DNA of 64,000 bases from Gammaproteobacteria bacterium. Its GTDB lineage: Bacteria > Pseudomonadota > Gammaproteobacteria > Eutrophobiales > Eutrophobiaceae. The notes beneath the pieces were generated by a model that saw only the letters and a program-made list of their open reading frames with translations, did no database searches and was not told the origin of the DNA. This document shows, piece by piece, positions 1-64,000 of the stretch. The stretch lies in NCBI GenBank assembly GCA_965204045.1, contig CBDBDW010000002.1, positions 2,754,610 to 2,818,609 on the forward strand, in the 5' to 3' direction. How positions within the stretch are numbered: the first letter of the stretch is position 1; each line of letters begins with the position of its first letter. A program made the translations under genes and the position numbers.

Positions 1-1140
1 GATTCAGGTAGCCCAGTACCAGGTTGGCATCGGTGACTGTGGGTTTGCTTCCGCCCCGCCCGTAGCAGGCAGGTCCCGGATCAGACCCCGCGCTCCTGGG
101 TCCGACCCTGAGCGCGCCACCTTCATCGATCCAGGCTATGGAACCCCCTCCGGTCCCGATGGAATGTATATCTATCATGGGAGTTGCCACGCGGTAGCGG
201 CTGACCCAGGAATCAACGCCGATATCGGGCCTGCCATCCTTGATTAAGCAGACGTCGTAACTGGTTCCGCCCATGTCCACTGCGATCAGATCCTTGTAGC
301 CGGACCATTCACCCACCGCAACCGCCGCGGTTACACCGCCGGATGGCCCCGATTGGATGAGTTCAACCCCGCGCTTGCAGCAGAAGTCAGTATCCATCAC
401 GCCGCCGTTGGAAAGCTTGATAAACAGGCGGCCGCCGAAGCCTGCCTCATTCAGGCTGATTTCAAGTTGGCGCAGGTAATTATCGAGTTTCGGACTGAGG
501 TATGCGTTCAGAATGGTCGTGCTGAAACGGTCGAATTCCCGCACCTGAGGCAGTACTTCGCTGGACAGGGAAACGTAGGCTTCCGGGTACTCTTGCTGGA
601 TAATCTCCCTGATACGGCGCTCGTGTTTATTGTTTTTGAATGAGAATAACAGGCAGACCGCGATCGATTCGATGCCAAGCTGTTTCAGTTTAACTACCGC
701 GTCCCGCACTTCCTCCTCGTTCAATTCGAGAACGATCTCACCCAGGTGGTTGATGCGTTCAGTGACACCCAGGCGTCTTTGTCTGGGAACGATGGGGTAG
801 GGCGCGGGCAGACGAATATCAAAATGATCTTCCTTGTACCCGGTACGCAACTCAATAATGTCTCGAAAGCCCTTCGTGGTAATGAGTCCGGTTTTGGCGC
901 CGGCATATTCCAGCATGGCATTGGTTACTACTGTCGTGCCCAGCACCAGGTTGTCGGCGTTTTTCAGAAAGCCTTGCGAATCCAGGCCGAAATGCTCTGC
1001 TGATGTGCGGATGGCATTCATGATACCGGCGGTTTCATCGTCAGGAGTCGTCAGCACCTTGCCGCTGATGATCTCATCCGCACTGCGCACGACAAAATCG
1101 GTAAACGTCCCTCCAACGTCGATGCCAATTTCGTAACTCA
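1..1140 (-). CDS. Hydantoinase/oxoprolinase A (HyuA-like) N-terminal part; gene continues past the left window edge
   Basis: The reverse-strand translation from the ATG at 1140 reads MSYEIGIDVGGTFTDFVV...DMGGTSYDVC...GTGGGSIAWIDEGG, which is the typical N-terminus of N-methylhydantoinase A. There is no stop before position 1, and the ORF track omitted it as partial. Confidence 0.7.
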
Positions 1141-1251
1141 TTACCGCGGTCCCCTGGTTAGTGGCATGGAAATAGATTTTCTGCTCAGTTTCATGATTCT
1201 ACGGTACAAGGATGTATCGGCAAAATCAATGCGGGAGTCCGAGCCTGTCCG

Positions 1252-1276
1252 GGGACGGACTTGAAGTCCGCCCCCA
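1252..1276. repeat. Short copy of a REP-like palindromic element (GGGGACGGA-loop-TCCGCCCCC)
   Basis: Near-perfect inverted repeat ggggacggacttgaagtccgccccc. It shares its core with the copies at 5097, 58809, 3615, 16199 and 55319. Confidence 0.6.
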
Positions 1277-1406
1277 AAAGGAACACTCCAGTCATCTGGT
1301 TTTATGATACCATTAGGCGCGGGGGAGCAGAGTAGCATAGCCCATGTTGGCCTGTATCCATGGAGCAACACTATTAACTATAAATAATCTTTGGGGGCGG
1401 ACCGTT

Positions 1407-3572
1407 ATGCTCAAGTCAGGAAATTTCGCAAAATTTCTCGTCACGTTTTCGTGCGCGGTTTTATTCATGCTGGATGCGGTTGCGGCATACTCACAGGAGA
1501 AAGACAAGGGTGTCCTGGAAGAAGTCATAGTAACTGCGCAGCGGCGCACCGAGAACCTGCAGGATATTCCCCTGGCGGTCACCTCCTTTTCTGCCCGGAA
1601 CCTCAGTGACAAAGGTGTCTATGACCTGTTCGGCCTCACGTCCCTGGCGCCGAACCTGGACATCGTACAGAATAACGGCAGGGTAAAGGTATTTATACGC
1701 GGTATCGGCCTCACGCTGGATAATTCGGGCTCTGAGGGCGCGGTTGCGGTGCACCAGGACGGTGTGGTCATAGCCTATCCCAACTCGCAGGGCACTTCGT
1801 TTTACGATATTGAACGGATAGAGGTCTTGCGCGGGCCACAGGGCACCCTGTTCGGCAGAAATGCAACCGGCGGCACGCTCAACATCATCACCCGGGGGCC
1901 GACGGATGAGGTGAAGGTCAATGCCCGCGCCAACTTCGGCAACTATGAGGCGCGGGAGTTTGAACTCGGTGTCGGCGGTCCCCTGGTAAAAGACAAGTTA
2001 TCGGCGCGTGCTGCTTTCTACAAGGTGGACAGGGACGGTTTCGGTGAAAACACTTTTAACGGCGAGGATATCGACGATCGTGATGAGGTCGCGGCGCGCG
2101 GCAAGCTGAAGTGGCAGGTGACGGACGACCTGACCGTGGTTGCGGCGATTGATTACTGGGATGCCGATGACTCGGGCGCGGTCGTGCACACCTTCGGCTC
2201 TGCATTCGGCGAGTTGCAGGGGGTTGTCGAGGGTGGCAACGGGAAACAAAGTTTCAGGGATATAGCAAGTGAAACCGAAGAAAGCCGGGATATGAGGACA
2301 TACGGCTACTCCCTGGATGTCACCTATGAAATCAATGAAAACTTTACCTTCAAGTCCCTGACGGGTTACCGCGATGAGCACAGCGTAAAGAAATCACAGT
2401 ATGACGGTACGGACAATCCCGGCTGGCCTTCCACCAACTGGAATTCCGGCGTCCATTTCAGCCAGGAGTTTCAGTTGAACTGGGACACGGACAGGATCAA
2501 CAGCGTGTTCGGCCTGTATTACTTCGATGATGACGTGTTTGTCACCAATACGGTCCCGTTCGAATTTGCCATTAACCTGCCCGGCGACATCTTTGATGAA
2601 CGCGGACATGCAAAAACGGAGGCCTACGCGGCATTCGGCAGCCTGACCTGGGCGGTGACGGACAGGCTGAACCTGACGGCGGGAGTCAGGTACAGCGACG
2701 AAAAAAGAACCACGGAAAGCTCGTTCCAGCTCAGGATTCAACTGTTTGGCCTGGATTTGTTTATCCCGCTGAACAACCAGCGCAAATATGACGCCTGGAC
2801 GCCGCGGTTCTCCATTGATTATGCCTTGACAGACGATGCCATGGTTTATTTCACCGCATCACGCGGCTTTAAAAGCGGACAGATACTGCCGGGTAACACG
2901 GCCCCGCCGCTCAACCCCGAATTTATCTGGAGCTACGAAGGCGGCATAAAGTCCGTCCTGTTTAACGACAGGCTGAAAGCCAACCTGTCGGCCTTCTACT
3001 ACGACTATTCGGATTTACAGGTAAGCCAGTTGCTGGGCCTTTCGTTTACGCTTACCAATGCCGCAGCCGCCGAAGCTATCGGCGTGGAGGCGGAACTCGC
3101 CTACCTGCTGACCGAGAATACCCAGCTGGAACTGGTCTACGGATACCTGGATAATGAATTTACCGAATTCTACACCCAGGATCCGATATTCCCCGAACTG
3201 GGCCTGCTGAACCTCAAGGGTAACCCGTTACCCAATTCACCCAAACACATGTTCACCCTGAGCGCAAGCCAGACCTTACCCACTACAATGGGGGATTTTG
3301 ACTTCAGGGTGGACTGGCGCTGGCGGGATACGGCTTACTTTGACCCCTACAAGCGGGAAGTGGCCTCCCAGGATTCATACTCCAATGTCAGCATGAGGGG
3401 CACTTTTCAACCGCGTAACCAGAACTGGTCGATATCCGCCTGGGTCAACAACCTGACCAACAAGAATGCGTATATCACCAACTATATCAGCCTGGCCAGT
3501 GGCGGCTTCCCCCGCAACGGCGATATCAACGACCCGAGAACATACGGTATAGAACTGCGTTACGAAATGTAA
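1407..3572 (+). CDS. TonB-dependent outer-membrane receptor
   Basis: N-terminal signal peptide MLKSGNFAKFLVTFSCAVLFMLDAVAAYS, followed by a plug-domain TonB box (VLEEVIVTAQRRTENLQDIPLAV). About 740 aa with beta-barrel character. Start chosen at the ATG at 1407 inside the longer ORF. Confidence 0.85.
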   Translation: MLKSGNFAKFLVTFSCAVLFMLDAVAAYSQEKDKGVLEEVIVTAQRRTENLQDIPLAVTSFSARNLSDKGVYDLFGLTSLAPNLDIVQNNGRVKVFIRGIGLTLDNSGSEGAVAVHQDGVVIAYPNSQGTSFYDIERIEVLRGPQGTLFGRNATGGTLNIITRGPTDEVKVNARANFGNYEAREFELGVGGPLVKDKLSARAAFYKVDRDGFGENTFNGEDIDDRDEVAARGKLKWQVTDDLTVVAAIDYWDADDSGAVVHTFGSAFGELQGVVEGGNGKQSFRDIASETEESRDMRTYGYSLDVTYEINENFTFKSLTGYRDEHSVKKSQYDGTDNPGWPSTNWNSGVHFSQEFQLNWDTDRINSVFGLYYFDDDVFVTNTVPFEFAINLPGDIFDERGHAKTEAYAAFGSLTWAVTDRLNLTAGVRYSDEKRTTESSFQLRIQLFGLDLFIPLNNQRKYDAWTPRFSIDYALTDDAMVYFTASRGFKSGQILPGNTAPPLNPEFIWSYEGGIKSVLFNDRLKANLSAFYYDYSDLQVSQLLGLSFTLTNAAAAEAIGVEAELAYLLTENTQLELVYGYLDNEFTEFYTQDPIFPELGLLNLKGNPLPNSPKHMFTLSASQTLPTTMGDFDFRVDWRWRDTAYFDPYKREVASQDSYSNVSMRGTFQPRNQNWSISAWVNNLTNKNAYITNYISLASGGFPRNGDINDPRTYGIELRYEM

Positions 3573-3614
3573 AGCCTTGGACGGGTGTGACTGAAAGTGT
3601 GGTCAATATCTTTC

Positions 3615-3665
3615 GGGGACAGACCCCTGCTTACCACATGCAGGGGCATGCTTAAATCTGTCCCC
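3615..3665. repeat. Long copy of the nested palindromic REP/MITE-like element
   Basis: ggggacagaCCCCTGCttaccacatGCAGGGGcatgcttaaatctgtcccc. An outer stem (GGGGACAGA/TCTGTCCCC) encloses an inner hairpin (CCCCTGC/GCAGGGG). The ATG inside it (3648) is the most plausible start of the downstream gene. Confidence 0.7.
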
Positions 3666-5111
3666 TTTGCCAGGTTTGGGATAAGGAAATCCCTCTTACA
3701 TTGGTTACTGTTTGTCGGCGTTCTGCAGCTCTTTACCGATTCCGGCCAGGTATGGGCCGGAGAAATCCTGGCATTGACCGGTGGCAGGATTATCGATGGC
3801 AATGGAGGGCCGCCCCTGGAAGAGGCCGCAGTCGTTATCCAGGGCTCGAAAATAACTGCAATCGGCCCCGCTTCCGTCGTTCCCGCGCACGCTCGAGTAA
3901 TAAATCTTGACGGTAAAACGCTTTTACCCGGTCTCATTGATGCGCATATCCACATCGGTGGCAGCGGCGGCGGGTCGGCGGACCCGCGTGAATTCACTCC
4001 CACTGCTGTTGAAAACAGCCTCCTGAGTTACCTGAAGTTCGGCGTGACCACTATTTACGATATGGCTGCACATCCCAGCCTGAATTCCATGAAAACAGCG
4101 CTGGAGACCGGTGAACTGATGGGTCCGAGGTTGTACGGCAACGGTTTTGGCATCACCGCACCCGGTTCGCATCCCATCCGCCTGATAACCGAACTCGGAC
4201 TGCTTGAATACCTGGGACCTTTCTATTTCCAGGTTGACAACGTGGCAGACGCCAGAGAGGCCATTCGCAGTATCAGTGCGCAACAGGTTGACGGCATCAA
4301 GCTGTTCCACTCGCGCGTCGAAGCCGGGACCACCCGGTTTGACGCCGACATGGAAAAGTTGAAGCCTGATATCCTTCATACCTTGATTGAGGAAGCCCAC
4401 ACCCGTGGTCTGAAGGTTTATGCGCACACGTCATTTCCCAGCGAGGTCAGGGAATTTGTTGAAGCCGGCGGTGACGTCGTCGTGCATAGCATTCACATGG
4501 CCGAGACCGGCGCCGATGAGGTGTTTGAACTGATGGTCGAACGCGATGTTGCCTATATCCCGACACTCGCAGTGTTTGAAGGCGGCTATACATCGAAACC
4601 GGACTCGTTTTTTTCCCCGCAACTGCATCACAAGGTATGGGATGTTCTGCTGGCGTCGATTACTGCCCCTGACAGCGTCGTTCTGGCTTCCCGGGAGGTT
4701 CCGGGTCTTCTCAATGACAGGGAGCGCAGCCTGGAAATATCAATGGCGAACCTGGGGCGTGCACTGCAGGCCGGCATCAGGATTGCAATGGGGAGTGATG
4801 CGGGCAATGCGGGGATGCTGCACGGCGCGACAGTACTGCGCGAACTGCAGTTGATGAACGAAGCAGGTATGACGCCGATGCAGGTACTCGTGGCTGCCAC
4901 CCGAAACGGGGCCGAAGTCATCGGCCGGGGAGAGGAACTGGGCACCCTTGAGGCCGGCAAGCTGGCCGATATTATCGTCGTCAACGGCGATCCGTTACAG
5001 GACCTTTCTGCCTTGGGTAATGTCGAATTGGTGGTGAAAAACGGCAAGATCATCAACCCTGGGGAACTGGAGTTCAAGGAAGTACCACAACCAACAGGGG
5101 ACGGATTTTAA
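3648..5111 (+). CDS. Secreted metal-dependent amidohydrolase (imidazolonepropionase/prolidase-like family)
   Basis: Signal peptide MLKSVPFARFGIRKSLLHWLLFVGVLQLF, then LLPGLIDAHIHIGGSGGG (the HxH metal-binding motif of the amidohydrolase superfamily). Start taken at 3648 rather than the ORF-track 3597. Confidence 0.75.
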   Translation: MLKSVPFARFGIRKSLLHWLLFVGVLQLFTDSGQVWAGEILALTGGRIIDGNGGPPLEEAAVVIQGSKITAIGPASVVPAHARVINLDGKTLLPGLIDAHIHIGGSGGGSADPREFTPTAVENSLLSYLKFGVTTIYDMAAHPSLNSMKTALETGELMGPRLYGNGFGITAPGSHPIRLITELGLLEYLGPFYFQVDNVADAREAIRSISAQQVDGIKLFHSRVEAGTTRFDADMEKLKPDILHTLIEEAHTRGLKVYAHTSFPSEVREFVEAGGDVVVHSIHMAETGADEVFELMVERDVAYIPTLAVFEGGYTSKPDSFFSPQLHHKVWDVLLASITAPDSVVLASREVPGLLNDRERSLEISMANLGRALQAGIRIAMGSDAGNAGMLHGATVLRELQLMNEAGMTPMQVLVAATRNGAEVIGRGEELGTLEAGKLADIIVVNGDPLQDLSALGNVELVVKNGKIINPGELEFKEVPQPTGDGF

Positions 5112-5121
5112 ATCCGTCCCC
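5097..5121. terminator. Short REP-family hairpin overlapping the stop codon; likely bidirectional terminator between convergent genes
   Basis: ggggacggattttaaatccgtcccc forms a perfect 12-bp stem. It sits between the convergent amidohydrolase (+) and SDR (-) genes and is followed by a very AT-rich spacer. Confidence 0.5.
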
Positions 5122-5169
5122 GATATGCTGAAAATTATAATATACTATTCAAATAGATAATAATATTAA

Positions 5170-5937
5170 TTAAAGTAATCTATTAATACTTTTGCTTAGT
5201 TGTGCAAAAATGAACTTAGGAAAAAACCGGCTCATGAACCAGAGCTGGTTGGCCACGCCCAAGCGAATTTCATAATTGTCTTTTGCAAAACCTTTCAGGA
5301 AACCCGTAACCATTTCTTCCACGGGCATTATCGGGACGCCTTTAATGTCTTCTTCATTAAAACCCCCCAGCATCCCCGTTTCAGTAAGAGGGGGCGAAAG
5401 TTCGAAGACCTTGATGCCGGTGTTCCATAACTGCGCTCTCAAGGATAAGGAGTATGAGTGAATAGCGGCTTTGGCAGAACAATATACCGGCGCAATAGGC
5501 AGCGGAACGAATGCCAGTCCTGATGAGACATTGACGATTGCAGGGTTGTCGTTGTGTTGCAATAGCGGTAGAAAGGCGTTATTCATCAATATGGTCCCTT
5601 TCAGGTTAATATCGATTTCCTTCGTAAGATCTGCCGCTGGAAGATTGCCGTCCCGCAGATTGAGCGTCTGCAGAATGCCCGCGTTATTGACCAGGATATT
5701 TAAACCGGGAAAATCGTTTACGACCTGCTGATATAGCTCTTTTATATTATCGGGGTTGCTGGCGTCACTCCTGATTATCGCAACACCGTCCAGTTGTTGT
5801 TCCGCATTATGGAGTTTTTTGCCGTCCCGACCGGTAATAATGACCTCGTTTCCTTTTTGCAAAAACTGCCTGGCCATTTCGAAGCCGATACCACTCGAGC
5901 CGCCGGTAATTAAAATAGTGTTCCCGGTTAACTTCAT
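5170..5937 (-). CDS. Short-chain dehydrogenase/reductase (SDR)
   Basis: MKLTGNTILITGGSSGIGFEMA matches the TGxxxGIG cofactor motif; also NNAG and the YCSAK catalytic motif. Start placed at the internal ATG at 5937. The upstream extension of the ORF-track call overlaps the next gene. Confidence 0.8.
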   Translation of the reverse strand: MKLTGNTILITGGSSGIGFEMARQFLQKGNEVIITGRDGKKLHNAEQQLDGVAIIRSDASNPDNIKELYQQVVNDFPGLNILVNNAGILQTLNLRDGNLPAADLTKEIDINLKGTILMNNAFLPLLQHNDNPAIVNVSSGLAFVPLPIAPVYCSAKAAIHSYSLSLRAQLWNTGIKVFELSPPLTETGMLGGFNEEDIKGVPIMPVEEMVTGFLKGFAKDNYEIRLGVANQLWFMSRFFPKFIFAQLSKSINRLL

Positions 5938-5939
5938 CT

Positions 5940-7145
5940 CTAACTCCGGGTCCAGGCCCGCAGGGTCCTGACGGCCACATCGTTCTGGATTTCCACCGGA
6001 ACGTTTTGCGGCCCTGCCGGCAATGACCGGCTGTTCATCGCGATGTGGGCCAGGGACAGGCATTGCAGGGACAGGCCCAGGTCCATAATCTCGATGGGAT
6101 TGCCGTCGCCGGCGCTGAGGTTGATTGAGTTGGCCTCGCCCAGCAGGTAGATGGTCTTTCCGTTTTCAAGCTTGAATTGCCGTATATCCGGCATGATTTG
6201 ATTGGATTCAACTGACAGTTCGCGCAAGCCCGGCAGGTCAATCTCCGTCTCGAACATACCGGCATTACAGAGGACAGCGTTGTCTTTCAGCAGCGCCAGG
6301 TGGTCGCGGTTGAGAGCATTCGGCCTGCCGGTGACGGTGATAACGAAATCGCTGGAGGGCAACGCCTGTTCCAGATCGGCTGTCTGGTAGCCTTCAGTAT
6401 GCGCTTCCAGCCGCGAAATGGGATCGATATCAACGATGGTGATATGCGCGCCCAGGCCGCGCAGGGTGCGGGCGATCCCCTGGCCGCAGTAACCATAACC
6501 GACTACGGTTGTTCGCCTGCCGCCGATAAGCAGGTTGGAGCAGCGCATGATACCGTCAACCACTGACTGCCCGACGCCGCAGCGGTTTTCGATAATGCGT
6601 TTTGTACGGCTGTCGTTGATGATGATGGTAGGAAAGACGTGCGCGGCAACTTCTTCCCGGAGGCGAAAGCCCCCGGTGGTTGTCTCTTCCGTGGCGCCGA
6701 TGATCTTCGACTTCGCCGCGGAGAAGTCGGGGTTGGTCAGCGCCAGCATGTGTATGTCCGCTCCGTTATCAGCAACCAGGTCGGGCCCGGTTGCCAGCAC
6801 TCTTGCCGCGTAGTCCAGGTGCTGTTCATAGGTTTCATTCTTTTTGGCAAAGACCTGTATGCCGTATTCCGCCACCAGGGCCGCGGCCACCTCATCCTGG
6901 GCGGTGCCGGGACTGCCGGTAATGGCGATCTGCGCGCCGCCGGCGGTCAACGCCTCCAGCCATACGCCCGTCTTCGCCTCCACGTGCAGGCATATACCGA
7001 TACGCATGCCGGCAAAAGGTTTTGTCCGGGTAAAGTCTTCCTTGATCCCGCGCAATACCGGCATGCGCTCGCGTACCCAGTCCATGCGCTTCAGCCCTTG
7101 CCGGACCAGTCCGATGTCTTCTATCTCATAAGTAAAATCAGCCAT
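5940..7145 (-). CDS. Adenosylhomocysteinase-like NAD-dependent hydrolase (short/archaeal-type AHCY)
   Basis: AHCY signature blocks are present: KPFAGMRIGICLHVEAKT, GATEETTTGG, INDSRTKRIIENRCGVGQS and GYGYCGQG (the NAD-binding GxGxxG region). Confidence 0.7.
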   Translation of the reverse strand: MADFTYEIEDIGLVRQGLKRMDWVRERMPVLRGIKEDFTRTKPFAGMRIGICLHVEAKTGVWLEALTAGGAQIAITGSPGTAQDEVAAALVAEYGIQVFAKKNETYEQHLDYAARVLATGPDLVADNGADIHMLALTNPDFSAAKSKIIGATEETTTGGFRLREEVAAHVFPTIIINDSRTKRIIENRCGVGQSVVDGIMRCSNLLIGGRRTTVVGYGYCGQGIARTLRGLGAHITIVDIDPISRLEAHTEGYQTADLEQALPSSDFVITVTGRPNALNRDHLALLKDNAVLCNAGMFETEIDLPGLRELSVESNQIMPDIRQFKLENGKTIYLLGEANSINLSAGDGNPIEIMDLGLSLQCLSLAHIAMNSRSLPAGPQNVPVEIQNDVAVRTLRAWTRS

Positions 7146-7191
7146 GTTTAAACCCTGGTGTCATTCCCGAACAGATAAGAATCCGTCCATC

Positions 7192-8733
7192 TTACGCAGG
7201 AATGACGGATGTGGAGACGCGCCTGAAACCGGGTTTGCCGTTCTCGACGACAAAACGCGCCAGGTCAGAAACACCAGACTGCGCATCCCTGACGTCATGT
7301 ACGGCGCGCGCCGTTGCCTGCCACTCCTTTGCAGTGACTTCATGTAACAGGTAGCCGCGTTTATCCGGTTCATAGAACTTTATCTGCGGGTTTCGAACCA
7401 GGTTGTCAGCTATGGGTTTATCCATCTGGCCGGGCCAGTTGGCCGAAATGGAAGAGGCCACGAACTCCACTCCCGGAAAGCGGTCGGCTGACGCTATGGA
7501 CTGCATGCCGTCAATGGCCCAGAAAGAGTGCATATCACCGCTCAGGACCACTACCTGGCCGGTATTGCTCCGGTTTATCGCATCCACGACCCTGCTCCTG
7601 TTCGCCGGGTATCCATCCCAGGAACCCGCGAAATTATGCGACTTGCCGTCAATATCCAGGTGGAATGGTGAAAACACGCTGGAGGAGGCAATCACGTTCC
7701 ACGAGGCACTGTCAGCCCGGATATTATCCGCCAGCCAGTTCTCCTGCTCCTCTCCCAGCATGGTGCGTTCCTCAGCAAACATTTCAGGGCAACGTACCAC
7801 GTAGTTGCCGAATCCATGCAGGGACCTGTCACCGGAACATGGCAACTGCCTGGCGCGGAATTGGCGGGTGTCCAGCAGGCTGACCTGCATCAGGTCCCCG
7901 GCGTGAACAGTCCTCTGAAGCTCAAACCGGTCATCACCGGGGTTGCCGTAACCGCGGGCCGGCATGTGTTCATACCAGGCCTGGTAGGCGGCTGCCCTTA
8001 TCGCCATGGTGGCCGGATCAGTATCGATAACCGCATCGTGGTTATCCAGTGTGGTAAAGAATGGCAGTCCGGCGTGGGCGCGTTTAAGATTATCATCGGT
8101 TTTGTACAGCGCGTGCCGCCGCCGGAAACCGTCAAGCGTCAGCGGCATGACCTCAGTCTCGTGTCTCCTGAAAGTCACACCGTAGGATGTTTCATAGATA
8201 TAGTCGCCGAGATGGATCACGAAATCCGGGTCGTCTGCAATGATGTGGTCATAGGCGACGAAATAACCGTGTGTATAGTTCTGGCAGGATACCGTGACGA
8301 AACGGATTGCTTCGGTTTGGCTGTCGTGTGCGGGGAGGGTCTTTGTTCGGCCCGTTTCCGAAGTATGTGTGCCTGCGGAAAACCGGTACCAGTACTCCCG
8401 CCCCGGTTCCAGCCCCTGGATATCAACGTGTACCGAATGGGCAAGCCGGGGAGCAGCTTGTTGTTCGCCGCTCCTGATGCGTTGTCGCATATCTTCATCC
8501 TGGAACAATTCCCAGCGCACCGGTATGGCGTCCTGGCCGATCCCGCCATCGGCAGACAACGGTTCCGGCGCCAGCCGTGTCCACAACACTACCGAGTCCT
8601 GCGTCACGTCACCGGAGGCAACACCCAGGGTAAACGGATTTCCGGTGAACCTTGCCTCTGCGACCAGCGGTGTGGCAACCTGTGCGGCGGCTAGTCCCAC
8701 GGTTGTACTGATTAAGAAATCCCGCCTTTTCAT
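7192..8733 (-). CDS. phoD: Alkaline phosphatase D (PhoD family), Tat-secreted
   Basis: Twin-arginine signal MKRRDFLISTTVGLAAAQVATPLVAEA. PhoD N-domain and metallophos motifs are present (HLGDYIYE, RFVTVSCQNY). Confidence 0.8.
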   Translation of the reverse strand: MKRRDFLISTTVGLAAAQVATPLVAEARFTGNPFTLGVASGDVTQDSVVLWTRLAPEPLSADGGIGQDAIPVRWELFQDEDMRQRIRSGEQQAAPRLAHSVHVDIQGLEPGREYWYRFSAGTHTSETGRTKTLPAHDSQTEAIRFVTVSCQNYTHGYFVAYDHIIADDPDFVIHLGDYIYETSYGVTFRRHETEVMPLTLDGFRRRHALYKTDDNLKRAHAGLPFFTTLDNHDAVIDTDPATMAIRAAAYQAWYEHMPARGYGNPGDDRFELQRTVHAGDLMQVSLLDTRQFRARQLPCSGDRSLHGFGNYVVRCPEMFAEERTMLGEEQENWLADNIRADSASWNVIASSSVFSPFHLDIDGKSHNFAGSWDGYPANRSRVVDAINRSNTGQVVVLSGDMHSFWAIDGMQSIASADRFPGVEFVASSISANWPGQMDKPIADNLVRNPQIKFYEPDKRGYLLHEVTAKEWQATARAVHDVRDAQSGVSDLARFVVENGKPGFRRVSTSVIPA

Positions 8734-8812
8734 CGCGTTATCATAGCAGGTAGCGTTTTACAGGCGTATGATCCGGTCAAAATTCGAATGGAATAAGCTT
8801 GCCGGGAAACAG

Positions 8813-8878
8813 GTTAATACGAGTTTTACAGGCTGTTAATACGAAAAAAACAAGCCATTAATACGAATTTTACAAGGT
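8813..8878. promoter_or_regulatory. Three tandem 22-bp direct repeats (TTAATACGA core, starts at 8813, 8835 and 8857) in the divergent promoter region
   Basis: gTTAATACGAgTTTTACAGGct / gTTAATACGAaaaaaacaagcc / aTTAATACGAaTTTTACAAGGt. The repeats are in exact 22-bp register, end 8 bp before the ATG at 8886, and lie upstream of the divergent phoD. Confidence 0.5.
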
Positions 8879-8885
8879 AATAACT

Positions 8886-9362
8886 ATGCCGATAAACCAG
8901 TTGAGCGCGGCTGATATGGAAGCGGTGATGCGTGAATATTACGATGGTTGCAACGAGGCCGACCGGGAGAAGATAACGGGATGCTTCACGCCTGACGCGG
9001 TCCATTATTTTCCGCCGGGCATGTACGAGGGACCGTTTCGCGGCGCCGGGAAGATCGCGGAACGCTGGTGTGCGGCGGTGGAAAAGGGCGGTTCGTACTG
9101 GACTATTGACGCCTTGTTAATCGATGCGGACAAGGCCGAGGCGGTGATCGAGTGGAGCCATTTCAAGACGTACCAGAGGACTGTCCTGCGCGGCGCGGAA
9201 TGGGTCGTCTTCGACAGGGAAACAGGGTTGATGCAGGAGATCAGGGCCTATTATGCCTCACCGCAGGCAACGGACCTCAAGCGTCTTGAACTGGGGGGAT
9301 TTGACTATGAACAGCGCGGTTACGAAACGGTCTCTCCAAGGAGCCGATCAAGTCAACAGTAG
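8886..9362 (+). CDS. NTF2-like / SnoaL-like domain protein
   Basis: 158 aa. The pattern (MREYYDGCNEADREKITGCFTPDAVHYFPPG ... EWVVFD) is typical of SnoaL/ketosteroid-isomerase-like folds. Function unknown. Confidence 0.45.
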   Translation: MPINQLSAADMEAVMREYYDGCNEADREKITGCFTPDAVHYFPPGMYEGPFRGAGKIAERWCAAVEKGGSYWTIDALLIDADKAEAVIEWSHFKTYQRTVLRGAEWVVFDRETGLMQEIRAYYASPQATDLKRLELGGFDYEQRGYETVSPRSRSSQQ

Positions 9363-10496
9363 GTCGCTTACCTGTTCATGGCTGCGGACGATCCTGTAAG
9401 CCCCTGCTTCACACAGGCTGGCGGAAGTGCCGGCGCCGGTCAGGACAGCGATGGGTAGTACCCCTGCCGCGTGACTTGCCTGCATATCGATAACGCTGTC
9501 GCCAACATAGACCGCATCGCCCGGGGCGACGTCCATGCGTTCCAGGCACTTGTTCAGGCCCTCCGGGTCGGGTTTGCGTTTTTTCACGTCGTAGCCGGTA
9601 ATTACCGCATCGAACATCCCGGCAACCCCAAGGCCGTACAGCAGGTCCAGGGACCATTCCCCCGATCCGGTGACGATACCCAGCGCAAAGCCGGCTGTCT
9701 TAAGTCCGGACAGGGTTTCCACGACGCCCGTAAAAGCCCCGGCGCTGTCCTTGATGAGTTCGGGCCAGAGTTCCATGGCCCTGTTGTTCAGTTTTTTGAT
9801 CATGGCCGGCCGGTCTTCCGCTGTCTCCGGCACTACGTGGTCCCAGTAGGAAATACCGAGATTCAGTGTCTCATACATGCGTTCCCTGGATACTTCCAGT
9901 CCGAACTCCGCGCCGGTCCGTTTGGCAAGCTGGTAAAATGCGTCCACGGTATCGACCAGGGTGCCGTCCAGGTCGAACAGGACGGCGCTGGTTCGCACAG
10001 GCTTGATCAAACTCAGGGTAAGGCGGTCCCCGTCGTTGAGAGAGAAATGCCCGCGCAGTGACAGCGGGGCGATAACCTCTACCTGGTCATCCGGGTAACC
10101 GTCGACTTCGGGAAAGATAATGGCCCCGGTGACATGGTTGTTGACCTGGACCGGATAGCTTCGGGCATGACAGTTGCCGGCGTCAGGCGAGAGGATGCCG
10201 ATGCCGTCTCCATTTCTCAGGGATTGCCATCCGGCAACGGAATCCGCATCGTCCAGTTTCAGATTCAGCGTGCCGGGCCAGGTATCAATGCCGAGTTTAT
10301 CCAGGAATTGCTGCTTTGCGTGTTCCAGTTCGGTAAAACCCGCGGCCTGGCCTGTTCCGGTAACTACCCGGCCGGATAATTCCAATTCAATGATTCTCCC
10401 GTTGTAGTTCAGCGGCGCGATGAATGGCCGCGCGGATGCGCTGGTAAGTCCCGCAACGGCAGATATTGCCGGACATCGCCATATTGATATCCTCAT
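9348..10496 (-). CDS. Fusion protein: archaeal-type CTP-dependent riboflavin kinase domain (RibK/DUF120) plus HAD-family phosphatase domain
   Basis: N-terminal domain: [13 protein letters not shown]...[13 protein letters not shown]...[41 protein letters not shown], matching the GTLNLKL and IEIIAP..LRE.F.L.DGD blocks of MJ0056-type riboflavin kinase. C-terminal domain: HAD motifs [18 protein letters not shown] and [14 protein letters not shown]. The start is uncertain: the first ATG (10496) overlaps the upstream coxS-like gene by about 110 bp. Confidence 0.6.
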
Positions 10497-10851
10497 CGGA
10501 AGGCGAGGGGTTACCGGCGAGCAGGGCGACGGCCGACATGATTTGTCCCGACTGGCAATAACCGCACTGGGGCACCTGCAACTCAATCCAGGCCTGTTGA
10601 ACCGGATGGTAGCCGTCTCTGGCCAGGTGTTCGATGGTGGTGATTTTACTGTTGCCGATACTGCTTACCGGGAGCACACAGGAACGCATGGGTTTCCCGT
10701 CGACATGAACGGTGCAGGCCCCGCACTGGGCGATCCCGCAACCGAACTTGGTTCCTGTCAACCCGATCTCGTCCCGCAGCGCCCACAGAAGCGGCGTGTC
10801 CGCTTCGACGTCAACTTCATAAGGCTTGTCATTAACGTTGAGCTTAATCAT
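10387..10851 (-). CDS. (2Fe-2S)-binding small subunit of a molybdenum hydroxylase (CoxS/XdhC-small type), orphan
   Basis: [16 protein letters not shown] ... [12 protein letters not shown] ... CRCGTYQRI. These are the two Fe-S cluster cysteine motifs of CoxS-like proteins. No large or medium subunit is adjacent. Confidence 0.8.
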
Positions 10852-11052
10852 TTCTTTTCTGCACCGTGGTTACACGAGGAAGTGAACTTCGCACAATATA
10901 ATCCAGAAATTAAAAAATTTGTATTGTTTTTTACCTGTGTAAATCAGGAATAGCAGGTTTGTGGGAAACACTGGGAGTTGCAGGGTGGAGAAAACGTCGT
11001 TGCAATTCTTAAATTGTTGTCTGTTCTATTCTCTCCAATAGGCCCGCGCCCT

Positions 11053-11758
11053 TCACATGCTTTCCAGCTCTGATATGCGGAACCAATTTTCGTCTTCCTC
11101 TACTTTGACAGTCGGGGTACGCGGAATTGAACCATCGTCCAGCGCTATTGTATTCGGAAAACAAAACATCCAGTCGTCATAAGCTTTCCGGATTAACTCT
11201 TTATCAGTGTTAACGTCATAAAAATTTTTCAACCAATTCACAGCTTCCCCCTGATTCAATCAGTTCCAACTCAGGCCTCATTGATTTTCCCTTGAACAGC
11301 GCATTAGAAATATTACATACAATCACATCAAATTCATGCGCCATGTATCTGTCATTTGTAGTCTCGCTTTTACTGATATTGCTTCTTGATTTATGGCACT
11401 TGACCTTGAAATGAGGCGTCTGAACCTTAGTATATTTGCTTCCTGTCTTGAAACTTCCGCGAACTGCGCTTTTTGCTTCAACCTTCAGTCGTCTTCCAGT
11501 TCTTGAAAAGGTGACGCTGATGTCCTCATCATACTGATTTGATTGTGGATTTAAATTCAGTTTCTGAACATGCCATTCACGGGTGTGCAGCGTCTGTTTT
11601 AGTACTACAGCTGCAATGTATTCCGTAGCCTTGCCGCGGATCATTGGCAATACCTTTTGATCCTCAAGAATGTCAAGCAGGCTCTCTATGGGTATATTAT
11701 ATTTATCGCAATATTCTTTAATGCTGTGATATATCCTTGATTGTTCATCAGTATTCAT
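11053..11758 (-). pseudogene. Candidate restriction endonuclease partner of the Dam-like methyltransferase, apparently frameshifted into two ORFs (11216..11758 and 11053..11259)
   Basis: The two ORFs are in different frames and overlap by 44 bp around a G5 tract (cagggggaagc). The gene sits immediately downstream of the methyltransferase and overlaps its stop by 4 bp, in an AT-rich island. No recognisable nuclease motif was found, so the role is assigned from context. Confidence 0.35.
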
Positions 11759-12657
11759 AACGCCGCCAACTGTTGTGAGGGCTGTTCAGGTAGGCAGGGG
11801 ATCTCAAGATGATTTTCGTAGTTACGAATAAATACCTCTTTACCCTTGTATCGTTTGTTTTTATAGCCATCTTCCAGTTTAAGTCCATTCCTCTGGTCAT
11901 CTGTGCGATTTATAGTGTAATTCCATTCCTGAGTGTCTATTGAGCCAGTCCAATCATATAAATTCCAGATGTCAGGATGATTGTCGTAAGTGATCAAAAA
12001 TCTCAGTCTGTCAGAATGACGCCGTAAACAATCTGATAACCTTAAGTGATCTTCATAGTCAAAATTACACCTATAAAATTTCTTCTGGTCCGCTCCGTAA
12101 TATGGCGGGTCGATAAACAGGAAAAAACCATCGACCAGATTGTCTATAAGATTTTCAAAGTCCTGATATAACAGGTCAACTCCTTGCAGGCGGTCAGAAA
12201 CAGTCCGTAAGTGGGGGGGCCAGTTTTCAGGTTGCATGGAGTATTTAGTACCGTAGCCCCAATAACAATTTTCGTCTTTCATTATGCCACTGTATGAAGT
12301 GCGGTTCAGGTAGTACCATCTGAATGCCCGTTCCAAATCGTTACCCGGGTAAAAATCATTTTTGTAAAAATGATGTAATTCCTTTTTTGCAGGAATCCCA
12401 TTCAACAATTCGATTAATCCTTCAACGTTGTCTCTGATTTGGATATAGCAATTCATCAGCTCTTCATCCAGATCATTGAGAATTGCGTATGTTTGGCGCT
12501 TCTGGGCGAAAAAAATCGAAGCGCCACCGGCAAAGGGTTCACAGTAATGAGTATGTTCGGGGATATAGCGGAGAATTAGGTGACGAGCGTAAAATTTGCC
12601 TCCTGGATACCGAAAAGGCGAGTTCGTTTTATTCGATCTGGGCAATAAAATACTCAT
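11755..12657 (-). CDS. DNA adenine methyltransferase (Dam-like, N6-adenine methyltransferase of the D12 class)
   Basis: YPGGKFYARHLI...CEPFAGGASIFF (motif I) and LFIDPPY (DPPY motif IV). AT-rich relative to the flanks. Start taken at the internal ATG (MSILLPRSNK...). Confidence 0.85.
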   Translation of the reverse strand: MSILLPRSNKTNSPFRYPGGKFYARHLILRYIPEHTHYCEPFAGGASIFFAQKRQTYAILNDLDEELMNCYIQIRDNVEGLIELLNGIPAKKELHHFYKNDFYPGNDLERAFRWYYLNRTSYSGIMKDENCYWGYGTKYSMQPENWPPHLRTVSDRLQGVDLLYQDFENLIDNLVDGFFLFIDPPYYGADQKKFYRCNFDYEDHLRLSDCLRRHSDRLRFLITYDNHPDIWNLYDWTGSIDTQEWNYTINRTDDQRNGLKLEDGYKNKRYKGKEVFIRNYENHLEIPCLPEQPSQQLAAL

Positions 12658-12910
12658 GTTGCTGTATTCCAATCCGGTAACGGAAAATACTGCGGATACA
12701 CTGCATATAGTAATACACAGTCGCTTGATGCACAATATTTATTGTTATCAGCCTGATCGAGATGAGGATGGGATTAAAGTATGAGTGTTGGCCCGGGTCA
12801 CTACATTCAAGCGCCGGAATCGTAGAGCCGACCGCGAGGCTCACGGCAATCTCACTTGCCCGGAGGAAATTTCCGCCATGTGTGGGCTGTGCTTGCTATC
12901 ATTCCGATCC

Positions 12911-13597
12911 ATGGTTGCGCCTGTTATAGAATTCCGTCACCTGTGCAAATCCTATTGGGAGGCCGATCAGGAGCATGTTGTTCTGAATGACGTAAACGGT
13001 GAAGTGCACGAAGGGGAATTTATCGTGTTGTTCGGCAAGAGCGGATGCGGAAAATCCACCCTCCTCAATCTCATCAGTGGCATTGATGCCCCGAACCGGG
13101 GTGACATACTTGTCGAGGGACAATCCCTGTCGGAGATGAGCGAGGATGAACGCACCCTGTTCCGGCGCCGTCATATCGGCTTCGTGTTCCAGAGTTTCAA
13201 CCTGATCCCTACATTGACGGTAAGGGACAACCTGTTGTTGCCGCTGGAGTTGACCGGCCAGCTTGATCATGGTGGCAAGACAGGACTGGTGGACATGCTG
13301 GAGGATCTGGACATGGCGCACCGGATTGACTATTACCCCGACCGGCTGTCCACAGGCGAACAGCAACGCATCGCAATTGCCAGGGCGCTGATCCACAACC
13401 CGCCGATCATTCTCGCTGATGAGCCAACGGGAAACCTGGACCACGACACCGGGCAGGATGTGTTGAACCTGCTCGACCAACTGGTGCGCCGGGCGGGCAG
13501 AACCATGATCATGGTCACCCACAGCCGGGAGGTCATCGGTCTGGCCGACCGGTTGATGACAATACGGGATTGCCGGCTGGAAGACAGCAGCCGTTGA
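12911..13597 (+). CDS. ABC transporter ATP-binding protein (LolD/MacB-like)
   Basis: Walker A GKSGCGKST, ABC signature LSTGEQQRIAIARAL, and Walker B ILADEPTGNLD. Start at the internal ATG (MVAPVIEFRHL...). Confidence 0.85.
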   Translation: MVAPVIEFRHLCKSYWEADQEHVVLNDVNGEVHEGEFIVLFGKSGCGKSTLLNLISGIDAPNRGDILVEGQSLSEMSEDERTLFRRRHIGFVFQSFNLIPTLTVRDNLLLPLELTGQLDHGGKTGLVDMLEDLDMAHRIDYYPDRLSTGEQQRIAIARALIHNPPIILADEPTGNLDHDTGQDVLNLLDQLVRRAGRTMIMVTHSREVIGLADRLMTIRDCRLEDSSR

Positions 13598-13599
13598 TC

Positions 13600-16158
13600 A
13601 TGAACAGTATCCTGTTCCGTTCAAGCCGGCATTTTTTCCTGCGCCATCCCTGGCAACTGGGTCTGGCCCTAACCGGTATCGCACTGGCTGTGGCCGTGGT
13701 GGTGTCCGTCGACCTGGTAAATCAAAGCGCCAGGTATTCCTTCGAACGGTCCACTGAAACCATCGTCGGCAGGGCCACCCACCGCATAGTCGGCGGGCCT
13801 GCCGGATTGGATGAAACGCTGTACACGCGCATGCGCGTTGACCATGGCATGCGCGACACAGCTCCCGTGATCGAGGCCCACGTCACCCTCGAAAAGAACG
13901 AAAAGCGGGAGACCCTGACCCTCCTTGGCCTCGACCCCTTCGCGGAACGGACTTTTCGCGAATATGCCTGGTTCAACAACCTGCAGAACCCGGAAGGCGA
14001 AGGGGTGTTCATCCCCCTGTTGACGGAGAGAAATACCGTGCTCCTCGACGCCGGCACGGCAAACCGCCTGGATATCGGGAGAAATGATGAGGCAACCCTC
14101 GTTACCGGGGGCAGGAGCATACCCGTTCGCATAGCCGGGGTCCTCGCGAACTCCGCTCCGGGTTCTTCCCAGGGCCCTGACAACCTCCTGCTCGCGGATA
14201 TTGCCACTGCCCAGGAAGTGCTTGATATGCCGGGACGGATTAACCGTATCGACGTGGTGCTTGGAGACGGGGACAGCGGGGCGAAAAGCAGGCTGGAAGC
14301 CCTGTTGCCTGACGGCGCGGCTTTGTTGCCGTCAACCACGAGGACCCGCTCCCTCAAGCAGATGACACGCGCTTTTCATACGAACCTGACCGCACTGAGT
14401 CTGCTGGCCCTGCTGGTGGGCATGTTCCTCATCTATAACACCATGACTTTCATGGTAATGCAGCGGCGTCCCCTGTTTGGCAGGCTGCGCGCCCTGGGCG
14501 CGACCAGGCGGCAACTGGGCGCGATCATCGCCATGGAGGCGTTACTGGTGGGCCTGGCAGCCAGTATTGCCGGTCTGCTGTTCGGCGTCGCACTGGCGCA
14601 CGGCCTGTTACAGGTCGTGAACCGTACCATTAATGAGGTTTACGACCTGCTTACGGCTTCGAATCTTACCCTGTCGAATCTCTCGTTACTGAAAGGTGCG
14701 TTACTGGGTGTGGCGGGCACGCTGGTGGCGGCCATCCCCGCGGCGCTGGAAGCAACCAGGATCACCCCGAGGCAGGCCTTGTTACGCTCCTATCTTGAAG
14801 CATCGGCGCGCCGCCTGGTGGTACCGACTGCCCTTGCGGGCGTTGTTGCGCTTGGCGCAGGCATTACGGTCATCCAGTTCTCCAGCCCCAGTATCGGACT
14901 GGGGTTCAGTGGTATCTTTATTATTATCCTCGGCATTACCCTGTTGATACCCCTTGTAACCGTTGTCCTGATGGCATGTTTAAAACCCCTCCTGGGCGGT
15001 GGCTTCGGTATTTCGGGCCGCTATGCCTGCCGGTCGGTCACGGCTTCCCTGAGCCGCACCACGGCGGCCATCGCCGCCCTGATGATCGCCATTGCCACGG
15101 TCATAGGTATCGGCCTGATGGTCAATAATTTTCGTCTTTCGGTTGACCGCTGGTTGCAACAGGCGCTACGGGCGGAGATGTACGTGTCCCTGCCGTCGAC
15201 GGGAACGACAGCTTCGGCTCACGCCCTGGATGCCGGGTTTGGAGAAGCCATTTTTGCGTTGCCGCAGGTGAAAGCCGTGAGCAGCGTGCGGCGCATAAAC
15301 ATTGAATCTTCCCGGGGGCGGACGGAACTCGCCGCCTACGGGTTGAACGAGGTTGCCTGGAAAGGGTTCCAGTTCAAACAGGGTGAAGCGGATGACATCC
15401 GGCCGGCGTTTCAGCAGGAAGATGCGGTCATTGTTTCCGAACCATACGCGTGGCGGCACGGGCTTGAACCGGATGATGTGCTGGAACTCCGCACTGACAA
15501 CGGTTACCGTTCGTTCCGGGTGCTGGGCGTATACAAGGACTATGGCTCCGACCAGGGTGTCGTCAGCCTGAGCCGGCGCACCTATGAGCGCCACTGGCGC
15601 GATGACCGCTATTCGGGCTTTGGCATATACACGCTGCCGGGAACGGACATGGAAGCATTGCGCGTGCAGGTGAAACAACTGGCACCGCAGCGTGACCTGT
15701 GGCTGCAGGACAGAAACAAAATACTGCAGACATCGCTTGAAGTGTTTGACAATACCTTCGTCGTTACTGACATCCTGCGGGTGCTGGCGGCCATCATCGC
15801 CTTTATCGGCGTGTTCAGCGCATTCATGGCATTGCAACTGGAACGCAGGCAGGAACATGCCCTGCTGCGAGCCATGGGCTTTCTGCCGGCACAGGTACGC
15901 CGGCTGATTATGTCGGAAACCGGACTCCTGGGTCTTGTTGCAGGACTGCTGGCGGTCCCTGTGGGCTGTATTATCACTGCCCTGTTGATCCTGGTGATCA
16001 ACCGGCGCTCCTTTGGTTGGACCATGGAACTGCAGTTCAGCGCGGATATCGTGCTCCAGGGCATAGTCCTCGGTCTCGCAGCGGCGCTGATCGCCGGTAT
16101 CTATCCCGCCTGGAATATATCCCGTGCGGAACCGGCCGAGGCCCTGAGGACAGAATAG
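13600..16158 (+). CDS. ABC transporter permease with two FtsX domains (YbbP/AttF-AttG-like fused permease)
   Basis: About 850 aa. Two blocks of four transmembrane helices are each preceded by a large periplasmic domain, as in FtsX-family permeases. The start ATG lies 2 bp after the ATPase stop. Confidence 0.8.
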   Translation: MNSILFRSSRHFFLRHPWQLGLALTGIALAVAVVVSVDLVNQSARYSFERSTETIVGRATHRIVGGPAGLDETLYTRMRVDHGMRDTAPVIEAHVTLEKNEKRETLTLLGLDPFAERTFREYAWFNNLQNPEGEGVFIPLLTERNTVLLDAGTANRLDIGRNDEATLVTGGRSIPVRIAGVLANSAPGSSQGPDNLLLADIATAQEVLDMPGRINRIDVVLGDGDSGAKSRLEALLPDGAALLPSTTRTRSLKQMTRAFHTNLTALSLLALLVGMFLIYNTMTFMVMQRRPLFGRLRALGATRRQLGAIIAMEALLVGLAASIAGLLFGVALAHGLLQVVNRTINEVYDLLTASNLTLSNLSLLKGALLGVAGTLVAAIPAALEATRITPRQALLRSYLEASARRLVVPTALAGVVALGAGITVIQFSSPSIGLGFSGIFIIILGITLLIPLVTVVLMACLKPLLGGGFGISGRYACRSVTASLSRTTAAIAALMIAIATVIGIGLMVNNFRLSVDRWLQQALRAEMYVSLPSTGTTASAHALDAGFGEAIFALPQVKAVSSVRRINIESSRGRTELAAYGLNEVAWKGFQFKQGEADDIRPAFQQEDAVIVSEPYAWRHGLEPDDVLELRTDNGYRSFRVLGVYKDYGSDQGVVSLSRRTYERHWRDDRYSGFGIYTLPGTDMEALRVQVKQLAPQRDLWLQDRNKILQTSLEVFDNTFVVTDILRVLAAIIAFIGVFSAFMALQLERRQEHALLRAMGFLPAQVRRLIMSETGLLGLVAGLLAVPVGCIITALLILVINRRSFGWTMELQFSADIVLQGIVLGLAAALIAGIYPAWNISRAEPAEALRTE

Positions 16159-16198
16159 CGTATGACCAGGCAGTTCCCGCCAGCGCAAGAATGCGGTT

Positions 16199-16250
16199 GG
16201 GGACAGACCCCCGCTGACGACATGCGGGGGCATGCTTCAAATCTGTCCCC
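16199..16250. repeat. Long copy of the nested palindromic REP/MITE-like element
   Basis: ggggacagacccccgctgacgacatgcgggggcatgcttcaaatctgtcccc. About 80% identical to the copies at 3615 and 55319. Its internal ATG (16222) is the likely start of the downstream lipoprotein gene. Confidence 0.7.
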
Positions 16251-17397
16251 TCTGAAGATTTCGGTCATCCTGGCAGTCCTTGCATTGCCCGGGTGTACTG
16301 AAAGGAGCGCAGGAATAAGCGATGAACCGATATCTGTCGGTAACGTATTGCGCGGCGACCCTGCCCGATCTTTTGCCCAAGTGGACCGGCCGAGAGAGTT
16401 CCTGTTTCCCGCCGACCATGGTCCCCATGATGAGTACCGCACCGAATGGTGGTATTTCACCGGCAATATCAACGATGGCAAGGAACACCGTTTCGGTTAC
16501 CAGTTCACCTTTTTTCGTTTCCGGCCAAGGATCGAGGAAACCACCAGTCCTTCGCGCTGGCGGACTGAAAATTTCTACATGGCCCACTTGGCTTTGACTG
16601 ACATCAACAATGAGAAGATCCATGCTTTCGAACGCTTCAGTCGCGGCGCCGCCGGTCTCGCCGGCGCGAGTTCGAACGGGTTCCATGTCTGGCTGGACGA
16701 CTGGTCTGCAGAGGCAACTTCACGGGACACATTCCCACTGCGTATCCGCGCCCGGCAAGACCGGATCGCCCTGGACCTTATCCTGCAACACGGCAAGGCC
16801 GTCGTCCTGCACGGTGAAGACGGTGTCAGCGTAAAGAACAGCGACCCGGTCAATGCCTCCTATTACTACTCTTATACCCGCATCCCAACGGAGGGTAGCA
16901 TCAGCGTAGGGGATACGACCTACACGGTACGCGGCAACAGCTGGATGGACCGGGAGTGGAGCAGCAGCGCCCTGGGCAGGGAACAGGTCGGCTGGGACTG
17001 GTTCGCGCTGCAACTGTCGAACGAGCACGAACTGATGTACTACCGTTTCCGCCGCGCCGACAACGCGGCAGACCGGTTCAGCTACGGCGCGCTTGTGCTG
17101 CCCGACGGTCGCATGTCCACGCTGGGCTTCGACGAGGTGGAGCTGGATATACTGGAAACCTGGCCGAGCCCGGGAAGCGGCGTGGTCTACCCGTCCGCCT
17201 GGCGCTTGCGGGCGCCGGAATATGGACTCGACCTCAACATCCGGCCGGCGCTGGCCGACCAGGAACTGGATCTCTCGTTCCGTTACTGGGAAGGCGCGGT
17301 GGAATTCGATGGCGCTTTCGGCGCAAACGACGTAAACGGCCGCGGCTACGTGGAGCTTACTGGTTACGGTACAACGTCCGCGCCGCGGGCTCAGTAG
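16222..17397 (+). CDS. AttH-like / CrtC-like (hydroxyneurosporene synthase fold) lipoprotein, third component of the ABC module
   Basis: Lipoprotein signal with lipobox (ISVILAVLALPGC). FPADHGPHDEYRTEWWYFTGN matches the AttH/CrtC family. Gene order ATPase-permease-AttH mirrors attE-attF/G-attH. Confidence 0.65.
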   Translation: MRGHASNLSPLKISVILAVLALPGCTERSAGISDEPISVGNVLRGDPARSFAQVDRPREFLFPADHGPHDEYRTEWWYFTGNINDGKEHRFGYQFTFFRFRPRIEETTSPSRWRTENFYMAHLALTDINNEKIHAFERFSRGAAGLAGASSNGFHVWLDDWSAEATSRDTFPLRIRARQDRIALDLILQHGKAVVLHGEDGVSVKNSDPVNASYYYSYTRIPTEGSISVGDTTYTVRGNSWMDREWSSSALGREQVGWDWFALQLSNEHELMYYRFRRADNAADRFSYGALVLPDGRMSTLGFDEVELDILETWPSPGSGVVYPSAWRLRAPEYGLDLNIRPALADQELDLSFRYWEGAVEFDGAFGANDVNGRGYVELTGYGTTSAPRAQ

Positions 17398-17492
17398 CAC
17401 TATGGCTGAAGCTGACAGGCATCACCCTCAGGGGCAGAAGCGATCCCGTATTCAAAACAAATCTTTCATACTTATCAGATAAACCCTCGCAC

Positions 17493-17521
17493 TTGATATA
17501 TGTCAGTTATATGCCTATAAT
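17493..17521 (+). promoter_or_regulatory. Near-consensus sigma70 promoter (TTGATA, 17-bp spacer, TATAAT) driving vapBC
   Basis: -35 ttgata at 17493..17498 and -10 tataat at 17516..17521, with a 17-bp spacer. The predicted transcription start is about 17528, 0 to 1 nt before the ATG at 17529, so the mRNA would be leaderless. Confidence 0.5.
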
Positions 17522-17528
17522 GACACAC

Positions 17529-17744
17529 ATGATCAAAACACAAATATATTTACCGGAAGATGAATTGAAAGCGTTGCGGGAAACCGCACAGCGCTCGGGC
17601 CGGAGTATGGCGGACCTTGTGCGTGAGGCGATTCGGCAAGTCTGGCTTCGCCCGGACCCGAATTCCACCGGCCCTGTGGCTTTGTGGGATGGGATGCCTT
17701 CCCGCACCTCTGTTGAGCATGACGCAATTTATGACGAACAATGA
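17529..17744 (+). CDS. vapB: VapB-type antitoxin (CopG/ribbon-helix-helix family)
   Basis: MIKTQIYLPEDELKALRETAQRSGRSMADLVREAIRQVW is a ribbon-helix-helix fold. It overlaps the downstream PIN toxin gene by 4 bp (ATGA). Alternative in-frame starts at 17511 and 17520. Confidence 0.75.
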   Translation: MIKTQIYLPEDELKALRETAQRSGRSMADLVREAIRQVWLRPDPNSTGPVALWDGMPSRTSVEHDAIYDEQ

Positions 17745-18157
17745 GGAATCGTCAGGACGTCTTTGTAGATTCAGGGGGCTGGATAGCGTTGGCATTGTCG
17801 CGGGACCCGTTTCACGAGAGAGCGGTCGAAGTCTGGAAACAGGTGCATGAAAGTCGTGCTTACCTCTATACATCCGTGCCGGTTATCCTGGAGACATTTA
17901 CTTTTCTTGATCGGCATGCGAGGCGAGATATCGCTATAGCCTGGAAAGATTCGTTAGAAAAGCTGTCCAACCTTGAAGTTATCTCCTGTGACGCAGAGGA
18001 GATGCGCTCTGCCTGGCAGTATTTCACCGGGCAAAAATTTCATAAGCTCTCTGCCGTAGATGCGACGAGTTTTGTGCTGATGGCTAAACGGCATATCAAA
18101 ATCGCTTTCGCTTTTGATCACCACTTCACATCTGCGGGTTTTCAACTCGTCGGATAA
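17741..18157 (+). CDS. vapC: VapC toxin (PIN-domain ribonuclease)
   Basis: PIN acidic residues are present in FVDSGGWIAL, ILETFTFL and AVDATSFVLM. 138 aa. Confidence 0.85.
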   Translation: MRNRQDVFVDSGGWIALALSRDPFHERAVEVWKQVHESRAYLYTSVPVILETFTFLDRHARRDIAIAWKDSLEKLSNLEVISCDAEEMRSAWQYFTGQKFHKLSAVDATSFVLMAKRHIKIAFAFDHHFTSAGFQLVG

Positions 18158-18247
18158 ACAGGTTACAGATCGCGCGTGCCGGCCGGGGAAAATCCTGCCC
18201 CCGGGTGTGGAACTGGTGTCTTAAAAGGACTGGCGCGGGCTACACTT

Positions 18248-18667
18248 TCAGGTCCAGCCCAACTCGTTTAATGCCCACGCCGAGTTCCATATTTTCACCA
18301 TGCCGGAAATAAGGTTATTTTCATCGAGGGTGAGCGCGTAAACGTAGTGCGAGTTGGTCTGCTTGTTCGTTGGCGGCACCGGCCCGCCTTCTCCGGTATG
18401 GGCGCCAGTGAACGTTCCAAAAAACAGGGCAGTGCGCGTCGCTTCATCATAGGATGATGCGTGCAGCTCGTAACCGCAGCCCGGCATCAGGTTTTTCCCG
18501 AGTCCTGCCATCCATTCGGTGTACCCTTCCACCGTATCTACGCCAGCCAGGGCGTCACTCTGCGCAACAAAACCTGCGCCGGGCGCGACGTATTGTTTAC
18601 AGCCGCTCCAGCCTTCAAGTCCTTCGCATGCGTGAAAAAAACGGTTTGCGTTGTCAAATGCTGACAT
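18248..18667 (-). CDS. SnoaL-like / NTF2-fold protein (ester cyclase or limonene-epoxide-hydrolase-like fold)
   Basis: 139 aa. The pattern and size fit SnoaL-like polyketide cyclase family proteins. Function unknown. Confidence 0.4.
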   Translation of the reverse strand: MSAFDNANRFFHACEGLEGWSGCKQYVAPGAGFVAQSDALAGVDTVEGYTEWMAGLGKNLMPGCGYELHASSYDEATRTALFFGTFTGAHTGEGGPVPPTNKQTNSHYVYALTLDENNLISGMVKIWNSAWALNELGWT

Positions 18668-18739
18668 GATTTTCTCCTGAAGTTGATTTTTGCTCGAATT
18701 ATCAGGTTTTAATTTATCACAAGCGGCTGCGTATGATCA

Positions 18740-19126
18740 CTATCCATTCAACGGCGAATAACGTTCGCCATTCATGATAGCGATTTTCCGTACATTACCC
18801 TGCATTTCAAACGTGCCGCAGAAACCTTTTTTAAGCACTAATGCCTGCCCCGGATAAAACTCTTCGGATGGTCCGTTTTCATCGGAAATAACTATCTTTC
18901 CGCTCAGCAAGTACATAAATTCATCCTGGGGGTAGTCTTTCAGCTGAAGTTTTACAGGCGCAGCCTGGTAGGCCGCAACGAGGAGTTCGCCGTGCTCGAA
19001 ATGATATGTCTGGTGCTGTGATTTTCCGGATAAAACTATTTCATCAGGGTATGGCGCATAGTCGTCAAGATCGATACCTGCCAACTTGTCAACATCCAAT
19101 CGTACAAGTTTATTATTGTTGCTCAT
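18740..19126 (-). CDS. Cupin domain protein (Cupin_3/DUF861-like)
   Basis: KDYPQDEFMYLLSGKIVISDENGPSEEFYPGQALVLKKGFCGTFEMQGNVRKIAIMNG. It is paralogous to 29994..30461. Confidence 0.6.
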   Translation of the reverse strand: MSNNNKLVRLDVDKLAGIDLDDYAPYPDEIVLSGKSQHQTYHFEHGELLVAAYQAAPVKLQLKDYPQDEFMYLLSGKIVISDENGPSEEFYPGQALVLKKGFCGTFEMQGNVRKIAIMNGERYSPLNG

Positions 19127-19760
19127 TTAATATTTTCTCCGGGCTGGAAGTACAACTACGGTTTAACGAACCTGGCAATCTTTCCACCATGCTCTCAATG
19201 ATGCGGACACATCGCTTTTTTGTATAAACTTCGGGGCTGAGTAAGGACTGAATACATACCCCATCCACCACCGCTAAAATCAGGTCCAGTATATCCTCCG
19301 TTTTCCTGGCACGTGGGATTTCTTCTTTATTAATAGAGTTCGTAATATATTTTTTCAGCAAATCACGATATTCATTTTTATTTGCATTGTATTCCTCGGC
19401 CAACAAAGGGTCATCACTGTTCCGGATCCCGAAACACATGGACACAAACGCAACGCTCTCCAGTTTTTCGGGGTCGGGCAAAAGTTCTACCATCGCGTTT
19501 CTTATGCACGATAAGTTACTTTCGGCGGATTTATTGGCATTGAGAATTCGTTCAAAAGTTTTTCTGTATGCGATTGTAAATGCAAATCTCAAGACGCTGT
19601 CCTTATCCCTGAAATAATGCGACAACACACCCGTAGTAAATCCTGCCTCCAGGGTAATATCACGCAGTGTAAGCTTATCGACACCGACGGATTGAACGGC
19701 AGCCCAGGTTGCATGCGCTATCTCAACCCTTCTTTCATCATGATTAACCAGTTTTGGCAT
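19113..19760 (-). CDS. TetR-family transcriptional regulator
   Basis: N-terminal TetR helix-turn-helix: ATWAAVQSVGVDKLTLRDITLEAGFTTGVLSHYFRDKDSVL. Confidence 0.85.
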   Translation of the reverse strand: MPKLVNHDERRVEIAHATWAAVQSVGVDKLTLRDITLEAGFTTGVLSHYFRDKDSVLRFAFTIAYRKTFERILNANKSAESNLSCIRNAMVELLPDPEKLESVAFVSMCFGIRNSDDPLLAEEYNANKNEYRDLLKKYITNSINKEEIPRARKTEDILDLILAVVDGVCIQSLLSPEVYTKKRCVRIIESMVERLPGSLNRSCTSSPEKILNEQQ

Positions 19761-19798
19761 AAATTGATCGCTCCATAAATCCTGGAAAAGAAAGAACG

Positions 19799-21106
19799 TT
19801 ATTTCGGGGCCGCAACATTCAAATAATCCAGCCCATTGAACAACACCCTCAGCCCCCGGTAGAGTAATGACGGGTTTCCGGAGTAAAAGGGAAAATCCCG
19901 TGTTGGCATATTATCAAACAGTGTACCCGCATCATCGGCTTTCAGTATTCGTCTGGCCATTTTTGAACCAAGATAGAGCGCCATCGAAAAGCTTGGTGTG
20001 GCACAGAAATGTACGCCGCCCTGCGTGCCGATATGGGGTAAGTGATCGGATGGCAATGCCAGGTTACCGTACCAGCAATATTCCGCTTCGATTTTCTCCA
20101 ATTCCGGAAACAGCTTTCTGTATGCGTTCAGTATTCTGTTTGATTGTGTATGGTTATCATCGGTACGTAAATAATGTGAAGCCAGTATAAGCCGGGTTTC
20201 CTTATCACAGGGCCTGAAATTAAAAAACATCTGTTTTGTATCGACGACTCCGCGCAAGGTGGGTAGTAGTTCCTTCAGTAAATCCTGTGGCATCGGTTCA
20301 GTCGCAACAACATGTGCCAGAAACGGAAAAATCTTCTTTTGCAAAAAGCCTGTTTCCGCGCCGGAATAGCCCTGTGTCGCCAGTACGACATGTTCTGCAG
20401 TGATGTCGCCCCTGTTCGTCGATATGGTAAACGTTCCATTTGATTGGCGTTGCACCGATTCAAGTCGGGTAGAGGAACATATTACAGCGCCTGAATCCGC
20501 AAGGCGTTGAACCATGCCGGCGGTCAATTGTCCCGGGTTCAGATCATAAGCTTCCGGCTGTACTTTCGCGCCATAGTAGATTTTATTTGCCCGGCCGCCG
20601 ATTTCCTTGCCAAGGTCCTGTCTGGGGACCATGTATGCGTCGACCGATCCAAACTGCTGCTTCAGCCGCTCCAGGGTATCAGCCATTGTTTCGTAGGCTG
20701 ATTTCGTGGTTGCCAGTACCAGCTTTCCACGTTGTCTCAATCCACAGCTGATGTTGTGACGCTTGACCAGTTCAAGAACATAATCGTGGGCAGCACGTCC
20801 TTCCCTGATCAGGTCACACTTTTTGACGCCATGAACAAGCCCGTCGAGATCCCCGGTTGTTGTACCGTCAATACGGTCCATCACCAACCCGAGATTCCTC
20901 GAGCATGCCCCGTGCCCCGGCCAGTCTTTCTCAATCAGCGTTACCTCAACACCGGAGCGTCGCAGTTCCAGTGCTGCGCTCAAGCCTGCAAAGCCACCGC
21001 CTGCTATTGCGACGTCGGTTCTTTGCGGCAGAGAAAAACCCGGTATTGACACCGGCAAGGTGTTTTCCCACCACAGCGAACGCTCATTGATTTCTTTCAT
21101 CGCCAT
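19799..21106 (-). CDS. FAD-dependent oxidoreductase (DAO/PuuB-like amine or amino-acid oxidase)
   Basis: Dinucleotide-binding motif VAIAGGGFAGLSAALELRRSGVEVTLIEK. About 435 aa, with DAO-family architecture. Confidence 0.8.
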   Translation of the reverse strand: MAMKEINERSLWWENTLPVSIPGFSLPQRTDVAIAGGGFAGLSAALELRRSGVEVTLIEKDWPGHGACSRNLGLVMDRIDGTTTGDLDGLVHGVKKCDLIREGRAAHDYVLELVKRHNISCGLRQRGKLVLATTKSAYETMADTLERLKQQFGSVDAYMVPRQDLGKEIGGRANKIYYGAKVQPEAYDLNPGQLTAGMVQRLADSGAVICSSTRLESVQRQSNGTFTISTNRGDITAEHVVLATQGYSGAETGFLQKKIFPFLAHVVATEPMPQDLLKELLPTLRGVVDTKQMFFNFRPCDKETRLILASHYLRTDDNHTQSNRILNAYRKLFPELEKIEAEYCWYGNLALPSDHLPHIGTQGGVHFCATPSFSMALYLGSKMARRILKADDAGTLFDNMPTRDFPFYSGNPSLLYRGLRVLFNGLDYLNVAAPK

Positions 21107-21238
21107 CTTGCTTTTATTCCGTGCCGAGCTTATATCGCCCGGTTCTTTTTCGTAATTTTCACCTTGATTTTTTAATTATAACAATCATAATAAAAAAGTC
21201 TTGTGTGCCATTTTTTCTTTGTGTAGGGGGAGGGTTGC

Positions 21239-23497
21239 ATGTCTCATCAATTCAGTGTGAATACCATCAATCAAACTATCCGGGTCATCCTGGTTCTATT
21301 CCTTGCACAAAGTCTGACCGCCAATGCGCAGTCAGTTCTTGAAGAAGTGATTGTCACTGCACAAAAACGCGAAGAAAGCGTGCAGGATGTGTCCATCTCC
21401 ATAACCGCCCTGAGCGGCGACATGATCAGCGAATTCGGTTCTAAGGATACGCGCGAGATCTTCGATCATATACCTAATGTGACTGCCGACCAGGGTTCCT
21501 ATAGTGGAGCGTTGACAATCAGGGGGAATGCCACGTTGAATACCATGCTGGGGGGAGAAGGGAACGTGGCCTTGTACTTTGATGATGTCTACCGGCCGCA
21601 GGCCTATTACGGCGGCAACAACATGCTGGACCTGGAACGTGTCGAGGTGCTGCGCGGACCGCAGGGCACGCTGTTCGGGCGCAATGCGACCGGCGGTCTT
21701 GTACACTTCATCTCACGCAAGCCGACGGAAGAGTTCGAAGCCTATGCCACCTTCGAGTACGGTTCCCACGATACCCGCATCGTGGAAGCTGCAGTCAGCG
21801 GCCCCCTGACTGACCGGGTGAGGGGGCGTCTGGCGTTCCAGTACCACGAGGACGACGGCTTTCAGGACAACCTGGGACCGGCCGGCGGGAAACTCGGTAA
21901 AATCGACCACCTGAGCGGCCGCGGTCATCTTGAATTCGACCTCGGCGAGCGGGCGGGTCTGATGCTCACCATCGAAGCCAGCGACCGGGACGACATCGGT
22001 AAGGGCTTTCACTACTGGGGGCTCCTGGATCCGCTGACCCTGGCACAGTGTGAGGTGGAGCGGGTACGGGCCGGACAATGTGTCGGGGGCGGCGCCTTTT
22101 TCGGTCTGCCGACGTTTGGCGACCCGAACCTCGATCCCGAAGAGGTCTATACCGAGCTCGATCCCGGGAACGGAGGTAACCGTTACACGCTCGGTACGAT
22201 TACCGGGATTGCCAGGCTTAATTTCAAGCTGACCGATACCATAGATGTGGTATCGATCACTGCCTATGACAGCCACAATCGGTATTTCAACCCCGATGAA
22301 GACGCCACCGCTGTGGGCGTGTTCGGTGGCTTCTTCCAGTTCAACGACCACTACACCGTTGATTCCGACCAGTTTACCCAGGAGCTCAGGTTATCCGGCG
22401 TGTTCATGCGTGCGGACTGGACCGCGGGCTTCTATTACTTCGACGAAGAACGCGATTCGACCAGTACCATAAGGGATTTCGAGAGTATTCAATCACCCGA
22501 TACCAAGGCAGAGGGGGATACGGAGTCGTGGGCTGTGTTCGGGCAAGTGGGCGTACCGCTCGGGGACCAGCTCCGGCTTGTCGGCGGGATACGCTACACC
22601 GATGACGAGAAGAAGGCCGCGGTGCTTACCACCGGCGTTCCGGGTTCACAGTCGCTGTCCAGCACCAACACGTCAGGCAAGGTGGGTCTGGAGTGGCGGC
22701 CGCGCGAGGAATGGATGTTATACGGGTCGTTCTCTACCGGCTTCCGCTCCGGTAACTTCAACACGGATCTGCTGGGCGGCAATATCAGCCTCCTGGCCGC
22801 GGTGGCTCCGGAGAAAATCAAATCCTACGAAGGCGGCTTCAAGGCAACGCTGTTAGGCGGCCGGGCGCGGGTGAATGCCGCGCTGTTCTACCAGGACGTC
22901 ACGGACAAGCAGGGCCTCATCTACGACAACGTTGCCGTAGCGCCTGTTGGCCGGCTCATGAGCATTGGCGATGCCGATATCTACGGCGCCGAGCTGGAGC
23001 TGCTCGTGGCACCCGTAGAGCAACTGGAAATGAGCCTGGGTGTGGGCTGGCTGGATACCGAAGTCGATGCGCCCGCAAACTTTTTTGTCCCTGCGAATTT
23101 CGGTACCGGCGCCAGGGCCTTTGTGGGCGATCAATTTTTCGTGGACGGCAGTGAACTCGGCACCAGCGCGCCGGAGTGGACGCTCAACGGTCTTGCCCGC
23201 TATCACATTCCTTTAGGAAACAGCGGCAAGGTCAGCGCGCAGGTGGATTTCAATTACCGCGAAGAAGCCACCGGGCTCGGTGGCAATGAGTATACCTATA
23301 ACGAGGATCGCTGGCTGGTGAACCTGCGCTTGTTCTGGCGTTCGCAATCAGAACGGTGGCAGGTAGAGGGCTACGTGGAGAATGTCTTCGACCATGAATA
23401 CATTGACAACCAGATTGCCTTTGCGGGTAGCGACCACGCCTATGGCAACATGGGCATGCCGCGCTGGTTCGGCGTCAAGGTTGGGGTGAATTACTGA
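21239..23497 (+). CDS. TonB-dependent outer-membrane receptor (paralogue of 1407..3572)
   Basis: Signal peptide, then plug/TonB box VLEEVIVTAQKREESVQDVSISIT. C-terminal aromatic residue (…VKVGVNY). Confidence 0.85.
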   Translation: MSHQFSVNTINQTIRVILVLFLAQSLTANAQSVLEEVIVTAQKREESVQDVSISITALSGDMISEFGSKDTREIFDHIPNVTADQGSYSGALTIRGNATLNTMLGGEGNVALYFDDVYRPQAYYGGNNMLDLERVEVLRGPQGTLFGRNATGGLVHFISRKPTEEFEAYATFEYGSHDTRIVEAAVSGPLTDRVRGRLAFQYHEDDGFQDNLGPAGGKLGKIDHLSGRGHLEFDLGERAGLMLTIEASDRDDIGKGFHYWGLLDPLTLAQCEVERVRAGQCVGGGAFFGLPTFGDPNLDPEEVYTELDPGNGGNRYTLGTITGIARLNFKLTDTIDVVSITAYDSHNRYFNPDEDATAVGVFGGFFQFNDHYTVDSDQFTQELRLSGVFMRADWTAGFYYFDEERDSTSTIRDFESIQSPDTKAEGDTESWAVFGQVGVPLGDQLRLVGGIRYTDDEKKAAVLTTGVPGSQSLSSTNTSGKVGLEWRPREEWMLYGSFSTGFRSGNFNTDLLGGNISLLAAVAPEKIKSYEGGFKATLLGGRARVNAALFYQDVTDKQGLIYDNVAVAPVGRLMSIGDADIYGAELELLVAPVEQLEMSLGVGWLDTEVDAPANFFVPANFGTGARAFVGDQFFVDGSELGTSAPEWTLNGLARYHIPLGNSGKVSAQVDFNYREEATGLGGNEYTYNEDRWLVNLRLFWRSQSERWQVEGYVENVFDHEYIDNQIAFAGSDHAYGNMGMPRWFGVKVGVNY

Positions 23498-23536
23498 ACA
23501 GGTATTACACTGATGCCCAACGATCGCGATCCGGGG

Positions 23537-25747
23537 ATGGATCGCAGGATCACCCGCCGCGATTTTGGAGTAAATAATGTGAGATCGATTCCCGTGGTCG
23601 TTTTCCTGCTGACGGCTATCTGCGGAATGCATGGATGTGGCGAAGATGAAGGGCGTAGCCCATTCACGGGCAATACGGAAAAAACAACATCCCTATCCAC
23701 TGGCGTTGCGGATGCACAAGCAGATTTGCCCGGAGCGGTAAGCCGTGAACGTGCATTGAATGCCTCCGATGATGTGGAGAACTGGCTGTTGCATGGACGT
23801 ACCTATGACGAGCAGCGTTTCAGTCCGCTCGCTCAAATTACCCGGCATAATATCAAGCGTCTGGGTGTGGCCTGGGCGCTTGACATACCCAGTAGTGACG
23901 GTCTTGTGGCGACGCCGATTGTTGTTGACGGCACCATATATTTAAGTGCCCCCTTCAGCGTCATTTATGCTGTTGATGCCGCATCCGGCAATCTTCTCTG
24001 GTCTTATGATCCGCAAGTGAAATTGAACCTGAGTGTATTTGGATCCTGGCTTTCCCGTTGGAACCGGGGTGTGACTGTATGGAATGGAAAAGTGATTGTC
24101 GGTACCGGTGATTGCAGGTTGATCGCTGTCGATGCAGGAAAGGGAACCCCCGTCTGGGAAGTTGAAACCTGCGACAGCAGTATCGGCTATGCCATTACCG
24201 GTGCGCCAAGGGTGGGTGATGGGAAGGTTTTTATCGGTAACGCGGGAGCTGATTGGGGCCTGCGCGGCTATGTCACGGCCTATGACGCGGATTCCGGTGA
24301 CTTTGTATGGCGTTTTTATACGGTGCCCCGTGACACTGTTACCGACCAGGAAGCACAAGATTTTGAAACGACCGCGGAGACCGGGAGTGGGGAGGCAGGG
24401 CGCCAGTACGGCGGCGGTGGCTCGGTATGGGATTCTATGACCTATGATCAGGAATTGAACCGGTTATACCTGGGAACGGACAGTGTTTTTCTCGAGTATA
24501 TCAACATCACGGACCCCGAAGAGTTCGATGACCTGCTGACCAATGCCATTGTTGCCCTGGATGCTGCGACAGGCGAATACCTGTGGCATTACCAGACTGT
24601 CCCGGCAGGCAAGTTGGACTACAACGCGGCTGCACATATGATCCTTGCCGATATGGAGATTGCAGGTGAGAGCCGAAAAGTCCTGATGCAGGCGCCAAAA
24701 AATGGATTCTTTTATGTCATTGATCGCAGCAATGGCGAGTTGCTGTCAGCGGACAACTATACGACGGTGACCTGGGCCAGTCATATTGACCTGGAAACAG
24801 GCAAGCCTGTTCTCAATACTGCTGCTCCATCCGTGGACCCCGAAACTGGCAAGCCGCTTGTCTTCCCTTATGGATGGGGTGGCCACAACTGGCACCCCAT
24901 GAGTTACAGTCTCGACACCGGCCTGGTCTATATCCCGGTGCTGGACGTCGCAGCAGTTGTTCAACAATCACCCGCATCGGGCGTAGAGGAAGAACCGCTG
25001 GGCCAGAGCGCCTATGGTGCTGGTGGAGGCAAGGTGGCGGAAGACGAAATGCTGGGCAAGCTTGTGGCCTGGGACCCGCTGACCCAGTCTGAACGATGGT
25101 CGCAGGAACATAAATTACCGTGGAACGGGGGTGTGCTATCGACCGCGGGCGGACTTGTATTCCAGGGAAATGCCGAAGGCAGGTTCAATGCCTTTGCCGC
25201 GGACGATGGTGAATTACTATGGACCATGAAGACCGGCTCGGCGATTCAGGCGCCACCGGTGACCGTTCGTATTAATGGGGAACAACTGGTCATCGTCCCG
25301 GTGGGGTGGGGCGGCCCGCAACGATTATGGATTCCGCGTCACAATGCACTGCCCGAATCAAAAGGCAATAGTCGTTTGATCGCATTCAAGCTGGACGGCG
25401 ACGCAACCCTGCCGGCACAGACCAGCCATTCCATGCCTGTTCCCGAGCCGCCGGAACAAAGCGGCACAGCCGGGTTCATCGCCCGTGGTGAAAAATTGTA
25501 TGGCCAAACCGGTTGTGTCTGGTGCCATGGTGTCGATGTCGAGGGCGGCAGCGACTCGGTCCCGAATTTGCGTTATCTCACGAAGGAGAAACATGCGGCA
25601 TGGGACGCCATCGTCCTGGGTGGCGCCTATCAGCATAAGGGCATGCTTTCCTACAAGGATGCGCTCAGTGCCGAAGATTCAGCCGCGATACATGCCTATG
25701 TGATTGACAGGGCCTGGAAGGCGTATAACGAACAATCTACACAATGA
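23537..25747 (+). CDS. PQQ-dependent dehydrogenase with C-terminal cytochrome c domain (quinohemoprotein alcohol dehydrogenase type)
   Basis: Eight-bladed PQQ propeller repeats (W-rich motifs, DxxTG). C-terminal haem-binding CxxCH (GCVWCHGVD). N-terminal signal sequence. Start is ambiguous: ATG at 23537 or GTG at 23579. Confidence 0.8.
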   Translation: MDRRITRRDFGVNNVRSIPVVVFLLTAICGMHGCGEDEGRSPFTGNTEKTTSLSTGVADAQADLPGAVSRERALNASDDVENWLLHGRTYDEQRFSPLAQITRHNIKRLGVAWALDIPSSDGLVATPIVVDGTIYLSAPFSVIYAVDAASGNLLWSYDPQVKLNLSVFGSWLSRWNRGVTVWNGKVIVGTGDCRLIAVDAGKGTPVWEVETCDSSIGYAITGAPRVGDGKVFIGNAGADWGLRGYVTAYDADSGDFVWRFYTVPRDTVTDQEAQDFETTAETGSGEAGRQYGGGGSVWDSMTYDQELNRLYLGTDSVFLEYINITDPEEFDDLLTNAIVALDAATGEYLWHYQTVPAGKLDYNAAAHMILADMEIAGESRKVLMQAPKNGFFYVIDRSNGELLSADNYTTVTWASHIDLETGKPVLNTAAPSVDPETGKPLVFPYGWGGHNWHPMSYSLDTGLVYIPVLDVAAVVQQSPASGVEEEPLGQSAYGAGGGKVAEDEMLGKLVAWDPLTQSERWSQEHKLPWNGGVLSTAGGLVFQGNAEGRFNAFAADDGELLWTMKTGSAIQAPPVTVRINGEQLVIVPVGWGGPQRLWIPRHNALPESKGNSRLIAFKLDGDATLPAQTSHSMPVPEPPEQSGTAGFIARGEKLYGQTGCVWCHGVDVEGGSDSVPNLRYLTKEKHAAWDAIVLGGAYQHKGMLSYKDALSAEDSAAIHAYVIDRAWKAYNEQSTQ

Positions 25748-25763
25748 TCCTGGTTCAGAAGAA

Positions 25764-25865
25764 ATGAATACTGAAATGCCCTTGTGGCCACAGGAAGGTA
25801 TTCTTTCGGGTGTGTCAGAAAACCGGTATAAGAGATTATATACTGGTGATATAGTGAAAAACTGA
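25764..25865 (+). pseudogene. 33-codon remnant of a cupin gene (partial duplicate of 29994..30461)
   Basis: It reads MNTEMPLWPQEGILSGVSENRYKRLYTGDIVKN*. About 85% nucleotide identity to 30133..30230 (…MNTDLPLWPQEDILSGVSEHRYKTLYSGDID…). Confidence 0.5.
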
Positions 25866-25869
25866 TTTC

Positions 25870-27531
25870 TTGTTCAACCAAGGTATATCCATGATGAAAT
25901 TCCGTATTTGCAATATGTTGCTTTTGATCACAGTGACGGTATGTACGCCTGCGGCTTCCTTCGGAAATTCCGAATATGAAGTAGATATTCTTGATACCAG
26001 GCAACTCGGCCATGTTCGACACATTGTTGATTCAGCGCGCCAACTACCGGGAGACTGGCGTTACATGGAACCACGCGCGATGCTTACCTACGACGCCTAC
26101 CAGTTCCAGTTGGCGTTTATGTCCTATGCCCTGGCCATGGTGCAAATAAACTACACACCGGCCTATAAAGAGTTATACCGGGAGGCACAACTAAGCCTGG
26201 TTGAAAAAATGATGCGTAATGATGTCTGGGTACCCACGTGGTTGCCAATCATTGAAATGGACCCTTACAAGAGCTACCTGGAAGCGGGTAAGGAATGGCG
26301 TGATCCTGTTCGTGAAAAAAATATCATGTACAGCGGCCATCTCCTGCAAATGATCGGCCTGTATAAAGTGCTGTACAAGGATTTTCGTTTCGATGAACCG
26401 GGTTCCATTGTGTTCGAATTACCCGGCCTGAACGGCTTCAAAAACACCTATGACCATCACTCACTTGCAACACTTGTCCATGATCAGTTTGTGGATAGTG
26501 ATTACGTAGGCGTTGATTGTGAACCCAATGACGTTTTTGCGGAGTGTAACCAGCACCCCATACTTGGCCTTATCCACTATGACTGGATGCATGGCAGTAA
26601 ACTTTCGGAGGTGCGTCATGCCTTCTGGGAGAAAGCGGAAGAACTGAATTATATCGCGCCCCATTCATCCAGAACCATGTATTTTTATCGCATGAAGGAA
26701 CAGGAACGCGTGGACAGGCCCTTTGCGTGGGCCGATGGCTGGAATGCGATGATGATGAACGCATGGAATACTGATGTGGTGAGCAAAATCTACCCAGTCC
26801 AGCGTGATGCGGAAAAGGCGGCGTTAATGGATACCAGTCCCGAGCGTTGGAGTCGCAGATGGTCGACGCCGATAGCGTGTTTTGACTTTGGCTTTCTGGC
26901 CGCCTACGCCGCGGAAATGGGTGATCGTGACACAGTATCTGCGATGCTTGATTATGCTGATCGCCATTTCAATCCTCAATGGGTTGATGGCAGGTACTTC
27001 TATCCCCGACGTGATATAACCGAAGCTGCATTTTTCGATGGCTTACGTTCTGAAAAGGAGTGGATCGTCCCGGAAGAGAAGTATGGCCAGCACGAAATGA
27101 CTGTCCTGATTGGGAATGTAATGCTGCCGCTGGCAAGACTTAATCCTGGATACGGGTTGTGGCGACTTTATGACAGGGACAGTGCGCAGAATTGGCTAAC
27201 TGGTGATACGCCGGAAGTTGTGAATGTAAAGTATCCCGAAGTCCTGATCAGTCATGCAGTTTACAGTCGTGAACATAATCGATTGAGTGTCCATATCAAA
27301 CCGGGAACCGCGTATAGGGGCATGTCCGATATCGGTGTCATAAATCTTGATGCCGGAACGTACTATAGTGTGATGTTTGATGGGAAAGAAGTTTTCCGGC
27401 TTCATCAGGGTAAGGTGGTCCCCGGAGAAAGCGGCAAGGTGGCGGGCGCATGGGATGCAAGTGACTCCACCCTGACTATTTCCCTGCCAATCGATAAGGG
27501 GCACGCACTGGACATTGTATCTATGATGTGA
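25870..27531 (+). CDS. Secreted protein of the linalool dehydratase/isomerase (LDI) family, with a C-terminal extension
   Basis: Signal peptide. The blocks YQFQLAFMSYALAMV, KNIMYSGHLLQMIGLYKVL and VGVDCEPNDVFAECNQHPILGLIHYDWMHG align with conserved blocks of Castellaniella LDI recalled from memory ([44 protein letters not shown]). This was not checked against a database. Confidence 0.5.
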   Translation: MFNQGISMMKFRICNMLLLITVTVCTPAASFGNSEYEVDILDTRQLGHVRHIVDSARQLPGDWRYMEPRAMLTYDAYQFQLAFMSYALAMVQINYTPAYKELYREAQLSLVEKMMRNDVWVPTWLPIIEMDPYKSYLEAGKEWRDPVREKNIMYSGHLLQMIGLYKVLYKDFRFDEPGSIVFELPGLNGFKNTYDHHSLATLVHDQFVDSDYVGVDCEPNDVFAECNQHPILGLIHYDWMHGSKLSEVRHAFWEKAEELNYIAPHSSRTMYFYRMKEQERVDRPFAWADGWNAMMMNAWNTDVVSKIYPVQRDAEKAALMDTSPERWSRRWSTPIACFDFGFLAAYAAEMGDRDTVSAMLDYADRHFNPQWVDGRYFYPRRDITEAAFFDGLRSEKEWIVPEEKYGQHEMTVLIGNVMLPLARLNPGYGLWRLYDRDSAQNWLTGDTPEVVNVKYPEVLISHAVYSREHNRLSVHIKPGTAYRGMSDIGVINLDAGTYYSVMFDGKEVFRLHQGKVVPGESGKVAGAWDASDSTLTISLPIDKGHALDIVSMM

Positions 27532-28361
27532 GAGCAACCATAGATTCCGTACCGGTTTTCCGGATGCATACTTATCATTTATCTGACTTCCAGTGTCACT
27601 GGCTGACAGGGATAAGTCTTTTTATTTCACGAAGTATATTGCTACCGGTATTGATACTGCTTCCGAACGGCGCTTTTGCCGTCACGGAAGATGAAGTCGT
27701 TGATTTCCTGAATGCAGATCCGTCGTTTCTGTCACGGCACCCGGAATTACTGGAGCAGGCTTTCAGGTATGAACAATTGTCCCGCGAGAAAAATGCAAGG
27801 GTGGAGAGGGCAAAAGTTCTATCGGAAGCCCAGGGTATCATCGAAAAATTCCAACCTGAACAGGAGCCACCAGGTAACAGGAAAAAAACGGTAATTGCAT
27901 TTATGGATTACGATTGCAGACCTTGCCGGCAAGACAGACATGAACATCAACAGCGCGCAACTCAATTGGCAGACAAGGTTGAAATAATTCAGGTCCCGCT
28001 GGGTATCATGTCTTCGGCATCTGCACAGGCTGTTCGTCTGTTGCTGGCCCTTCAGGCAGAAGACCGGCGCCGCGCCGGATCATTCCATCAGGACCTGCTC
28101 AACGTAAGATTACCGCTTACCTATGCAACAGTTACCGCAACAGCGGCAAAGAACGGGATCCAGGACCAGGAAATGGAGAAAATGTTGAGAGACGAGCGGG
28201 CCTCTGATGAGCTGAAACACATTCAGGACCTGGCGGCAGCCCTGGGCGTGGAAGGAACTCCCGCCTACCTTACCGGCTGTGAACTGGTCAAAGGCAGAGC
28301 CGGGTTGAATATGCTGATTGAATCTTGGGTAGATTGTATCCCTGAACCTCTCGCACCATGA
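27528..28361 (+). CDS. DsbA-like thioredoxin-fold thiol:disulfide oxidoreductase
   Basis: CxxC active site (DYDCRPCRQ) and a C-terminal ...GVEGTPAYL motif typical of DsbA. N-terminal hydrophobic signal. The ATGA overlap with the upstream gene suggests translational coupling. Confidence 0.6.
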   Translation: MRATIDSVPVFRMHTYHLSDFQCHWLTGISLFISRSILLPVLILLPNGAFAVTEDEVVDFLNADPSFLSRHPELLEQAFRYEQLSREKNARVERAKVLSEAQGIIEKFQPEQEPPGNRKKTVIAFMDYDCRPCRQDRHEHQQRATQLADKVEIIQVPLGIMSSASAQAVRLLLALQAEDRRRAGSFHQDLLNVRLPLTYATVTATAAKNGIQDQEMEKMLRDERASDELKHIQDLAAALGVEGTPAYLTGCELVKGRAGLNMLIESWVDCIPEPLAP

Positions 28362-28391
28362 GAAGGATGAAAAAAATGAGACAAGACAAGC

Positions 28392-37823: not shown

Positions 37824-39038
37824 TCAATGCCAGAGCGTGCGCAATAACTTAGTGACCTCGGCCAGGCTTTCCAAGTTGTGTACGGGGAGGAAGTAATCCA
37901 GGAAGGGCAGGGCTGTTTGCATCCCTTTACACAGGGGTTGGTAGCTAGTGTTACCCAGCAACGGGTTCAACCAGATGATCTTGTTGACGCGCCGCCGCAG
38001 TTGTTCCATCTCGTTACGCATCAGGTCGGCGTCACCCTGGTCCCAGCCGTCACTCAGGATCACGGCGATGGTGTGGGAACTCAGCATCTGGTGGGCTTGT
38101 TGATCATTCAACTCGCGCAGGCAACCGCCGATATTCGTGCCCCCGGCCCAGTCATGCACCTGGTCCGACATCTGTTTAATCACCTCATCGATATCCCTGC
38201 GGTTCAGGTAAGGCGTAATGCTGGTCATGCGGGTCGAGAACACCGCGACTTCGATATTTGAGATATTCGCGCCCATGGCGCAGATGAGTTGAATCAGGAA
38301 CCGGCTGTAGCGCTCCATCGAACCGCTCACGTCGCAGAACAGGATGAGCTTGTTCTTCTTCAGCCGGTGGGTTTTATAAGCCAGTTTCAGGCAGTACTCC
38401 CCGTAAGGCATGCTGCGCCGGAATATCTTCCTGATATCAAGCTGCTGTCCCGATTTTGCCGGGCTGAAGCGCCGGCTCTTGCGATTCGCCAGGATGGCAA
38501 TCAATTCGGCAATGATCTTGCGGGCCTCATCCAGTTCCTTGTCAGTCATCCCGTCTATGTCTTTTTTCACCAGTAATTCATGGCTTGAATAACCGGTTTG
38601 TTCCGGATCGCCCTCATGTTCCTCCGCAGCACCCGGACCTTCCCCATCTGCGGGCTGGAACTGCTTTTGTAACTGCCGGGCTTCACCCGCGCCGTCGCCG
38701 TTTTCCTCTTCGCCGGCGGGGCGCTCGTCTTCAAATGGAATATCCTGGTTTTGCCAGTACTCACGGAACAGGAGGGCGAACAATTCCATGTCTTCCCTGT
38801 TGATAATCAGGGTCGCCAGGGCAGCCGCATAAAAATCTTCGTAATTGGCTATATCGATGTACAGGAGGCTGCGACTTAAATCGATCAGGTTGGCGGGATT
38901 GACGTCAATGCCTGCATCATGCAGTTTTCTACCGAAGCGGATGATGTGGGTGATGAACGGAAGCTCTTCCCGGCCGTTGTCCGTGCCGTCATTCCGGCCC
39001 AGGCCGGAACCCGGTAATGCAGGAGCATTAATCGCCAT
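37824..39038 (-). CDS. VWA-domain protein, CoxE-like (Mo-hydroxylase maturation)
   Basis: von Willebrand A motif with MIDAS residues (LILFCDVSGSMERYS). About 400 aa. It lies immediately downstream of a MoxR ATPase, as in coxD-coxE pairs. Confidence 0.8.
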   Translation of the reverse strand: MAINAPALPGSGLGRNDGTDNGREELPFITHIIRFGRKLHDAGIDVNPANLIDLSRSLLYIDIANYEDFYAAALATLIINREDMELFALLFREYWQNQDIPFEDERPAGEEENGDGAGEARQLQKQFQPADGEGPGAAEEHEGDPEQTGYSSHELLVKKDIDGMTDKELDEARKIIAELIAILANRKSRRFSPAKSGQQLDIRKIFRRSMPYGEYCLKLAYKTHRLKKNKLILFCDVSGSMERYSRFLIQLICAMGANISNIEVAVFSTRMTSITPYLNRRDIDEVIKQMSDQVHDWAGGTNIGGCLRELNDQQAHQMLSSHTIAVILSDGWDQGDADLMRNEMEQLRRRVNKIIWLNPLLGNTSYQPLCKGMQTALPFLDYFLPVHNLESLAEVTKLLRTLWH

Positions 39039-39041
39039 TAC

Positions 39042-39965
39042 TCAGTTGATGCTGCTCTGAGCGCCTAACGTCGGACCGCCTTTGAAATTCTTGGTGAGAG
39101 CCAGGGCCTTCTGCAGATTGCTACCGATGAGTTTTTCCTGATCTTGCTTATATTTAAGTATGCAACTTAATGTAGTTTCTATAATATCCTGCTCCAGTTC
39201 CTCAATACCCAGCGAGAGTAAGGCATTGGCCCAGTCAAGGGTCTCGGCGATACCGGGCCGCTTGTAGAAATCCTCCCGGCGTAACAACTCCATGAATTTG
39301 CACACCTGGATTGACAGCGTTTCCTTGATTTTCGGCACTTTTGTCAGGACGATGTTGAGCTCTTTTTCCAGGGTCGGGTAGTCGATCCAGTGATAAAGGC
39401 AACGGCGCTTGAGCGCATCGTGCATCTCCCTGGTCCGGTTGGAGGTCAATACCACGAACGGCGGTTGTTCCGCCTTGATGGTGCCTACTTCGGGTATGGT
39501 AATCTGGAAATCAGACAGCACTTCCAGCAGGAATGCTTCGAACTCGTCATCAGAGCGGTCAATTTCATCAATCAGCAGGACGGGACGTTTGCCGGGGGAC
39601 TGGATGGCCTGCAGCAGCGGTCTTTTCAGCAGGAACTGCTCATCGAAGATATTGGCGCCTATCTCCTTCTTGTCCACACCGCGGGCTTCCTGGAGCCGCA
39701 CCTCAAGCATTTGCCGCAGGTAATTCCATTCATACAATGCCAGGTTGGTATCAAGGCCTTCGTAACACTGCAGCCGGATGAGATCGGTATCCAGGCTTTT
39801 TGCCAGGACTTTGGCCACTTCGGTCTTGCCGACTCCCGGTTCCCCTTCCAGGTAAAGGGGTTTTCCCAGTGTCGTGGCCAGGTAAACAGTGGTCGCCAGG
39901 TGGCGGTCGGTGATATAGCCTTGCGTGGCGAATTTTTGCTCTATCTCTTCGATTGACTGAAACAT
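39042..39965 (-). CDS. MoxR-family AAA ATPase, CoxD-like
   Basis: Walker A LEGEPGVGKT, Walker B LLIDEIDRSDDEFEAFLLEVL, and the MoxR C-terminal region. Confidence 0.85.
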   Translation of the reverse strand: MFQSIEEIEQKFATQGYITDRHLATTVYLATTLGKPLYLEGEPGVGKTEVAKVLAKSLDTDLIRLQCYEGLDTNLALYEWNYLRQMLEVRLQEARGVDKKEIGANIFDEQFLLKRPLLQAIQSPGKRPVLLIDEIDRSDDEFEAFLLEVLSDFQITIPEVGTIKAEQPPFVVLTSNRTREMHDALKRRCLYHWIDYPTLEKELNIVLTKVPKIKETLSIQVCKFMELLRREDFYKRPGIAETLDWANALLSLGIEELEQDIIETTLSCILKYKQDQEKLIGSNLQKALALTKNFKGGPTLGAQSSIN

Positions 39966-40032
39966 TTTCCTGGGCCTGTTATGGTTGAATCCGGTATTTC
40001 AGGTACATGATTGCGCTGGATACGGTCCGGAA

Positions 40033-41028
40033 TTATAGAGGGCTTCCCTTGATATAACCACCGTTACCCATGCGCATGATGTCTTCCCGGGTGACGGGAA
40101 TACCCGCCAGCAGCCTCTCCAGCACCCAGTCAAAACCGTTCACCGCCGGAGAACGGGCGCATCCGGGCATGACTACTACCGGATGGCCGCCGGTAAATTC
40201 ACCCAGCGCCAGCAGGTTGCCCGGTTCCACCGGCATTCCCAGGTGTGTGATCCCGCCACCTGCCGTTTCGATTGCGACCGGAATTACATCACGGCGGTCG
40301 GCGGTGGCGCTGGCGCCGGTGATCAGGATCATTTCACTCCCGCCTTTCAACAGTTTTTCAAGTGCTTCAGCAATGGCGCCCTCTTCGTGCTCACAGCGAA
40401 TTTCCGAACTTACCCGGTTGTCCAGGCGTTGCAACCGGTTATCGAGTACGTCGCGGGTTTTGTCCAGGACAGCTTCTTTCATGCCCGGATAAAATGTCTG
40501 GATAAAGCCGATGTCCAGCCTGTTATAGCCGTTGATGTCAAGCAGGGGAGGGAGCCCGGACTGTATTTTTTCTATGCCTGACACACTCGCCTTATCCACA
40601 CCGTAGGGTATGATTTTCACCGTGGCGACTGCCTGTCCCTTGGTGACCGTTGAATACGGCGGCAATACCGCGAGGGTTATGGCTTCATCCGTCATGTTGA
40701 TACTGTCCAGGCGCTCGATGTCGTAAACCAGCAGTCCGGAGCTTTCCGCCATAATATTATTTCTGCCGGTACGGGGGCGTTGCGGGCGCACATTTTTCCC
40801 TGCGATGAAAACGGCTATGCGCCGCGCCGTTTCGTTTTCATCCAGGTCTGTGGCCTCAAGACGCGCGATGACCACCGATTCACACCCGGCGGCAGCAAGC
40901 AGCCTCACTTGCTCTTCAGACAGAACAGTGCCCTTTTTCAGGTTGATATCCTGGTATTTCACGGAATGGGCGAGAATGCCTCCTTCCGCCTCCGCAACCG
41001 GCATGCGACCGAATTTCATTGTTCTCAA
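40033..41028 (-). CDS. Molybdopterin-binding protein with MoeA/MoCF-biosynthesis-like domain
   Basis: C-terminal ILITGASATADRRDVIPVAIETAGG...GMPVEPGNLLALGEF...VVVMPGCARSPAVNGFDWVL resembles the MoeA/MogA MoCF domain (SGG.S.G..D ... PGKP ... LPGNP.S). Confidence 0.5.
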   Translation of the reverse strand: MRTMKFGRMPVAEAEGGILAHSVKYQDINLKKGTVLSEEQVRLLAAAGCESVVIARLEATDLDENETARRIAVFIAGKNVRPQRPRTGRNNIMAESSGLLVYDIERLDSINMTDEAITLAVLPPYSTVTKGQAVATVKIIPYGVDKASVSGIEKIQSGLPPLLDINGYNRLDIGFIQTFYPGMKEAVLDKTRDVLDNRLQRLDNRVSSEIRCEHEEGAIAEALEKLLKGGSEMILITGASATADRRDVIPVAIETAGGGITHLGMPVEPGNLLALGEFTGGHPVVVMPGCARSPAVNGFDWVLERLLAGIPVTREDIMRMGNGGYIKGSPL

Positions 41029-41173
41029 GTAACCCGCAGGGTAGTGTTCCGTTGTCGGGAAAAAGACTTGTCAACCTGTTATAATGCACACATATCACAA
41101 GCGATATCAATAATATCGTAAACAATCCTGCTCGGGTGCATGGCATTTCGCGCTGCTGACCGAATTTATCCAA

Positions 41174-42493
41174 ATGCGTGACTACATTGAAAAACTATCA
41201 GGACGCGGCGAGTTGCACGTGGTTGAGCGGGAAGTGGACCCCCGGTTCGAACTGGCCGCTGTCACTAGCCGTTCGCAAAAGGAAAGCGATTACCCTGTTC
41301 TGTTCAGGAACGTAAAGGGCACAAACCTGCCGGTGATCTCCAATATATACGGAAGCCACGCAAGACTGTGTGAAATTATCGGTACCACCAAGGGCAATTT
41401 CTGCCGGCACTGGCAGACGCTGGTGGATGATAACCCCGGTTCGGAGCACTCATACACCTGTGAGAGCGCAATGGAAGAAGAGCGCGTGGAAGGAAATATC
41501 AGTGATTTGCCCCACATTACTTATTTTGAGCGGGATGCCGGGCCTTATATCACCGCAGGCGTATTCCTGGCAAAGGAGCCGGACACGGGTGTGCCCAACC
41601 TGTCTTTCTGCCGCTCCATGATGGTCAGCGACGATGAACTGCGGGTGCGGCTGGCGCCTCCCCACGACATCACCCAATACCAGAAGAAGGCCGAAGCAAG
41701 AAGCCAGCCGCTGGAGGTGGCGATATTGATCGGACCCCCGCCGGAAGTGTTCATGGCAGCCTGCGCTTCGGTGCCGATTGAGCAGGATGAACTGGCTATT
41801 GCCGCCCGGCTGATGGGAACGCCTGTGCCGATGCGCCCGTGTCGCCGTATCGACATGCAGGTCCCGGCTGAGACCGAGATCGTGATTGAAGGCCGTATCC
41901 TGCCCCATGAGCGCAGACCGGAAGGACCGTTCGGTGAGTTCCAGGGATACTATGTCAAGCAGGCGGATAACCACGTGTTCGAAGTGCTGAACGTGAGTTG
42001 GCGCGAGGGAGCCTGTTTTCATGGTTTATTGTGCGGTTACATGGAGGACCTGCGCGCCCTGGAGGTTTCCTTTGCGACCCGCGTCTACAGGCATATCTCC
42101 GCGGGCGTGCCGGGCATCCTGGACGTGAGTTGTTATCCGACCCCGATGCATACCATCGTACAGATCCGGCCGGAATACGATGGGCATGCAAAACATGTCA
42201 TGCTCAAGGTTTTCAGCTCCCACCTGCAGTACAACAAAGTCTGCATCGTCGTGGATGGGGACGTGGACATCCATGATTTTGAGGACGTGTGGTGGGCGGT
42301 CATGACCCGGGGGCGTATAGACAAAGACATCATGACCCTGCCGGGAGTGCCGGGCTTTTTCCGCGACCCCGCCGGCGTTTATACGGGGCGGCTTGGGATC
42401 GATGCGACCAAACCCTTCGACATGCGCGAGAACTTCGAAAGGAAACGCGTGCCGGGCTTGCCGGAGATCAACCTGAAGGACTATTTCACCTGA
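41174..42493 (+). CDS. UbiD-family (prFMN-dependent) reversible decarboxylase
   Basis: The typical UbiD N-terminus (MRDYIEKLSGRGELHVVEREVDPRFELAAVTSR...PVLFRNVKG...PVISNIYGS) and full length (about 440 aa). Confidence 0.85.
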   Translation: MRDYIEKLSGRGELHVVEREVDPRFELAAVTSRSQKESDYPVLFRNVKGTNLPVISNIYGSHARLCEIIGTTKGNFCRHWQTLVDDNPGSEHSYTCESAMEEERVEGNISDLPHITYFERDAGPYITAGVFLAKEPDTGVPNLSFCRSMMVSDDELRVRLAPPHDITQYQKKAEARSQPLEVAILIGPPPEVFMAACASVPIEQDELAIAARLMGTPVPMRPCRRIDMQVPAETEIVIEGRILPHERRPEGPFGEFQGYYVKQADNHVFEVLNVSWREGACFHGLLCGYMEDLRALEVSFATRVYRHISAGVPGILDVSCYPTPMHTIVQIRPEYDGHAKHVMLKVFSSHLQYNKVCIVVDGDVDIHDFEDVWWAVMTRGRIDKDIMTLPGVPGFFRDPAGVYTGRLGIDATKPFDMRENFERKRVPGLPEINLKDYFT

Positions 42494-43525
42494 TCACGGG
42501 CGGCGCAGTATTTCGATGACTGCCTGCGTTATGGGATTGGCGTTCGACACAGTCCCGCGGCTGACACAGGAGTCAAAGCGCCGGTCAAGATCGCCGGCAT
42601 CCAGTTCCCCTGCTGCGCCTATCGCGACGATGCGGGATGAAGGCGTCATTTCATGCCAGGGTGCGCCTTTTGCCAGGGTCACGCGTTTGCCCGTCATTTG
42701 CAGGATTACCTGTTTGTCCGGTACTTCACGGAGCTGCAGGATGCCCTTGCAGCGGAATACGGACAAGGGCAATGATTGAAACGTGCCGTAAGCGGATTCA
42801 AAATCCAACGGTGCATCACTTTGCCATGAATAACCGGCATAGGCATGGGTATGATCTGCGTGCCCGTGGCTTTCATGTCCGTGAGACCCTGCCGTTGTGC
42901 CGGCAAATGCGAAAGTCCGGTCTTCATGAAGGCTCAGGCCAAGCAGTAATTCCAAAGGAACATCAGCGCGAACTGCTTCGATAATACGTGATCTTGGCGC
43001 TATCTCCTTTATATGTCTGGAAACCTGTTCACTCGTGCCGGTATCGGCCAGGTCGATCTTGTTGATGATGGCGATATCGGCGACTTCGATCTGGTCTTCA
43101 GCCAGCTTCCCATTCAACTCGTCCAGTTCCAGCACCTCACTGGCGTCGACCACGGTGATAATGCCATCCAGTTGCGTTGCCGCGGCCAGGTCGGTCGACA
43201 TCACGATGGCCATGGCTGCGGTCTTCGGGTCGGACACGCCGCTCATTTCCACGACGATCATTTCAGGGTCGGGGTCCATTTGCAGAAGTTGTTGTATGGC
43301 TTCTACGAGATCATCGCGCATATTGCAACATACGCACCCATTGGTCAGGCTGATGGTTTCGCCTTCAACCCGGGTAATGAGTTGCGCATCGATGTTGATT
43401 TCTCCGAAATCATTCACCAGCACCCCGATACGCCGGCCATGTTGGCCGTTAAGTATGCGGTTAAGCAGTGTCGTTTTCCCGGAGCCGAGAAAACCGGCCA
43501 CGAGGCTGACGGGTACTTTATTCAT
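42494..43525 (-). CDS. CobW/COG0523-family GTPase metallochaperone
   Basis: MNKVPVSLVAGFLGSGKTTLLNRIL (P-loop), the CxCC metal-binding motif (NGCVCCNMRDDL), and a His-rich stretch SHGHESHGHADHTH. Start taken at the ATG at 43525. Confidence 0.85.
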   Translation of the reverse strand: MNKVPVSLVAGFLGSGKTTLLNRILNGQHGRRIGVLVNDFGEINIDAQLITRVEGETISLTNGCVCCNMRDDLVEAIQQLLQMDPDPEMIVVEMSGVSDPKTAAMAIVMSTDLAAATQLDGIITVVDASEVLELDELNGKLAEDQIEVADIAIINKIDLADTGTSEQVSRHIKEIAPRSRIIEAVRADVPLELLLGLSLHEDRTFAFAGTTAGSHGHESHGHADHTHAYAGYSWQSDAPLDFESAYGTFQSLPLSVFRCKGILQLREVPDKQVILQMTGKRVTLAKGAPWHEMTPSSRIVAIGAAGELDAGDLDRRFDSCVSRGTVSNANPITQAVIEILRRP

Positions 43526-43621
43526 TCTGCTCTGCGCCGGTGATGCGTTAATCATGTGCTTAATTGTCAATCATATTATTAACGATTATACTCAGGAAAT
43601 TCTTAATTCCCGATTCGGATT

Positions 43622-45013
43622 ATGAACTGTGACCTGTTAATCAGCAACGGTAATATAGTCACTGCGGAAAAAACCTTTCCAGGGTATATCGCCGTTACCG
43701 GTGGCAGGATAAGCGCCATGGGCCAGGGCGATGCCTCCATGGGTGCGGCACGGGAAATTGATGCCGGCGGTCGGCATATCATGCCAGGCGTTATCGATCC
43801 TCACGCGCACCTGGGCTACATGGATACTCTGGAAGCCGTGGAAACCGAGACCAGGGCCGCGGCTTGCGGTGGCGTCACGACGCTGGGGGTTTATATCCTG
43901 GCGCTGAAAGAAGGGCTGTTGAGACAGTTCGAGAATTTCAGAAATACCTTCGAACAAAGGAGTTTTATCGATGGTTTCTGGCACCTGATGGTCATTGACG
44001 CCATCACCACCAGTGAAATTGAAACCTGTCCCGCTGAAGTCGGCCTGACCTCTTTCAAGTTCAACATGGGCTACAAGGGTCCCCACGCAGACCTGATTGG
44101 CATCACCGCGACCGATGACGGAGCGGTGTACAAGGGTTTTCGTATGATCAACAGGTCCGGTCCTCCCAGTCTTGCCGCGTGCCATACGGAGAATATCGAC
44201 ATCCACCTGATGCTGAGAGACGAACTGATCGCCCAGGGCCGCAACGACTTTGCGGTTTGGAATGAATCGCGCCCCCCGTTCGTGGAGGCGGAATGCATGC
44301 GCAGGGCAATATATCTCGCTGAAAGCGCCGGTTGCCCGTTGTATATACCCCATATCACCATTGCCGAAGGCGTGGATATCATAGCAGAGGCTCGGGAGAG
44401 AGGTATTGAGGTAACTGGAGAAACCTGCCCGCAGTACCTGACCCATAACGGCGAGGAACCGGCCCGGGTGTTGCTGGATCATCCCGCCTGCGCCTGTGTC
44501 AATCCGCCGCTCCGGGACAAGGCGTCCAATGCAAGGTTATGGGAGGGGATAGCTGATGGAACCATTCAGTGTGTCGGTTCCGACCTGGCCCCCACGACCC
44601 TGGCGATGAAAGGAGACGATATCTGGAATGCGCCCATGGGACTGGGTAATACATCGGAGTTGTTACTGCCGATTATGCTCAGCGAAGGTGTCAACAAGGG
44701 TCGCATCAGCCTGGAACAAGTGGCCGAAATCTGTGCCCTCAACCCGGCCAGGGTATTCGGCATCTACCCGCGCAAGGGCCGGTTGGCTGTCGGCGCTGAT
44801 GCGGATATCGTCATCGTCGACCTGGATAAGGAAGTTACGGTAAAAACTGAAAACCTGCGCAGCATGTGTGACTGGAGTATCTATGACGGCTGGACACTGA
44901 AAGGCTGGCCTGTCCATACGGTATTACGGGGCCGGGTCATAGTCGGGGAGGGAGAGCCCGATGCGCTGCAGCCCGGGCAGGGCATGTATATTTCCCGCAA
45001 TGACATCAACTGA
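43622..45013 (+). CDS. Cyclic amidohydrolase of the dihydropyrimidinase/hydantoinase/allantoinase family
   Basis: Metal ligands HIMPGVIDPHAHLGY (HxH). The carbamylatable Lys context TSFKFNMGYKG. About 460 aa with D-hydantoinase family architecture. Confidence 0.8.
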   Translation: MNCDLLISNGNIVTAEKTFPGYIAVTGGRISAMGQGDASMGAAREIDAGGRHIMPGVIDPHAHLGYMDTLEAVETETRAAACGGVTTLGVYILALKEGLLRQFENFRNTFEQRSFIDGFWHLMVIDAITTSEIETCPAEVGLTSFKFNMGYKGPHADLIGITATDDGAVYKGFRMINRSGPPSLAACHTENIDIHLMLRDELIAQGRNDFAVWNESRPPFVEAECMRRAIYLAESAGCPLYIPHITIAEGVDIIAEARERGIEVTGETCPQYLTHNGEEPARVLLDHPACACVNPPLRDKASNARLWEGIADGTIQCVGSDLAPTTLAMKGDDIWNAPMGLGNTSELLLPIMLSEGVNKGRISLEQVAEICALNPARVFGIYPRKGRLAVGADADIVIVDLDKEVTVKTENLRSMCDWSIYDGWTLKGWPVHTVLRGRVIVGEGEPDALQPGQGMYISRNDIN

Positions 45014-45031
45014 CATCCTGACGCGGCTACG

Positions 45032-45919
45032 ATGATCCCGGAACAATATCGCAGGTATGAAGATACTGTCTCCCTGGGCTGTGTCAACTACCGGAGTATC
45101 TGGAACGACAAGGCTGCAAGCCTTGCCAAGGTCAAAAAGCTGATCACGGAAGCGGCACAGCAGGGGGTCAACATCCTGGCATTCCCGGAACTGTCCCTGA
45201 GCGGCTATGAGAGCGATGAAGACAATACCATGCACCGGGAGTTTGCCGAGACCATTCCCGGGCCGGTAACCGAGGAAATTGCCGAGTTGACCCGGCGCCT
45301 GGATATCTACGTGGTGCTGGGCATGCCGGAACGCAGCGCCGAGGATGACGGTACCTGTTATATCTCCTGTCCCCTGCTCGGCCCTGAAGGTTTAATCGGC
45401 GCCTATCGAAAACTGCATCTTGGCACACCGCCGCTGTTCAGGGAGAGCCTGTGTTTTACCGGCGGCAGCCGGGTTCCGGTGTTTGAGACCCGTTATGGTC
45501 CGATCGGAATTCAGATCTGCGCCGATTTCTGGGTCTTTCCCGAACTGTGCCGCATCCTGATGTTGAAGGGTGCGCGCATCATCATCAACAGCACCGCCAG
45601 TATGGCCATGCCGGGCAGGCCATTTTACATCACGACCATGACCGCGGCGCGGGCAACGGAGAACCTGGTATACACGGCCAGCGCCAACCTGGTTGGGAAA
45701 GAGAATACCTTGTCCTATTATGGCTGCAGTACCATCGCCGGGCCGGACTACCCGCGCTTTTCCCATGTGTACGCGCAGGCCGGGGACAAGGAGGAGATTA
45801 TCAGCGCCGAGTTGAGTTTTACCAGGCTCCATGAATTTCGCGATGCCCTGGCGCTGGAAAAAATCAGGCGTTCTGACGTGATTGACGATGAGTTTGAACA
45901 GGTGAAGAGGAATATCTGA
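45032..45919 (+). CDS. Carbon-nitrogen hydrolase (nitrilase superfamily; N-carbamoyl-amino-acid amidohydrolase / beta-ureidopropionase-like)
   Basis: Catalytic triad contexts ILAFPELSLSGY (Glu), AYRKLHL (Lys) and GIQICADFWVFPE (Cys). Confidence 0.8.
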   Translation: MIPEQYRRYEDTVSLGCVNYRSIWNDKAASLAKVKKLITEAAQQGVNILAFPELSLSGYESDEDNTMHREFAETIPGPVTEEIAELTRRLDIYVVLGMPERSAEDDGTCYISCPLLGPEGLIGAYRKLHLGTPPLFRESLCFTGGSRVPVFETRYGPIGIQICADFWVFPELCRILMLKGARIIINSTASMAMPGRPFYITTMTAARATENLVYTASANLVGKENTLSYYGCSTIAGPDYPRFSHVYAQAGDKEEIISAELSFTRLHEFRDALALEKIRRSDVIDDEFEQVKRNI

Positions 45920-46785
45920 TGGAGTATTACAGTCCCACCGAGCTTGATCATGCCTACGCGTTGCTGGATAAATACGGTGATGGCGCCGTGCCCATTGCCG
46001 GCAGCACGTTTTTTATGAGCCACAGGGAAGAGTTGTTCGACGAGGCCGATGCCGTGATTGACATCAAGAGGCTGGGTTTGAACTATATCCGTCTGGATGA
46101 TGACGGGTTGCATATCGGCGCCACAACTACCTTCAACGAGATATTTGGCCACAAGCTCACCAGGGGCGGCCGGTACGCGATCTTGTCCGATACAGCGGGT
46201 GAGCTTAACACCAATGAGGTGCGGAACATGGCGACTATCGGCGGCGTGGTGTGTGTCGCCGGCGAAGTGGACATGCCGACGAGCCTGCTCGCCTGCGACG
46301 CCAATATCGTCATTGGCAGCAGCAGGGGAACCCGCGCCATGTCCACGTCGGAGTTTCATGTCGGCTACCTGAACAACGCCCTGGAGGAAGGTGAGATGGT
46401 GCTGGAAGTACATGTGCCGCAACCACCCGCAAATACCGGCGCTGGTTTTGCAAAATTTCAAAGAACCGCGGCAGACCTGCCGCTTGTCAACGTGGCAACC
46501 CGTGTGTCGCTGGACGGGACCGGCGCCTGCAGCGAGGCGCGGGTCGTCGCGGGGGCGTCGACATCATCCGGCGTGCCGGAACGCTCCGCGGCGGCAGAAG
46601 CCGTCCTGCTCGGCGGGATAATCGATGACGCACTGATTGAAAGCGCGGCAGCCGTGTCGAACGACATCGAATGCGTCAATGATTTCCGCGTCTCTGCGGA
46701 AGTCCGGCAATTGTGGGTGCGCTGCGGTGTGGAGGACACATTGAAACGGGCGGCTGCCCGGGCGCGGCAGGGAGGTGAAGCATGA
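45919..46785 (+). CDS. Molybdenum hydroxylase FAD-binding (medium, CoxM/XdhB-like) subunit
   Basis: FAD_binding_5 pattern (VPIAGSTFFM...ATIGGVV) and the CO-dehydrogenase-flavoprotein C-terminal domain. The ATGA overlap suggests translational coupling with the upstream gene. Confidence 0.8.
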   Translation: MEYYSPTELDHAYALLDKYGDGAVPIAGSTFFMSHREELFDEADAVIDIKRLGLNYIRLDDDGLHIGATTTFNEIFGHKLTRGGRYAILSDTAGELNTNEVRNMATIGGVVCVAGEVDMPTSLLACDANIVIGSSRGTRAMSTSEFHVGYLNNALEEGEMVLEVHVPQPPANTGAGFAKFQRTAADLPLVNVATRVSLDGTGACSEARVVAGASTSSGVPERSAAAEAVLLGGIIDDALIESAAAVSNDIECVNDFRVSAEVRQLWVRCGVEDTLKRAAARARQGGEA

Positions 46786-47270
46786 ACGCAATCAGTTTGA
46801 AGATAAACAACGAGGGCTACGATGTGCCGGTCAAACCGCACTGGTCGCTGGCATACGTTATCCGGGAGAAAATAGGACTGACCGGCACCAAGGCAGGTTG
46901 CGAGATGGGCACCTGCGGTTCCTGCACCCTGCTGCTGGACGGCAAGCCGATTTTTTCCTGCCTGCGCATGGCGATCGACGCCCAGGGCAGCGACATACGC
47001 ACCATTGAAGGGCTGGAGGAGGAGAACAACGGCGAACTGCACCCCTTGCAGGAAGCGTTCATACAGGACCACGGCATGCAGTGCGGTTTCTGCACCCCCG
47101 GGATGATCCTGGCGGCAAAACACCTGCTGGACCATAATCCTGACCCCACCGAACAACAGGTGCGCGAGGCCATAGGCGGCCACCTGTGCCGCTGCGGCAC
47201 CTACGTCAGGATCGTCAAGGCAATAATGAACGCGGCCGAAACCATGCGCAGTGCGCAAGCGACTCAATAA
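46782..47270 (+). CDS. Molybdenum hydroxylase (2Fe-2S) small subunit (CoxS-like)
   Basis: GCEMGTCGSCTLLLDG ... CGFCTPGMILAA ... CRCGTYVRI. Confidence 0.85.
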   Translation: MNAISLKINNEGYDVPVKPHWSLAYVIREKIGLTGTKAGCEMGTCGSCTLLLDGKPIFSCLRMAIDAQGSDIRTIEGLEEENNGELHPLQEAFIQDHGMQCGFCTPGMILAAKHLLDHNPDPTEQQVREAIGGHLCRCGTYVRIVKAIMNAAETMRSAQATQ

Positions 47271-47288
47271 TTGAAGAGGTAGAGAGAA

Positions 47289-49595
47289 ATGCCATCTGAA
47301 ACATCCGTCGTCGGAAAAAGCTTACCCTTGCTGGATGCCTATGAAAAAGTCACCGGCAGGCTCAAGTATGCCGGTGATTTACCTTCAATGCACCGCATGC
47401 ACCACGCTAAAGTGCTGCGCAGTCCCTATGCCCATGCGAAAGTGGCGCATATCGATACCTCTGCCGCCGAGGCCTTGCCGGGAGTCAGCGCGGTCATCAC
47501 CCACAAGGATGATATAACCGGGAAAAAGAAGACCTGCGGCTCCCCATGGCATGATTTCAGTTTCAACTTCATGGGGCCCATGATCTCTCCGGAAGTCTGT
47601 TACGTAGGTGACGAGGTCGCAGTCGTGTCTGCGGTGGACGAGGAAACCGCAAAGGAAGCCCTCAAACTCATAGAAGTGGAATACGAGGAATTGCCTGCCG
47701 TATTCGATATGGAAGAGGCGATGAAAGAGGGCGCGCCGCAGGTACGGCCGTGGGGGCCGAACAGCCTCCCGCCTTCGCTGTTTGAATGGGGAAACATCGA
47801 GGAGGGTTTCGAACAGGCCGATTACATCATTGAAAACCGCATCACCCTGGGCAACCAGCAGCATGCGCCGCTGGACAGGAATGCCTGTATCGCCCACTGG
47901 GAAGGAGACAGTGTTTCCCTGTGGACATCCACCCAGGCCCTGTTCTGGATCAGGGACGCGGTCACCGGGTTTTTTGAACTCTCGCCCAGCAAGGTCAGGG
48001 TCTACAGCACGCCTACCGGCGGGTCATTCGGCCTGTGGTGGGGTAATAATTTCATGTTGCTGGCGATTGCCGTCGCCAGGAAGGCGCGCCGTCCGGTACG
48101 GCTGGTGCTGACGCGGGATGAGGTCCAGACCACGGTGAAGCGGCGCGAGCGCCCGTTGATCGACGCGAAGATCGGGATAACAAAGGACGGCAAAATGGTT
48201 TCACAGTCATACCGCCACCTGATGGATAACGGCGCCTACGGCAATAAATTCGATCCGTACCAGTCCGTTGCCGATATCTACACCACCGAGCATGCCAGGG
48301 TGGAGTTCATAGGCGTGGCGACCAATCTGCTGCCTGCCGGGTGCATGCGCGGGGTGGGAGACCTGACACTGGCCTACGCCATCGAGCAGACGGTGGACAT
48401 GGCGGCGGAAAGGGTCGACATGGACCCGGTCGAGTTTCACCTGAAAAACCATTGGCAGACCGGCGACATCTGTCACACGTCCCAGGAAGTCGTGTTCGCC
48501 AAGCTGCTGTTCAACAAGAACCCGCAGGTGGAGTTGACCAGTTCAGGGCTGGCGGAGTGCATCACCCGTGGGGCCGAAGCCATGGACTGGAAGAACAAGT
48601 GGAAAGGATGGGGCACACCGTCATCGGTGGACGGCCACAAGGTGCGCGGCGTCGGCATGGGCATCTCCACCCATATCAGCGGCCTGGCCTTCTTCGGTTT
48701 CAACGGCATCACCGTCAAGGTCAACCCGGACGGCACCATGGCGCTGACCACGGGCATCGGGCGCATGGGGCAGGCGGGCGATACCACCCAGGCCATGGTG
48801 TGCGCCGAGGTCCTGGGCGTGGAACTGGAAGACGTCAACGTGATCGACGGCGACACTGAAGTCTGCGGGCATACCATGGTCACCTTCGGCAGCAACGGCA
48901 TGCACATGGTGGCGCGCGCCACCAAGGCCGCGGCGGAACACGCCAGGGAGCAGATACTGGAATACGCGGCAAGGCACCTGGAAGCCAATGCTGCCGATCT
49001 CGATATCAAGGACCGCCGGGTCTTCGTGAAGGGCAGCGAGGAGCGCGGAGTCACCCTCAAGGAACTGATGAGCACCCCGATCTACGAGTACCTGGCGGCG
49101 CCGGAAGTGATAGGCAGTGCCTCCAAGGGGGTGGAGTTCGAGAAGGCCGGCAAGATGATGATGGCGGATTTCGCCGAGGTGGAGATCGATACCCGCACCG
49201 CACAGATGAAACTCATTAAATTCGTCGCCGTGCACGACAGCGGCACCATCGTCAACCCGGCGGTGTGCGAGAACCAGGTTGCCGGCGGATACTACCAGTC
49301 CATGGGCCTCTCTACTACGGAACACCTGGTGTTCGATGATGAGACCGGCGCCATCCTTAACCCGAATTTTACGGACTACAAACTCATGGGACCCCTGGAC
49401 ATGCCCGACCCGGAGATCATGTTTGAGGAGGTCTACGACGAACACGGCCCGTTCGGGGCGAAAGGGATAGGCGAGGGCGTCACCTGCGCGGTGCCCATCG
49501 CCATATCCAACGCCGTGTACAACGCGATCGGCGCCCGGCTTGACCCACCCATTACACCGGATAAGATATTGCAGGCATTGAAATCAAAATCCTGA
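47289..49595 (+). CDS. Molybdenum hydroxylase molybdopterin-binding large subunit (xanthine dehydrogenase/aldehyde oxidase family)
   Basis: N-terminal a/b hammerhead (VGKSLPLLDAYEKVTGRLKYAGD). About 770 aa, with MoCo-binding family blocks (GGSFG, ...). Confidence 0.85.
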   Translation: MPSETSVVGKSLPLLDAYEKVTGRLKYAGDLPSMHRMHHAKVLRSPYAHAKVAHIDTSAAEALPGVSAVITHKDDITGKKKTCGSPWHDFSFNFMGPMISPEVCYVGDEVAVVSAVDEETAKEALKLIEVEYEELPAVFDMEEAMKEGAPQVRPWGPNSLPPSLFEWGNIEEGFEQADYIIENRITLGNQQHAPLDRNACIAHWEGDSVSLWTSTQALFWIRDAVTGFFELSPSKVRVYSTPTGGSFGLWWGNNFMLLAIAVARKARRPVRLVLTRDEVQTTVKRRERPLIDAKIGITKDGKMVSQSYRHLMDNGAYGNKFDPYQSVADIYTTEHARVEFIGVATNLLPAGCMRGVGDLTLAYAIEQTVDMAAERVDMDPVEFHLKNHWQTGDICHTSQEVVFAKLLFNKNPQVELTSSGLAECITRGAEAMDWKNKWKGWGTPSSVDGHKVRGVGMGISTHISGLAFFGFNGITVKVNPDGTMALTTGIGRMGQAGDTTQAMVCAEVLGVELEDVNVIDGDTEVCGHTMVTFGSNGMHMVARATKAAAEHAREQILEYAARHLEANAADLDIKDRRVFVKGSEERGVTLKELMSTPIYEYLAAPEVIGSASKGVEFEKAGKMMMADFAEVEIDTRTAQMKLIKFVAVHDSGTIVNPAVCENQVAGGYYQSMGLSTTEHLVFDDETGAILNPNFTDYKLMGPLDMPDPEIMFEEVYDEHGPFGAKGIGEGVTCAVPIAISNAVYNAIGARLDPPITPDKILQALKSKS

Positions 49596-49670
49596 GTGAG
49601 TCGTATCACCTGGGCAGGCTTAAATCGTCCCCGGCAGAATATCACTGACCGAACAGAGACAAGTTAACAA

Positions 49671-50327
49671 ATGCAGGATCTGGATGCAGCAGTAGAACAG
49701 TTAAAACGGGACATCTTCCAGGGGCGTTTCGTGCCCGGACAGCGCCTGGTGGAGGTGGATATCATGTCTCACCTGGAAATAACCAGGGGGAGGGTGCGCG
49801 ATGTTTTCAAACGCCTGCACGCCGAGGGGATCGTGCAGCTTGACAGGAACCGCGGCGCCTCGGTCCGCAAGGCTTCCCGGGAGGAGGTATTCGATATCTT
49901 CGAGGTGCTGGAGGAGATCTCCATCCTGATTATCCGGAAAATCGGCAGCCGGGTTGGGGACAAAGACATGCAGCGGCGCCTGCGCGCATCCCTCAACGCA
50001 GCCCGGAAATTCCATGACAGGTCGGTCAATATCATCAAGGTGCCGGAATACATGGATGAGAACGCCCGTTTCTGGGGCGACCTGGCCGACCTGGCCGGCA
50101 ACCCGGTACTGTCGGAGATCAGGTTACGCCTGCAGGCCCCCTTGTTCAGGCTGGCGATGGAGGGCCTGACCGTAAGCGGCAGTCATGAACAGTGGATCGC
50201 CCGGCACGAGGAGATCATCAGCGCCCTGCTGGACGACAATACCGGTCACGCAGTGCGCCACGCCAGAAAGTCCATGCACGACGTCTGGAAAGCCATCCTG
50301 GGACTGCCCGACAGCGCGTTCGCCTGA
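49671..50327 (+). CDS. GntR-family transcriptional regulator (FadR/FCD subfamily)
   Basis: N-terminal winged helix-turn-helix (GQRLVEVDIMSHLEITRGRVRDVFKRLHAEGIV) plus a C-terminal all-helical FCD-like domain. Confidence 0.85.
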   Translation: MQDLDAAVEQLKRDIFQGRFVPGQRLVEVDIMSHLEITRGRVRDVFKRLHAEGIVQLDRNRGASVRKASREEVFDIFEVLEEISILIIRKIGSRVGDKDMQRRLRASLNAARKFHDRSVNIIKVPEYMDENARFWGDLADLAGNPVLSEIRLRLQAPLFRLAMEGLTVSGSHEQWIARHEEIISALLDDNTGHAVRHARKSMHDVWKAILGLPDSAFA

Positions 50328-50353
50328 GAATATTATGCCCGGTCGTCCGGGGA

Positions 50354-51652
50354 TCAAATCCTGACCACATAATAATAAACATGCAGCGCCAGGGTGCAGA
50401 CGAGCGCCATGGCAAGGACATAGCCCGCGTTCCAGCGCATGATTGCAAACGAGGAGACCCCGAACCTGCCCTGTATGGCCAGGTTGATGCCGGACAGGGG
50501 TGAGCCGACTATGCTGGTGCCCCACATCATCAGCATGCATGCGCCGAGCAGGTCCGGATTATAGGCGGCATTGCCGAGCAGGCTGCCCAGTATTGAGATG
50601 GTGATGATGGGGTGGACGCCGATGAGCGACAGCAGGACAGCCGCCACGATGAAAGCGCTGCCGGTGAGAGGTGTTACGGTTGTCAGTCCCAGGGAGATAT
50701 CACTGTTCATCAGCACGGCGGTTATCCCTACCGACATGAACCCGGCGGCAAGGAACAGCATCAGTTCCTTGTGCATATCCGGAAGCTCGTCAACGATATG
50801 GGCGCCGATGCGGTGAAATACCGTAAGCGGTCCGCGTACAGCCAGCATCAGCAATGCCAGCAGGAACGACAACACGGTTATCAGGGTGAGCACCGGGAAG
50901 TCCGGGAATACGTTGTGCAACAGGATAACCGCCGCGCACAGCAGGACGGGGATAAACAGGGCCTCGAAGCGTAGCGGGTAGCCGCAGGTGTCCCGGCCTT
51001 CCTTGTCCCGCGCCAGTTGCCAGGTGGTAATGAACAGCCCCGCCAGGGCGACGGGCAGCCCCGCCAGCATCAGGGTGGGGAAGTCCGAACCGGGGGCATA
51101 CACCAGGGCGGTGGCGATGGAGACATAAAACGGCGACCAGTACGCCCCGCTGGCGAATGCCCGGGAAAACATGACGGCCTGCAGCCGGTTGATCTTCCCC
51201 GCCTGCTCCATACGGTTGCCGAACAGCATGACCGCGGACAGGTTGATCACCGTGGCGAACACGTGCAGTCCCCAGGCAGTCTTCACCAGCGCCCTGTTGC
51301 CCCTGGGCAGCGTTGTCCCCGACTCGTCACCCGGGAGGCTGATCAGGCGCAGGAAGGTGACCGAGGCGATCAGGGCAATGATATGGATGTTTGCGGAGGC
51401 CAGCCTGACAAAATCCACGGGGTGGCCATTGAGCATGACCCAGGCGAGACAACCGAGGCCGGCCAGCAGCATGCTCGAGATCTGGTAGATCATGGCCCGG
51501 GGCAGGCGGTGAAATAACATAATGGCCGCCGCCCACCCGGCGAGGCCGGACCAGAGCGGAGATACCTGGGAGGACGTCGCCGCCGGGACCGCCAGCAGCG
51601 CCATGACAAACAGCAAGGCGCCCGGCAATCTGGCCGTCAGGGATTTATCCAT
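50354..51652 (-). CDS. Polytopic inner-membrane transporter-like protein, family not assigned
   Basis: 432 aa with about 12 predicted hydrophobic helices. Adjacent to the GntR regulator and convergent with it. Confidence 0.55.
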   Translation of the reverse strand: MDKSLTARLPGALLFVMALLAVPAATSSQVSPLWSGLAGWAAAIMLFHRLPRAMIYQISSMLLAGLGCLAWVMLNGHPVDFVRLASANIHIIALIASVTFLRLISLPGDESGTTLPRGNRALVKTAWGLHVFATVINLSAVMLFGNRMEQAGKINRLQAVMFSRAFASGAYWSPFYVSIATALVYAPGSDFPTLMLAGLPVALAGLFITTWQLARDKEGRDTCGYPLRFEALFIPVLLCAAVILLHNVFPDFPVLTLITVLSFLLALLMLAVRGPLTVFHRIGAHIVDELPDMHKELMLFLAAGFMSVGITAVLMNSDISLGLTTVTPLTGSAFIVAAVLLSLIGVHPIITISILGSLLGNAAYNPDLLGACMLMMWGTSIVGSPLSGINLAIQGRFGVSSFAIMRWNAGYVLAMALVCTLALHVYYYVVRI

Positions 51653-51674
51653 GGTTGCTCGCGGGTGTTTCGGG

Positions 51675-52502
51675 TCAGCCCGCTTCGAGTAAAAAGTCGC
51701 TGACCAGTTGATTGAAACGCCGGTTGTGTTCTATCTGGGTCCAGTGGCCGCAGTTGCCGAAAATATGCAGTTGCGAGTTTTTGATACACCTGAACATGTG
51801 TTCGGAAACTGACACGGGGATAATCCGGTCGTCCCGGCCGTGGATAATCAAGGCCTCATGTTCGATGTTGCTGACGTCGTCTTCGTTGCTGCAGATTTTC
51901 CGGATGCCGTCCTGGCGCGGCGCCGGAAACATCGCTGCATAGGACTCCTGCACTCCAGGCCGGATACTGGCCTCATACCTGAGCCGGGCCAGTTCATCAT
52001 TTACCAGTGAACGATCATAGGCAAACAGGTCCAGCAACCGGCGCATATTCTCAATCGAGGGTGTATAACCCCAGGTCAGGTCCAGGCCTTCCGTCAATTC
52101 GAACTCCAGGCCGACGCTGCCCATGAGCACCAGGCGGGAAACCCGCTCCGGCGCGTGGATCGCCAGCGCTACGGCCAGGGCTCCGCCGAAGGAATTGCCG
52201 ACCACGTGGGCCTGTTCAATCTCCATGGCGTCCAGGAAATCCAGCGCGTGCCTGAGCCAGGTCTCCATGTCATAACGGATGCCGTCAGGTCGTTCGGTAA
52301 ACCCGAACCCCGCGATGTCGGGTGCGATCACGCGAAAGTTCTCCGCCAGGCTGGGGAGCACCAGGCGCCAGTTGGCCCAGGCGCTGACGCCGGGTCCCGA
52401 CCCGTGCAGCAGCAGCACAGGGTCGCCCGCCCCCTGGTCATGATAATTGGTCGTGATGCCGCCGGCATTGATGGAGGAACCGATTTCCGGAGAAGCGCTC
52501 AT
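51675..52502 (-). CDS. Meta-cleavage product hydrolase (2-hydroxymuconate-semialdehyde / HOPDA hydrolase family, DmpD/XylF/BphD-like alpha/beta hydrolase)
   Basis: TNYHDQGAGDPVLLLHGSGPGVSAWANWR...VIAPDIAGFGFTERP, and the nucleophile elbow VVGNSFGG. Confidence 0.8.
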   Translation of the reverse strand: MSASPEIGSSINAGGITTNYHDQGAGDPVLLLHGSGPGVSAWANWRLVLPSLAENFRVIAPDIAGFGFTERPDGIRYDMETWLRHALDFLDAMEIEQAHVVGNSFGGALAVALAIHAPERVSRLVLMGSVGLEFELTEGLDLTWGYTPSIENMRRLLDLFAYDRSLVNDELARLRYEASIRPGVQESYAAMFPAPRQDGIRKICSNEDDVSNIEHEALIIHGRDDRIIPVSVSEHMFRCIKNSQLHIFGNCGHWTQIEHNRRFNQLVSDFLLEAG

Positions 52503-52591
52503 TGATGTATCCTTGTCCGAGAGATTATTATTAGCTGAATATTATCAATCATTATATAGAAAAACGGTATTCTGATGCGAGGTCGAAGTCC

Positions 52592-53320
52592 ATGAACAGC
52601 CCCGAGTCGAAACATTTCGTCCTGGTGCACGGCGCCTGGCACGGCGCCTGGTGCTGGGAGAAAGTCACGCCGCTGCTTGCCGCGATGGGCCATGAGGCGC
52701 ATACCCTTGATTTGCCCGGCCTGGGCAACGATCCGGCGCCGATTTCCGGGATTGCCCTGGATTCCTACGTGAATGCCGTCAAAGGCGTTATCCTGTCGGT
52801 AAACGAACCTGTCGTGCTGGTCGGCCACAGCATGGGTGGTCTGGTCATTACCCAGACTGCGGAACTGGTGCCCGACCGGGTGCAGGCGCTGGGTTACCTG
52901 GCGGCGTTTTCGCCCAGGAACGGGGAATCGCTGTTTGATTACGCCATGGCCGACACCGAATCCCACGTCACGCGCTTTCACGTGGTGAACGAGGAAGAGG
53001 GGTATTTCACCATACCCGAGGACCGGCTCCCGGCATGCTTCTACGGCCTGTGCAGCGAGGAGGACACCCGCAATGCGATTGCACGGCTGCGCCCGCAACC
53101 GCTGGCGCCGCTGGTGCAACCGGTCAGCATCTCCGAGGAGAACTACGGGCAGGTGCGCCGCTGTTATATCGAGTGCACCAGGGACCAGGCGTTGACCTGG
53201 CCCATGCAGAAGAAGATGCTGCACAATGCCCGGCTTGATGCGTTACTCACCCTGGAAACGGACCATTCGCCGTTTTATTCCTGTCCTGAAGACCTGGTTG
53301 ACTGCCTGGTCAAACTGTAA
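52592..53320 (+). CDS. Alpha/beta hydrolase (methylesterase/SABP2-like family)
   Basis: HFVLVHGAWHGAWCW, with nucleophile elbow VLVGHSMGG. Confidence 0.7.
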   Translation: MNSPESKHFVLVHGAWHGAWCWEKVTPLLAAMGHEAHTLDLPGLGNDPAPISGIALDSYVNAVKGVILSVNEPVVLVGHSMGGLVITQTAELVPDRVQALGYLAAFSPRNGESLFDYAMADTESHVTRFHVVNEEEGYFTIPEDRLPACFYGLCSEEDTRNAIARLRPQPLAPLVQPVSISEENYGQVRRCYIECTRDQALTWPMQKKMLHNARLDALLTLETDHSPFYSCPEDLVDCLVKL

Positions 53321-53331
53321 GGGACGAGCCG

Positions 53332-53688
53332 ATGCAGATACTGATGATCCTCTGGGAACCCAATGATAAATGGCATGCCCTGTCACAGGACGAGCAGGCG
53401 GATTACCTGCGCTCCCTGGACGGCGCCGTCAACGAGGCGCGCAGTCACGGCGTCATGACGCTGGGCTGGAGTCGGGTGGACCGTACACTGAACAAGGCGC
53501 CGGACGAGGGCTATGTGGGTGTGTTCGCCATGGACTCGGCGCAGGCGATCCATGAACTGGACAGTAATATTCAGCAATCCCTCTGGTATGATTATTTCGA
53601 TTCCGTCAATATCAGCGTCAGCCTGGAAGGTGAAACGGAGCCCGAACCGCACCGGGTCTATGCGAAATTGCTGGGGCTGGATATTTGA
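53332..53688 (+). CDS. Hypothetical protein
   Basis: 118-aa ORF with an ATGC-balanced codon pattern. No motif recognised. Confidence 0.35.
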   Translation: MQILMILWEPNDKWHALSQDEQADYLRSLDGAVNEARSHGVMTLGWSRVDRTLNKAPDEGYVGVFAMDSAQAIHELDSNIQQSLWYDYFDSVNISVSLEGETEPEPHRVYAKLLGLDI

Positions 53689-53764
53689 ATGTTGAATTTA
53701 TCGATATTTTCTGAAAAAATCGATATTATTTGTTTCCGGGCATGACAAAGAGAAAAAAACGGGT

Positions 53765-54025
53765 ATGATGATGGCACAGAAACGTTATGTGCGCATCACC
53801 AACAGGGACAGGCCGGGGTTCGTCGAGTTTCATTTTTCCTTTGACGATCCGACTCTCTATCTGGAAATGATTTTGCCCACAGAGGCATTCACTGAATTTT
53901 GCCGGTCCAACCAGGTGACGTTCCTGAGCGATGAAGATGCCGAAGCGGTGGCAAGACAACAGGAAAAATGGCGTTATGGCGAAACCGAGGGTGAAGACGA
54001 AACGAGTGAATCGCTAACTCATTGA
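53765..54025 (+). CDS. dmpK: Phenol hydroxylase assembly/P0 subunit (DmpK-like)
   Basis: 86 aa. It is the first gene of a colinear dmpKLMNOP-like block, with family-typical size and composition (MMMAQKRYVRITNRDRPGFVEFHFSFDDP...). Confidence 0.7.
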   Translation: MMMAQKRYVRITNRDRPGFVEFHFSFDDPTLYLEMILPTEAFTEFCRSNQVTFLSDEDAEAVARQQEKWRYGETEGEDETSESLTH

Positions 54026-54035
54026 GAGCAGTCAG

Positions 54036-55031
54036 ATGTCAATCGATATTAAAACAACAAAAATTGAGCAGAGAAGGATCACGTTCGACAATGTTGCGGA
54101 AAAACTGGGCGAGGGCAAAGTCCCCAGTCGCTACCAGGAAGTGATGTATGGCGTGCAGCAGCAGGACGTGTTTCACTACCGTCCCACCTGGGACCCGGAA
54201 CATGAAGTCTTCGATGCGGACCGCACCGACATCAAAATGCGGGATTTCGATGACCTGACGGACCCGCGCCACTATTACTACGGCACTTATGTTATCCAGC
54301 GGTCAAAGCAGCAGGAGGCCATGGAAAAAAACTTTTCCGTCGTTGAGAAAAGAGGATTATTGCTTGCCCTGGATGGGGGCCTGATAGAAAAGATCAGAAA
54401 AGTCATCATACCGTTCCGCCATGCGGAATGGGGAGCGAACAACAACAACCTGTTTATTGCAGCTTACGGTTTCGGCACTCCCATGCCCATCGCCGCGGAT
54501 TTCCAGGGCATGGATCGGCTGGGGAATGCCCAGTACATCACGCGTATCGGCCTGATACTGTCAAACAACGATCCGGAAATACTGGACCGGGCCAAGTCGG
54601 AATGGCTGGATGACCCTATGTGGCAGCCACTGCGGAAACTGGTCGAGGACAGTTTCGTGATCAAGGACTGGTTTGAACTGCACCTGCTGCAGAATTTCCT
54701 GCTGGACGGGATATTGCAACCGTTGGTATTCCAGTATTTCGATGACGAAATCGTTAAACATGGCGGGGCGTCCTTTGCCATGGTCACGGAGTTTTTTGTC
54801 GAATGGTTTGCCGAAGCTGTCAGGTGGACGGATCACACGATAAAAACGGCAGCCGGTGAATCCGCAGAAAACCAGGCATTGCTGGCGGGATGGAAGGACA
54901 AATGGCTGCCGGAAGTCAAAAACGCCGCTATGCCGCTGGCGGAATATGTCTTTGCCGGGCGCAGTGCAGACGTGATTGGTGAGATCTCAAACCGGCTTGA
55001 AGCCAGGTCGGGTAAAATCGGTCTGGGGTGA
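54036..55031 (+). CDS. dmpL: Multicomponent phenol hydroxylase beta subunit (P1, DmpL-like)
   Basis: 331 aa, matching the DmpL length. Position and similarity in the operon. Confidence 0.8.
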   Translation: MSIDIKTTKIEQRRITFDNVAEKLGEGKVPSRYQEVMYGVQQQDVFHYRPTWDPEHEVFDADRTDIKMRDFDDLTDPRHYYYGTYVIQRSKQQEAMEKNFSVVEKRGLLLALDGGLIEKIRKVIIPFRHAEWGANNNNLFIAAYGFGTPMPIAADFQGMDRLGNAQYITRIGLILSNNDPEILDRAKSEWLDDPMWQPLRKLVEDSFVIKDWFELHLLQNFLLDGILQPLVFQYFDDEIVKHGGASFAMVTEFFVEWFAEAVRWTDHTIKTAAGESAENQALLAGWKDKWLPEVKNAAMPLAEYVFAGRSADVIGEISNRLEARSGKIGLG

Positions 55032-55035
55032 AGTC

Positions 55036-55308
55036 ATGGCTGAAAACGTATTCATTGCATTGCAGAACAATCCTGATGCGCAGCCCATCATACAGGCGAT
55101 CGTCGAAGACAACCCGGCAGCGGTGGTGAATGATTCTCCGGGGATGGTTAAAATAGATTGTCCGAAACGGTTGGTAATCAGGCGAGAGACCGTGGAAGAA
55201 AAAATCGGCGGAGATTTCAACCTGCAGGACATCCACCTCACGCTGATTTCCCTGGCCGGCAACATCGAAGAAGACGATGATGAATTTGTTTTACAGTGGA
55301 ATATCTAA
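55036..55308 (+). CDS. dmpM: Phenol hydroxylase regulatory/coupling protein (P2, MmoB/DmpM family)
   Basis: 90 aa: MAENVFIALQNNPDAQPIIQAIVEDNPAAVVNDSPGMVKIDCPKRLVIRRETVEE.... Confidence 0.8.
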   Translation: MAENVFIALQNNPDAQPIIQAIVEDNPAAVVNDSPGMVKIDCPKRLVIRRETVEEKIGGDFNLQDIHLTLISLAGNIEEDDDEFVLQWNI

Positions 55309-55318
55309 TCCGAGACAA

Positions 55319-55369
55319 GGGGACGGACCCCCGCTTACAACATGCGGGGGCATGCTTGAATCCGTCCCC
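55319..55369. repeat. Long copy of the nested palindromic REP/MITE-like element, inside the dmp operon (between dmpM and dmpN)
   Basis: ggggacggacccccgcttacaacatgcgggggcatgcttgaatccgtcccc. Confidence 0.7.
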
Positions 55370-55392
55370 GGAAAGTTTAAGAGGAACATACG

Positions 55393-56919
55393 ATGGCAGC
55401 TAAACCCAGACGCCTTAACCTGACTCAAAAATACCAGCTTATGACCCGAGGACTGGATTGGGAGACTACCTACCAGTCCATGGATGACGTATTCCCCTAC
55501 GACAAGTACGAGGGTATAAAGATCAAGGACTGGGACAAGTGGCAGGACCCGTTCCGTCTCACCATGGACGCTTACTGGAAATACCAGGCGGAGAAGGAAA
55601 GGAAACTCTACGCCATCCTTGATGGTTTTGCCCAGAACAACAGCCAGTTGAACATATCCGATGCACGGTACATGAATGCCGTGAAGATCTGGATGCAGGG
55701 TGTTACGCCACTGGAGTACGCCGCTTTCCGCGGCTTCGCCATGCTGGGCCGCGGTTTTCGCGGCGCCGGCGCCCGCGTAGCCTGCCAGTTCCAGTCCATC
55801 GATGAAATGCGCCATTACCAGACGCAGATGCATGCCTTCAGCCATTACAACAAGTACTTCAACGGCTTCCGGCAGTTTGCAAGAATCCGCGATCGGGCCT
55901 GGTACCTGTCCATTCCCAAGAGTTATTTTGAAGATGCGGTCACCGCCGGGCCGTTTGAGCTGATCACCGCCATTTCATTTTCCTTTGAATACGTATTGAC
56001 CAACCTGCTGTTCATGCCGTTCGTGTCCGGCGCCGCCTACAACGGTGACATGGCGACGACCACTTTCGGCTTCTCGGCCCAGTCCGATGAGTCGCGCCAC
56101 ATGACCCTGGGGCTTGAAGTCATCAAGTTCATGCTGGAACAGGACGAAGGCAACCTGCCCATCGTACAGCAATGGCTGGACAAATGGTTCTGGCGCGGTT
56201 ATCGCCTGCTCGGGCTGGTGGGCACCATGATGGACTACATGTTGCCCAAGAAGGTGATGTCCTGGCGCCAGGCCTGGGAGATCTACTGGGAGGAGAGCGG
56301 GATGGCCTTGTTCAACGACCTGGCCCGTTACGGCTTGAGGCCGCCCAAGTATCATGAAGTGGCCACCAAGGAAAAATACCGTATCACCCATGAGTTCTGG
56401 TGCACCATTTACCAGTTTTCCCATGCCACGGCCCTGTATACCTGGATACCGACCGAGGAGGAGCTGGACTGGTTTTCGGCCGAGTACGGTGAACTGTTCG
56501 ATACCGTGTACCGTCCGCGCTATGAATACTGGGCTGAACTGGACAGGAAAGGCGAACGTTTCTTCCAGAAACGCCTGCCGGTCGTGTGCAACGTCTGCCA
56601 GATCCCCATCTTCCACACCATGCCCGATGATCCGTTGATGAACTGTTGCCTGGTATCGGAATACAAGGGCACCAAGCACCAGATGTGCTCGCAGGGTTGC
56701 AAGGATATCTTCGATCACGAACCGGAGAAATACTGCCAGGCTTATATCCCGCCGCAACAGATCTACCAGGGTAACTGCGGCGGCGCCACCCTGGAAGCCT
56801 ACAAGGAATGGCTGCATATCAAGGATGAGGAAACCGGTGAGTATTACGGGTCTGAAGATCACATCATGTGGGAAGGCTGGAAAGCCCAGTCAGGTAAACC
56901 GGCCGACGCGCCGGCCTGA
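55393..56919 (+). CDS. dmpN: Multicomponent phenol hydroxylase alpha (diiron oxygenase) subunit (P3, DmpN-like)
   Basis: Near-colinear with DmpN: RLNLTQKYQLMTRGLDWETTYQ...DPFRLTMDAYWKYQAEKE. The diiron EX2H motifs are present (QSIDEMRH, QSDESRHM). Confidence 0.9.
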   Translation: MAAKPRRLNLTQKYQLMTRGLDWETTYQSMDDVFPYDKYEGIKIKDWDKWQDPFRLTMDAYWKYQAEKERKLYAILDGFAQNNSQLNISDARYMNAVKIWMQGVTPLEYAAFRGFAMLGRGFRGAGARVACQFQSIDEMRHYQTQMHAFSHYNKYFNGFRQFARIRDRAWYLSIPKSYFEDAVTAGPFELITAISFSFEYVLTNLLFMPFVSGAAYNGDMATTTFGFSAQSDESRHMTLGLEVIKFMLEQDEGNLPIVQQWLDKWFWRGYRLLGLVGTMMDYMLPKKVMSWRQAWEIYWEESGMALFNDLARYGLRPPKYHEVATKEKYRITHEFWCTIYQFSHATALYTWIPTEEELDWFSAEYGELFDTVYRPRYEYWAELDRKGERFFQKRLPVVCNVCQIPIFHTMPDDPLMNCCLVSEYKGTKHQMCSQGCKDIFDHEPEKYCQAYIPPQQIYQGNCGGATLEAYKEWLHIKDEETGEYYGSEDHIMWEGWKAQSGKPADAPA

Positions 56920-56960
56920 TGGAACAGGGTCGGCCCGTATATCAGAGGAGGTGAACCTGC

Positions 56961-64000: not shown

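What the first reader, a model, noticed from the sequence alone, without database searches (positions are those of the whole stretch)
3615..3665. Family of nested palindromic REP/MITE-like elements, six copies in 64 kb, some contributing start codons to genes
Long copies (about 51 bp) at 3615, 16199 and 55319 share the structure GGGGAC(A/G)GA - CCCC(T/C)GC-loop-GC(A/G)GGGG - CATGCTT(A/C)AA(A)TC(T/C)GTCCCC. That is an outer stem enclosing an inner hairpin. Short copies carrying only the outer stem (about 25 bp) lie at 1252, 5097 and 58809, in terminator-like positions after genes. In two long copies the internal ATG (aCATGCrGGGGCATG) is in frame with the downstream gene and is its most plausible initiation codon, judging from signal-peptide position: the amidohydrolase (3648) and the AttH lipoprotein (16222). 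Two copies sit inside the dmp operon, after dmpM and after dmpQ.
Basis: seen in the sequence. Interest (0 to 1): 0.55.

Follow-up and report, generated by a model that had tools for sequence, protein, structure and literature searches.

The report
Transposase-end hairpin repeats between genes
Six copies of a small GC-rich hairpin repeat are real, and their arms match the terminal inverted repeats of a known class of tyrosine-transposase genes, so this is an ordinary REP/MITE-like repeat family, though some copies run into genes.

Summary
There are six copies, three short (25 nt) and three long (51-52 nt), against about zero expected by chance. Both stems show compensatory changes.

The arm GGGGACRGATTT equals the outer 12 nt of the 21-nt terminal inverted repeats (AAAGGGGACAGATTTATTTTC) that flank an IS200-like Y1 transposase gene in Aquisalimonas and Pseudomonas. 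Thioalkalivibrio and Ectothiorhodospira carry the upstream repeat. This is the published TIRYT/TIRtron class, whose repeats have the consensus GGGGWSAS. The hairpins are therefore head-to-head dimers of transposase-end repeats, that is, REP/MITE-like non-autonomous elements.

It likewise flanks a Y1 gene elsewhere. No transposase gene was found in the window or in relatives' loci, so mobilisation in this organism is inferred.

- The 1251 copy lies in a divergent promoter or 5'UTR region, not after a gene.
- No copy has a sense-strand T-tract.
- The lipoprotein starts at the conserved ATG 16162 and reads through the element in frame, so the ATG 16222 claim is not supported.
- The amidohydrolase start (GTG 3597 or ATG 3648) is unresolved.
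- Two stop codons lie inside elements.

This is a known kind of element and of modest interest.

The parts
1251..1275 (.). Short hairpin copy GGGGACGGACTTGAAGTCCGCCCCC (one A/C mismatch). It lies in the divergent region between a minus-strand hydantoinase-like gene and the TonB receptor gene, whose ATG is at 1344.
   Evidence: Searches give sequence and fold. Searches give context. The copy is absent at the orthologous place in relative L117.
3615..3665 (+). Long nested copy. It starts 42 nt after the TonB receptor stop (3570-3572). It overlaps the 5' end of the amidohydrolase ORF and contains the in-frame ATG 3648. GTG 3597 lies upstream in the same frame.
   Evidence: Relative L117 has 'GGGGACAACTCTTC' plus a short copy here. 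L195 has the same long copy.
5097..5121 (.). Short, perfect hairpin copy. The amidohydrolase stop codon TAA (5109-5111) lies in its loop. It sits between convergent genes.
   Evidence: In L117 the stop lies 6 nt before the same hairpin. The tail ...PQPTGDGF* is shared by many relatives. It scores as terminator-like only on the minus strand.
16199..16250 (+). Long nested copy lying in frame inside the 5' end of the AttH-like lipoprotein gene (start ATG 16162, lipobox LPGC downstream).
55319..55369 (+). Long nested copy between dmpM (stop at 55308) and dmpN (ATG at 55393, SD AAGAGGAA). It is purely intergenic.
58809..58833 (.). Short hairpin copy (one A/C mismatch) after dmpQ. It is nested inside the element 58779-58867.
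58779..58867 (.). Second MITE-like element with 17-nt inverted ends, GGGGTCAGCGTAAAAAT and ATTTTTACTCTGACCCC. It encloses the 58809 hairpin, and its left end contains the dmpQ stop codon (58789-58791).
   Evidence: One search shows a 17-nt inverted repeat at 94% complementarity. One search shows the family of 70-90-nt elements in relatives' loci, with the same nested composite in L084. Searches show the same ends flanking a Y1_Tnp gene in L197.

Best explanation
The six hairpins are non-autonomous palindromic repeats built from the outer ends of the terminal inverted repeats (TIRs) of a TIRYT-type element. A TIRYT element is a roughly 0.8-kb unit in which an IS200-like Y1 (HUH) tyrosine transposase gene is flanked by GGGGWSAS-type TIRs.

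The short form is a head-to-head dimer of the first 12 nt of that TIR (GGGGACRGATTT / AAATCYGTCCCC). The long form is a lineage-specific derivative. It has an extra 7-bp hairpin (CCCCYGC-N9-GCRGGGG) plus CATGC placed directly after the left arm.

Inferred mechanism: single-stranded copies fold into hairpins that the Y1 enzyme recognises and moves or copies in trans, as shown biochemically for the related TnpA-REP/REP pair. Copies survive where they do little harm. Such places are intergenic spacers, gene ends (two stop codons now lie inside elements) and the cleaved n-region of a signal peptide. Once transcribed they are strong RNA stem-loops, which may secondarily affect mRNA stability or translation.
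For: Shown by tool results:

1. The repeat family is real and structured.

2. The arm equals the end of a Y1-gene TIR.
- In Aquisalimonas (L022), perfect 21-nt TIRs AAAGGGGACAGATTTATTTTC flank a 719-nt segment. That segment holds a 234-aa protein that hits Pfam Y1_Tnp at 51.7 bits and NCBIfam REP_Tyr_transpos at 73.3 bits.
- In Pseudomonas (L190), 21-nt TIRs are 95% complementary.
- Thioalkalivibrio and Ectothiorhodospira carry the same upstream TIR.

3. There is a continuum of palindromes. Forms such as GGGGACAGATTTATTTTC-(variable apical hairpin)-GAAAATAAATCTGTCCCC grade down to the 25-nt form across lineages. This includes gammaproteobacterial MAGs that also carry the second family seen in the window.

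4. The second family in the window, GGGGTCAGAGTAAAAAT, likewise forms the 23-nt TIRs of another Y1_Tnp gene (L197).

5. The class is published. Di Nocera et al. 2013 (PMC3733652) describe TIRYT/TIRtrons with TIR consensus GGGGWSAS, and TIRs forming repeat families as singles, dimers and clusters. Quentin et al. 2018 (PMC6006769) give the same consensus.

6. The copies are dispersed and unlinked. No gene recurs next to the hairpin in 116 loci, as expected for elements served in trans by a transposase gene located elsewhere in the genome.

7. Turnover between close relatives is visible.
- Presence versus absence at 1251.
- Copies in L112 where the window has none.
- None, short, long, and short plus long states at the AttH site.

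8. At shared sites the hairpin is better conserved than its flanks.
Against: - No Y1/TIRYT gene was found in the 64-kb window or in any fetched locus of its close relatives. The genome-wide scan needed to find one could not be repeated.
- Four of the six copies have GGGGACGG, one base off the GGGGWSAS consensus.
- No target-site duplication or clean empty site was seen.
- TIRYT activity on such hairpins has never been shown biochemically.
- The arms might instead be halves of a target hairpin that the Y1 gene unit inserted into.
- Single hits in distant phyla may be chance terminator hairpins. About 270 random matches are expected for my pattern in 596 Gb (my own estimate).
Confidence: 0.7

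Rival explanations
1. The elements are host-selected RNA stem-loops that act on the transcript, for example by protecting the upstream cistron from 3' exonucleases, serving as an intercistronic processing site, or tuning translation near stop codons. On this view any link to transposase ends is historical only. This is compatible with the best explanation as a secondary role.
For: - All long copies with readable context lie 2-46 nt after the stop of an upstream gene in the sense orientation. That is 7 of 8 clearly, across the window and loci L080, L087, L089 and L111.
- The predicted stems are very stable.
- At orthologous sites the hairpins are conserved better than their flanks.
- In phage-like contigs the hairpin often sits just upstream of a ribosome-binding site.
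Against: - Short copies also occur in divergent promoter regions: the window copy at 1251, and 11 of the classified loci.
- One long copy lies inside a coding region.
- In the long form the unpaired loop and bulge positions vary more than the stems, which suggests no specific RNA recognition motif.
- The two imperfect short copies give A-C mismatches on the sense strand.
- There is no Rfam match.
- Sense orientation is confounded with replication direction, because the + strand has rising cumulative GC skew.
Confidence: 0.2
2. The elements are ordinary Rho-independent terminators that happen to share sequence.
For: Each has a GC-rich stem, and several lie just after stop codons. Copy 5097 scores as terminator-like on the minus strand, facing a convergent gene.
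Against: - No copy has a T-tract on the sense strand.
- Two copies are inside the dmp operon, one is in a 5' region and one is inside a coding sequence.
- Near-identical sequence at unrelated loci and in many genomes is not a property of terminators.
Confidence: 0.03
3. The elements are binding sites for a sequence-specific DNA-binding protein (an operator) or a DNA-uptake signal arranged as inverted pairs.
For: The palindrome is perfect, with 11-12-bp half-sites. The extended arm in other lineages has a GC core plus an AT-rich tail, which recalls uptake signals.
Against: - The flanking genes are functionally unrelated.
- Positions are mostly downstream of genes.
- Exact arms are almost always paired: 10 of the 11 exact GGGGACRGA matches lie in the six elements, and the one stray match, at 59919, is at the chance level. 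Uptake signals occur mostly as single copies, including inside genes.
- The same arms flank Y1 transposase genes.
Confidence: 0.03

Closest known systems
TIRtron / TIRYT terminal-inverted-repeat families (Di Nocera, De Gregorio & Rocco 2013, BMC Genomics 14:522, PMC3733652; Quentin et al. 2018 subclass 2.1, PMC6006769)
   Same: - The outer motif GGGGACAG / GGGGTCAG fits the published TIR consensus GGGGWSAS.
- The same sequence forms 21-23-nt TIRs around RAYT-like Y1 genes.
- As described for TIR repeats, the repeats occur as dimers and clusters.
   Different: - Here the repeat unit is cut down to a 25-nt head-to-head dimer of only 12 nt per arm.
- Most copies carry G at consensus position 7 (GGGGACGG).
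- A nested long variant exists.
- The partner transposase gene was not seen in this genome.
- Quentin et al. reported finding no REP-like sequences near subclass 2.1 genes. I could not show that the L022-type protein belongs to that subclass, because no C-terminal HTH was detected.
REP / BIME elements with RAYT (TnpA-REP), and REPINs (Bertels & Rainey 2011, PMC3116915; Messing et al. 2012, PMC3479197; Bertels et al. 2017, PMC5581495)
   Same: - Both are short GC-rich palindromes at high density in intergenic DNA.
- Both are associated with a Y1 HUH enzyme.
- Copies are conserved at orthologous sites yet show turnover.
- Mosaic or nested arrangements occur.
   Different: - There is no GTAG or CGTC tag at the foot of the hairpin.
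- Each transposase flank carries one arm (a TIR) rather than a complete hairpin.
- The short form is a single near-perfect palindrome, not a REP doublet.
MITEs (miniature inverted-repeat transposable elements)
   Same: They have terminal inverted repeats identical to those of a gene-carrying element, almost no internal sequence, and no coding capacity. The 89-nt element at 58779-58867 fits this description best.
   Different: No target-site duplication was seen. The presumed transposase is a Y1 single-strand enzyme, not a DDE enzyme.
Rickettsia palindromic elements and intragenic REPs (own knowledge for RPEs; 'Intragenic REPs' are listed in Additional file 3 of PMC3733652)
   Same: In both cases a palindromic repeat is inserted in frame and translated as part of a protein. 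Here that is the n-region of the AttH-like lipoprotein signal peptide and the C-terminal tail of the amidohydrolase.
   Different: The sequence family is unrelated. Here the translated segments are a cleaved leader and a C-terminal tail, not the protein core.

Membership tests
TIRYT/TIRtron TIR repeats | Outer end of the repeat fits GGGGWSAS. | tested here: met
   GGGGACAG (copies 3615 and 16199) and GGGGTCAG (58779 and 58867) fit exactly. GGGGACGG (1251, 5097, 55319, 58809) differs at one position. The consensus is from PMC3733652.
TIRYT/TIRtron TIR repeats | The same sequence forms inverted repeats flanking a RAYT-like Y1 transposase gene. | tested here: met
   This was met in other organisms only:
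- L022, 21 nt at 100%.
- L190, 21 nt at 95%.
- L197, 23 nt at 91% for the GGGGTCAG type.
Pfam Y1_Tnp scores 51.7 bits for the L022 and L197 proteins.
TIRYT/TIRtron TIR repeats | A TIRYT gene with matching TIRs is present in the same genome as the repeats. | not testable with these tools
   tblastn found no Y1 gene in the window or in relatives' loci.
TIRYT/TIRtron TIR repeats | Repeats occur as singles, dimers or clusters. | tested here: met
   Head-to-head dimers are seen in all six copies. Short plus long occur in tandem in L194. Clusters occur in L065, L072 and L068.
Classical REP (GTAG- or CGTC-tagged) with RAYT | A conserved GTAG or CGTC tetranucleotide at one end of the palindrome. | tested here: not met
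   The ends are GGGG...CCCC, and the flanks are not conserved.
Classical REP (GTAG- or CGTC-tagged) with RAYT | A 20-40-nt imperfect palindrome, multi-copy and extragenic. | tested here: met
   The copies are 25 and 51-52 nt, with six in 64 kb. They are mostly intergenic, but 16199 lies inside a coding sequence and 5097 overlaps a stop codon.
REPIN | Two inverted REP hairpins separated by a spacer, forming a longer hairpin. | tested here: not met
   The short form is a single palindrome. The long form has one asymmetric inner hairpin, not two REPs.
MITE | Terminal inverted repeats shared with an autonomous element, plus target-site duplication. | tested here: inconclusive
   The TIRs are shared. 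No target-site duplication or clean empty site appeared in the comparisons with relatives.
Intrinsic terminator | A GC-rich stem followed by a T-tract on the transcribed strand. | tested here: not met
   No copy has a sense-strand T-tract. Only 5097 scores, and only on the minus strand.
Any Rfam RNA family | A match at the family's gathering score. | tested here: not met
   There were 0 matches at gathering threshold in the window. E-value scans of two long copies gave only matches far below threshold.

The most novel reading that the evidence does not exclude
The 25-nt hairpin GGGGACRGATTT-N-AAATCYGTCCCC may be the genome-wide partner population of a very large, highly conserved RAYT-like clade. 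More than 7,900 proteins hit at E<=1e-10, and identity is 65-75% between Aquisalimonas and Pseudomonas. This clade has been reported to lack REP-like partners. On this reading the same hairpin is kept almost base-for-base in Gammaproteobacteria, Syntrophales, Nitrospirota and phage-like contigs. The lineage-specific long form, always sense-oriented a few bases after a stop codon, would then have acquired an RNA-level role of its own.
Probability: 0.2. Interest if true: 0.55.

Novelty: new member of a known kind. Interest (0 to 1): 0.3.

Why it matters
- It puts a name and a likely mobilising enzyme on a repeat that would otherwise be annotated as nothing.
- It explains why some gene ends here are odd. 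Two stop codons and part of a signal peptide are encoded by repeats, and gene callers disagree on the amidohydrolase start.
- The relatives offer a natural series at one site (none, short, long, short plus long) that could be used to study how TIRYT-type repeats arise and decay.
- It does not reveal a new kind of system.

Tried and rejected
- **Linked gene search.** I clustered all ORFs of 116 hairpin-bearing loci to find a recurrent gene. Only generic families came up, such as EF-G, ABC transporters and TonB receptors. ORFs lying between closely spaced copies included no transposase.
- **Literature search by sequence.** Searching for the sequence itself returned only unrelated primers.
- **Rfam.** Scans at gathering and at E-value thresholds found nothing.
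- **tblastn with remembered sequences.** E. coli RAYT and IS200 sequences recalled from memory gave one weak hit (L022), which became the lead. There was nothing in the window or its relatives.
- **Identifying the source contig.** Exact-protein look-up found nothing on record.
- **Pfam on the C-terminal third of the L022 protein.** I wanted to place it in Quentin's subclass 2.1, but there was no hit.
- **tRNA-derived or CRISPR repeat origin.** I considered a T-arm/minihelix origin and a CRISPR-like solitary repeat. I rejected both on reading the sequence: the T-arm register fails and the spacing is irregular.
- **In-frame TGA at 42493.** I first misread this as separating two co-directional genes. 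The genes are convergent.
- **Cross-phylum breadth.** Much of the apparent spread among single hits may be chance. Only genomes with several hits were treated as carriers.

Full report
**1. Observation**

Reading the six sites confirms the family.
- Short copies of 25 nt lie at 1251-1275, 5097-5121 and 58809-58833.
- Long copies of 51-52 nt lie at 3615-3665, 16199-16250 and 55319-55369.

The numbers rule out chance.
- The arm GGGGACRGA occurs 11 times against 1.4 expected.
- The pattern GGGGACRGA-N(4-34)-AATCYGYCCCC gives 6 matches at 5 of the six sites, with copy 5097 matching on both strands, against 0.00 expected. Copy 1251 does not fit it.
- The inner-hairpin signature occurs 3 times against 0.01 expected.

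A 9-bp outer stem encloses a 7-bp inner hairpin that abuts the left arm, followed by an unpaired CATGCTTNAA. Long copies fold at -30 to -34 kcal/mol and short copies at -15 to -20 kcal/mol.

I aligned eleven long copies: three from the window, seven from other loci found by the collection scans, and one from an AttH-homologue locus (L194). On that alignment 98.3% of cells pair. One pair in each stem shows G-C/A-T or C-G/T-A/G-C exchanges. A relaxed scan found no further copies in the window.

**2. Context**

Gene identities come from NCBIfam and from the annotated locus of a relative.

- **1251.** This copy lies between a minus-strand hydantoinase-like gene that runs off the window and the TonB receptor gene (ATG 1344). 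That is a divergent promoter or 5'UTR region, not a position after a gene.
- **3615.** This copy follows the TonB receptor stop by 42 nt and overlaps the open 5' end of an amidohydrolase ORF.
- **5097.** The amidohydrolase stop codon lies in the loop of this copy, which faces a convergent gene.
- **16199.** This copy lies between an ABC permease stop and the lipobox of an AttH-like lipoprotein.
- **55319.** This copy lies between dmpM and dmpN.
- **58809.** This copy follows dmpQ.

None has a T-tract on the sense strand. Only 5097 scores as terminator-like, and only on the minus strand. Rfam finds nothing.

**3. Distribution**

Two loci are syntenic relatives of the window, with 85-93% identical DNA:
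- L015, from the MAG contig CBDEUD010000003.1.
- L112, from CAYOEQ01.

Genomes with several hits include many gammaproteobacterial MAGs, Syntrophales, Nitrospirota, Marinobacter, Ectothiorhodospiraceae, Entotheonella and others. Single hits in distant phyla may be chance hairpins. My own estimate is that a few hundred random matches are expected for this pattern in 596 Gb.

Other lineages carry longer palindromes, GGGGACAGATTTATTTTC-(variable apical hairpin)-GAAAATAAATCTGTCCCC. In many loci the palindrome extends into locus-specific flanks.

Across the loci the short hairpin is mostly intergenic and occurs in all gene arrangements. The true long form was found only in the window's gammaproteobacterial lineage. 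The scans gave ten copies: three in the window, five in genome loci and two in metagenome contigs. L194 adds an eleventh. Where context is readable, 7 of 8 long copies lie 2-46 nt after the stop of an upstream gene in sense orientation.

The hairpin also occurs in IMG/VR contigs. One 54-kb contig holds at least 12 copies, often just upstream of a ribosome-binding site.

**4. What it is**

No gene recurs beside the hairpin. A tblastn with remembered RAYT and IS200 sequences gave one weak hit, in L022 (Aquisalimonas).

That ORF is 234 aa. It hits Pfam Y1_Tnp at 51.7 bits and NCBIfam REP_Tyr_transpos at 73.3 bits, just under the cutoff of 80. Perfect 21-nt inverted repeats AAAGGGGACAGATTTATTTTC flank it, with 719 nt between them.

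The protein belongs to a very large, conserved family. At least 7,993 proteins hit at E<=1e-10, with 65-75% identity to Pseudomonas and Thioalkalivibrio members. I fetched three members.
- Pseudomonas (L190) has 21-nt TIRs at 95% complementarity.
- Thioalkalivibrio (L189) and Ectothiorhodospira (L191) have the same GGGGACAGATTTATTTTC upstream of the start codon.

The arm of the window hairpin is therefore the outer 12 nt of this TIR.

The literature already names this class.
- Di Nocera et al. 2013 (PMC3733652) describe TIRYT genes in 'TIRtrons'. Their flanking TIRs share GGGGWSAS, and in some genomes those TIRs are moderately abundant repeat families organised as singles, dimers or clusters.
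- Quentin et al. 2018 (PMC6006769) give the same consensus, GGGG[AT][CG]A[CG].
- Bertels et al. 2017 (PMC5581495) describe widely distributed RAYT groups without classical REPINs.

**5. A second family**

The 58809 copy is enclosed by 17-nt inverted ends, GGGGTCAGCGTAAAAAT / ATTTTTACTCTGACCCC, spanning 58779-58867. The dmpQ stop codon lies in the left end.

Elements of 70-90 nt with these ends are common in relatives' loci. L084 has the same nested composite, with a similar internal spacer. In an IMG/VR contig (L197), 23-nt TIRs ATTGGGGTCAGAGTAAAATAAAT flank another 232-aa Y1_Tnp gene. Pfam scores it at 51.7 bits, and it is 38% identical to the L022 protein.

Both families in the window therefore map to TIRs of Y1 genes.

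**6. Evolution at orthologous sites**

- **Amidohydrolase 3' end.** Relative L117 has the same hairpin, but its stop codon lies 6 nt earlier. The window has CAA there and stops in the loop. The hairpin-encoded tail ...PQPTGDGF* is shared by many relatives at 85-95% identity.
- **Amidohydrolase 5' end.** L117 has a partial arm plus a short copy where the window has the long copy.
- **Site 1251.** L117 has no copy.
- **Copies in L112 but not the window.** L112 has hairpins at two intergenic places where the window has none. One is a 66-nt spacer between convergent genes that abut directly in the window. The other is replaced in the window by a different hairpin.
- **AttH site.** Homologues show every state: no element (L192), short (L193, and L015 with a remnant), long (window, P0241 and others), and short plus long in tandem with a third repeat (L194).

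No clean empty site with a target duplication was seen.

**7. Start codons**

*AttH-like lipoprotein.* The start 3 nt after the permease stop (MTRQF...) is conserved with and without the element. The short element has no ATG yet is kept in frame. So ATG 16162 is the start, and the 16199 copy is translated as part of the signal-peptide n-region.

*Amidohydrolase.* Both GTG 3597 and ATG 3648 are open and conserved (L195), and neither has a good Shine-Dalgarno sequence. ATG 3648 gives a signal peptide of family-typical length. However, L117 has no ATG in its element and must start upstream. This remains undecided.

**8. Mechanism and rivals**

*Shown:*
- The arms are identical to TIRs of Y1 genes.
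- The copies are dispersed and unlinked to any gene.
- Both stems show covariation.
- Copies turn over between relatives, yet are conserved where shared.

*Inferred:*
- A TIRYT mobilises the elements in trans through single-stranded hairpins, by analogy with TnpA-REP.
- The elements have secondary effects as RNA stem-loops.

The main rival is an RNA-level function selected by the host, and it is not exclusive of the best explanation. The sense orientation of long copies favours it. Against it stand the copies in promoter and coding positions, the greater variability of the unpaired positions, and the confounding with replication direction. Terminator, operator, uptake-signal and chance explanations are rejected or unlikely, for the reasons given under the rival explanations.

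**9. Verdict**

This is a real repeat family of a known kind. The start-codon idea fails for one gene and is open for the other. Interest is modest.

Noticed in passing
window 58779-58867: A second MITE-like element has 17-nt inverted ends GGGGTCAGCGTAAAAAT / ATTTTTACTCTGACCCC and encloses the 58809 hairpin. The dmpQ stop codon lies in its left end. The family is common in relatives, and its ends flank a Y1_Tnp gene in L197.
   Followed up: yes
window 60316-60455: Three tandem units of 47-48 nt each contain the palindrome ATTCCCGCGCAGGCGGGAAT (3 matches against 0.01 expected). They lie upstream of the gene starting at 60546. From memory, this resembles ATTCCC-N8-GGGAAT type repeats. A related hairpin, TTCCCGTGCAAACGGGAATCCAGT, flanks the amidohydrolase gene in relative L196.
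   Followed up: partly
window 42491-42496 versus L112 4735-4800: Two convergent genes abut with no spacer in the window. Relative L112 has a 66-nt spacer there that contains a GGGGACGGATTTAAATCCGTCCCC hairpin.
   Followed up: partly
window about 38990-39030 versus L112 7505-7529: At the same intergenic site the window has a different hairpin (TTCCGGCC-CA-GGCCGGAA), while L112 has GGGGACAGAATTCAATTCTGTCCCC. This suggests replacement of one intergenic hairpin by another.
   Followed up: no
L194 about 1640-1730, and proteins P0243, P0245, P0251, P0274 and P0282: A third repeat inserted in frame in the AttH signal-peptide region of relatives encodes ...KFIAPIPVRNPPGGCRRANRLSCRF.... It is absent from the window.
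   Followed up: no
L135, L138 and L163 (IMGVR_UViG_3300033489_000011, 54 kb): A contig classed as viral carries at least 12 copies of the 25-nt hairpin, several directly upstream of a ribosome-binding site. I did not check whether it is a phage or a misclassified chromosomal piece.
   Followed up: partly
L189 1496-2000: In Thioalkalivibrio the TIR plus the 5' part of the TIRYT gene is tandemly duplicated, giving a truncated 104-aa copy followed by the full gene.
   Followed up: no
L196 about 330-520: In another relative, the spacer between the TonB receptor and amidohydrolase genes is filled by unrelated repeats. These are TTCCCGTGCAAACGGGAATCCAGT twice and ACTTTCGTGGGAGTGGG three times. This intergenic site attracts different repeat families in different genomes.
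   Followed up: no
window 10001-12000 and 18001-20000: Two 2-kb stretches have lower G+C (0.47-0.48) than the rest of the window (0.51-0.61).
   Followed up: no
window 59919-59927: A lone GGGGACAGA lies in a G-rich stretch just downstream of the catechol 2,3-dioxygenase gene (which ends at 59846) and has no partner arm. This is consistent with the roughly 1.4 chance matches expected.
   Followed up: yes

Follow-up and report, generated by a model that had tools for sequence, protein, structure and literature searches.

The window, the whole 64-kb stretch of DNA that we analyzed, carries two adjacent genes on the reverse strand that form a unit. The upstream gene (10387..10851, (-)) encodes a 154-aa 2x[2Fe-2S] small subunit of the CoxS/IorA type, with matches to Pfam Fer2 and Fer2_2 and both Cys motifs, C-x4-C-x2-C...C and C-x2-C...C-x-C; its best NCBIfam matches are all under the equivalog cut-offs. 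The downstream gene (9348..10385, (-)) starts with TTG and encodes a 345-aa protein in which a CTP-type riboflavin kinase (RK) domain (PF01982) is fused to a HAD phosphatase domain (HAD_2). A Shine-Dalgarno-like GGGAGA (10395..10400, (-)) precedes the TTG by 9 nt and falls within the 3′-terminal part of the CoxS-like gene. The initial annotation had given the span 9348-10851, in which both genes are included, and placed the start of the fusion gene inside, or directly after, the CoxS-like gene. Only the second placement stood. The TTG is kept in five lineages, as is the spacer of 1 nt between the CoxS-like stop and the TTG (stop-N-TTG), and relatives have GGAG, GGGG, or GGGAG as the Shine-Dalgarno sequence before the TTG, so the genes abut without overlap. 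A 412-aa open reading frame in the ORF list (9348..10586) is an artefact, since the homologues are 345 aa long and the TTG is conserved at the 345-aa start. The CoxS-like gene is translationally coupled to the RK-HAD gene, and the pair is also found in L175, L001, L002, L095, and L181. At its 3′ end, the fusion gene overlaps by 15 nt a convergent SnoaL_2 (NTF2-like) gene (8886..9362, (+)) identified with Pfam. This gene belongs to a conserved block with a PhoD-like phosphatase bearing a Tat-type N-terminus (7192..8733, (-); Pfam PhoD and PhoD_N) and, as the last gene, a short-type adenosylhomocysteinase (5940..7145, (-); NCBIfam NF004005, 406.7 bits, cut-off 275). All three are kept in L001, L002, and L175, the SnoaL_2 gene in L181 as well and the PhoD-like gene in L095 as well. 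A promoter and terminator scan of 8700-11300 gave nothing exceeding chance, and an Rfam scan of the whole window returned no FMN riboswitch and no other family.

On the other side of the CoxS-like gene lies an inserted low-GC RM island (about 10907..12892, with boundaries taken from alignment; 40% GC versus 58%), which is outside the system and encodes a Dam-family methyltransferase (11755..12735, (-)) and a 180-aa ORF (11216..11758, (-)). The motif CTGGATTATATTGT upstream of the CoxS-like ATG (10893..10906) is retained. The island is not present in the 97%-identical relatives L175-L177, where ~148 nt of spacer lie between the CoxS-like gene and the same facing ABC-transporter gene. In the alignment, the island takes the place of only ~73 nt of this spacer, as a simple insertion there.

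The CoxS-like gene had been noted for lacking a molybdenum partner, and the pair does stand alone in the window, with no MoCoBD large subunit within ~25 kb. Likewise, no Mo large subunit was found within 8-10 kb of the pair in L175, L001, or L095. The description of a conserved, stand-alone ferredoxin therefore fits the window and these three relatives but not L181 and L002, 68-74% relatives in which an IorB-type MoCoBD subunit and CoxD/CoxE are 0.2-3.5 kb from the pair. The IorB-type gene is divergent and 175 nt from the CoxS-like gene in L181 and 3.5 kb from it in L002; L181 also has a UbiD gene ~5 kb from the pair. In the window, we identified by Pfam and by tblastn of L181 proteins a distal Mo-hydroxylase/UbiD island (37824..49595) made up of CoxE, CoxD, MoCF-like, UbiD (41174..42493, (+)), CobW, amidohydrolase, CN-hydrolase, and CoxM-CoxS-CoxL genes, the last three being a complete operon with its own small subunit (45919..49595, (+); Pfam). 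The genes from CoxE to CN-hydrolase have L181 orthologues at 67-88% identity by tblastn, with CoxD/CoxE and UbiD, at 37.8-42.5 kb, being 80-88% identical. The distance from the RK-HAD pair is 27-31 kb for CoxD/E and UbiD and 27-39 kb for UbiD and the Mo-enzyme genes. The IorB-type gene was not found when L181 proteins were searched against the window, and no UbiX is present there. The separation of the pair from CoxD/E and UbiD goes back to an earlier rearrangement and is not the work of the RM island.

The N-terminal domain of the fusion protein (residues 1-126; 10008..10385, (-)) had been assigned to the riboflavin kinase family, and an HMM search bears this out. Residues 3-120 match Pfam PF01982 CTP-dep_RFKase (E 4e-25, 88.6 bits versus a cut-off of 25) over profile positions 1-119 of 121, while Flavokinase PF01687 gave no Pfam match in the protein. 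A PDB sequence search aligned the whole RK domain with the MJ0056 riboflavin kinase (2P3M, E 2.9e-11) and also retrieved Thermoplasma RbkR (3CTA, E 3.9e-9). The two blocks originally pointed out, GTLN and E-V-I-A-P...L-R, occur in the protein and vary little or not at all across the family, in which the GxGxG/A loop, P-G-T-L-N, E103, and L-R111 are conserved. The CTP/metal-site residues that we found are G10, G12, T39-L40-N41, E103, and L110-R111; the third Gly of the Gly-x-Gly-x-Gly loop is A14 here and Gly in most relatives. The Mg ligands of MmpRibK, Gly14, Asn41, and Glu104 (bioRxiv 10.1101/2021.04.15.440061), align with G10/G12, N41, and E103, and the residues of the taRbkR CTP site, G-x-G-x-G, T-L-N, and L-R (PMC5397151), are conserved. 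Six FMN contacts are described in mjRibK/taRbkR (Y/F109, Y115, F165, P185, Y190, and E195; PMC5397151), and four of them are kept as F17, P92, Y97, and E103 when mapped from taRbkR, with an uncertain loop alignment. Under the same uncertainty, Y115 is replaced by Ala23, preceded by H/W, and F165 by a non-aromatic Asn beside the invariant C72. The RK catalytic residues are invariant in 92 sequences, down to 41% identity. All residues of the nucleotide, metal, and ribityl-phosphate sites are invariant too; Trp53, Cys72, and Ala74 are invariant residues specific to this branch. Scores for NCBIfam NF040694 ribK_Meth (55.7 bits, equivalog cut-off 168) and NF010762 RbkR (69.1 bits, cut-off 279) are both below the cut-offs; the bacterial RK domain is a branch distinct from characterized RibK.

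The C-terminal HAD-IA domain (residues 131-345; 9351..9995, (-)) is a complete HAD phosphatase, as had been recognized at the outset. Residues 131-310 match Pfam HAD_2 (E 3.9e-35, 122 bits), with further matches to Hydrolase, HAD, and Hydrolase_like, and motifs I-IV are complete: FDLDGT (D138/D140), IVTGS (T239), RKPDPEG (K271), and GDSVID (D296/D300). AF2 (pLDDT 92.8, pTM 0.91) predicts with confidence a rigid two-domain body in which helices spanning 147-230, after motif I and before motif II, form a cap; two residues of this cap, W181 and W207, do not vary in the family. When this model was used in a PDB fold search, only generic HAD-IA enzymes were returned (closest folds at TM ~0.73-0.84 on target, with pyrophosphatase BT2127 among the nearest solved HADs); there was no two-domain match, and the hits did not discriminate substrates. 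With a family-specific HAD HMM, fused copies scored 250-345 bits and generic HADs at most 129 bits. The fused HAD is its own subfamily, seen only in fusions and nearest to Gph/PpaX-type enzymes. The top NCBIfam match of the fusion protein is PGP_bact, and its score for phosphoglycolate phosphatase Gph (TIGR01449) is 110.3 bits, below the equivalog cut-off of 180; no YigB model was among the best 25 of its 44 NCBIfam matches.

The RK-HAD fusion is no isolated case: over 120 public clusters at 90% identity have it, with Gamma-/Betaproteobacteria and Anaerolineae MAGs as their sources, which makes it a large unannotated family, whose members are named only "HAD-IA hydrolase", "HAD-IA family hydrolase", "phosphoglycolate phosphatase", or similar in databases. 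RK relatives overall come from Gamma-/Betaproteobacteria, Anaerolineae, and Bacillota MAGs and are not archaea-restricted. RK-domain matches number 985 representatives at 50% identity, 269 of them at E<=1e-10, with archaeal RibK/RbkR included in both counts. To our knowledge, CTP-dependent riboflavin kinases have been described as archaea-specific, and only three enzymes, all archaeal, have been characterized. The literature that we searched treats RibK as archaeal only and describes neither a bacterial RK-HAD fusion, nor a link to UbiX, nor a kinase as a component of the UbiX/UbiD system.

Bacterial RK domains are fused to HAD (RK-HAD being the main order, with HAD-RK existing too), histidine phosphatase, UbiX, PNPOx-like domains, type-2 IPP isomerase, and an MFS transporter. 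The UbiX-RK fusion was found in four clusters (49-100% identity; from JGI, ENA, and Logan) and is located in phenylphosphate-carboxylase-like clusters with UbiD or LpdD_chaperone. Fusions to the type-2 FMN-dependent IPP isomerase occur in both orders (TIGR02151, 348 and 302 bits, cut-off 281), as do those to PNPOx-like domains. UbiX, IPP isomerase, PNPOx-like proteins, and the MFS transporter are FMN users or flavin handlers. The PNPOx-like partners also gave weak matches to F420-type PPOX models; apart from these, the neighborhoods lent no support to a link with methanopterin/F420 biosynthesis. In riboflavin synthesis, 5-amino-6-ribitylamino-uracil 5′-phosphate (ARPP) must be dephosphorylated before lumazine synthase, and the ARPP phosphatase was long the "missing" step. 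The histidine phosphatase that is fused to RK (P0399, Bacillota MAG) aligns over its full length with PDB 9MMH (E 4e-15), the ARPP phosphatase of Aquifex aeolicus (HFP, histidine family), by which FMN is hydrolyzed too (PMC12051542). FMN is likewise hydrolyzed by ~30% of HAD phosphatases, YigB among them (PMC12051542). The phosphatase partners of RK, HAD-IA and histidine phosphatase, belong to unrelated superfamilies and are exactly the two known sources of ARPP/FMN phosphatases.

The same kinds of proteins recur as neighbors. UbiD, UbiX, PNPOx-like, or CoxS/L/M genes are within 5 kb in 21 of 51 RK lineages and are found in 15 of the 26 lineages whose flanks reach 4 kb or more, compared with none of 79 control loci centered on generic HADs (1.31 Mb in total). 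These controls were taken from a contig scan with the generic HAD motif FD[LVI]DGTL[VL]D, which yielded almost only ordinary HADs, an RK domain being found in L004 only. The enrichment in RK-HAD lineages over controls (Fisher p ~1e-8) is post hoc, since the neighbor families were chosen after their recurrence had been noticed, and the controls were drawn from another collection. RK-UbiX-UbiD and UbiD-RK-HAD operons were found in L159, L084, L097, L100-L103, and L110. Riboflavin-biosynthesis genes were searched with RibD/H/E/B/F queries (E. coli sequences; a RibD match in L039 served as positive control), and none, ribF included, turned up in the RK loci (0.6 Mb) or the 64-kb window; these searches thus gave no genomic tie to the rib pathway itself.

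Because proteins that use FMN recur as fusion partners and neighbors of the RK family, the fusion gene is probably a local source of the vitamin-B2 cofactor FMN. We see an even chance that the protein combines a riboflavin kinase with a ribityl-5′-phosphate (ARPP/FMN) phosphatase and supplies FMN to catabolic enzymes with a high demand for flavin. The N-terminal domain would convert riboflavin and CTP to FMN and CDP, with the Gly-rich loop and T39-L40-N41 holding the triphosphate and metal and with E103 and Y97 contacting the ribityl flavin. The C-terminal HAD-IA domain, whose predicted nucleophile is Asp138 and whose alpha-helical cap bears two invariant Trp residues, most likely would take the 5′-phosphate off one of the ribityl compounds in that pathway. 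ARPP would be the primary candidate and FMN a likely second, though nothing ties the HAD domain to ARPP over FMN, since there are no rib genes nearby and no FMN riboswitch. We judge the original idea that both domains serve one pathway to be right, with these compounds as putative substrates. RK-HAD would be translated in a fixed ratio with the CoxS/IorA-type 2x[2Fe-2S] protein, and the pair would belong evolutionarily to a catabolic island of flavin, prenyl-flavin, and molybdenum enzymes (UbiD, IorB/CoxL, and CoxD/E), with FMN supply being raised when the island enzymes are made. The host RibF is presumably there as well, which would make RK-HAD an auxiliary and not the sole kinase.

A broader version of this proposal is offered only tentatively, and we would not expect all of it to hold. 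In bacteria, riboflavin kinases of the "archaeal" CTP type would form a large branch that has been overlooked and acts as dedicated FMN feeders wired to FMN consumers, most clearly in the cases of UbiX-RK and UbiD; the two fused phosphatase families would be dedicated ARPP/FMN phosphatases; and the CoxS-like protein would dock and reduce nascent FMN to FMNH2 for UbiX. CoxS docks on the FAD subunit of its enzyme, and UbiX needs FMNH2; docking of the CoxS-like protein on the flavin-binding fusion, in the clade of the window, would be modeled on the former. If the inferred supply role holds, a function could be named for hundreds of proteins labeled "HAD-IA hydrolase" or "DUF120", candidates for dedicated ARPP/FMN phosphatases would be at hand, and local FMN production would be an unnoticed accessory step in prenyl-FMN/UbiD systems, which are used in anaerobic aromatic degradation and biocatalysis. 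What does appear here is a sizeable bacterial branch of kinases called archaea-specific, with signature residues of its own and a telling set of partners.

Among the alternatives, we consider it unlikely, though deserving of real weight, that the HAD domain is an FMN hydrolase opposing the kinase in a plant-like homeostat, which would set the riboflavin:FMN ratio and not feed the pathway. AtFMN/FHy, the sole fusion of a HAD and a riboflavin kinase known to have been characterized, pairs both activities, the invariant Trp pair of the cap could well serve for isoalloxazine stacking, and the lack of rib biosynthesis genes nearby is consistent with such a role. So is the FMN hydrolysis by the Aquifex enzyme, YigB, and other HAD phosphatases (PMC12051542). 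However, a hydrolase would oppose supply in FMN-consuming operons (UbiX, IDI-2, PNPOx). Since ARPP and FMN activities go together in the known enzymes of this kind, the homeostat differs from the supply reading mainly in physiological direction. It seems rather improbable that bacterial PF01982 acts on a related ribityl compound (deazaflavin Fo or a modified/prenylated riboflavin) or is an FMN/CTP sensor that regulates the phosphatase. The change of two of the six flavin contacts, the branch-invariant Trp53, Cys72, and Ala74, the score under the RibK equivalog cut-off, and the weak F420-type PPOX matches of PNPOx-like partners would all fit, and a sensor role has a precedent in the kinase domain of archaeal RbkR (PMC5397151). 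On the other hand, the nucleotide, metal, and ribityl-phosphate sites that are invariant here would be superfluous in a domain that only senses, and the partners UbiX, IDI-2, and MFS point to FMN or riboflavin itself.

We regard as very unlikely a strict prenyl-FMN helper, in which the kinase makes FMN for UbiX while the HAD domain provides the other UbiX substrate by converting DMAPP to dimethylallyl phosphate, or acts as a phosphatase on aryl phosphates, by analogy with the HAD-type delta subunit of phenylphosphate carboxylase. The UbiX-RK fusions, the operons with UbiX and UbiD, the fusion of RK to the DMAPP-forming IDI-2, and the presence of BT2127 among the closest solved HADs argue for this role, as does L180, where a separate HAD_2 gene lies between UbiD genes and UbiX-RK. 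Yet this HAD_2 protein is not a member of the fused subfamily (49.8 bits versus at least 250), UbiX is within 5 kb in 0 of 31 RK-HAD lineages, the UbiD gene of the window is 31 kb off with UbiX absent, and the histidine phosphatase partner points to phosphomonoesters of ribityl/ribosyl compounds. That the protein is simply a HAD phosphatase of the phosphoglycolate type, its N-terminal domain a vestige and its CoxS-like neighbor an accident of gene order, would agree with the database names and the PGP_bact match, but is scarcely credible given the PGP score under its cut-off, the invariant RK catalytic residues, a HAD subfamily seen only in fusions, and stop-N-start coupling kept over five lineages. 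Lastly, the initial proposal that the RM island interrupted a coxS-coxL/coxM operon and displaced the partner subunits is refuted, for although the island abuts the CoxS-like gene and more distant relatives have an IorB-type subunit beside the pair, the RM-free L175-L177 are equally partner-less and the island replaced only ~73 nt of spacer.

Compared with known systems, the N-terminal domain is homologous to archaeal RibK (MjRibK MJ0056, PDB 2P3M and 2VBV; MmpRibK; RbkR, 3CTA and 5TRD), with which it shares PF01982, the Gly-rich loop, GTLN, Glu, and Leu-Arg of the CTP/Mg site, and four of six flavin contacts. It differs in its bacterial host, in being fused to a HAD domain where the archaeal enzymes are stand-alone or joined to a wHTH, in its ~32% identity, and in the two replaced flavin contacts, the invariant W53/C72/A74, and the score below the RibK equivalog cut-off. 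The closest functional analogue is AtFMN/FHy of Arabidopsis, reportedly a bifunctional riboflavin kinase/FMN hydrolase, which Sandoval and Roje are said to have described in 2005. It also has a HAD-type phosphatase and a riboflavin kinase on one polypeptide, but its kinase has an ATP-dependent PTAN-type fold unrelated to PF01982, and its order is HAD-N, kinase-C, whereas here it is mainly RK-HAD; the resemblance is one of convergence, not membership. With the ARPP (ARAPDP) phosphatases (E. coli YigB and other HADs), the fusion has the HAD-IA fold and motifs in common, although it has no specific sequence relationship to YigB and its HAD is a separate subfamily. The cap residues W181/W207 are reminiscent of the aromatic base pocket F93/W107/W169 in Aquifex HFP (9MMH; PMC12051542). 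The CoxS-like protein resembles CoxS/IorA small subunits in Fer2 and Fer2_2, both four-Cys motifs, and a length of ~154 aa, but unlike them its gene is always paired for co-translation with RK-HAD and has no adjacent large subunit in the window. Lastly, RK genes resemble the accessory genes of UbiX/UbiD systems (LpdD-type chaperones) in being fused to UbiX or placed in UbiX/UbiD operons. The window departs from this pattern in the distance of its UbiD gene from RK-HAD and in having no UbiX; in the FMN-supply reading that we prefer, RK would act upstream of such systems by providing their FMN substrate.

The fusion of a CTP-type riboflavin kinase domain to a HAD-IA phosphatase (RK-HAD) belongs to a large bacterial branch of the CTP-type riboflavin kinase family that has no functional annotation. 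In Pfam, residues 3-120 matched PF01982 (CTP-dep_RFKase; E 4e-25, 88.6 bits against a cut-off of 25) and residues 131-310 matched HAD_2/Hydrolase (E 3.9e-35). Among PDB sequences, the N-terminal 128 residues matched archaeal riboflavin kinases only, with MJ0056 (2P3M, E 2.9e-11) and Thermoplasma RbkR (3CTA, 3.9e-9) each aligned across the whole domain. In NCBIfam, its scores fell far short of the equivalog cut-offs, at 55.7 against 168 for RibK and 110 against 180 for phosphoglycolate phosphatase. Across 92 aligned full-length relatives, down to 41% identity, G5, G10, F17, P37-G38-T39, N41, W53, C72, P92 and Y97 of the kinase domain were invariant and E103 and R111 nearly so. The HAD motif residues F137-D138-x-D140-G-T-L, K271-P272, G295-D296 and D300 were likewise invariant, as was W181, with W207 nearly invariant. 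Both domain identities given in the initial annotation thus hold by Pfam and conserved residues, and its domain-level interpretation was right.

We transferred the taRbkR residue list (PMC5397151) to RK-HAD via the HMMER alignment from the PDB sequence search. The CTP-site Gly-x-Gly-x-Gly, Thr-Leu-Asn and Leu-Arg elements are conserved, the third Gly being Ala in the window's clade, and F17, P92, Y97 and E103 appear to preserve four of the six FMN contacts. In a loop whose alignment is uncertain, Tyr115 of taRbkR appears to be replaced by an Ala preceded by Trp or His, and Phe165 by a non-aromatic residue beside Cys72, which is invariant and specific to this branch. Gly14, Asn41 and Glu104, modelled as Mg ligands in MmpRibK (bioRxiv 10.1101/2021.04.15.440061), coincide with G10/G12, N41 and E103. 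An AlphaFold2 model made from the 92-sequence alignment showed, with high confidence, one rigid body (pLDDT 92.8, pTM 0.91), and Foldseek against the PDB returned single-domain HAD-IA enzymes only (BT2127 pyrophosphatase, AlnB, CbbY and beta-PGM). With a family HMM for the fused HAD, RK-first fused copies scored 250-345 bits, several HAD-first copies 100-188 bits and generic HADs at most 129; the fused HAD is a subfamily of its own.

In the ORF listing of the window, the fusion lies within a 412-aa TTG ORF at 9348..10586 (-). We place the gene at 9348..10385 because its homologues are 345 aa long and because the TTG start and Shine-Dalgarno placement are common to five lineages. In these, the TTG falls exactly 1 nt past the stop codon of the CoxS-like 2Fe-2S gene (TGA-A-TTG, TGA-T-TTG, TAA-C-TTG or TGA-G-TTG), with a GGAG-type Shine-Dalgarno about 9 nt upstream. 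Rather than overlapping coxS, as had been annotated, the fusion gene therefore abuts it, and the two are translationally coupled. The 2Fe-2S gene (10387..10851, -) is a 154-aa ORF of CoxS/IorA type carrying Pfam Fer2 and Fer2_2. At its 3' end, RK-HAD overlaps a convergent SnoaL_2 gene (8886..9362) by 15 nt. The SnoaL_2 protein has a sub-threshold Lumazine_bd_2 match (E 0.004, 18.2 bits against 22.1), which is probably a within-clan cross-hit and is worth recording because of the flavin context.

A word-indexed search found the PF01982 and HAD fusion in all clusters listed, at least 120 at 90% identity, from Gammaproteobacteria, Betaproteobacteria and Anaerolineae MAGs. Sources that give them a name use 'HAD-IA family hydrolase', 'phosphoglycolate phosphatase' or 'DUF120 domain-containing protein'. 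An exhaustive phmmer search of the kinase domain against 1.84 billion 50%-identity representatives gave 985 matches at E<=1e-3, of which 269 reached E<=1e-10; both counts take in archaeal RibK/RbkR. The literature searched treats the PF01982 family as archaeal and yielded no paper on the RK-HAD fusion. The kinase family itself is known; the architecture and context of the bacterial branch are new.

The block Fer2_2, RK-HAD, convergent SnoaL_2, PhoD and adenosylhomocysteinase is kept in related loci at 97% (L175-L177), 86% (L001), 74% (L002) and 73% (L095) identity. A Tat-signal PhoD-type phosphatase and a short-type adenosylhomocysteinase (5940..8733) are kept with the pair in four lineages, and a TonB-dependent receptor comes after the block in L001 and L175; a role of this region in periplasmic flavin or nucleotide scavenging is conceivable. 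On the other side of the pair lies the restriction-modification (RM) island (10907..12892; ∼1,986 nt, 40% GC vs 58%), with a Dam-family N6-adenine methyltransferase (11755..12735, -) and a 180-aa ORF (11216..11758, -), a possible restriction endonuclease with no match in Pfam or NCBIfam. That this island displaced the CoxS partner genes, as was first proposed, is contradicted by L175-L177, which lack the RM genes; there the ABC-transporter gene found past the island in the window is directly divergent from Fer2_2. Since these relatives are collinear with the window on either side (blastn, 91-95% identity) and the island replaces only ∼73 nt of spacer, it displaced nothing. The insertion leaves in place a CTGGATTATATTGT motif ∼45 nt before the Fer2_2 ATG. 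Because the island runs in the same direction as the operon and takes the place of the sequence that preceded this TATATT-like motif, it may alter operon transcription.

The description of the CoxS-like gene as an orphan is fair in the window, and synteny in relatives points to a partner. In L181 (68% identical), the order is CN-hydrolase, amidohydrolase, CobW, UbiD, CoxD-type AAA, CoxE-type VWA, IorB-type MoCoBD, Fer2_2, RK-HAD and SnoaL_2, the divergent 738-aa MoCoBD lying 175 nt from Fer2_2; in L002, CoxD/CoxE are likewise present, with a MoCoBD gene of 747 aa at a distance of 3.5 kb from the pair. With L181 proteins, tblastn located in the window CoxE (37827..39029, 80% identity), CoxD (39045..39965, 88%), UbiD (41174..42487, 84%), CobW (42500..43519, 67%), amidohydrolase (43619..45010, 83%) and CN-hydrolase (45032..45874, 79%), and no match for the IorB-type MoCoBD in the 64 kb. 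A canonical coxM-coxS-coxL operon with its own small subunit follows (45919..49595). The L181 adjacency and these orthologues argue that the pair, now 27 kb away, was ancestrally beside the UbiD and Mo-hydroxylase island, and the CoxS-like gene was orphaned by an older rearrangement or loss. Most simply, its product would serve as small subunit in a molybdenum hydroxylase of IorAB type, the large subunit having become separated from it in the window's lineage. RK-HAD is always translationally coupled to this gene; a speculative explanation is that the 2Fe-2S protein, of a kind that normally docks on a flavin subunit, reduces flavin bound by the fusion. The window's UbiD is a decarboxylase of the UbiD family distinct from the ubiquinone UbiD, and the 64 kb contain no UbiX. 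The catabolic island (37824..50327) also carries a MoCF_biosynth-like gene and a GntR regulator. Elsewhere (16162..17397, 23513..27531 and 32140..37125) are a CrtC/AttH-like lipocalin adjoining a MacB-type ABC transporter, several RTX-repeat proteins, a PQQ dehydrogenase with a cytochrome c domain and a linalool dehydratase/isomerase-family protein.

Scanning metagenomes with an alignment of the kinase domain alone yielded 80 loci, which with loci from exact-protein look-ups form 51 RK lineages at 85% identity. The RK-HAD order occurs in 31 lineages and the reverse in P0339, P0372 and other proteins. Further fusions are RK-PNPOx and PNPOx-RK, VOC-RK, MFS-RK, and the type-2, FMN-dependent isopentenyl-diphosphate isomerase (IDI-2) with RK in both orders (P0362 and P0429; TIGR02151 scores of 348 and 302 bits against a cut-off of 281). 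The histidine-phosphatase-RK protein P0399 (Bacillota MAG, MBI2874808.1) aligns full-length in its phosphatase domain with the Aquifex ARPP phosphatase (PDB 9MMH, E 4e-15), with which it has its closest structural relative, 4IJ5/4IJ6, in common; we regard P0399 as a candidate for a dedicated ARPP/FMN phosphatase-kinase. A fusion of the flavin prenyltransferase UbiX to RK (UbiX-RK; L116:212-1198; P0167, P0168, P0169, P0171; L178, L180) is not an assembly artefact, since its four clusters (49-100% identity) come from independent sources; we found no description of this single polypeptide in the literature searched. Its contexts, UbiD, Phenyl_P_gamma, two more UbiD genes, HAD_2 and UbiX-RK in L180 and PEP-utilizers/PPDK_N, UbiX-RK and LpdD_chaperone in L178, resemble phenylphosphate-synthase/carboxylase clusters, with UbiX and UbiD identities above NCBIfam cut-offs.

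Within 5 kb in the 51 lineages (tblastn), neighbours included UbiD (7), UbiX (4), PNPOx-like A (7), PNPOx-like B (6) and CoxS (7). Any of these families, or CoxL/CoxM, occurred in 21 of 51, and at least one in 15 of the 26 lineages whose flanks span 4 kb or more, vs none of 79 generic-HAD-centred control loci (1.31 Mb). The Fisher p for RK-HAD lineages (7.8e-9) is post hoc, the families having been picked after they were seen to recur, with a control from another collection; the 21/51 vs 0/79 contrast is large nevertheless. RK-PNPOx-like fusions directly downstream of coxM-coxS-coxL-type genes, with PaaK-like CoA ligases flanking (L098, L099, L104 and L107), look like 4-hydroxybenzoyl-CoA-reductase-type clusters. 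In six loci (L004, L125, L129, L149, L153 and L170), a stand-alone bacterial RK gene sits between fumarylacetoacetate-hydrolase-family and mandelate-racemase/enolase-family genes, with no obvious flavin link.

FMN is a substrate of UbiX and a cofactor of IDI-2 and PNPOx-type proteins. The RK fusion partners are all FMN consumers or binders, a plausible riboflavin importer (MFS) or phosphatases, as would be expected if RK is a true riboflavin kinase that forms FMN and has been co-opted where demand for FMN is high. Queries for rib genes found none in the RK loci or the window, and an Rfam scan of the window found no FMN riboswitch. Our functional reading of RK-HAD is drawn from conservation, fusions and neighbourhoods. 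As phosphatase partners, RK has members of two unrelated superfamilies, HAD and histidine phosphatase. ARPP phosphatases are known among HADs (E. coli YigB) and from the histidine-family phosphatase of Aquifex aeolicus, and both hydrolyze FMN (PMC12051542). RK's two superfamilies are exactly these two, and because a 9MMH homologue is itself fused to RK, we read the HAD domain as a putative ribityl-5'-phosphate phosphatase that would act on ARPP, with FMN a likely alternative substrate. The two cap tryptophans, W181 and W207, recall the aromatic pocket of the Aquifex enzyme. In plant AtFMN/FHy, a phosphatase acting on FMN opposes the kinase. The fused phosphatase could either feed the pathway through ARPP or, as in AtFMN/FHy, oppose its kinase through FMN.

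What the first reader, a model, noticed from the sequence alone, without database searches (positions are those of the whole stretch)
37824..51652. Candidate undescribed N-heterocycle catabolic locus: hydantoinase-like and carbamoylase-like genes fused into an operon with a three-subunit molybdenum hydroxylase, flanked by maturation genes, a UbiD decarboxylase, a CobW chaperone, a GntR regulator and a transporter
Four genes are translationally coupled. The 19-bp spacing and the ATGA overlap at 45919 imply one operon: cyclic amidohydrolase (43622), carbon-nitrogen hydrolase (45032), FAD subunit, FeS subunit and molybdenum subunit (47289..49595). Upstream lie the molybdenum-enzyme maturation genes coxD, coxE and a MoeA-like gene on the minus strand, a stand-alone UbiD-family decarboxylase, and a COG0523 zinc chaperone. 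Downstream are an FCD-type GntR regulator and a polytopic permease. The reaction logic this suggests is: decarboxylate a heteroaromatic carboxylate (UbiD); hydroxylate the ring (molybdenum hydroxylase); open a cyclic amide or ureide (hydantoinase-like); release ammonia and CO2 (carbamoylase-like). I do not know this exact combination as a described pathway. It differs from reductive pyrimidine catabolism (no dihydropyrimidine dehydrogenase) and from the known nicotinate, picolinate and HMF loci (no CoA ligase or 2-oxoglutarate enzymes here).
Basis: partly seen in the sequence, partly recalled or inferred. Interest (0 to 1): 0.8.

Follow-up and report, generated by a model that had tools for sequence, protein, structure and literature searches.

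The report
Conserved uncharacterised N-heterocycle degradation cluster
An uncultured (probably sponge-associated) gammaproteobacterium carries a tightly packed, widely conserved gene cluster that most likely breaks down a nitrogen-containing ring compound without using oxygen, by a combination of known enzyme types that matches no described pathway.

Summary
The genes are there as described, with small corrections. Five genes form one packed operon (43622-49595): a dihydropyrimidinase-like amidohydrolase, a carbon-nitrogen hydrolase, and the FAD, FeS and Mo subunits of a hydroxylase. They are flanked by a COG0523 GTPase, a UbiD decarboxylase, coxD/coxE-like maturation genes and a GntR regulator.

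- No protein reaches any curated equivalog cut-off, and the large subunit has no close characterised relative.
- Amidohydrolase, C-N hydrolase and Mo enzyme stay adjacent wherever contigs allow: 19 of 19 genome loci with enough upstream sequence, and distant lineages (Chloroflexi, sediment and groundwater bacteria) where the large subunit is only 49-54% identical.

The UbiD genes nearby are not orthologous between lineages, so decarboxylation looks like a recruited feeder step.

The closest described system I found is the 2025 lumazine/pterin cluster (Mo dehydrogenase, amidohydrolase, UbiD, COG0523 GTPase). It has an analogous architecture but is not orthologous.

The substrate is unresolved. 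My best guess is a nucleobase-like ring, for example uracil via barbiturate.

Verdict: a real, undescribed variant of a known kind of pathway; interest moderate to high.

The parts
37824..39038 (-). CoxE-like VWA protein (Mo-enzyme maturation)
   Evidence: PF05762 VWA_CoxE, 168 bits. Detected next to the module in most related gammaproteobacterial loci whose upstream flank reaches that far.
39042..39965 (-). CoxD/MoxR-type AAA+ ATPase (Mo-enzyme maturation)
   Evidence: AAA Pfam families. NCBIfam MadB-family ATPase, 274 bits, below the 475 cut-off. 65-99% identical copies in related loci.
40033..41028 (-). Molybdopterin-binding-domain protein (weak); putative cofactor carrier or insertion factor
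   Evidence: PF00994 MoCF_biosynth, 25.9 bits against a 26.6 cut-off. Present in only part of the related loci.
41174..42493 (+). UbiD-family (prFMN-dependent) decarboxylase, HmfF-like
   Evidence: TIGR00148, 324.9 bits, above the 244.85 cut-off. Best solved relative is the Pelotomaculum HmfF homologue 6h6v, 232 bits, with conserved motifs. A copy at 66-98% identity lies in 17 of the 19 genome loci where the amidohydrolase was detected. No UbiX in the window.
42494..43570 (-). COG0523 (CobW-family) GTPase, probable metallochaperone for the adjacent amidohydrolase
   Evidence: PF02492 and PF07683. Divergent from the amidohydrolase gene in nearly all related loci. 32-36% identical to the CobW-type GTPase of the S. 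meliloti lumazine-type cluster. The Cupriavidus counterpart of that GTPase raised the activity of its Zn amidohydrolase (PMC12391406).
43563..43592 (+). Promoter-like site and palindrome ATTGTCAAT upstream of the operon (weak evidence)
   Evidence: Best + strand sigma-70-like match in the region, TTGTCA-17-TATACT, 10 of 12. The palindrome occurs once in the window. The total count of promoter-like sites is not above the shuffles.
43622..45013 (+). Cyclic amidohydrolase of the dihydropyrimidinase/hydantoinase family, distinct subfamily (ring-opening step)
   Evidence: Best NCBIfam hit TIGR02033, 320.6 bits, below the 393.25 cut-off. Best solved relatives are D-hydantoinases at about 240 bits. 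All metal ligands are kept, but Ser288 is Asn, Asn336 is Met, there is a 7-residue insertion after Tyr155 and a 4-residue deletion in the first substrate loop. Orthologues at 40-48% identity sit in distant loci beside the same partners.
45032..45919 (+). Carbon-nitrogen hydrolase (nitrilase superfamily): amide or carbamoyl hydrolysis releasing NH3
   Evidence: PF00795, 165 bits. Glu-Lys-Cys triad intact. Best solved relatives are PH0642 and archaeal nitrilase (115-119 bits) and Nit2 (105 bits), against 45-64 bits for carbamoylases. 49-51% identical orthologues lie next to the amidohydrolase in L089, L090 and L091.
45919..46785 (+). FAD-binding subunit of the Mo hydroxylase
   Evidence: PF00941 and PF03450. 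288 aa, shorter than I recall for the [4Fe-4S]-bearing beta subunit of 4-hydroxybenzoyl-CoA reductase (not aligned here). 1-nt overlap with the upstream gene.
46782..47270 (+). [2Fe-2S] subunit of the Mo hydroxylase
   Evidence: PF01799 and PF00111. ATGA overlap with the FAD subunit gene.
47289..49595 (+). Molybdopterin-binding large subunit of a distinct clade of the xanthine oxidase family
   Evidence: PF01315, PF02738 and PF20256. All equivalog cut-offs are missed. Clade signature G-x-S-x-G-L-W-W..NF, AGCMRGVGD and DNG(A/G)YG, shared with L089 and L091 but not with E. coli XdhA or the S. meliloti LuDH-like protein.
49671..50327 (+). GntR/FCD transcriptional regulator, probable local regulator
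   Evidence: PF00392 and PF07729. Lies directly downstream of the Mo subunit in nearly all related gammaproteobacterial loci, 58-99% identical.
50354..51652 (-). Polytopic membrane protein of an orphan family (putative transporter); accessory, restricted to the closest clade
   Evidence: No Pfam or NCBIfam hit. Hydrophobic sequence. Only 81 homologues found, one of them named DUF401 by UniRef. Found only in loci whose large subunit is 88% identical or more.

Best explanation
The locus encodes an oxygen-independent route of the type hydroxylate, then hydrolyse, then deamidate, for a small N-heteroaromatic compound. It probably serves nitrogen and carbon acquisition.

Proposed steps:
1. The three-subunit molybdenum hydroxylase, matured by the CoxD/CoxE-like proteins, inserts a water-derived oxygen next to a ring nitrogen. 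This turns the aromatic ring into a cyclic amide, ureide or imide.
2. The dihydropyrimidinase-like binuclear-metal amidohydrolase, loaded with metal by the adjacent COG0523 GTPase, opens that ring.
3. The carbon-nitrogen hydrolase cleaves the resulting carbamoyl or amide group and releases ammonia (plus CO2 if it is a carbamoyl).
4. The UbiD decarboxylase removes a ring carboxylate. Most likely it is a feeder step that converts a carboxylated derivative into the core substrate.
5. The GntR/FCD protein controls expression.

What is shown: gene families, intact catalytic residues, operon packing and co-conservation.
What is inferred: every chemical step and the order of steps.

Substrate (my estimates): nucleobase-like diazine ring, about 0.55. 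Within that class the leading candidate is uracil/thymine to barbiturate to ureidomalonate, that is, an oxidative pyrimidine pathway with a dihydropyrimidinase-type ring opener, possibly fed by orotate or 5-carboxyuracil (about 0.25-0.3).
For: Packing:
- Five genes with 18-nt spacers and 1-nt and 4-nt overlaps, and no terminator-like site between them on the + strand.

Co-conservation in genomes:
- Among 24 genome loci whose large subunit is at least 72% identical, all 19 with enough upstream sequence have the amidohydrolase. The C-N hydrolase is present in the same 19. The other five contigs end before the amidohydrolase position.
- Among 55 paralogue loci at 48% identity or less, the amidohydrolase is present in none and a C-N hydrolase in one, at 29% identity.

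Co-conservation in metagenomes:
- All 14 contigs with the amidohydrolase at 72% identity or more and with downstream sequence have the C-N hydrolase next to it.
- Mo genes follow on the contigs that extend that far, apart from L101.

Distant lineages:
- The trio persists where the large subunit is only 49-54% identical (L089, L090, L091 Chloroflexi), and in metagenome contig L112, where it is 39% identical.
- There the amidohydrolase is 40-48% and the C-N hydrolase 48-51% identical to the window's. That is well above their similarity to characterised hydantoinases or nitrilase-superfamily enzymes.
- Identities of the three proteins co-vary (Spearman 0.93-0.94, n=21).

Enzymes look functional and distinct:
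- Catalytic residues are intact.
- The large subunit carries a clade-specific active-site signature.

Feeder role of UbiD:
- UbiDs near the module belong to different subfamilies in different lineages (439, about 534, and 445-512 aa types, 26-33% identical to one another).

GTPase role:
- In the lumazine cluster the equivalent GTPase raised the solubility and activity of its Zn amidohydrolase (PMC12391406).

Nucleobase-like substrate:
- The best family match of the ring opener is dihydropyrimidinase.
- An NCS1 cytosine/purine/uracil/allantoin-type permease lies in the Chloroflexota variant L003.
- A TauD-family dioxygenase lies in L024.
- The nearest relative of the Mo subunit on a plasmid of a cultured organism is the S. 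meliloti lumazine-type enzyme (38% identity).
- From my own knowledge: uracil/thymine dehydrogenase purified from Rhodococcus is a three-subunit Mo/FAD/FeS enzyme whose genes are, as far as I know, unassigned. No gene report appeared in the library.
Against: - There is no experimental datum for any member: every locus carrying the full module comes from an uncultured MAG or a metagenome.
- The substrate cannot be read from sequence.
  - The C-N hydrolase is not closer to carbamoylases than to omega-amidase-type enzymes.
  - The amidohydrolase differs from dihydropyrimidinases at two substrate-contact positions and in two loops.
- Against the barbiturate proposal specifically (points from my own knowledge):
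  - Barbiturate is a resonance-stabilised anion at neutral pH.
  - The only known barbiturase has a different fold (AtzD family).
  - No malonate- or urea-utilisation genes are conserved nearby.
- UbiD is missing within 10 kb in L089 and L090, and L001 lacks the C-N hydrolase. Neither is strictly obligatory.
- The order of steps is unproven. In the lumazine pathway the UbiD acts after ring processing.
Confidence: 0.6

Rival explanations
1. Five-membered-ring route. The HmfF-like UbiD and the Mo hydroxylase act on an imidazole or pyrrole carboxylate.
- Imidazole version: imidazole carboxylate to imidazole, then hydantoin, N-carbamoylglycine and glycine.
- Pyrrole version: pyrrole-2-carboxylate to a 5-oxo lactam, then 2-oxoglutaramate and 2-oxoglutarate. 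This would be a nitrogen analogue of the furoate/HMF pathway.
For: - The best solved relative of the UbiD is a 2,5-furandicarboxylate decarboxylase homologue (232 bits).
- A 57%-identical UbiD in an Anaerolineae contig (L084) sits beside ATP-dependent hydantoinase/oxoprolinase genes and a Mo large subunit.
- The best characterised relative of the C-N hydrolase is Nit2 omega-amidase, whose substrate is 2-oxoglutaramate (substrate from my own knowledge).
- The products (glycine or 2-oxoglutarate) need no further dedicated enzymes. That fits the absence of other conserved catabolic genes.
- Many related MAGs have names that suggest sponge or coral sources. Pyrrole carboxylates are common there (own knowledge).
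Against: - Molybdenum hydroxylases attack electron-poor carbons. Pyrrole and imidazole rings are poor candidates without an activating group (established mechanism, own knowledge).
- No CoA ligase is conserved in the cluster.
- UbiD relatives at 50-59% identity occur in quite different contexts, so this subfamily's specificity is not fixed.
Confidence: 0.15
2. Xanthinase-type purine pathway, as in purinolytic clostridia. The Mo enzyme makes xanthine. The amidohydrolase opens it to ureidoimidazole carboxylate. The C-N hydrolase removes the carbamoyl group. The UbiD decarboxylates aminoimidazole carboxylate.
For: - All four activities match a biochemically established sequence. The pathway is described (PMC3519856, PMC12507026).
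- From my recollection of Tong et al. 2023 (not held), it includes a prFMN-dependent decarboxylase.
- The top NCBIfam hit of the large subunit is XdhA-type xanthine dehydrogenase (485.8 bits).
Against: - The large subunit misses the XdhA cut-off (780 bits).
- It is 30% identical to E. coli XdhA and has Trp where bovine XDH has the purine-binding Glu802 (bovine numbering from my own knowledge).
- The decarboxylation would be an integral step, yet UbiDs are not orthologous between lineages and are absent near L089 and L090.
- The two further hydrolases that pathway needs are not conserved nearby.
- That pathway is reported only from Clostridia and Bacilli.
Confidence: 0.1
3. Variant of the pterin/lumazine pathway. 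The Mo enzyme di-hydroxylates a pteridine-type pyrazine ring. The amidohydrolase and C-N hydrolase replace the isomerase DHLI, cleaving the cyclic oxamide. The UbiD removes the carboxyl of a xanthine-8-carboxylate-like product.
For: - The architecture is the same as cluster I of Cupriavidus sp. LA-1 and its S. meliloti pSymB counterpart: FAD-FeS-Mo, a CobW-type GTPase, UbiD and an amidohydrolase.
- That S. meliloti large subunit is the best plasmid hit of the window's.
Against: - There is no DHLI (Amidohydro_2 pair) homologue and no pterin deaminase in the cluster.
- The UbiD is only 31%, the GTPase 32-36% and the large subunit 37-38% identical to the S. meliloti counterparts.
- The active-site signature differs.
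Confidence: 0.08
4. Pyridine or cyclic-imide route. One or two Mo hydroxylations of a pyridine carboxylate, plus decarboxylation, give 2,6-dihydroxypyridine (glutaconimide) or a similar cyclic imide. The amidohydrolase acts as an imidase and the C-N hydrolase as a half-amidase.
For: - Dihydropyrimidinase-type enzymes hydrolyse cyclic imides (own knowledge).
- The C-N hydrolase is nearest to omega-amidase-type enzymes.
- A second Mo-enzyme set is present in L003, L022, L024, L027 and L089.
- A decarboxylase-type Amidohydro_2 gene lies next to a UbiD gene in L091 and L110.
Against: - No gene for glutaconate or maleate utilisation is conserved nearby.
- Known nicotinate, picolinate and isonicotinate pathways use other ring-cleavage chemistry.
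- No direct evidence.
Confidence: 0.07

Closest known systems
Lumazine/pterin degradation cluster I of Cupriavidus sp. LA-1 (LuDH, DHLI, XCDC, GTPase LA1_0143; Doi et al. 2025, PMC12391406) and its counterpart on Sinorhizobium meliloti pSymB
   Same: - A three-subunit Mo/FeS/FAD hydroxylase from an unclassified branch of the xanthine oxidase family.
- A metal-dependent amidohydrolase served by a CobW/COG0523 GTPase.
- A UbiD decarboxylase.
- A local regulator and transporter.
- Oxygen-independent hydroxylation followed by hydrolytic ring processing.
- On pSymB the FAD-FeS-Mo gene order is identical to the window's.
   Different: - The ring-processing enzyme is a dihydropyrimidinase-type protein plus a C-N hydrolase, instead of a heterodimeric Amidohydro_2 isomerase.
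- There is no pterin or cytosine deaminase.
- The large subunit is 37-38%, the GTPase 32-36% and the UbiD 31% identical, so they are not orthologous.
- The active-site motif is LWW where the pSymB protein has AKQ.
Oxidative pyrimidine degradation (uracil/thymine dehydrogenase, barbiturase, ureidomalonase; Rhodococcus erythropolis)
   Same: The chemical logic is the same: Mo-dependent hydroxylation of a ring, hydrolytic ring opening, then hydrolysis of the ureido product. The dehydrogenase was reported as a three-subunit Mo/FAD/FeS enzyme (own knowledge).
   Different: - The known barbiturase belongs to the AtzD/cyanuric acid hydrolase fold, not the dihydropyrimidinase family.
- The dehydrogenase genes are not available for comparison.
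- A UbiD is not part of that pathway.
Reductive pyrimidine pathway and D-hydantoinase/D-carbamoylase pairs (PydB/PydC, HyuH/HyuC)
   Same: A dihydropyrimidinase-family ring opener is paired with a second hydrolase. In some organisms that second hydrolase is a nitrilase-superfamily carbamoylase.
   Different: - There is no dihydropyrimidine dehydrogenase; a Mo hydroxylase is fused into the operon instead.
- The amidohydrolase scores below the dihydropyrimidinase cut-off (320.6 against 393.25 bits), with altered substrate loops.
- The C-N hydrolase scores only 45-64 bits against solved carbamoylases.
Clostridial 'xanthinase' purine pathway (Rabinowitz; genes in Tong et al. 2023)
   Same: The same set of activities: xanthine dehydrogenase family enzyme, ring amidohydrolase, ureido hydrolase and prFMN decarboxylase (own recollection of the 2023 abstract).
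   Different: - It is reported only in Clostridia and Bacilli.
- It needs two more hydrolases that are not found here.
- The Mo subunit here lacks the purine-binding Glu.
HMF/furoate pathway (HmfF/HmfG decarboxylase plus HmfABC furoyl-CoA dehydrogenase)
   Same: A UbiD decarboxylase of the HmfF type is combined with a three-subunit Mo hydroxylase and hydrolytic ring opening.
   Different: - There is no CoA ligase or thioester hydrolase.
- There are nitrogen-specific hydrolases instead.
- The UbiD scores only 232 bits against the solved HmfF homologue.
Aerobic CO dehydrogenase (cox) clusters
   Same: The accessory genes coxD and coxE are shared, as is coxG in most relatives, together with the L/M/S subunit architecture.
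   Different: - The large subunit scores far below the CODH cut-offs (304 against 950 bits, and 269 against 991).
- Its active-site loop is AGCMRGVG, which I do not recognise as the CO-dehydrogenase loop (own knowledge; CODH not aligned here).

Membership tests
Xanthine oxidase / Mo-hydroxylase family (three-subunit type) | Large subunit with hammerhead and two Moco-binding domains, plus separate [2Fe-2S] and FAD subunits | tested here: met
   PF01315, PF02738 and PF20256; PF01799 and PF00111; PF00941 and PF03450, all above their cut-offs.
Xanthine oxidase / Mo-hydroxylase family (three-subunit type) | Catalytic Glu (bovine Glu1261) and Gln767 equivalents | tested here: met
   GIGEG and NQQH are conserved in alignments A1 and A3. 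The bovine numbering is from my own knowledge.
Bona fide xanthine dehydrogenase | Score above a curated XDH equivalog cut-off | tested here: not met
   NF043082: 485.8 bits against 780. PRK09970: 460 against 916. pucD: 310 against 784. xdhB: 237 against 850.
Bona fide xanthine dehydrogenase | Purine-binding Glu802 in the GGGFGGKE motif | tested here: not met
   The motif reads GGSFGLWW; Trp occupies the position. Mapping to the bovine sequence is from my own knowledge.
Aerobic CO dehydrogenase | Score above the CoxL equivalog cut-offs | tested here: not met
   304 bits against 950 and 269 against 991. The active-site loop here is AGCMRGVG; I did not align it to a CO dehydrogenase.
4-hydroxybenzoyl-CoA reductase | Alpha-subunit equivalog score | tested here: not met
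   451.9 bits against 994.55. The FAD subunit is 288 aa; whether it lacks the extra [4Fe-4S] loop of that enzyme's beta subunit was not aligned (own knowledge).
Dihydropyrimidinase / D-hydantoinase (cyclic amidohydrolases) | Binuclear metal ligands HxH, carboxylated Lys, His, His, Asp, plus Tyr155 | tested here: met
   All are aligned with 1K1D.
Dihydropyrimidinase / D-hydantoinase (cyclic amidohydrolases) | Equivalog-level score and canonical substrate-contact residues and loops | tested here: not met
   TIGR02033: 320.6 bits against 393.25. Ser288 is Asn, Asn336 is Met, there is a 7-residue insertion after Tyr155 and a 4-residue deletion in the first loop.
Nitrilase superfamily (C-N hydrolase) | CN_hydrolase domain with the Glu-Lys-Cys triad | tested here: met
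   PF00795, 165 bits. PELSLSGY, YRKLHL and ICAD align to the PH0642 triad.
N-carbamoyl-amino-acid amidohydrolase / beta-ureidopropionase branch | Closest similarity to characterised carbamoylases | tested here: inconclusive
   45-64 bits against DCase and beta-ureidopropionase, versus 105-119 bits against Nit2, PH0642 and archaeal nitrilase. However, the NCBIfam aguB model gives 107.7 bits.
UbiD family | Score above the TIGR00148 cut-off, three UbiD domains, conserved motifs | tested here: met
   324.9 bits against 244.85. PF20695, PF01977 and PF20696. NxSxxR and EGPFGE motifs.
UbiD family | Partner UbiX prenyltransferase available | tested here: not met
   No UbiX homologue in the 64-kb window (tblastn). 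It is presumably encoded elsewhere in the genome, which cannot be tested.
Lumazine/pterin cluster I (PMC12391406) | DHLI: a pair of adjacent Amidohydro_2 genes | tested here: not met
   The S. meliloti DHLI-like proteins have no match in the window or in any module locus.
Lumazine/pterin cluster I (PMC12391406) | Orthologous LuDH large subunit and XCDC decarboxylase | tested here: not met
   37-38% and 31% identity to the pSymB counterparts, and a different active-site motif. The Cupriavidus sequences themselves were not available.
Lumazine/pterin cluster I (PMC12391406) | CobW-type GTPase accompanying the amidohydrolase | tested here: met
   PF02492 and PF07683 in both. 32-36% identity.
Clostridial xanthinase pathway | Orthology to the published xanthinase, ureido hydrolase and decarboxylase | not testable with these tools
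   The paper and its sequences are not held, and no NCBIfam model surfaced.
Clostridial xanthinase pathway | Further hydrolases for aminoimidazole and imidazolone in the cluster | tested here: not met
   No other conserved hydrolase genes in the module loci.
Oxidative pyrimidine pathway | AtzD-family barbiturase | tested here: not met
   No cluster gene gave an AtzD-family hit in the Pfam or NCBIfam scans. The ring opener is of the dihydropyrimidinase type.
Oxidative pyrimidine pathway | Uracil/thymine dehydrogenase activity of the Mo enzyme | not testable with these tools
   No gene sequence is known to me, and none was found in the library.
HMF/furoate pathway | Furoyl-CoA synthetase and CoA-thioester hydrolase in the cluster | tested here: not met
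   None among the conserved genes. The AMP-ligase at 28392-29915 is about 8 kb from the cluster edge, in a different cluster.

The most novel reading that the evidence does not exclude
The module encodes a pathway with no assigned genes. One possibility is the long-orphan Mo-dependent uracil/thymine dehydrogenase, coupled to a dihydropyrimidinase-type 'barbiturase' and a nitrilase-superfamily ureidomalonate/malonamate hydrolase. The other is an entirely unrecognised oxygen-independent catabolic route for another N-heterocycle. Either way it is widespread in uncultured symbionts and in groundwater and sediment bacteria.
Probability: 0.3. Interest if true: 0.75.

Novelty: new variant of a known kind. 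Interest (0 to 1): 0.6.

Why it matters
- **A biochemical target.** Molybdenum hydroxylases let bacteria attack aromatic N-heterocycles without oxygen. Each new pairing with ring-opening enzymes has so far revealed a new catabolic route, for example the lumazine pathway in 2025 and the xanthinase and reductive urate pathways in 2023-2025.
- **Where it occurs.** This module is conserved from sponge- or coral-type gammaproteobacterial MAGs to Chloroflexi, and was found only in uncultured organisms. It may therefore explain how such communities recycle a common nitrogen-rich metabolite.
- **A possible orphan enzyme.** If the substrate is uracil or thymine, the module would assign genes to an enzyme activity that has, as far as I know, lacked them for decades.
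- **Testability.** Five genes can be synthesised and assayed against a small panel of heterocycles.
- **A recurring design.** The pairing of a COG0523 GTPase with a dihydropyrimidinase-type enzyme adds a second case of a dedicated metallochaperone for an amidohydrolase in this kind of cluster.

Tried and rejected
- **Known purine or pyrimidine annotation.** Rejected. No equivalog cut-off is met for any of the ten proteins.
- **Chance adjacency of a hydantoinase/carbamoylase pair and a CO/xanthine dehydrogenase.** Rejected by co-conservation across phyla.
- **Orthology to the lumazine cluster.** I identified a Rhizobiales counterpart on S. meliloti pSymB and compared it. The architecture is analogous but not orthologous.
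- **The Amidohydro_2 genes in L091 and L110 as the lumazine isomerase.** Rejected. They show no similarity to the pSymB pair.
- **NMT1-type binding proteins in L089 and L091 as a pyrimidine clue.** Set aside. They sit beside bis-MGD molybdoenzymes, which I read as nitrate-assimilation-type genes (that reading is my own inference). At most they hint at a nitrogen-acquisition neighbourhood.
- **The alpha/beta hydrolase at 51675-52502 as a pathway member.** Rejected. It is HsaD/BphD-like and goes with the downstream diiron monooxygenase genes.
- **Riboswitch or other RNA clue to the ligand.** None found.
- **Shared GntR operator.** There is one palindrome, ATTGTCAAT, at the operon promoter and some ATCAC repeats. 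This is not convincing.
- **Plasmid collection.** Searched for a cultured host of the module. None was found; the best hits were 40% (amidohydrolase), 36.5% (large subunit) and 56% (UbiD) identical, in unrelated contexts.
- **Literature.** Ten searches. Two were wasted on terms that were too broad or too narrow. The key xanthinase paper is not held, and the lumazine paper's supplement is not held.
- **Structure prediction.** Not used. It could not name the substrate, and locus-derived alignments were not admissible as input.

Full report
**What is in the window**

- Minus strand: a CoxE-type VWA protein, a CoxD/MoxR-type AAA ATPase, and a protein with a sub-threshold molybdopterin-binding domain.
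- Divergent from these: a UbiD-family decarboxylase, which is above the TIGR00148 cut-off.
- Minus strand: a CobW/COG0523 GTPase.
- Divergent from the GTPase: a five-gene plus-strand unit.
  - Cyclic amidohydrolase (43622-45013).
  - Carbon-nitrogen hydrolase (45032-45919).
  - FAD subunit (45919-46785).
  - [2Fe-2S] subunit (46782-47270).
  - Molybdopterin subunit (47289-49595).
- After the unit: a GntR/FCD regulator, then a convergent polytopic membrane protein.

The junctions are an 18-nt spacer, a 1-nt TGATG overlap, a 4-nt ATGA overlap and an 18-nt spacer with a GAGG. No terminator-like site interrupts it on the plus strand. The best promoter-like match in the region lies just upstream of the amidohydrolase. 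No Rfam family matches the cluster.

**Are the enzymes functional, and are they members of known specific families?**

Catalytic residues are intact:
- the metal ligands and Tyr155 of the amidohydrolase;
- the Glu-Lys-Cys triad of the C-N hydrolase;
- the UbiD motifs;
- the Gln/Arg/Glu set of the Mo subunit.

None of the ten proteins reaches an NCBIfam equivalog cut-off.
- The amidohydrolase is closest to dihydropyrimidinase/D-hydantoinase (320.6 bits against 393.25; about 240 bits to solved hydantoinases). It differs at two substrate-contact positions and in two substrate loops.
- The C-N hydrolase is nearest to PH0642, archaeal nitrilase and Nit2 rather than to carbamoylases by comparison with solved structures. 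The aguB model scores similarly, so its chemistry is open.
- The best solved relative of the UbiD is the HmfF homologue 6h6v.
- The best solved relative of the large subunit is 4-hydroxybenzoyl-CoA reductase alpha (299 bits). Its best NCBIfam hit is XdhA-type XDH at 486 bits against 780.
- The large subunit is 30% identical to E. coli XdhA. It carries a clade signature (GGSFGLWW, AGCMRGVGD, DNGAYG) in place of the motif that holds the purine-binding glutamate in XDH.

**Whose genome is this?**

Near-identical copies of the whole cluster lie in Gammaproteobacteria MAGs, for example OZ244846.1 with the large subunit at 99% identity. Several isolate names suggest sponge or coral metagenomes; that is my reading of the names only. 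Every locus that carries the full module is a MAG or a metagenome contig. No cultured organism was found in the species-representative genome scan or on plasmids.

Genome loci, anchored on the large subunit:
- Of 24 loci at 72% identity or more, all 19 with enough upstream sequence carry the amidohydrolase. The same 19 carry the C-N hydrolase.
- The five without the amidohydrolase are cut by contig ends.
- 17 of the 19 carry the 439-aa UbiD, most carry the COG0523 GTPase, and nearly all carry the GntR gene.
- Of 55 loci at 48% identity or less, none carries the amidohydrolase.

Metagenome contigs, anchored on the amidohydrolase:
- All 14 contigs at 72% identity or more that have downstream sequence carry the C-N hydrolase next to it.
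- The Mo genes follow on the contigs that extend that far, apart from L101.

Other points:
- Most relatives also have a coxG gene between the C-N hydrolase and the FAD subunit. The window's lineage has lost it.
- The trio persists where the large subunit is only 49-54% identical. Examples are two sediment or groundwater contigs (L089, L090) and a Chloroflexi MAG (L091). There the amidohydrolase is 40-48% and the C-N hydrolase 49-51% identical to the window's. It also persists in metagenome contig L112, where the large subunit is only 39% identical.
- The identities of the three proteins co-vary (rho 0.93-0.94).
- Amidohydrolase homologues at 42% identity or less sit in unrelated contexts. This marks the family boundary.

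The core module is therefore the amidohydrolase, the C-N hydrolase and the Mo hydroxylase.

**The decarboxylase**

A UbiD-family gene is near the module in most lineages, but not the same one.
- The window type is 439 aa and HmfF-like.
- A type of about 534 aa, VdcC-like, directly follows the Mo subunit in L001 and L022 and lies within about 10 kb downstream in L016, L017 and L020.
- Types of 445-512 aa are found in L003, L091 and L110.
- These types are 26-33% identical to one another.
- None lies within 10 kb in L089 or L090.
- Close relatives of the window UbiD (50-59%) occur in quite different clusters.
- UbiX is not in the window.

Repeated recruitment of different UbiDs fits a peripheral feeder step better than a fixed internal step. 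This is inference.

**Comparison with what is known**

Full-text searches found no description of this combination. Three recently described systems are relevant.

1. The lumazine/pterin cluster of Cupriavidus sp. LA-1 (PMC12391406).
   - It combines a three-subunit Mo dehydrogenase of an unclassified branch, a Zn amidohydrolase (Amidohydro_2 heterodimer, an isomerase), a UbiD decarboxylase with UbiX, and a GTP-binding protein that improves the activity of the amidohydrolase.
   - I located what fits the paper's description of the Rhizobiales counterpart on S. meliloti pSymB. It has FAD-FeS-Mo, a CobW-type GTPase, an NCS2 permease, a UbiD, two Amidohydro_2 genes (one lacking the N-terminal metal site) and a cytosine-deaminase-like gene.
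   - Its large subunit is the best plasmid hit of the window's, but at only 37-38% identity. The GTPase is 32-36% and the UbiD 31% identical, and the Amidohydro_2 pair has no homologue in any module locus.
   - Conclusion: the same design, not the same pathway.
2. The clostridial xanthinase pathway.
   - It uses the same four activities.
   - The Mo subunit here lacks the purine-binding Glu, two further hydrolases are missing, and the non-orthologous UbiDs argue against it.
3. The oxidative pyrimidine pathway.
   - It has the same logic and an orphan three-subunit Mo dehydrogenase (own knowledge).
   - Its known barbiturase has a different fold.

**Most likely mechanism**

The Mo hydroxylase, matured by the CoxD/CoxE-like proteins, adds a water-derived oxo group next to a ring nitrogen. 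The dihydropyrimidinase-type enzyme, metallated with help from the COG0523 GTPase, opens the now hydrolysable ring. The C-N hydrolase releases ammonia from the product. The UbiD feeds in a carboxylated derivative.

The whole sequence needs no O2, only an electron acceptor for the Mo enzyme. That fits its presence in groundwater, sediment and Chloroflexi genomes, including one contig with anaerobe-type genes.

In L022, L024, L089 and L091 the module lies beside bis-MGD molybdoenzymes. In L089 and L091 these come with NMT1-type binding proteins or an MFS transporter. I read these as nitrate-assimilation-type genes. This hints at a nitrogen-acquisition role (weak).

My estimate is 0.6 for this general model. 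For the substrate:
- about 0.55 for a nucleobase-like diazine ring, with uracil/thymine via barbiturate as the leading single candidate (0.25-0.3);
- 0.15 for a five-membered ring (imidazole or pyrrole carboxylate);
- about 0.1 for xanthine;
- about 0.08 for pteridines;
- about 0.07 for pyridine-derived cyclic imides.

Nothing chemical is shown. Only the families, residues, packing and co-conservation are.

**Verdict**

The interpretation as an undescribed N-heterocycle catabolic locus is supported at the level of the module. It is not established for substrate or step order. The lumazine cluster provides a close architectural precedent, so I class this as a new variant of a known kind. Interest is 0.6: it is robust, widespread, found only in uncultured bacteria, directly testable, and has a fair chance of assigning genes to an orphan activity.

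Noticed in passing
window 51675-58414: A soluble diiron monooxygenase cluster lies directly next to the finding. It comprises an HsaD/BphD-like meta-cleavage-product hydrolase (51675-52502, -), a second alpha/beta hydrolase (52592-53320), DUF6616 (53332-53688), two Phenol_Hydrox subunits (54036-55031; 55393-56919, the latter with a YHS domain) and a Fer2/FAD/NAD reductase (57350-58414). It is a separate aromatic or alkene oxidation system.
   Followed up: partly
window 21239-30461; L001 1-220: A TonB-dependent receptor, a PQQ alcohol dehydrogenase with a cytochrome c domain, a linalool dehydratase/isomerase (Ldi) homologue (25870-27531), a DsbA-like protein, an AMP-dependent ligase and a cupin. 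This may be a monoterpene or alcohol utilisation cluster. An Ldi gene also lies about 10 kb from the related module in L001.
   Followed up: no
window 50354-51652: A 432-aa polytopic membrane protein with no Pfam or NCBIfam family. Only 81 homologues were found in the 5.8-billion-protein collection, nearly all from MAGs. One from Zobellella is labelled DUF401 by UniRef. It is an orphan putative transporter family.
   Followed up: partly
L007 8150-8620 and equivalents; window 45919: Most relatives carry a coxG (SRPBCC) gene between the C-N hydrolase and the FAD subunit. The window, L014 and L019 have lost it, which leaves the 1-nt TGATG junction.
   Followed up: yes
L001 14105-15118; L027 19397-20449: A reductive-dehalogenase-like iron-sulfur protein (TIGR02486, 102 bits, below the cut-off) directly follows the 534-aa UbiD behind the Mo subunit in L001. 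A homologue lies near the module in L027. A link to halogenated substrates is possible but untested.
   Followed up: no
L022 18476-21202, L024 17536-19572, L089 1-848, L091 16019-18589: bis-MGD molybdopterin oxidoreductases with an Fe4S4 domain recur near the module in four lineages. L089 and L091 also carry NMT1-type binding proteins. This may be a nitrate-assimilation-type neighbourhood.
   Followed up: partly
L024 12382-13200: A TauD/TfdA-family Fe(II)/2-oxoglutarate dioxygenase is inserted between the Mo subunit and the GntR gene in one related locus.
   Followed up: no
window 39042-39965 and 37824-39038: The CoxD- and CoxE-like proteins hit the NCBIfam 'MadB' ATPase and 'MadC' VWA models (274 and 63 bits, both below their cut-offs). 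I could not establish what the Mad system is.
   Followed up: no
window 9348-10586 (-): A fusion of a CTP-dependent riboflavin kinase domain (PF01982, which I recall as an archaeal type) with a HAD-family hydrolase domain, in a bacterial genome.
   Followed up: no
window 32140-33309 and 35572-37125: Two RTX calcium-binding repeat proteins. One has a serralysin C-terminal domain. An AAA ATPase gene (33342-34511) lies between them.
   Followed up: no
window 11216-12735 (-) and 37126-37557 (-): A D12-class N6-adenine DNA methyltransferase next to an unknown 180-aa ORF, and a DUF5615 protein at the edge of the cluster.
   Followed up: no
L172 (S. meliloti pSymB, CP073680.1 142879-155981): This locus matches the published description of the Rhizobiales version of the lumazine/pterin degradation cluster. 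It has FAD-FeS-Mo, a CobW GTPase, an NCS2 permease, a UbiD, two Amidohydro_2 genes (one lacking the N-terminal metal-binding part) and a cytosine-deaminase-like gene. The record annotates them only generically.
   Followed up: partly
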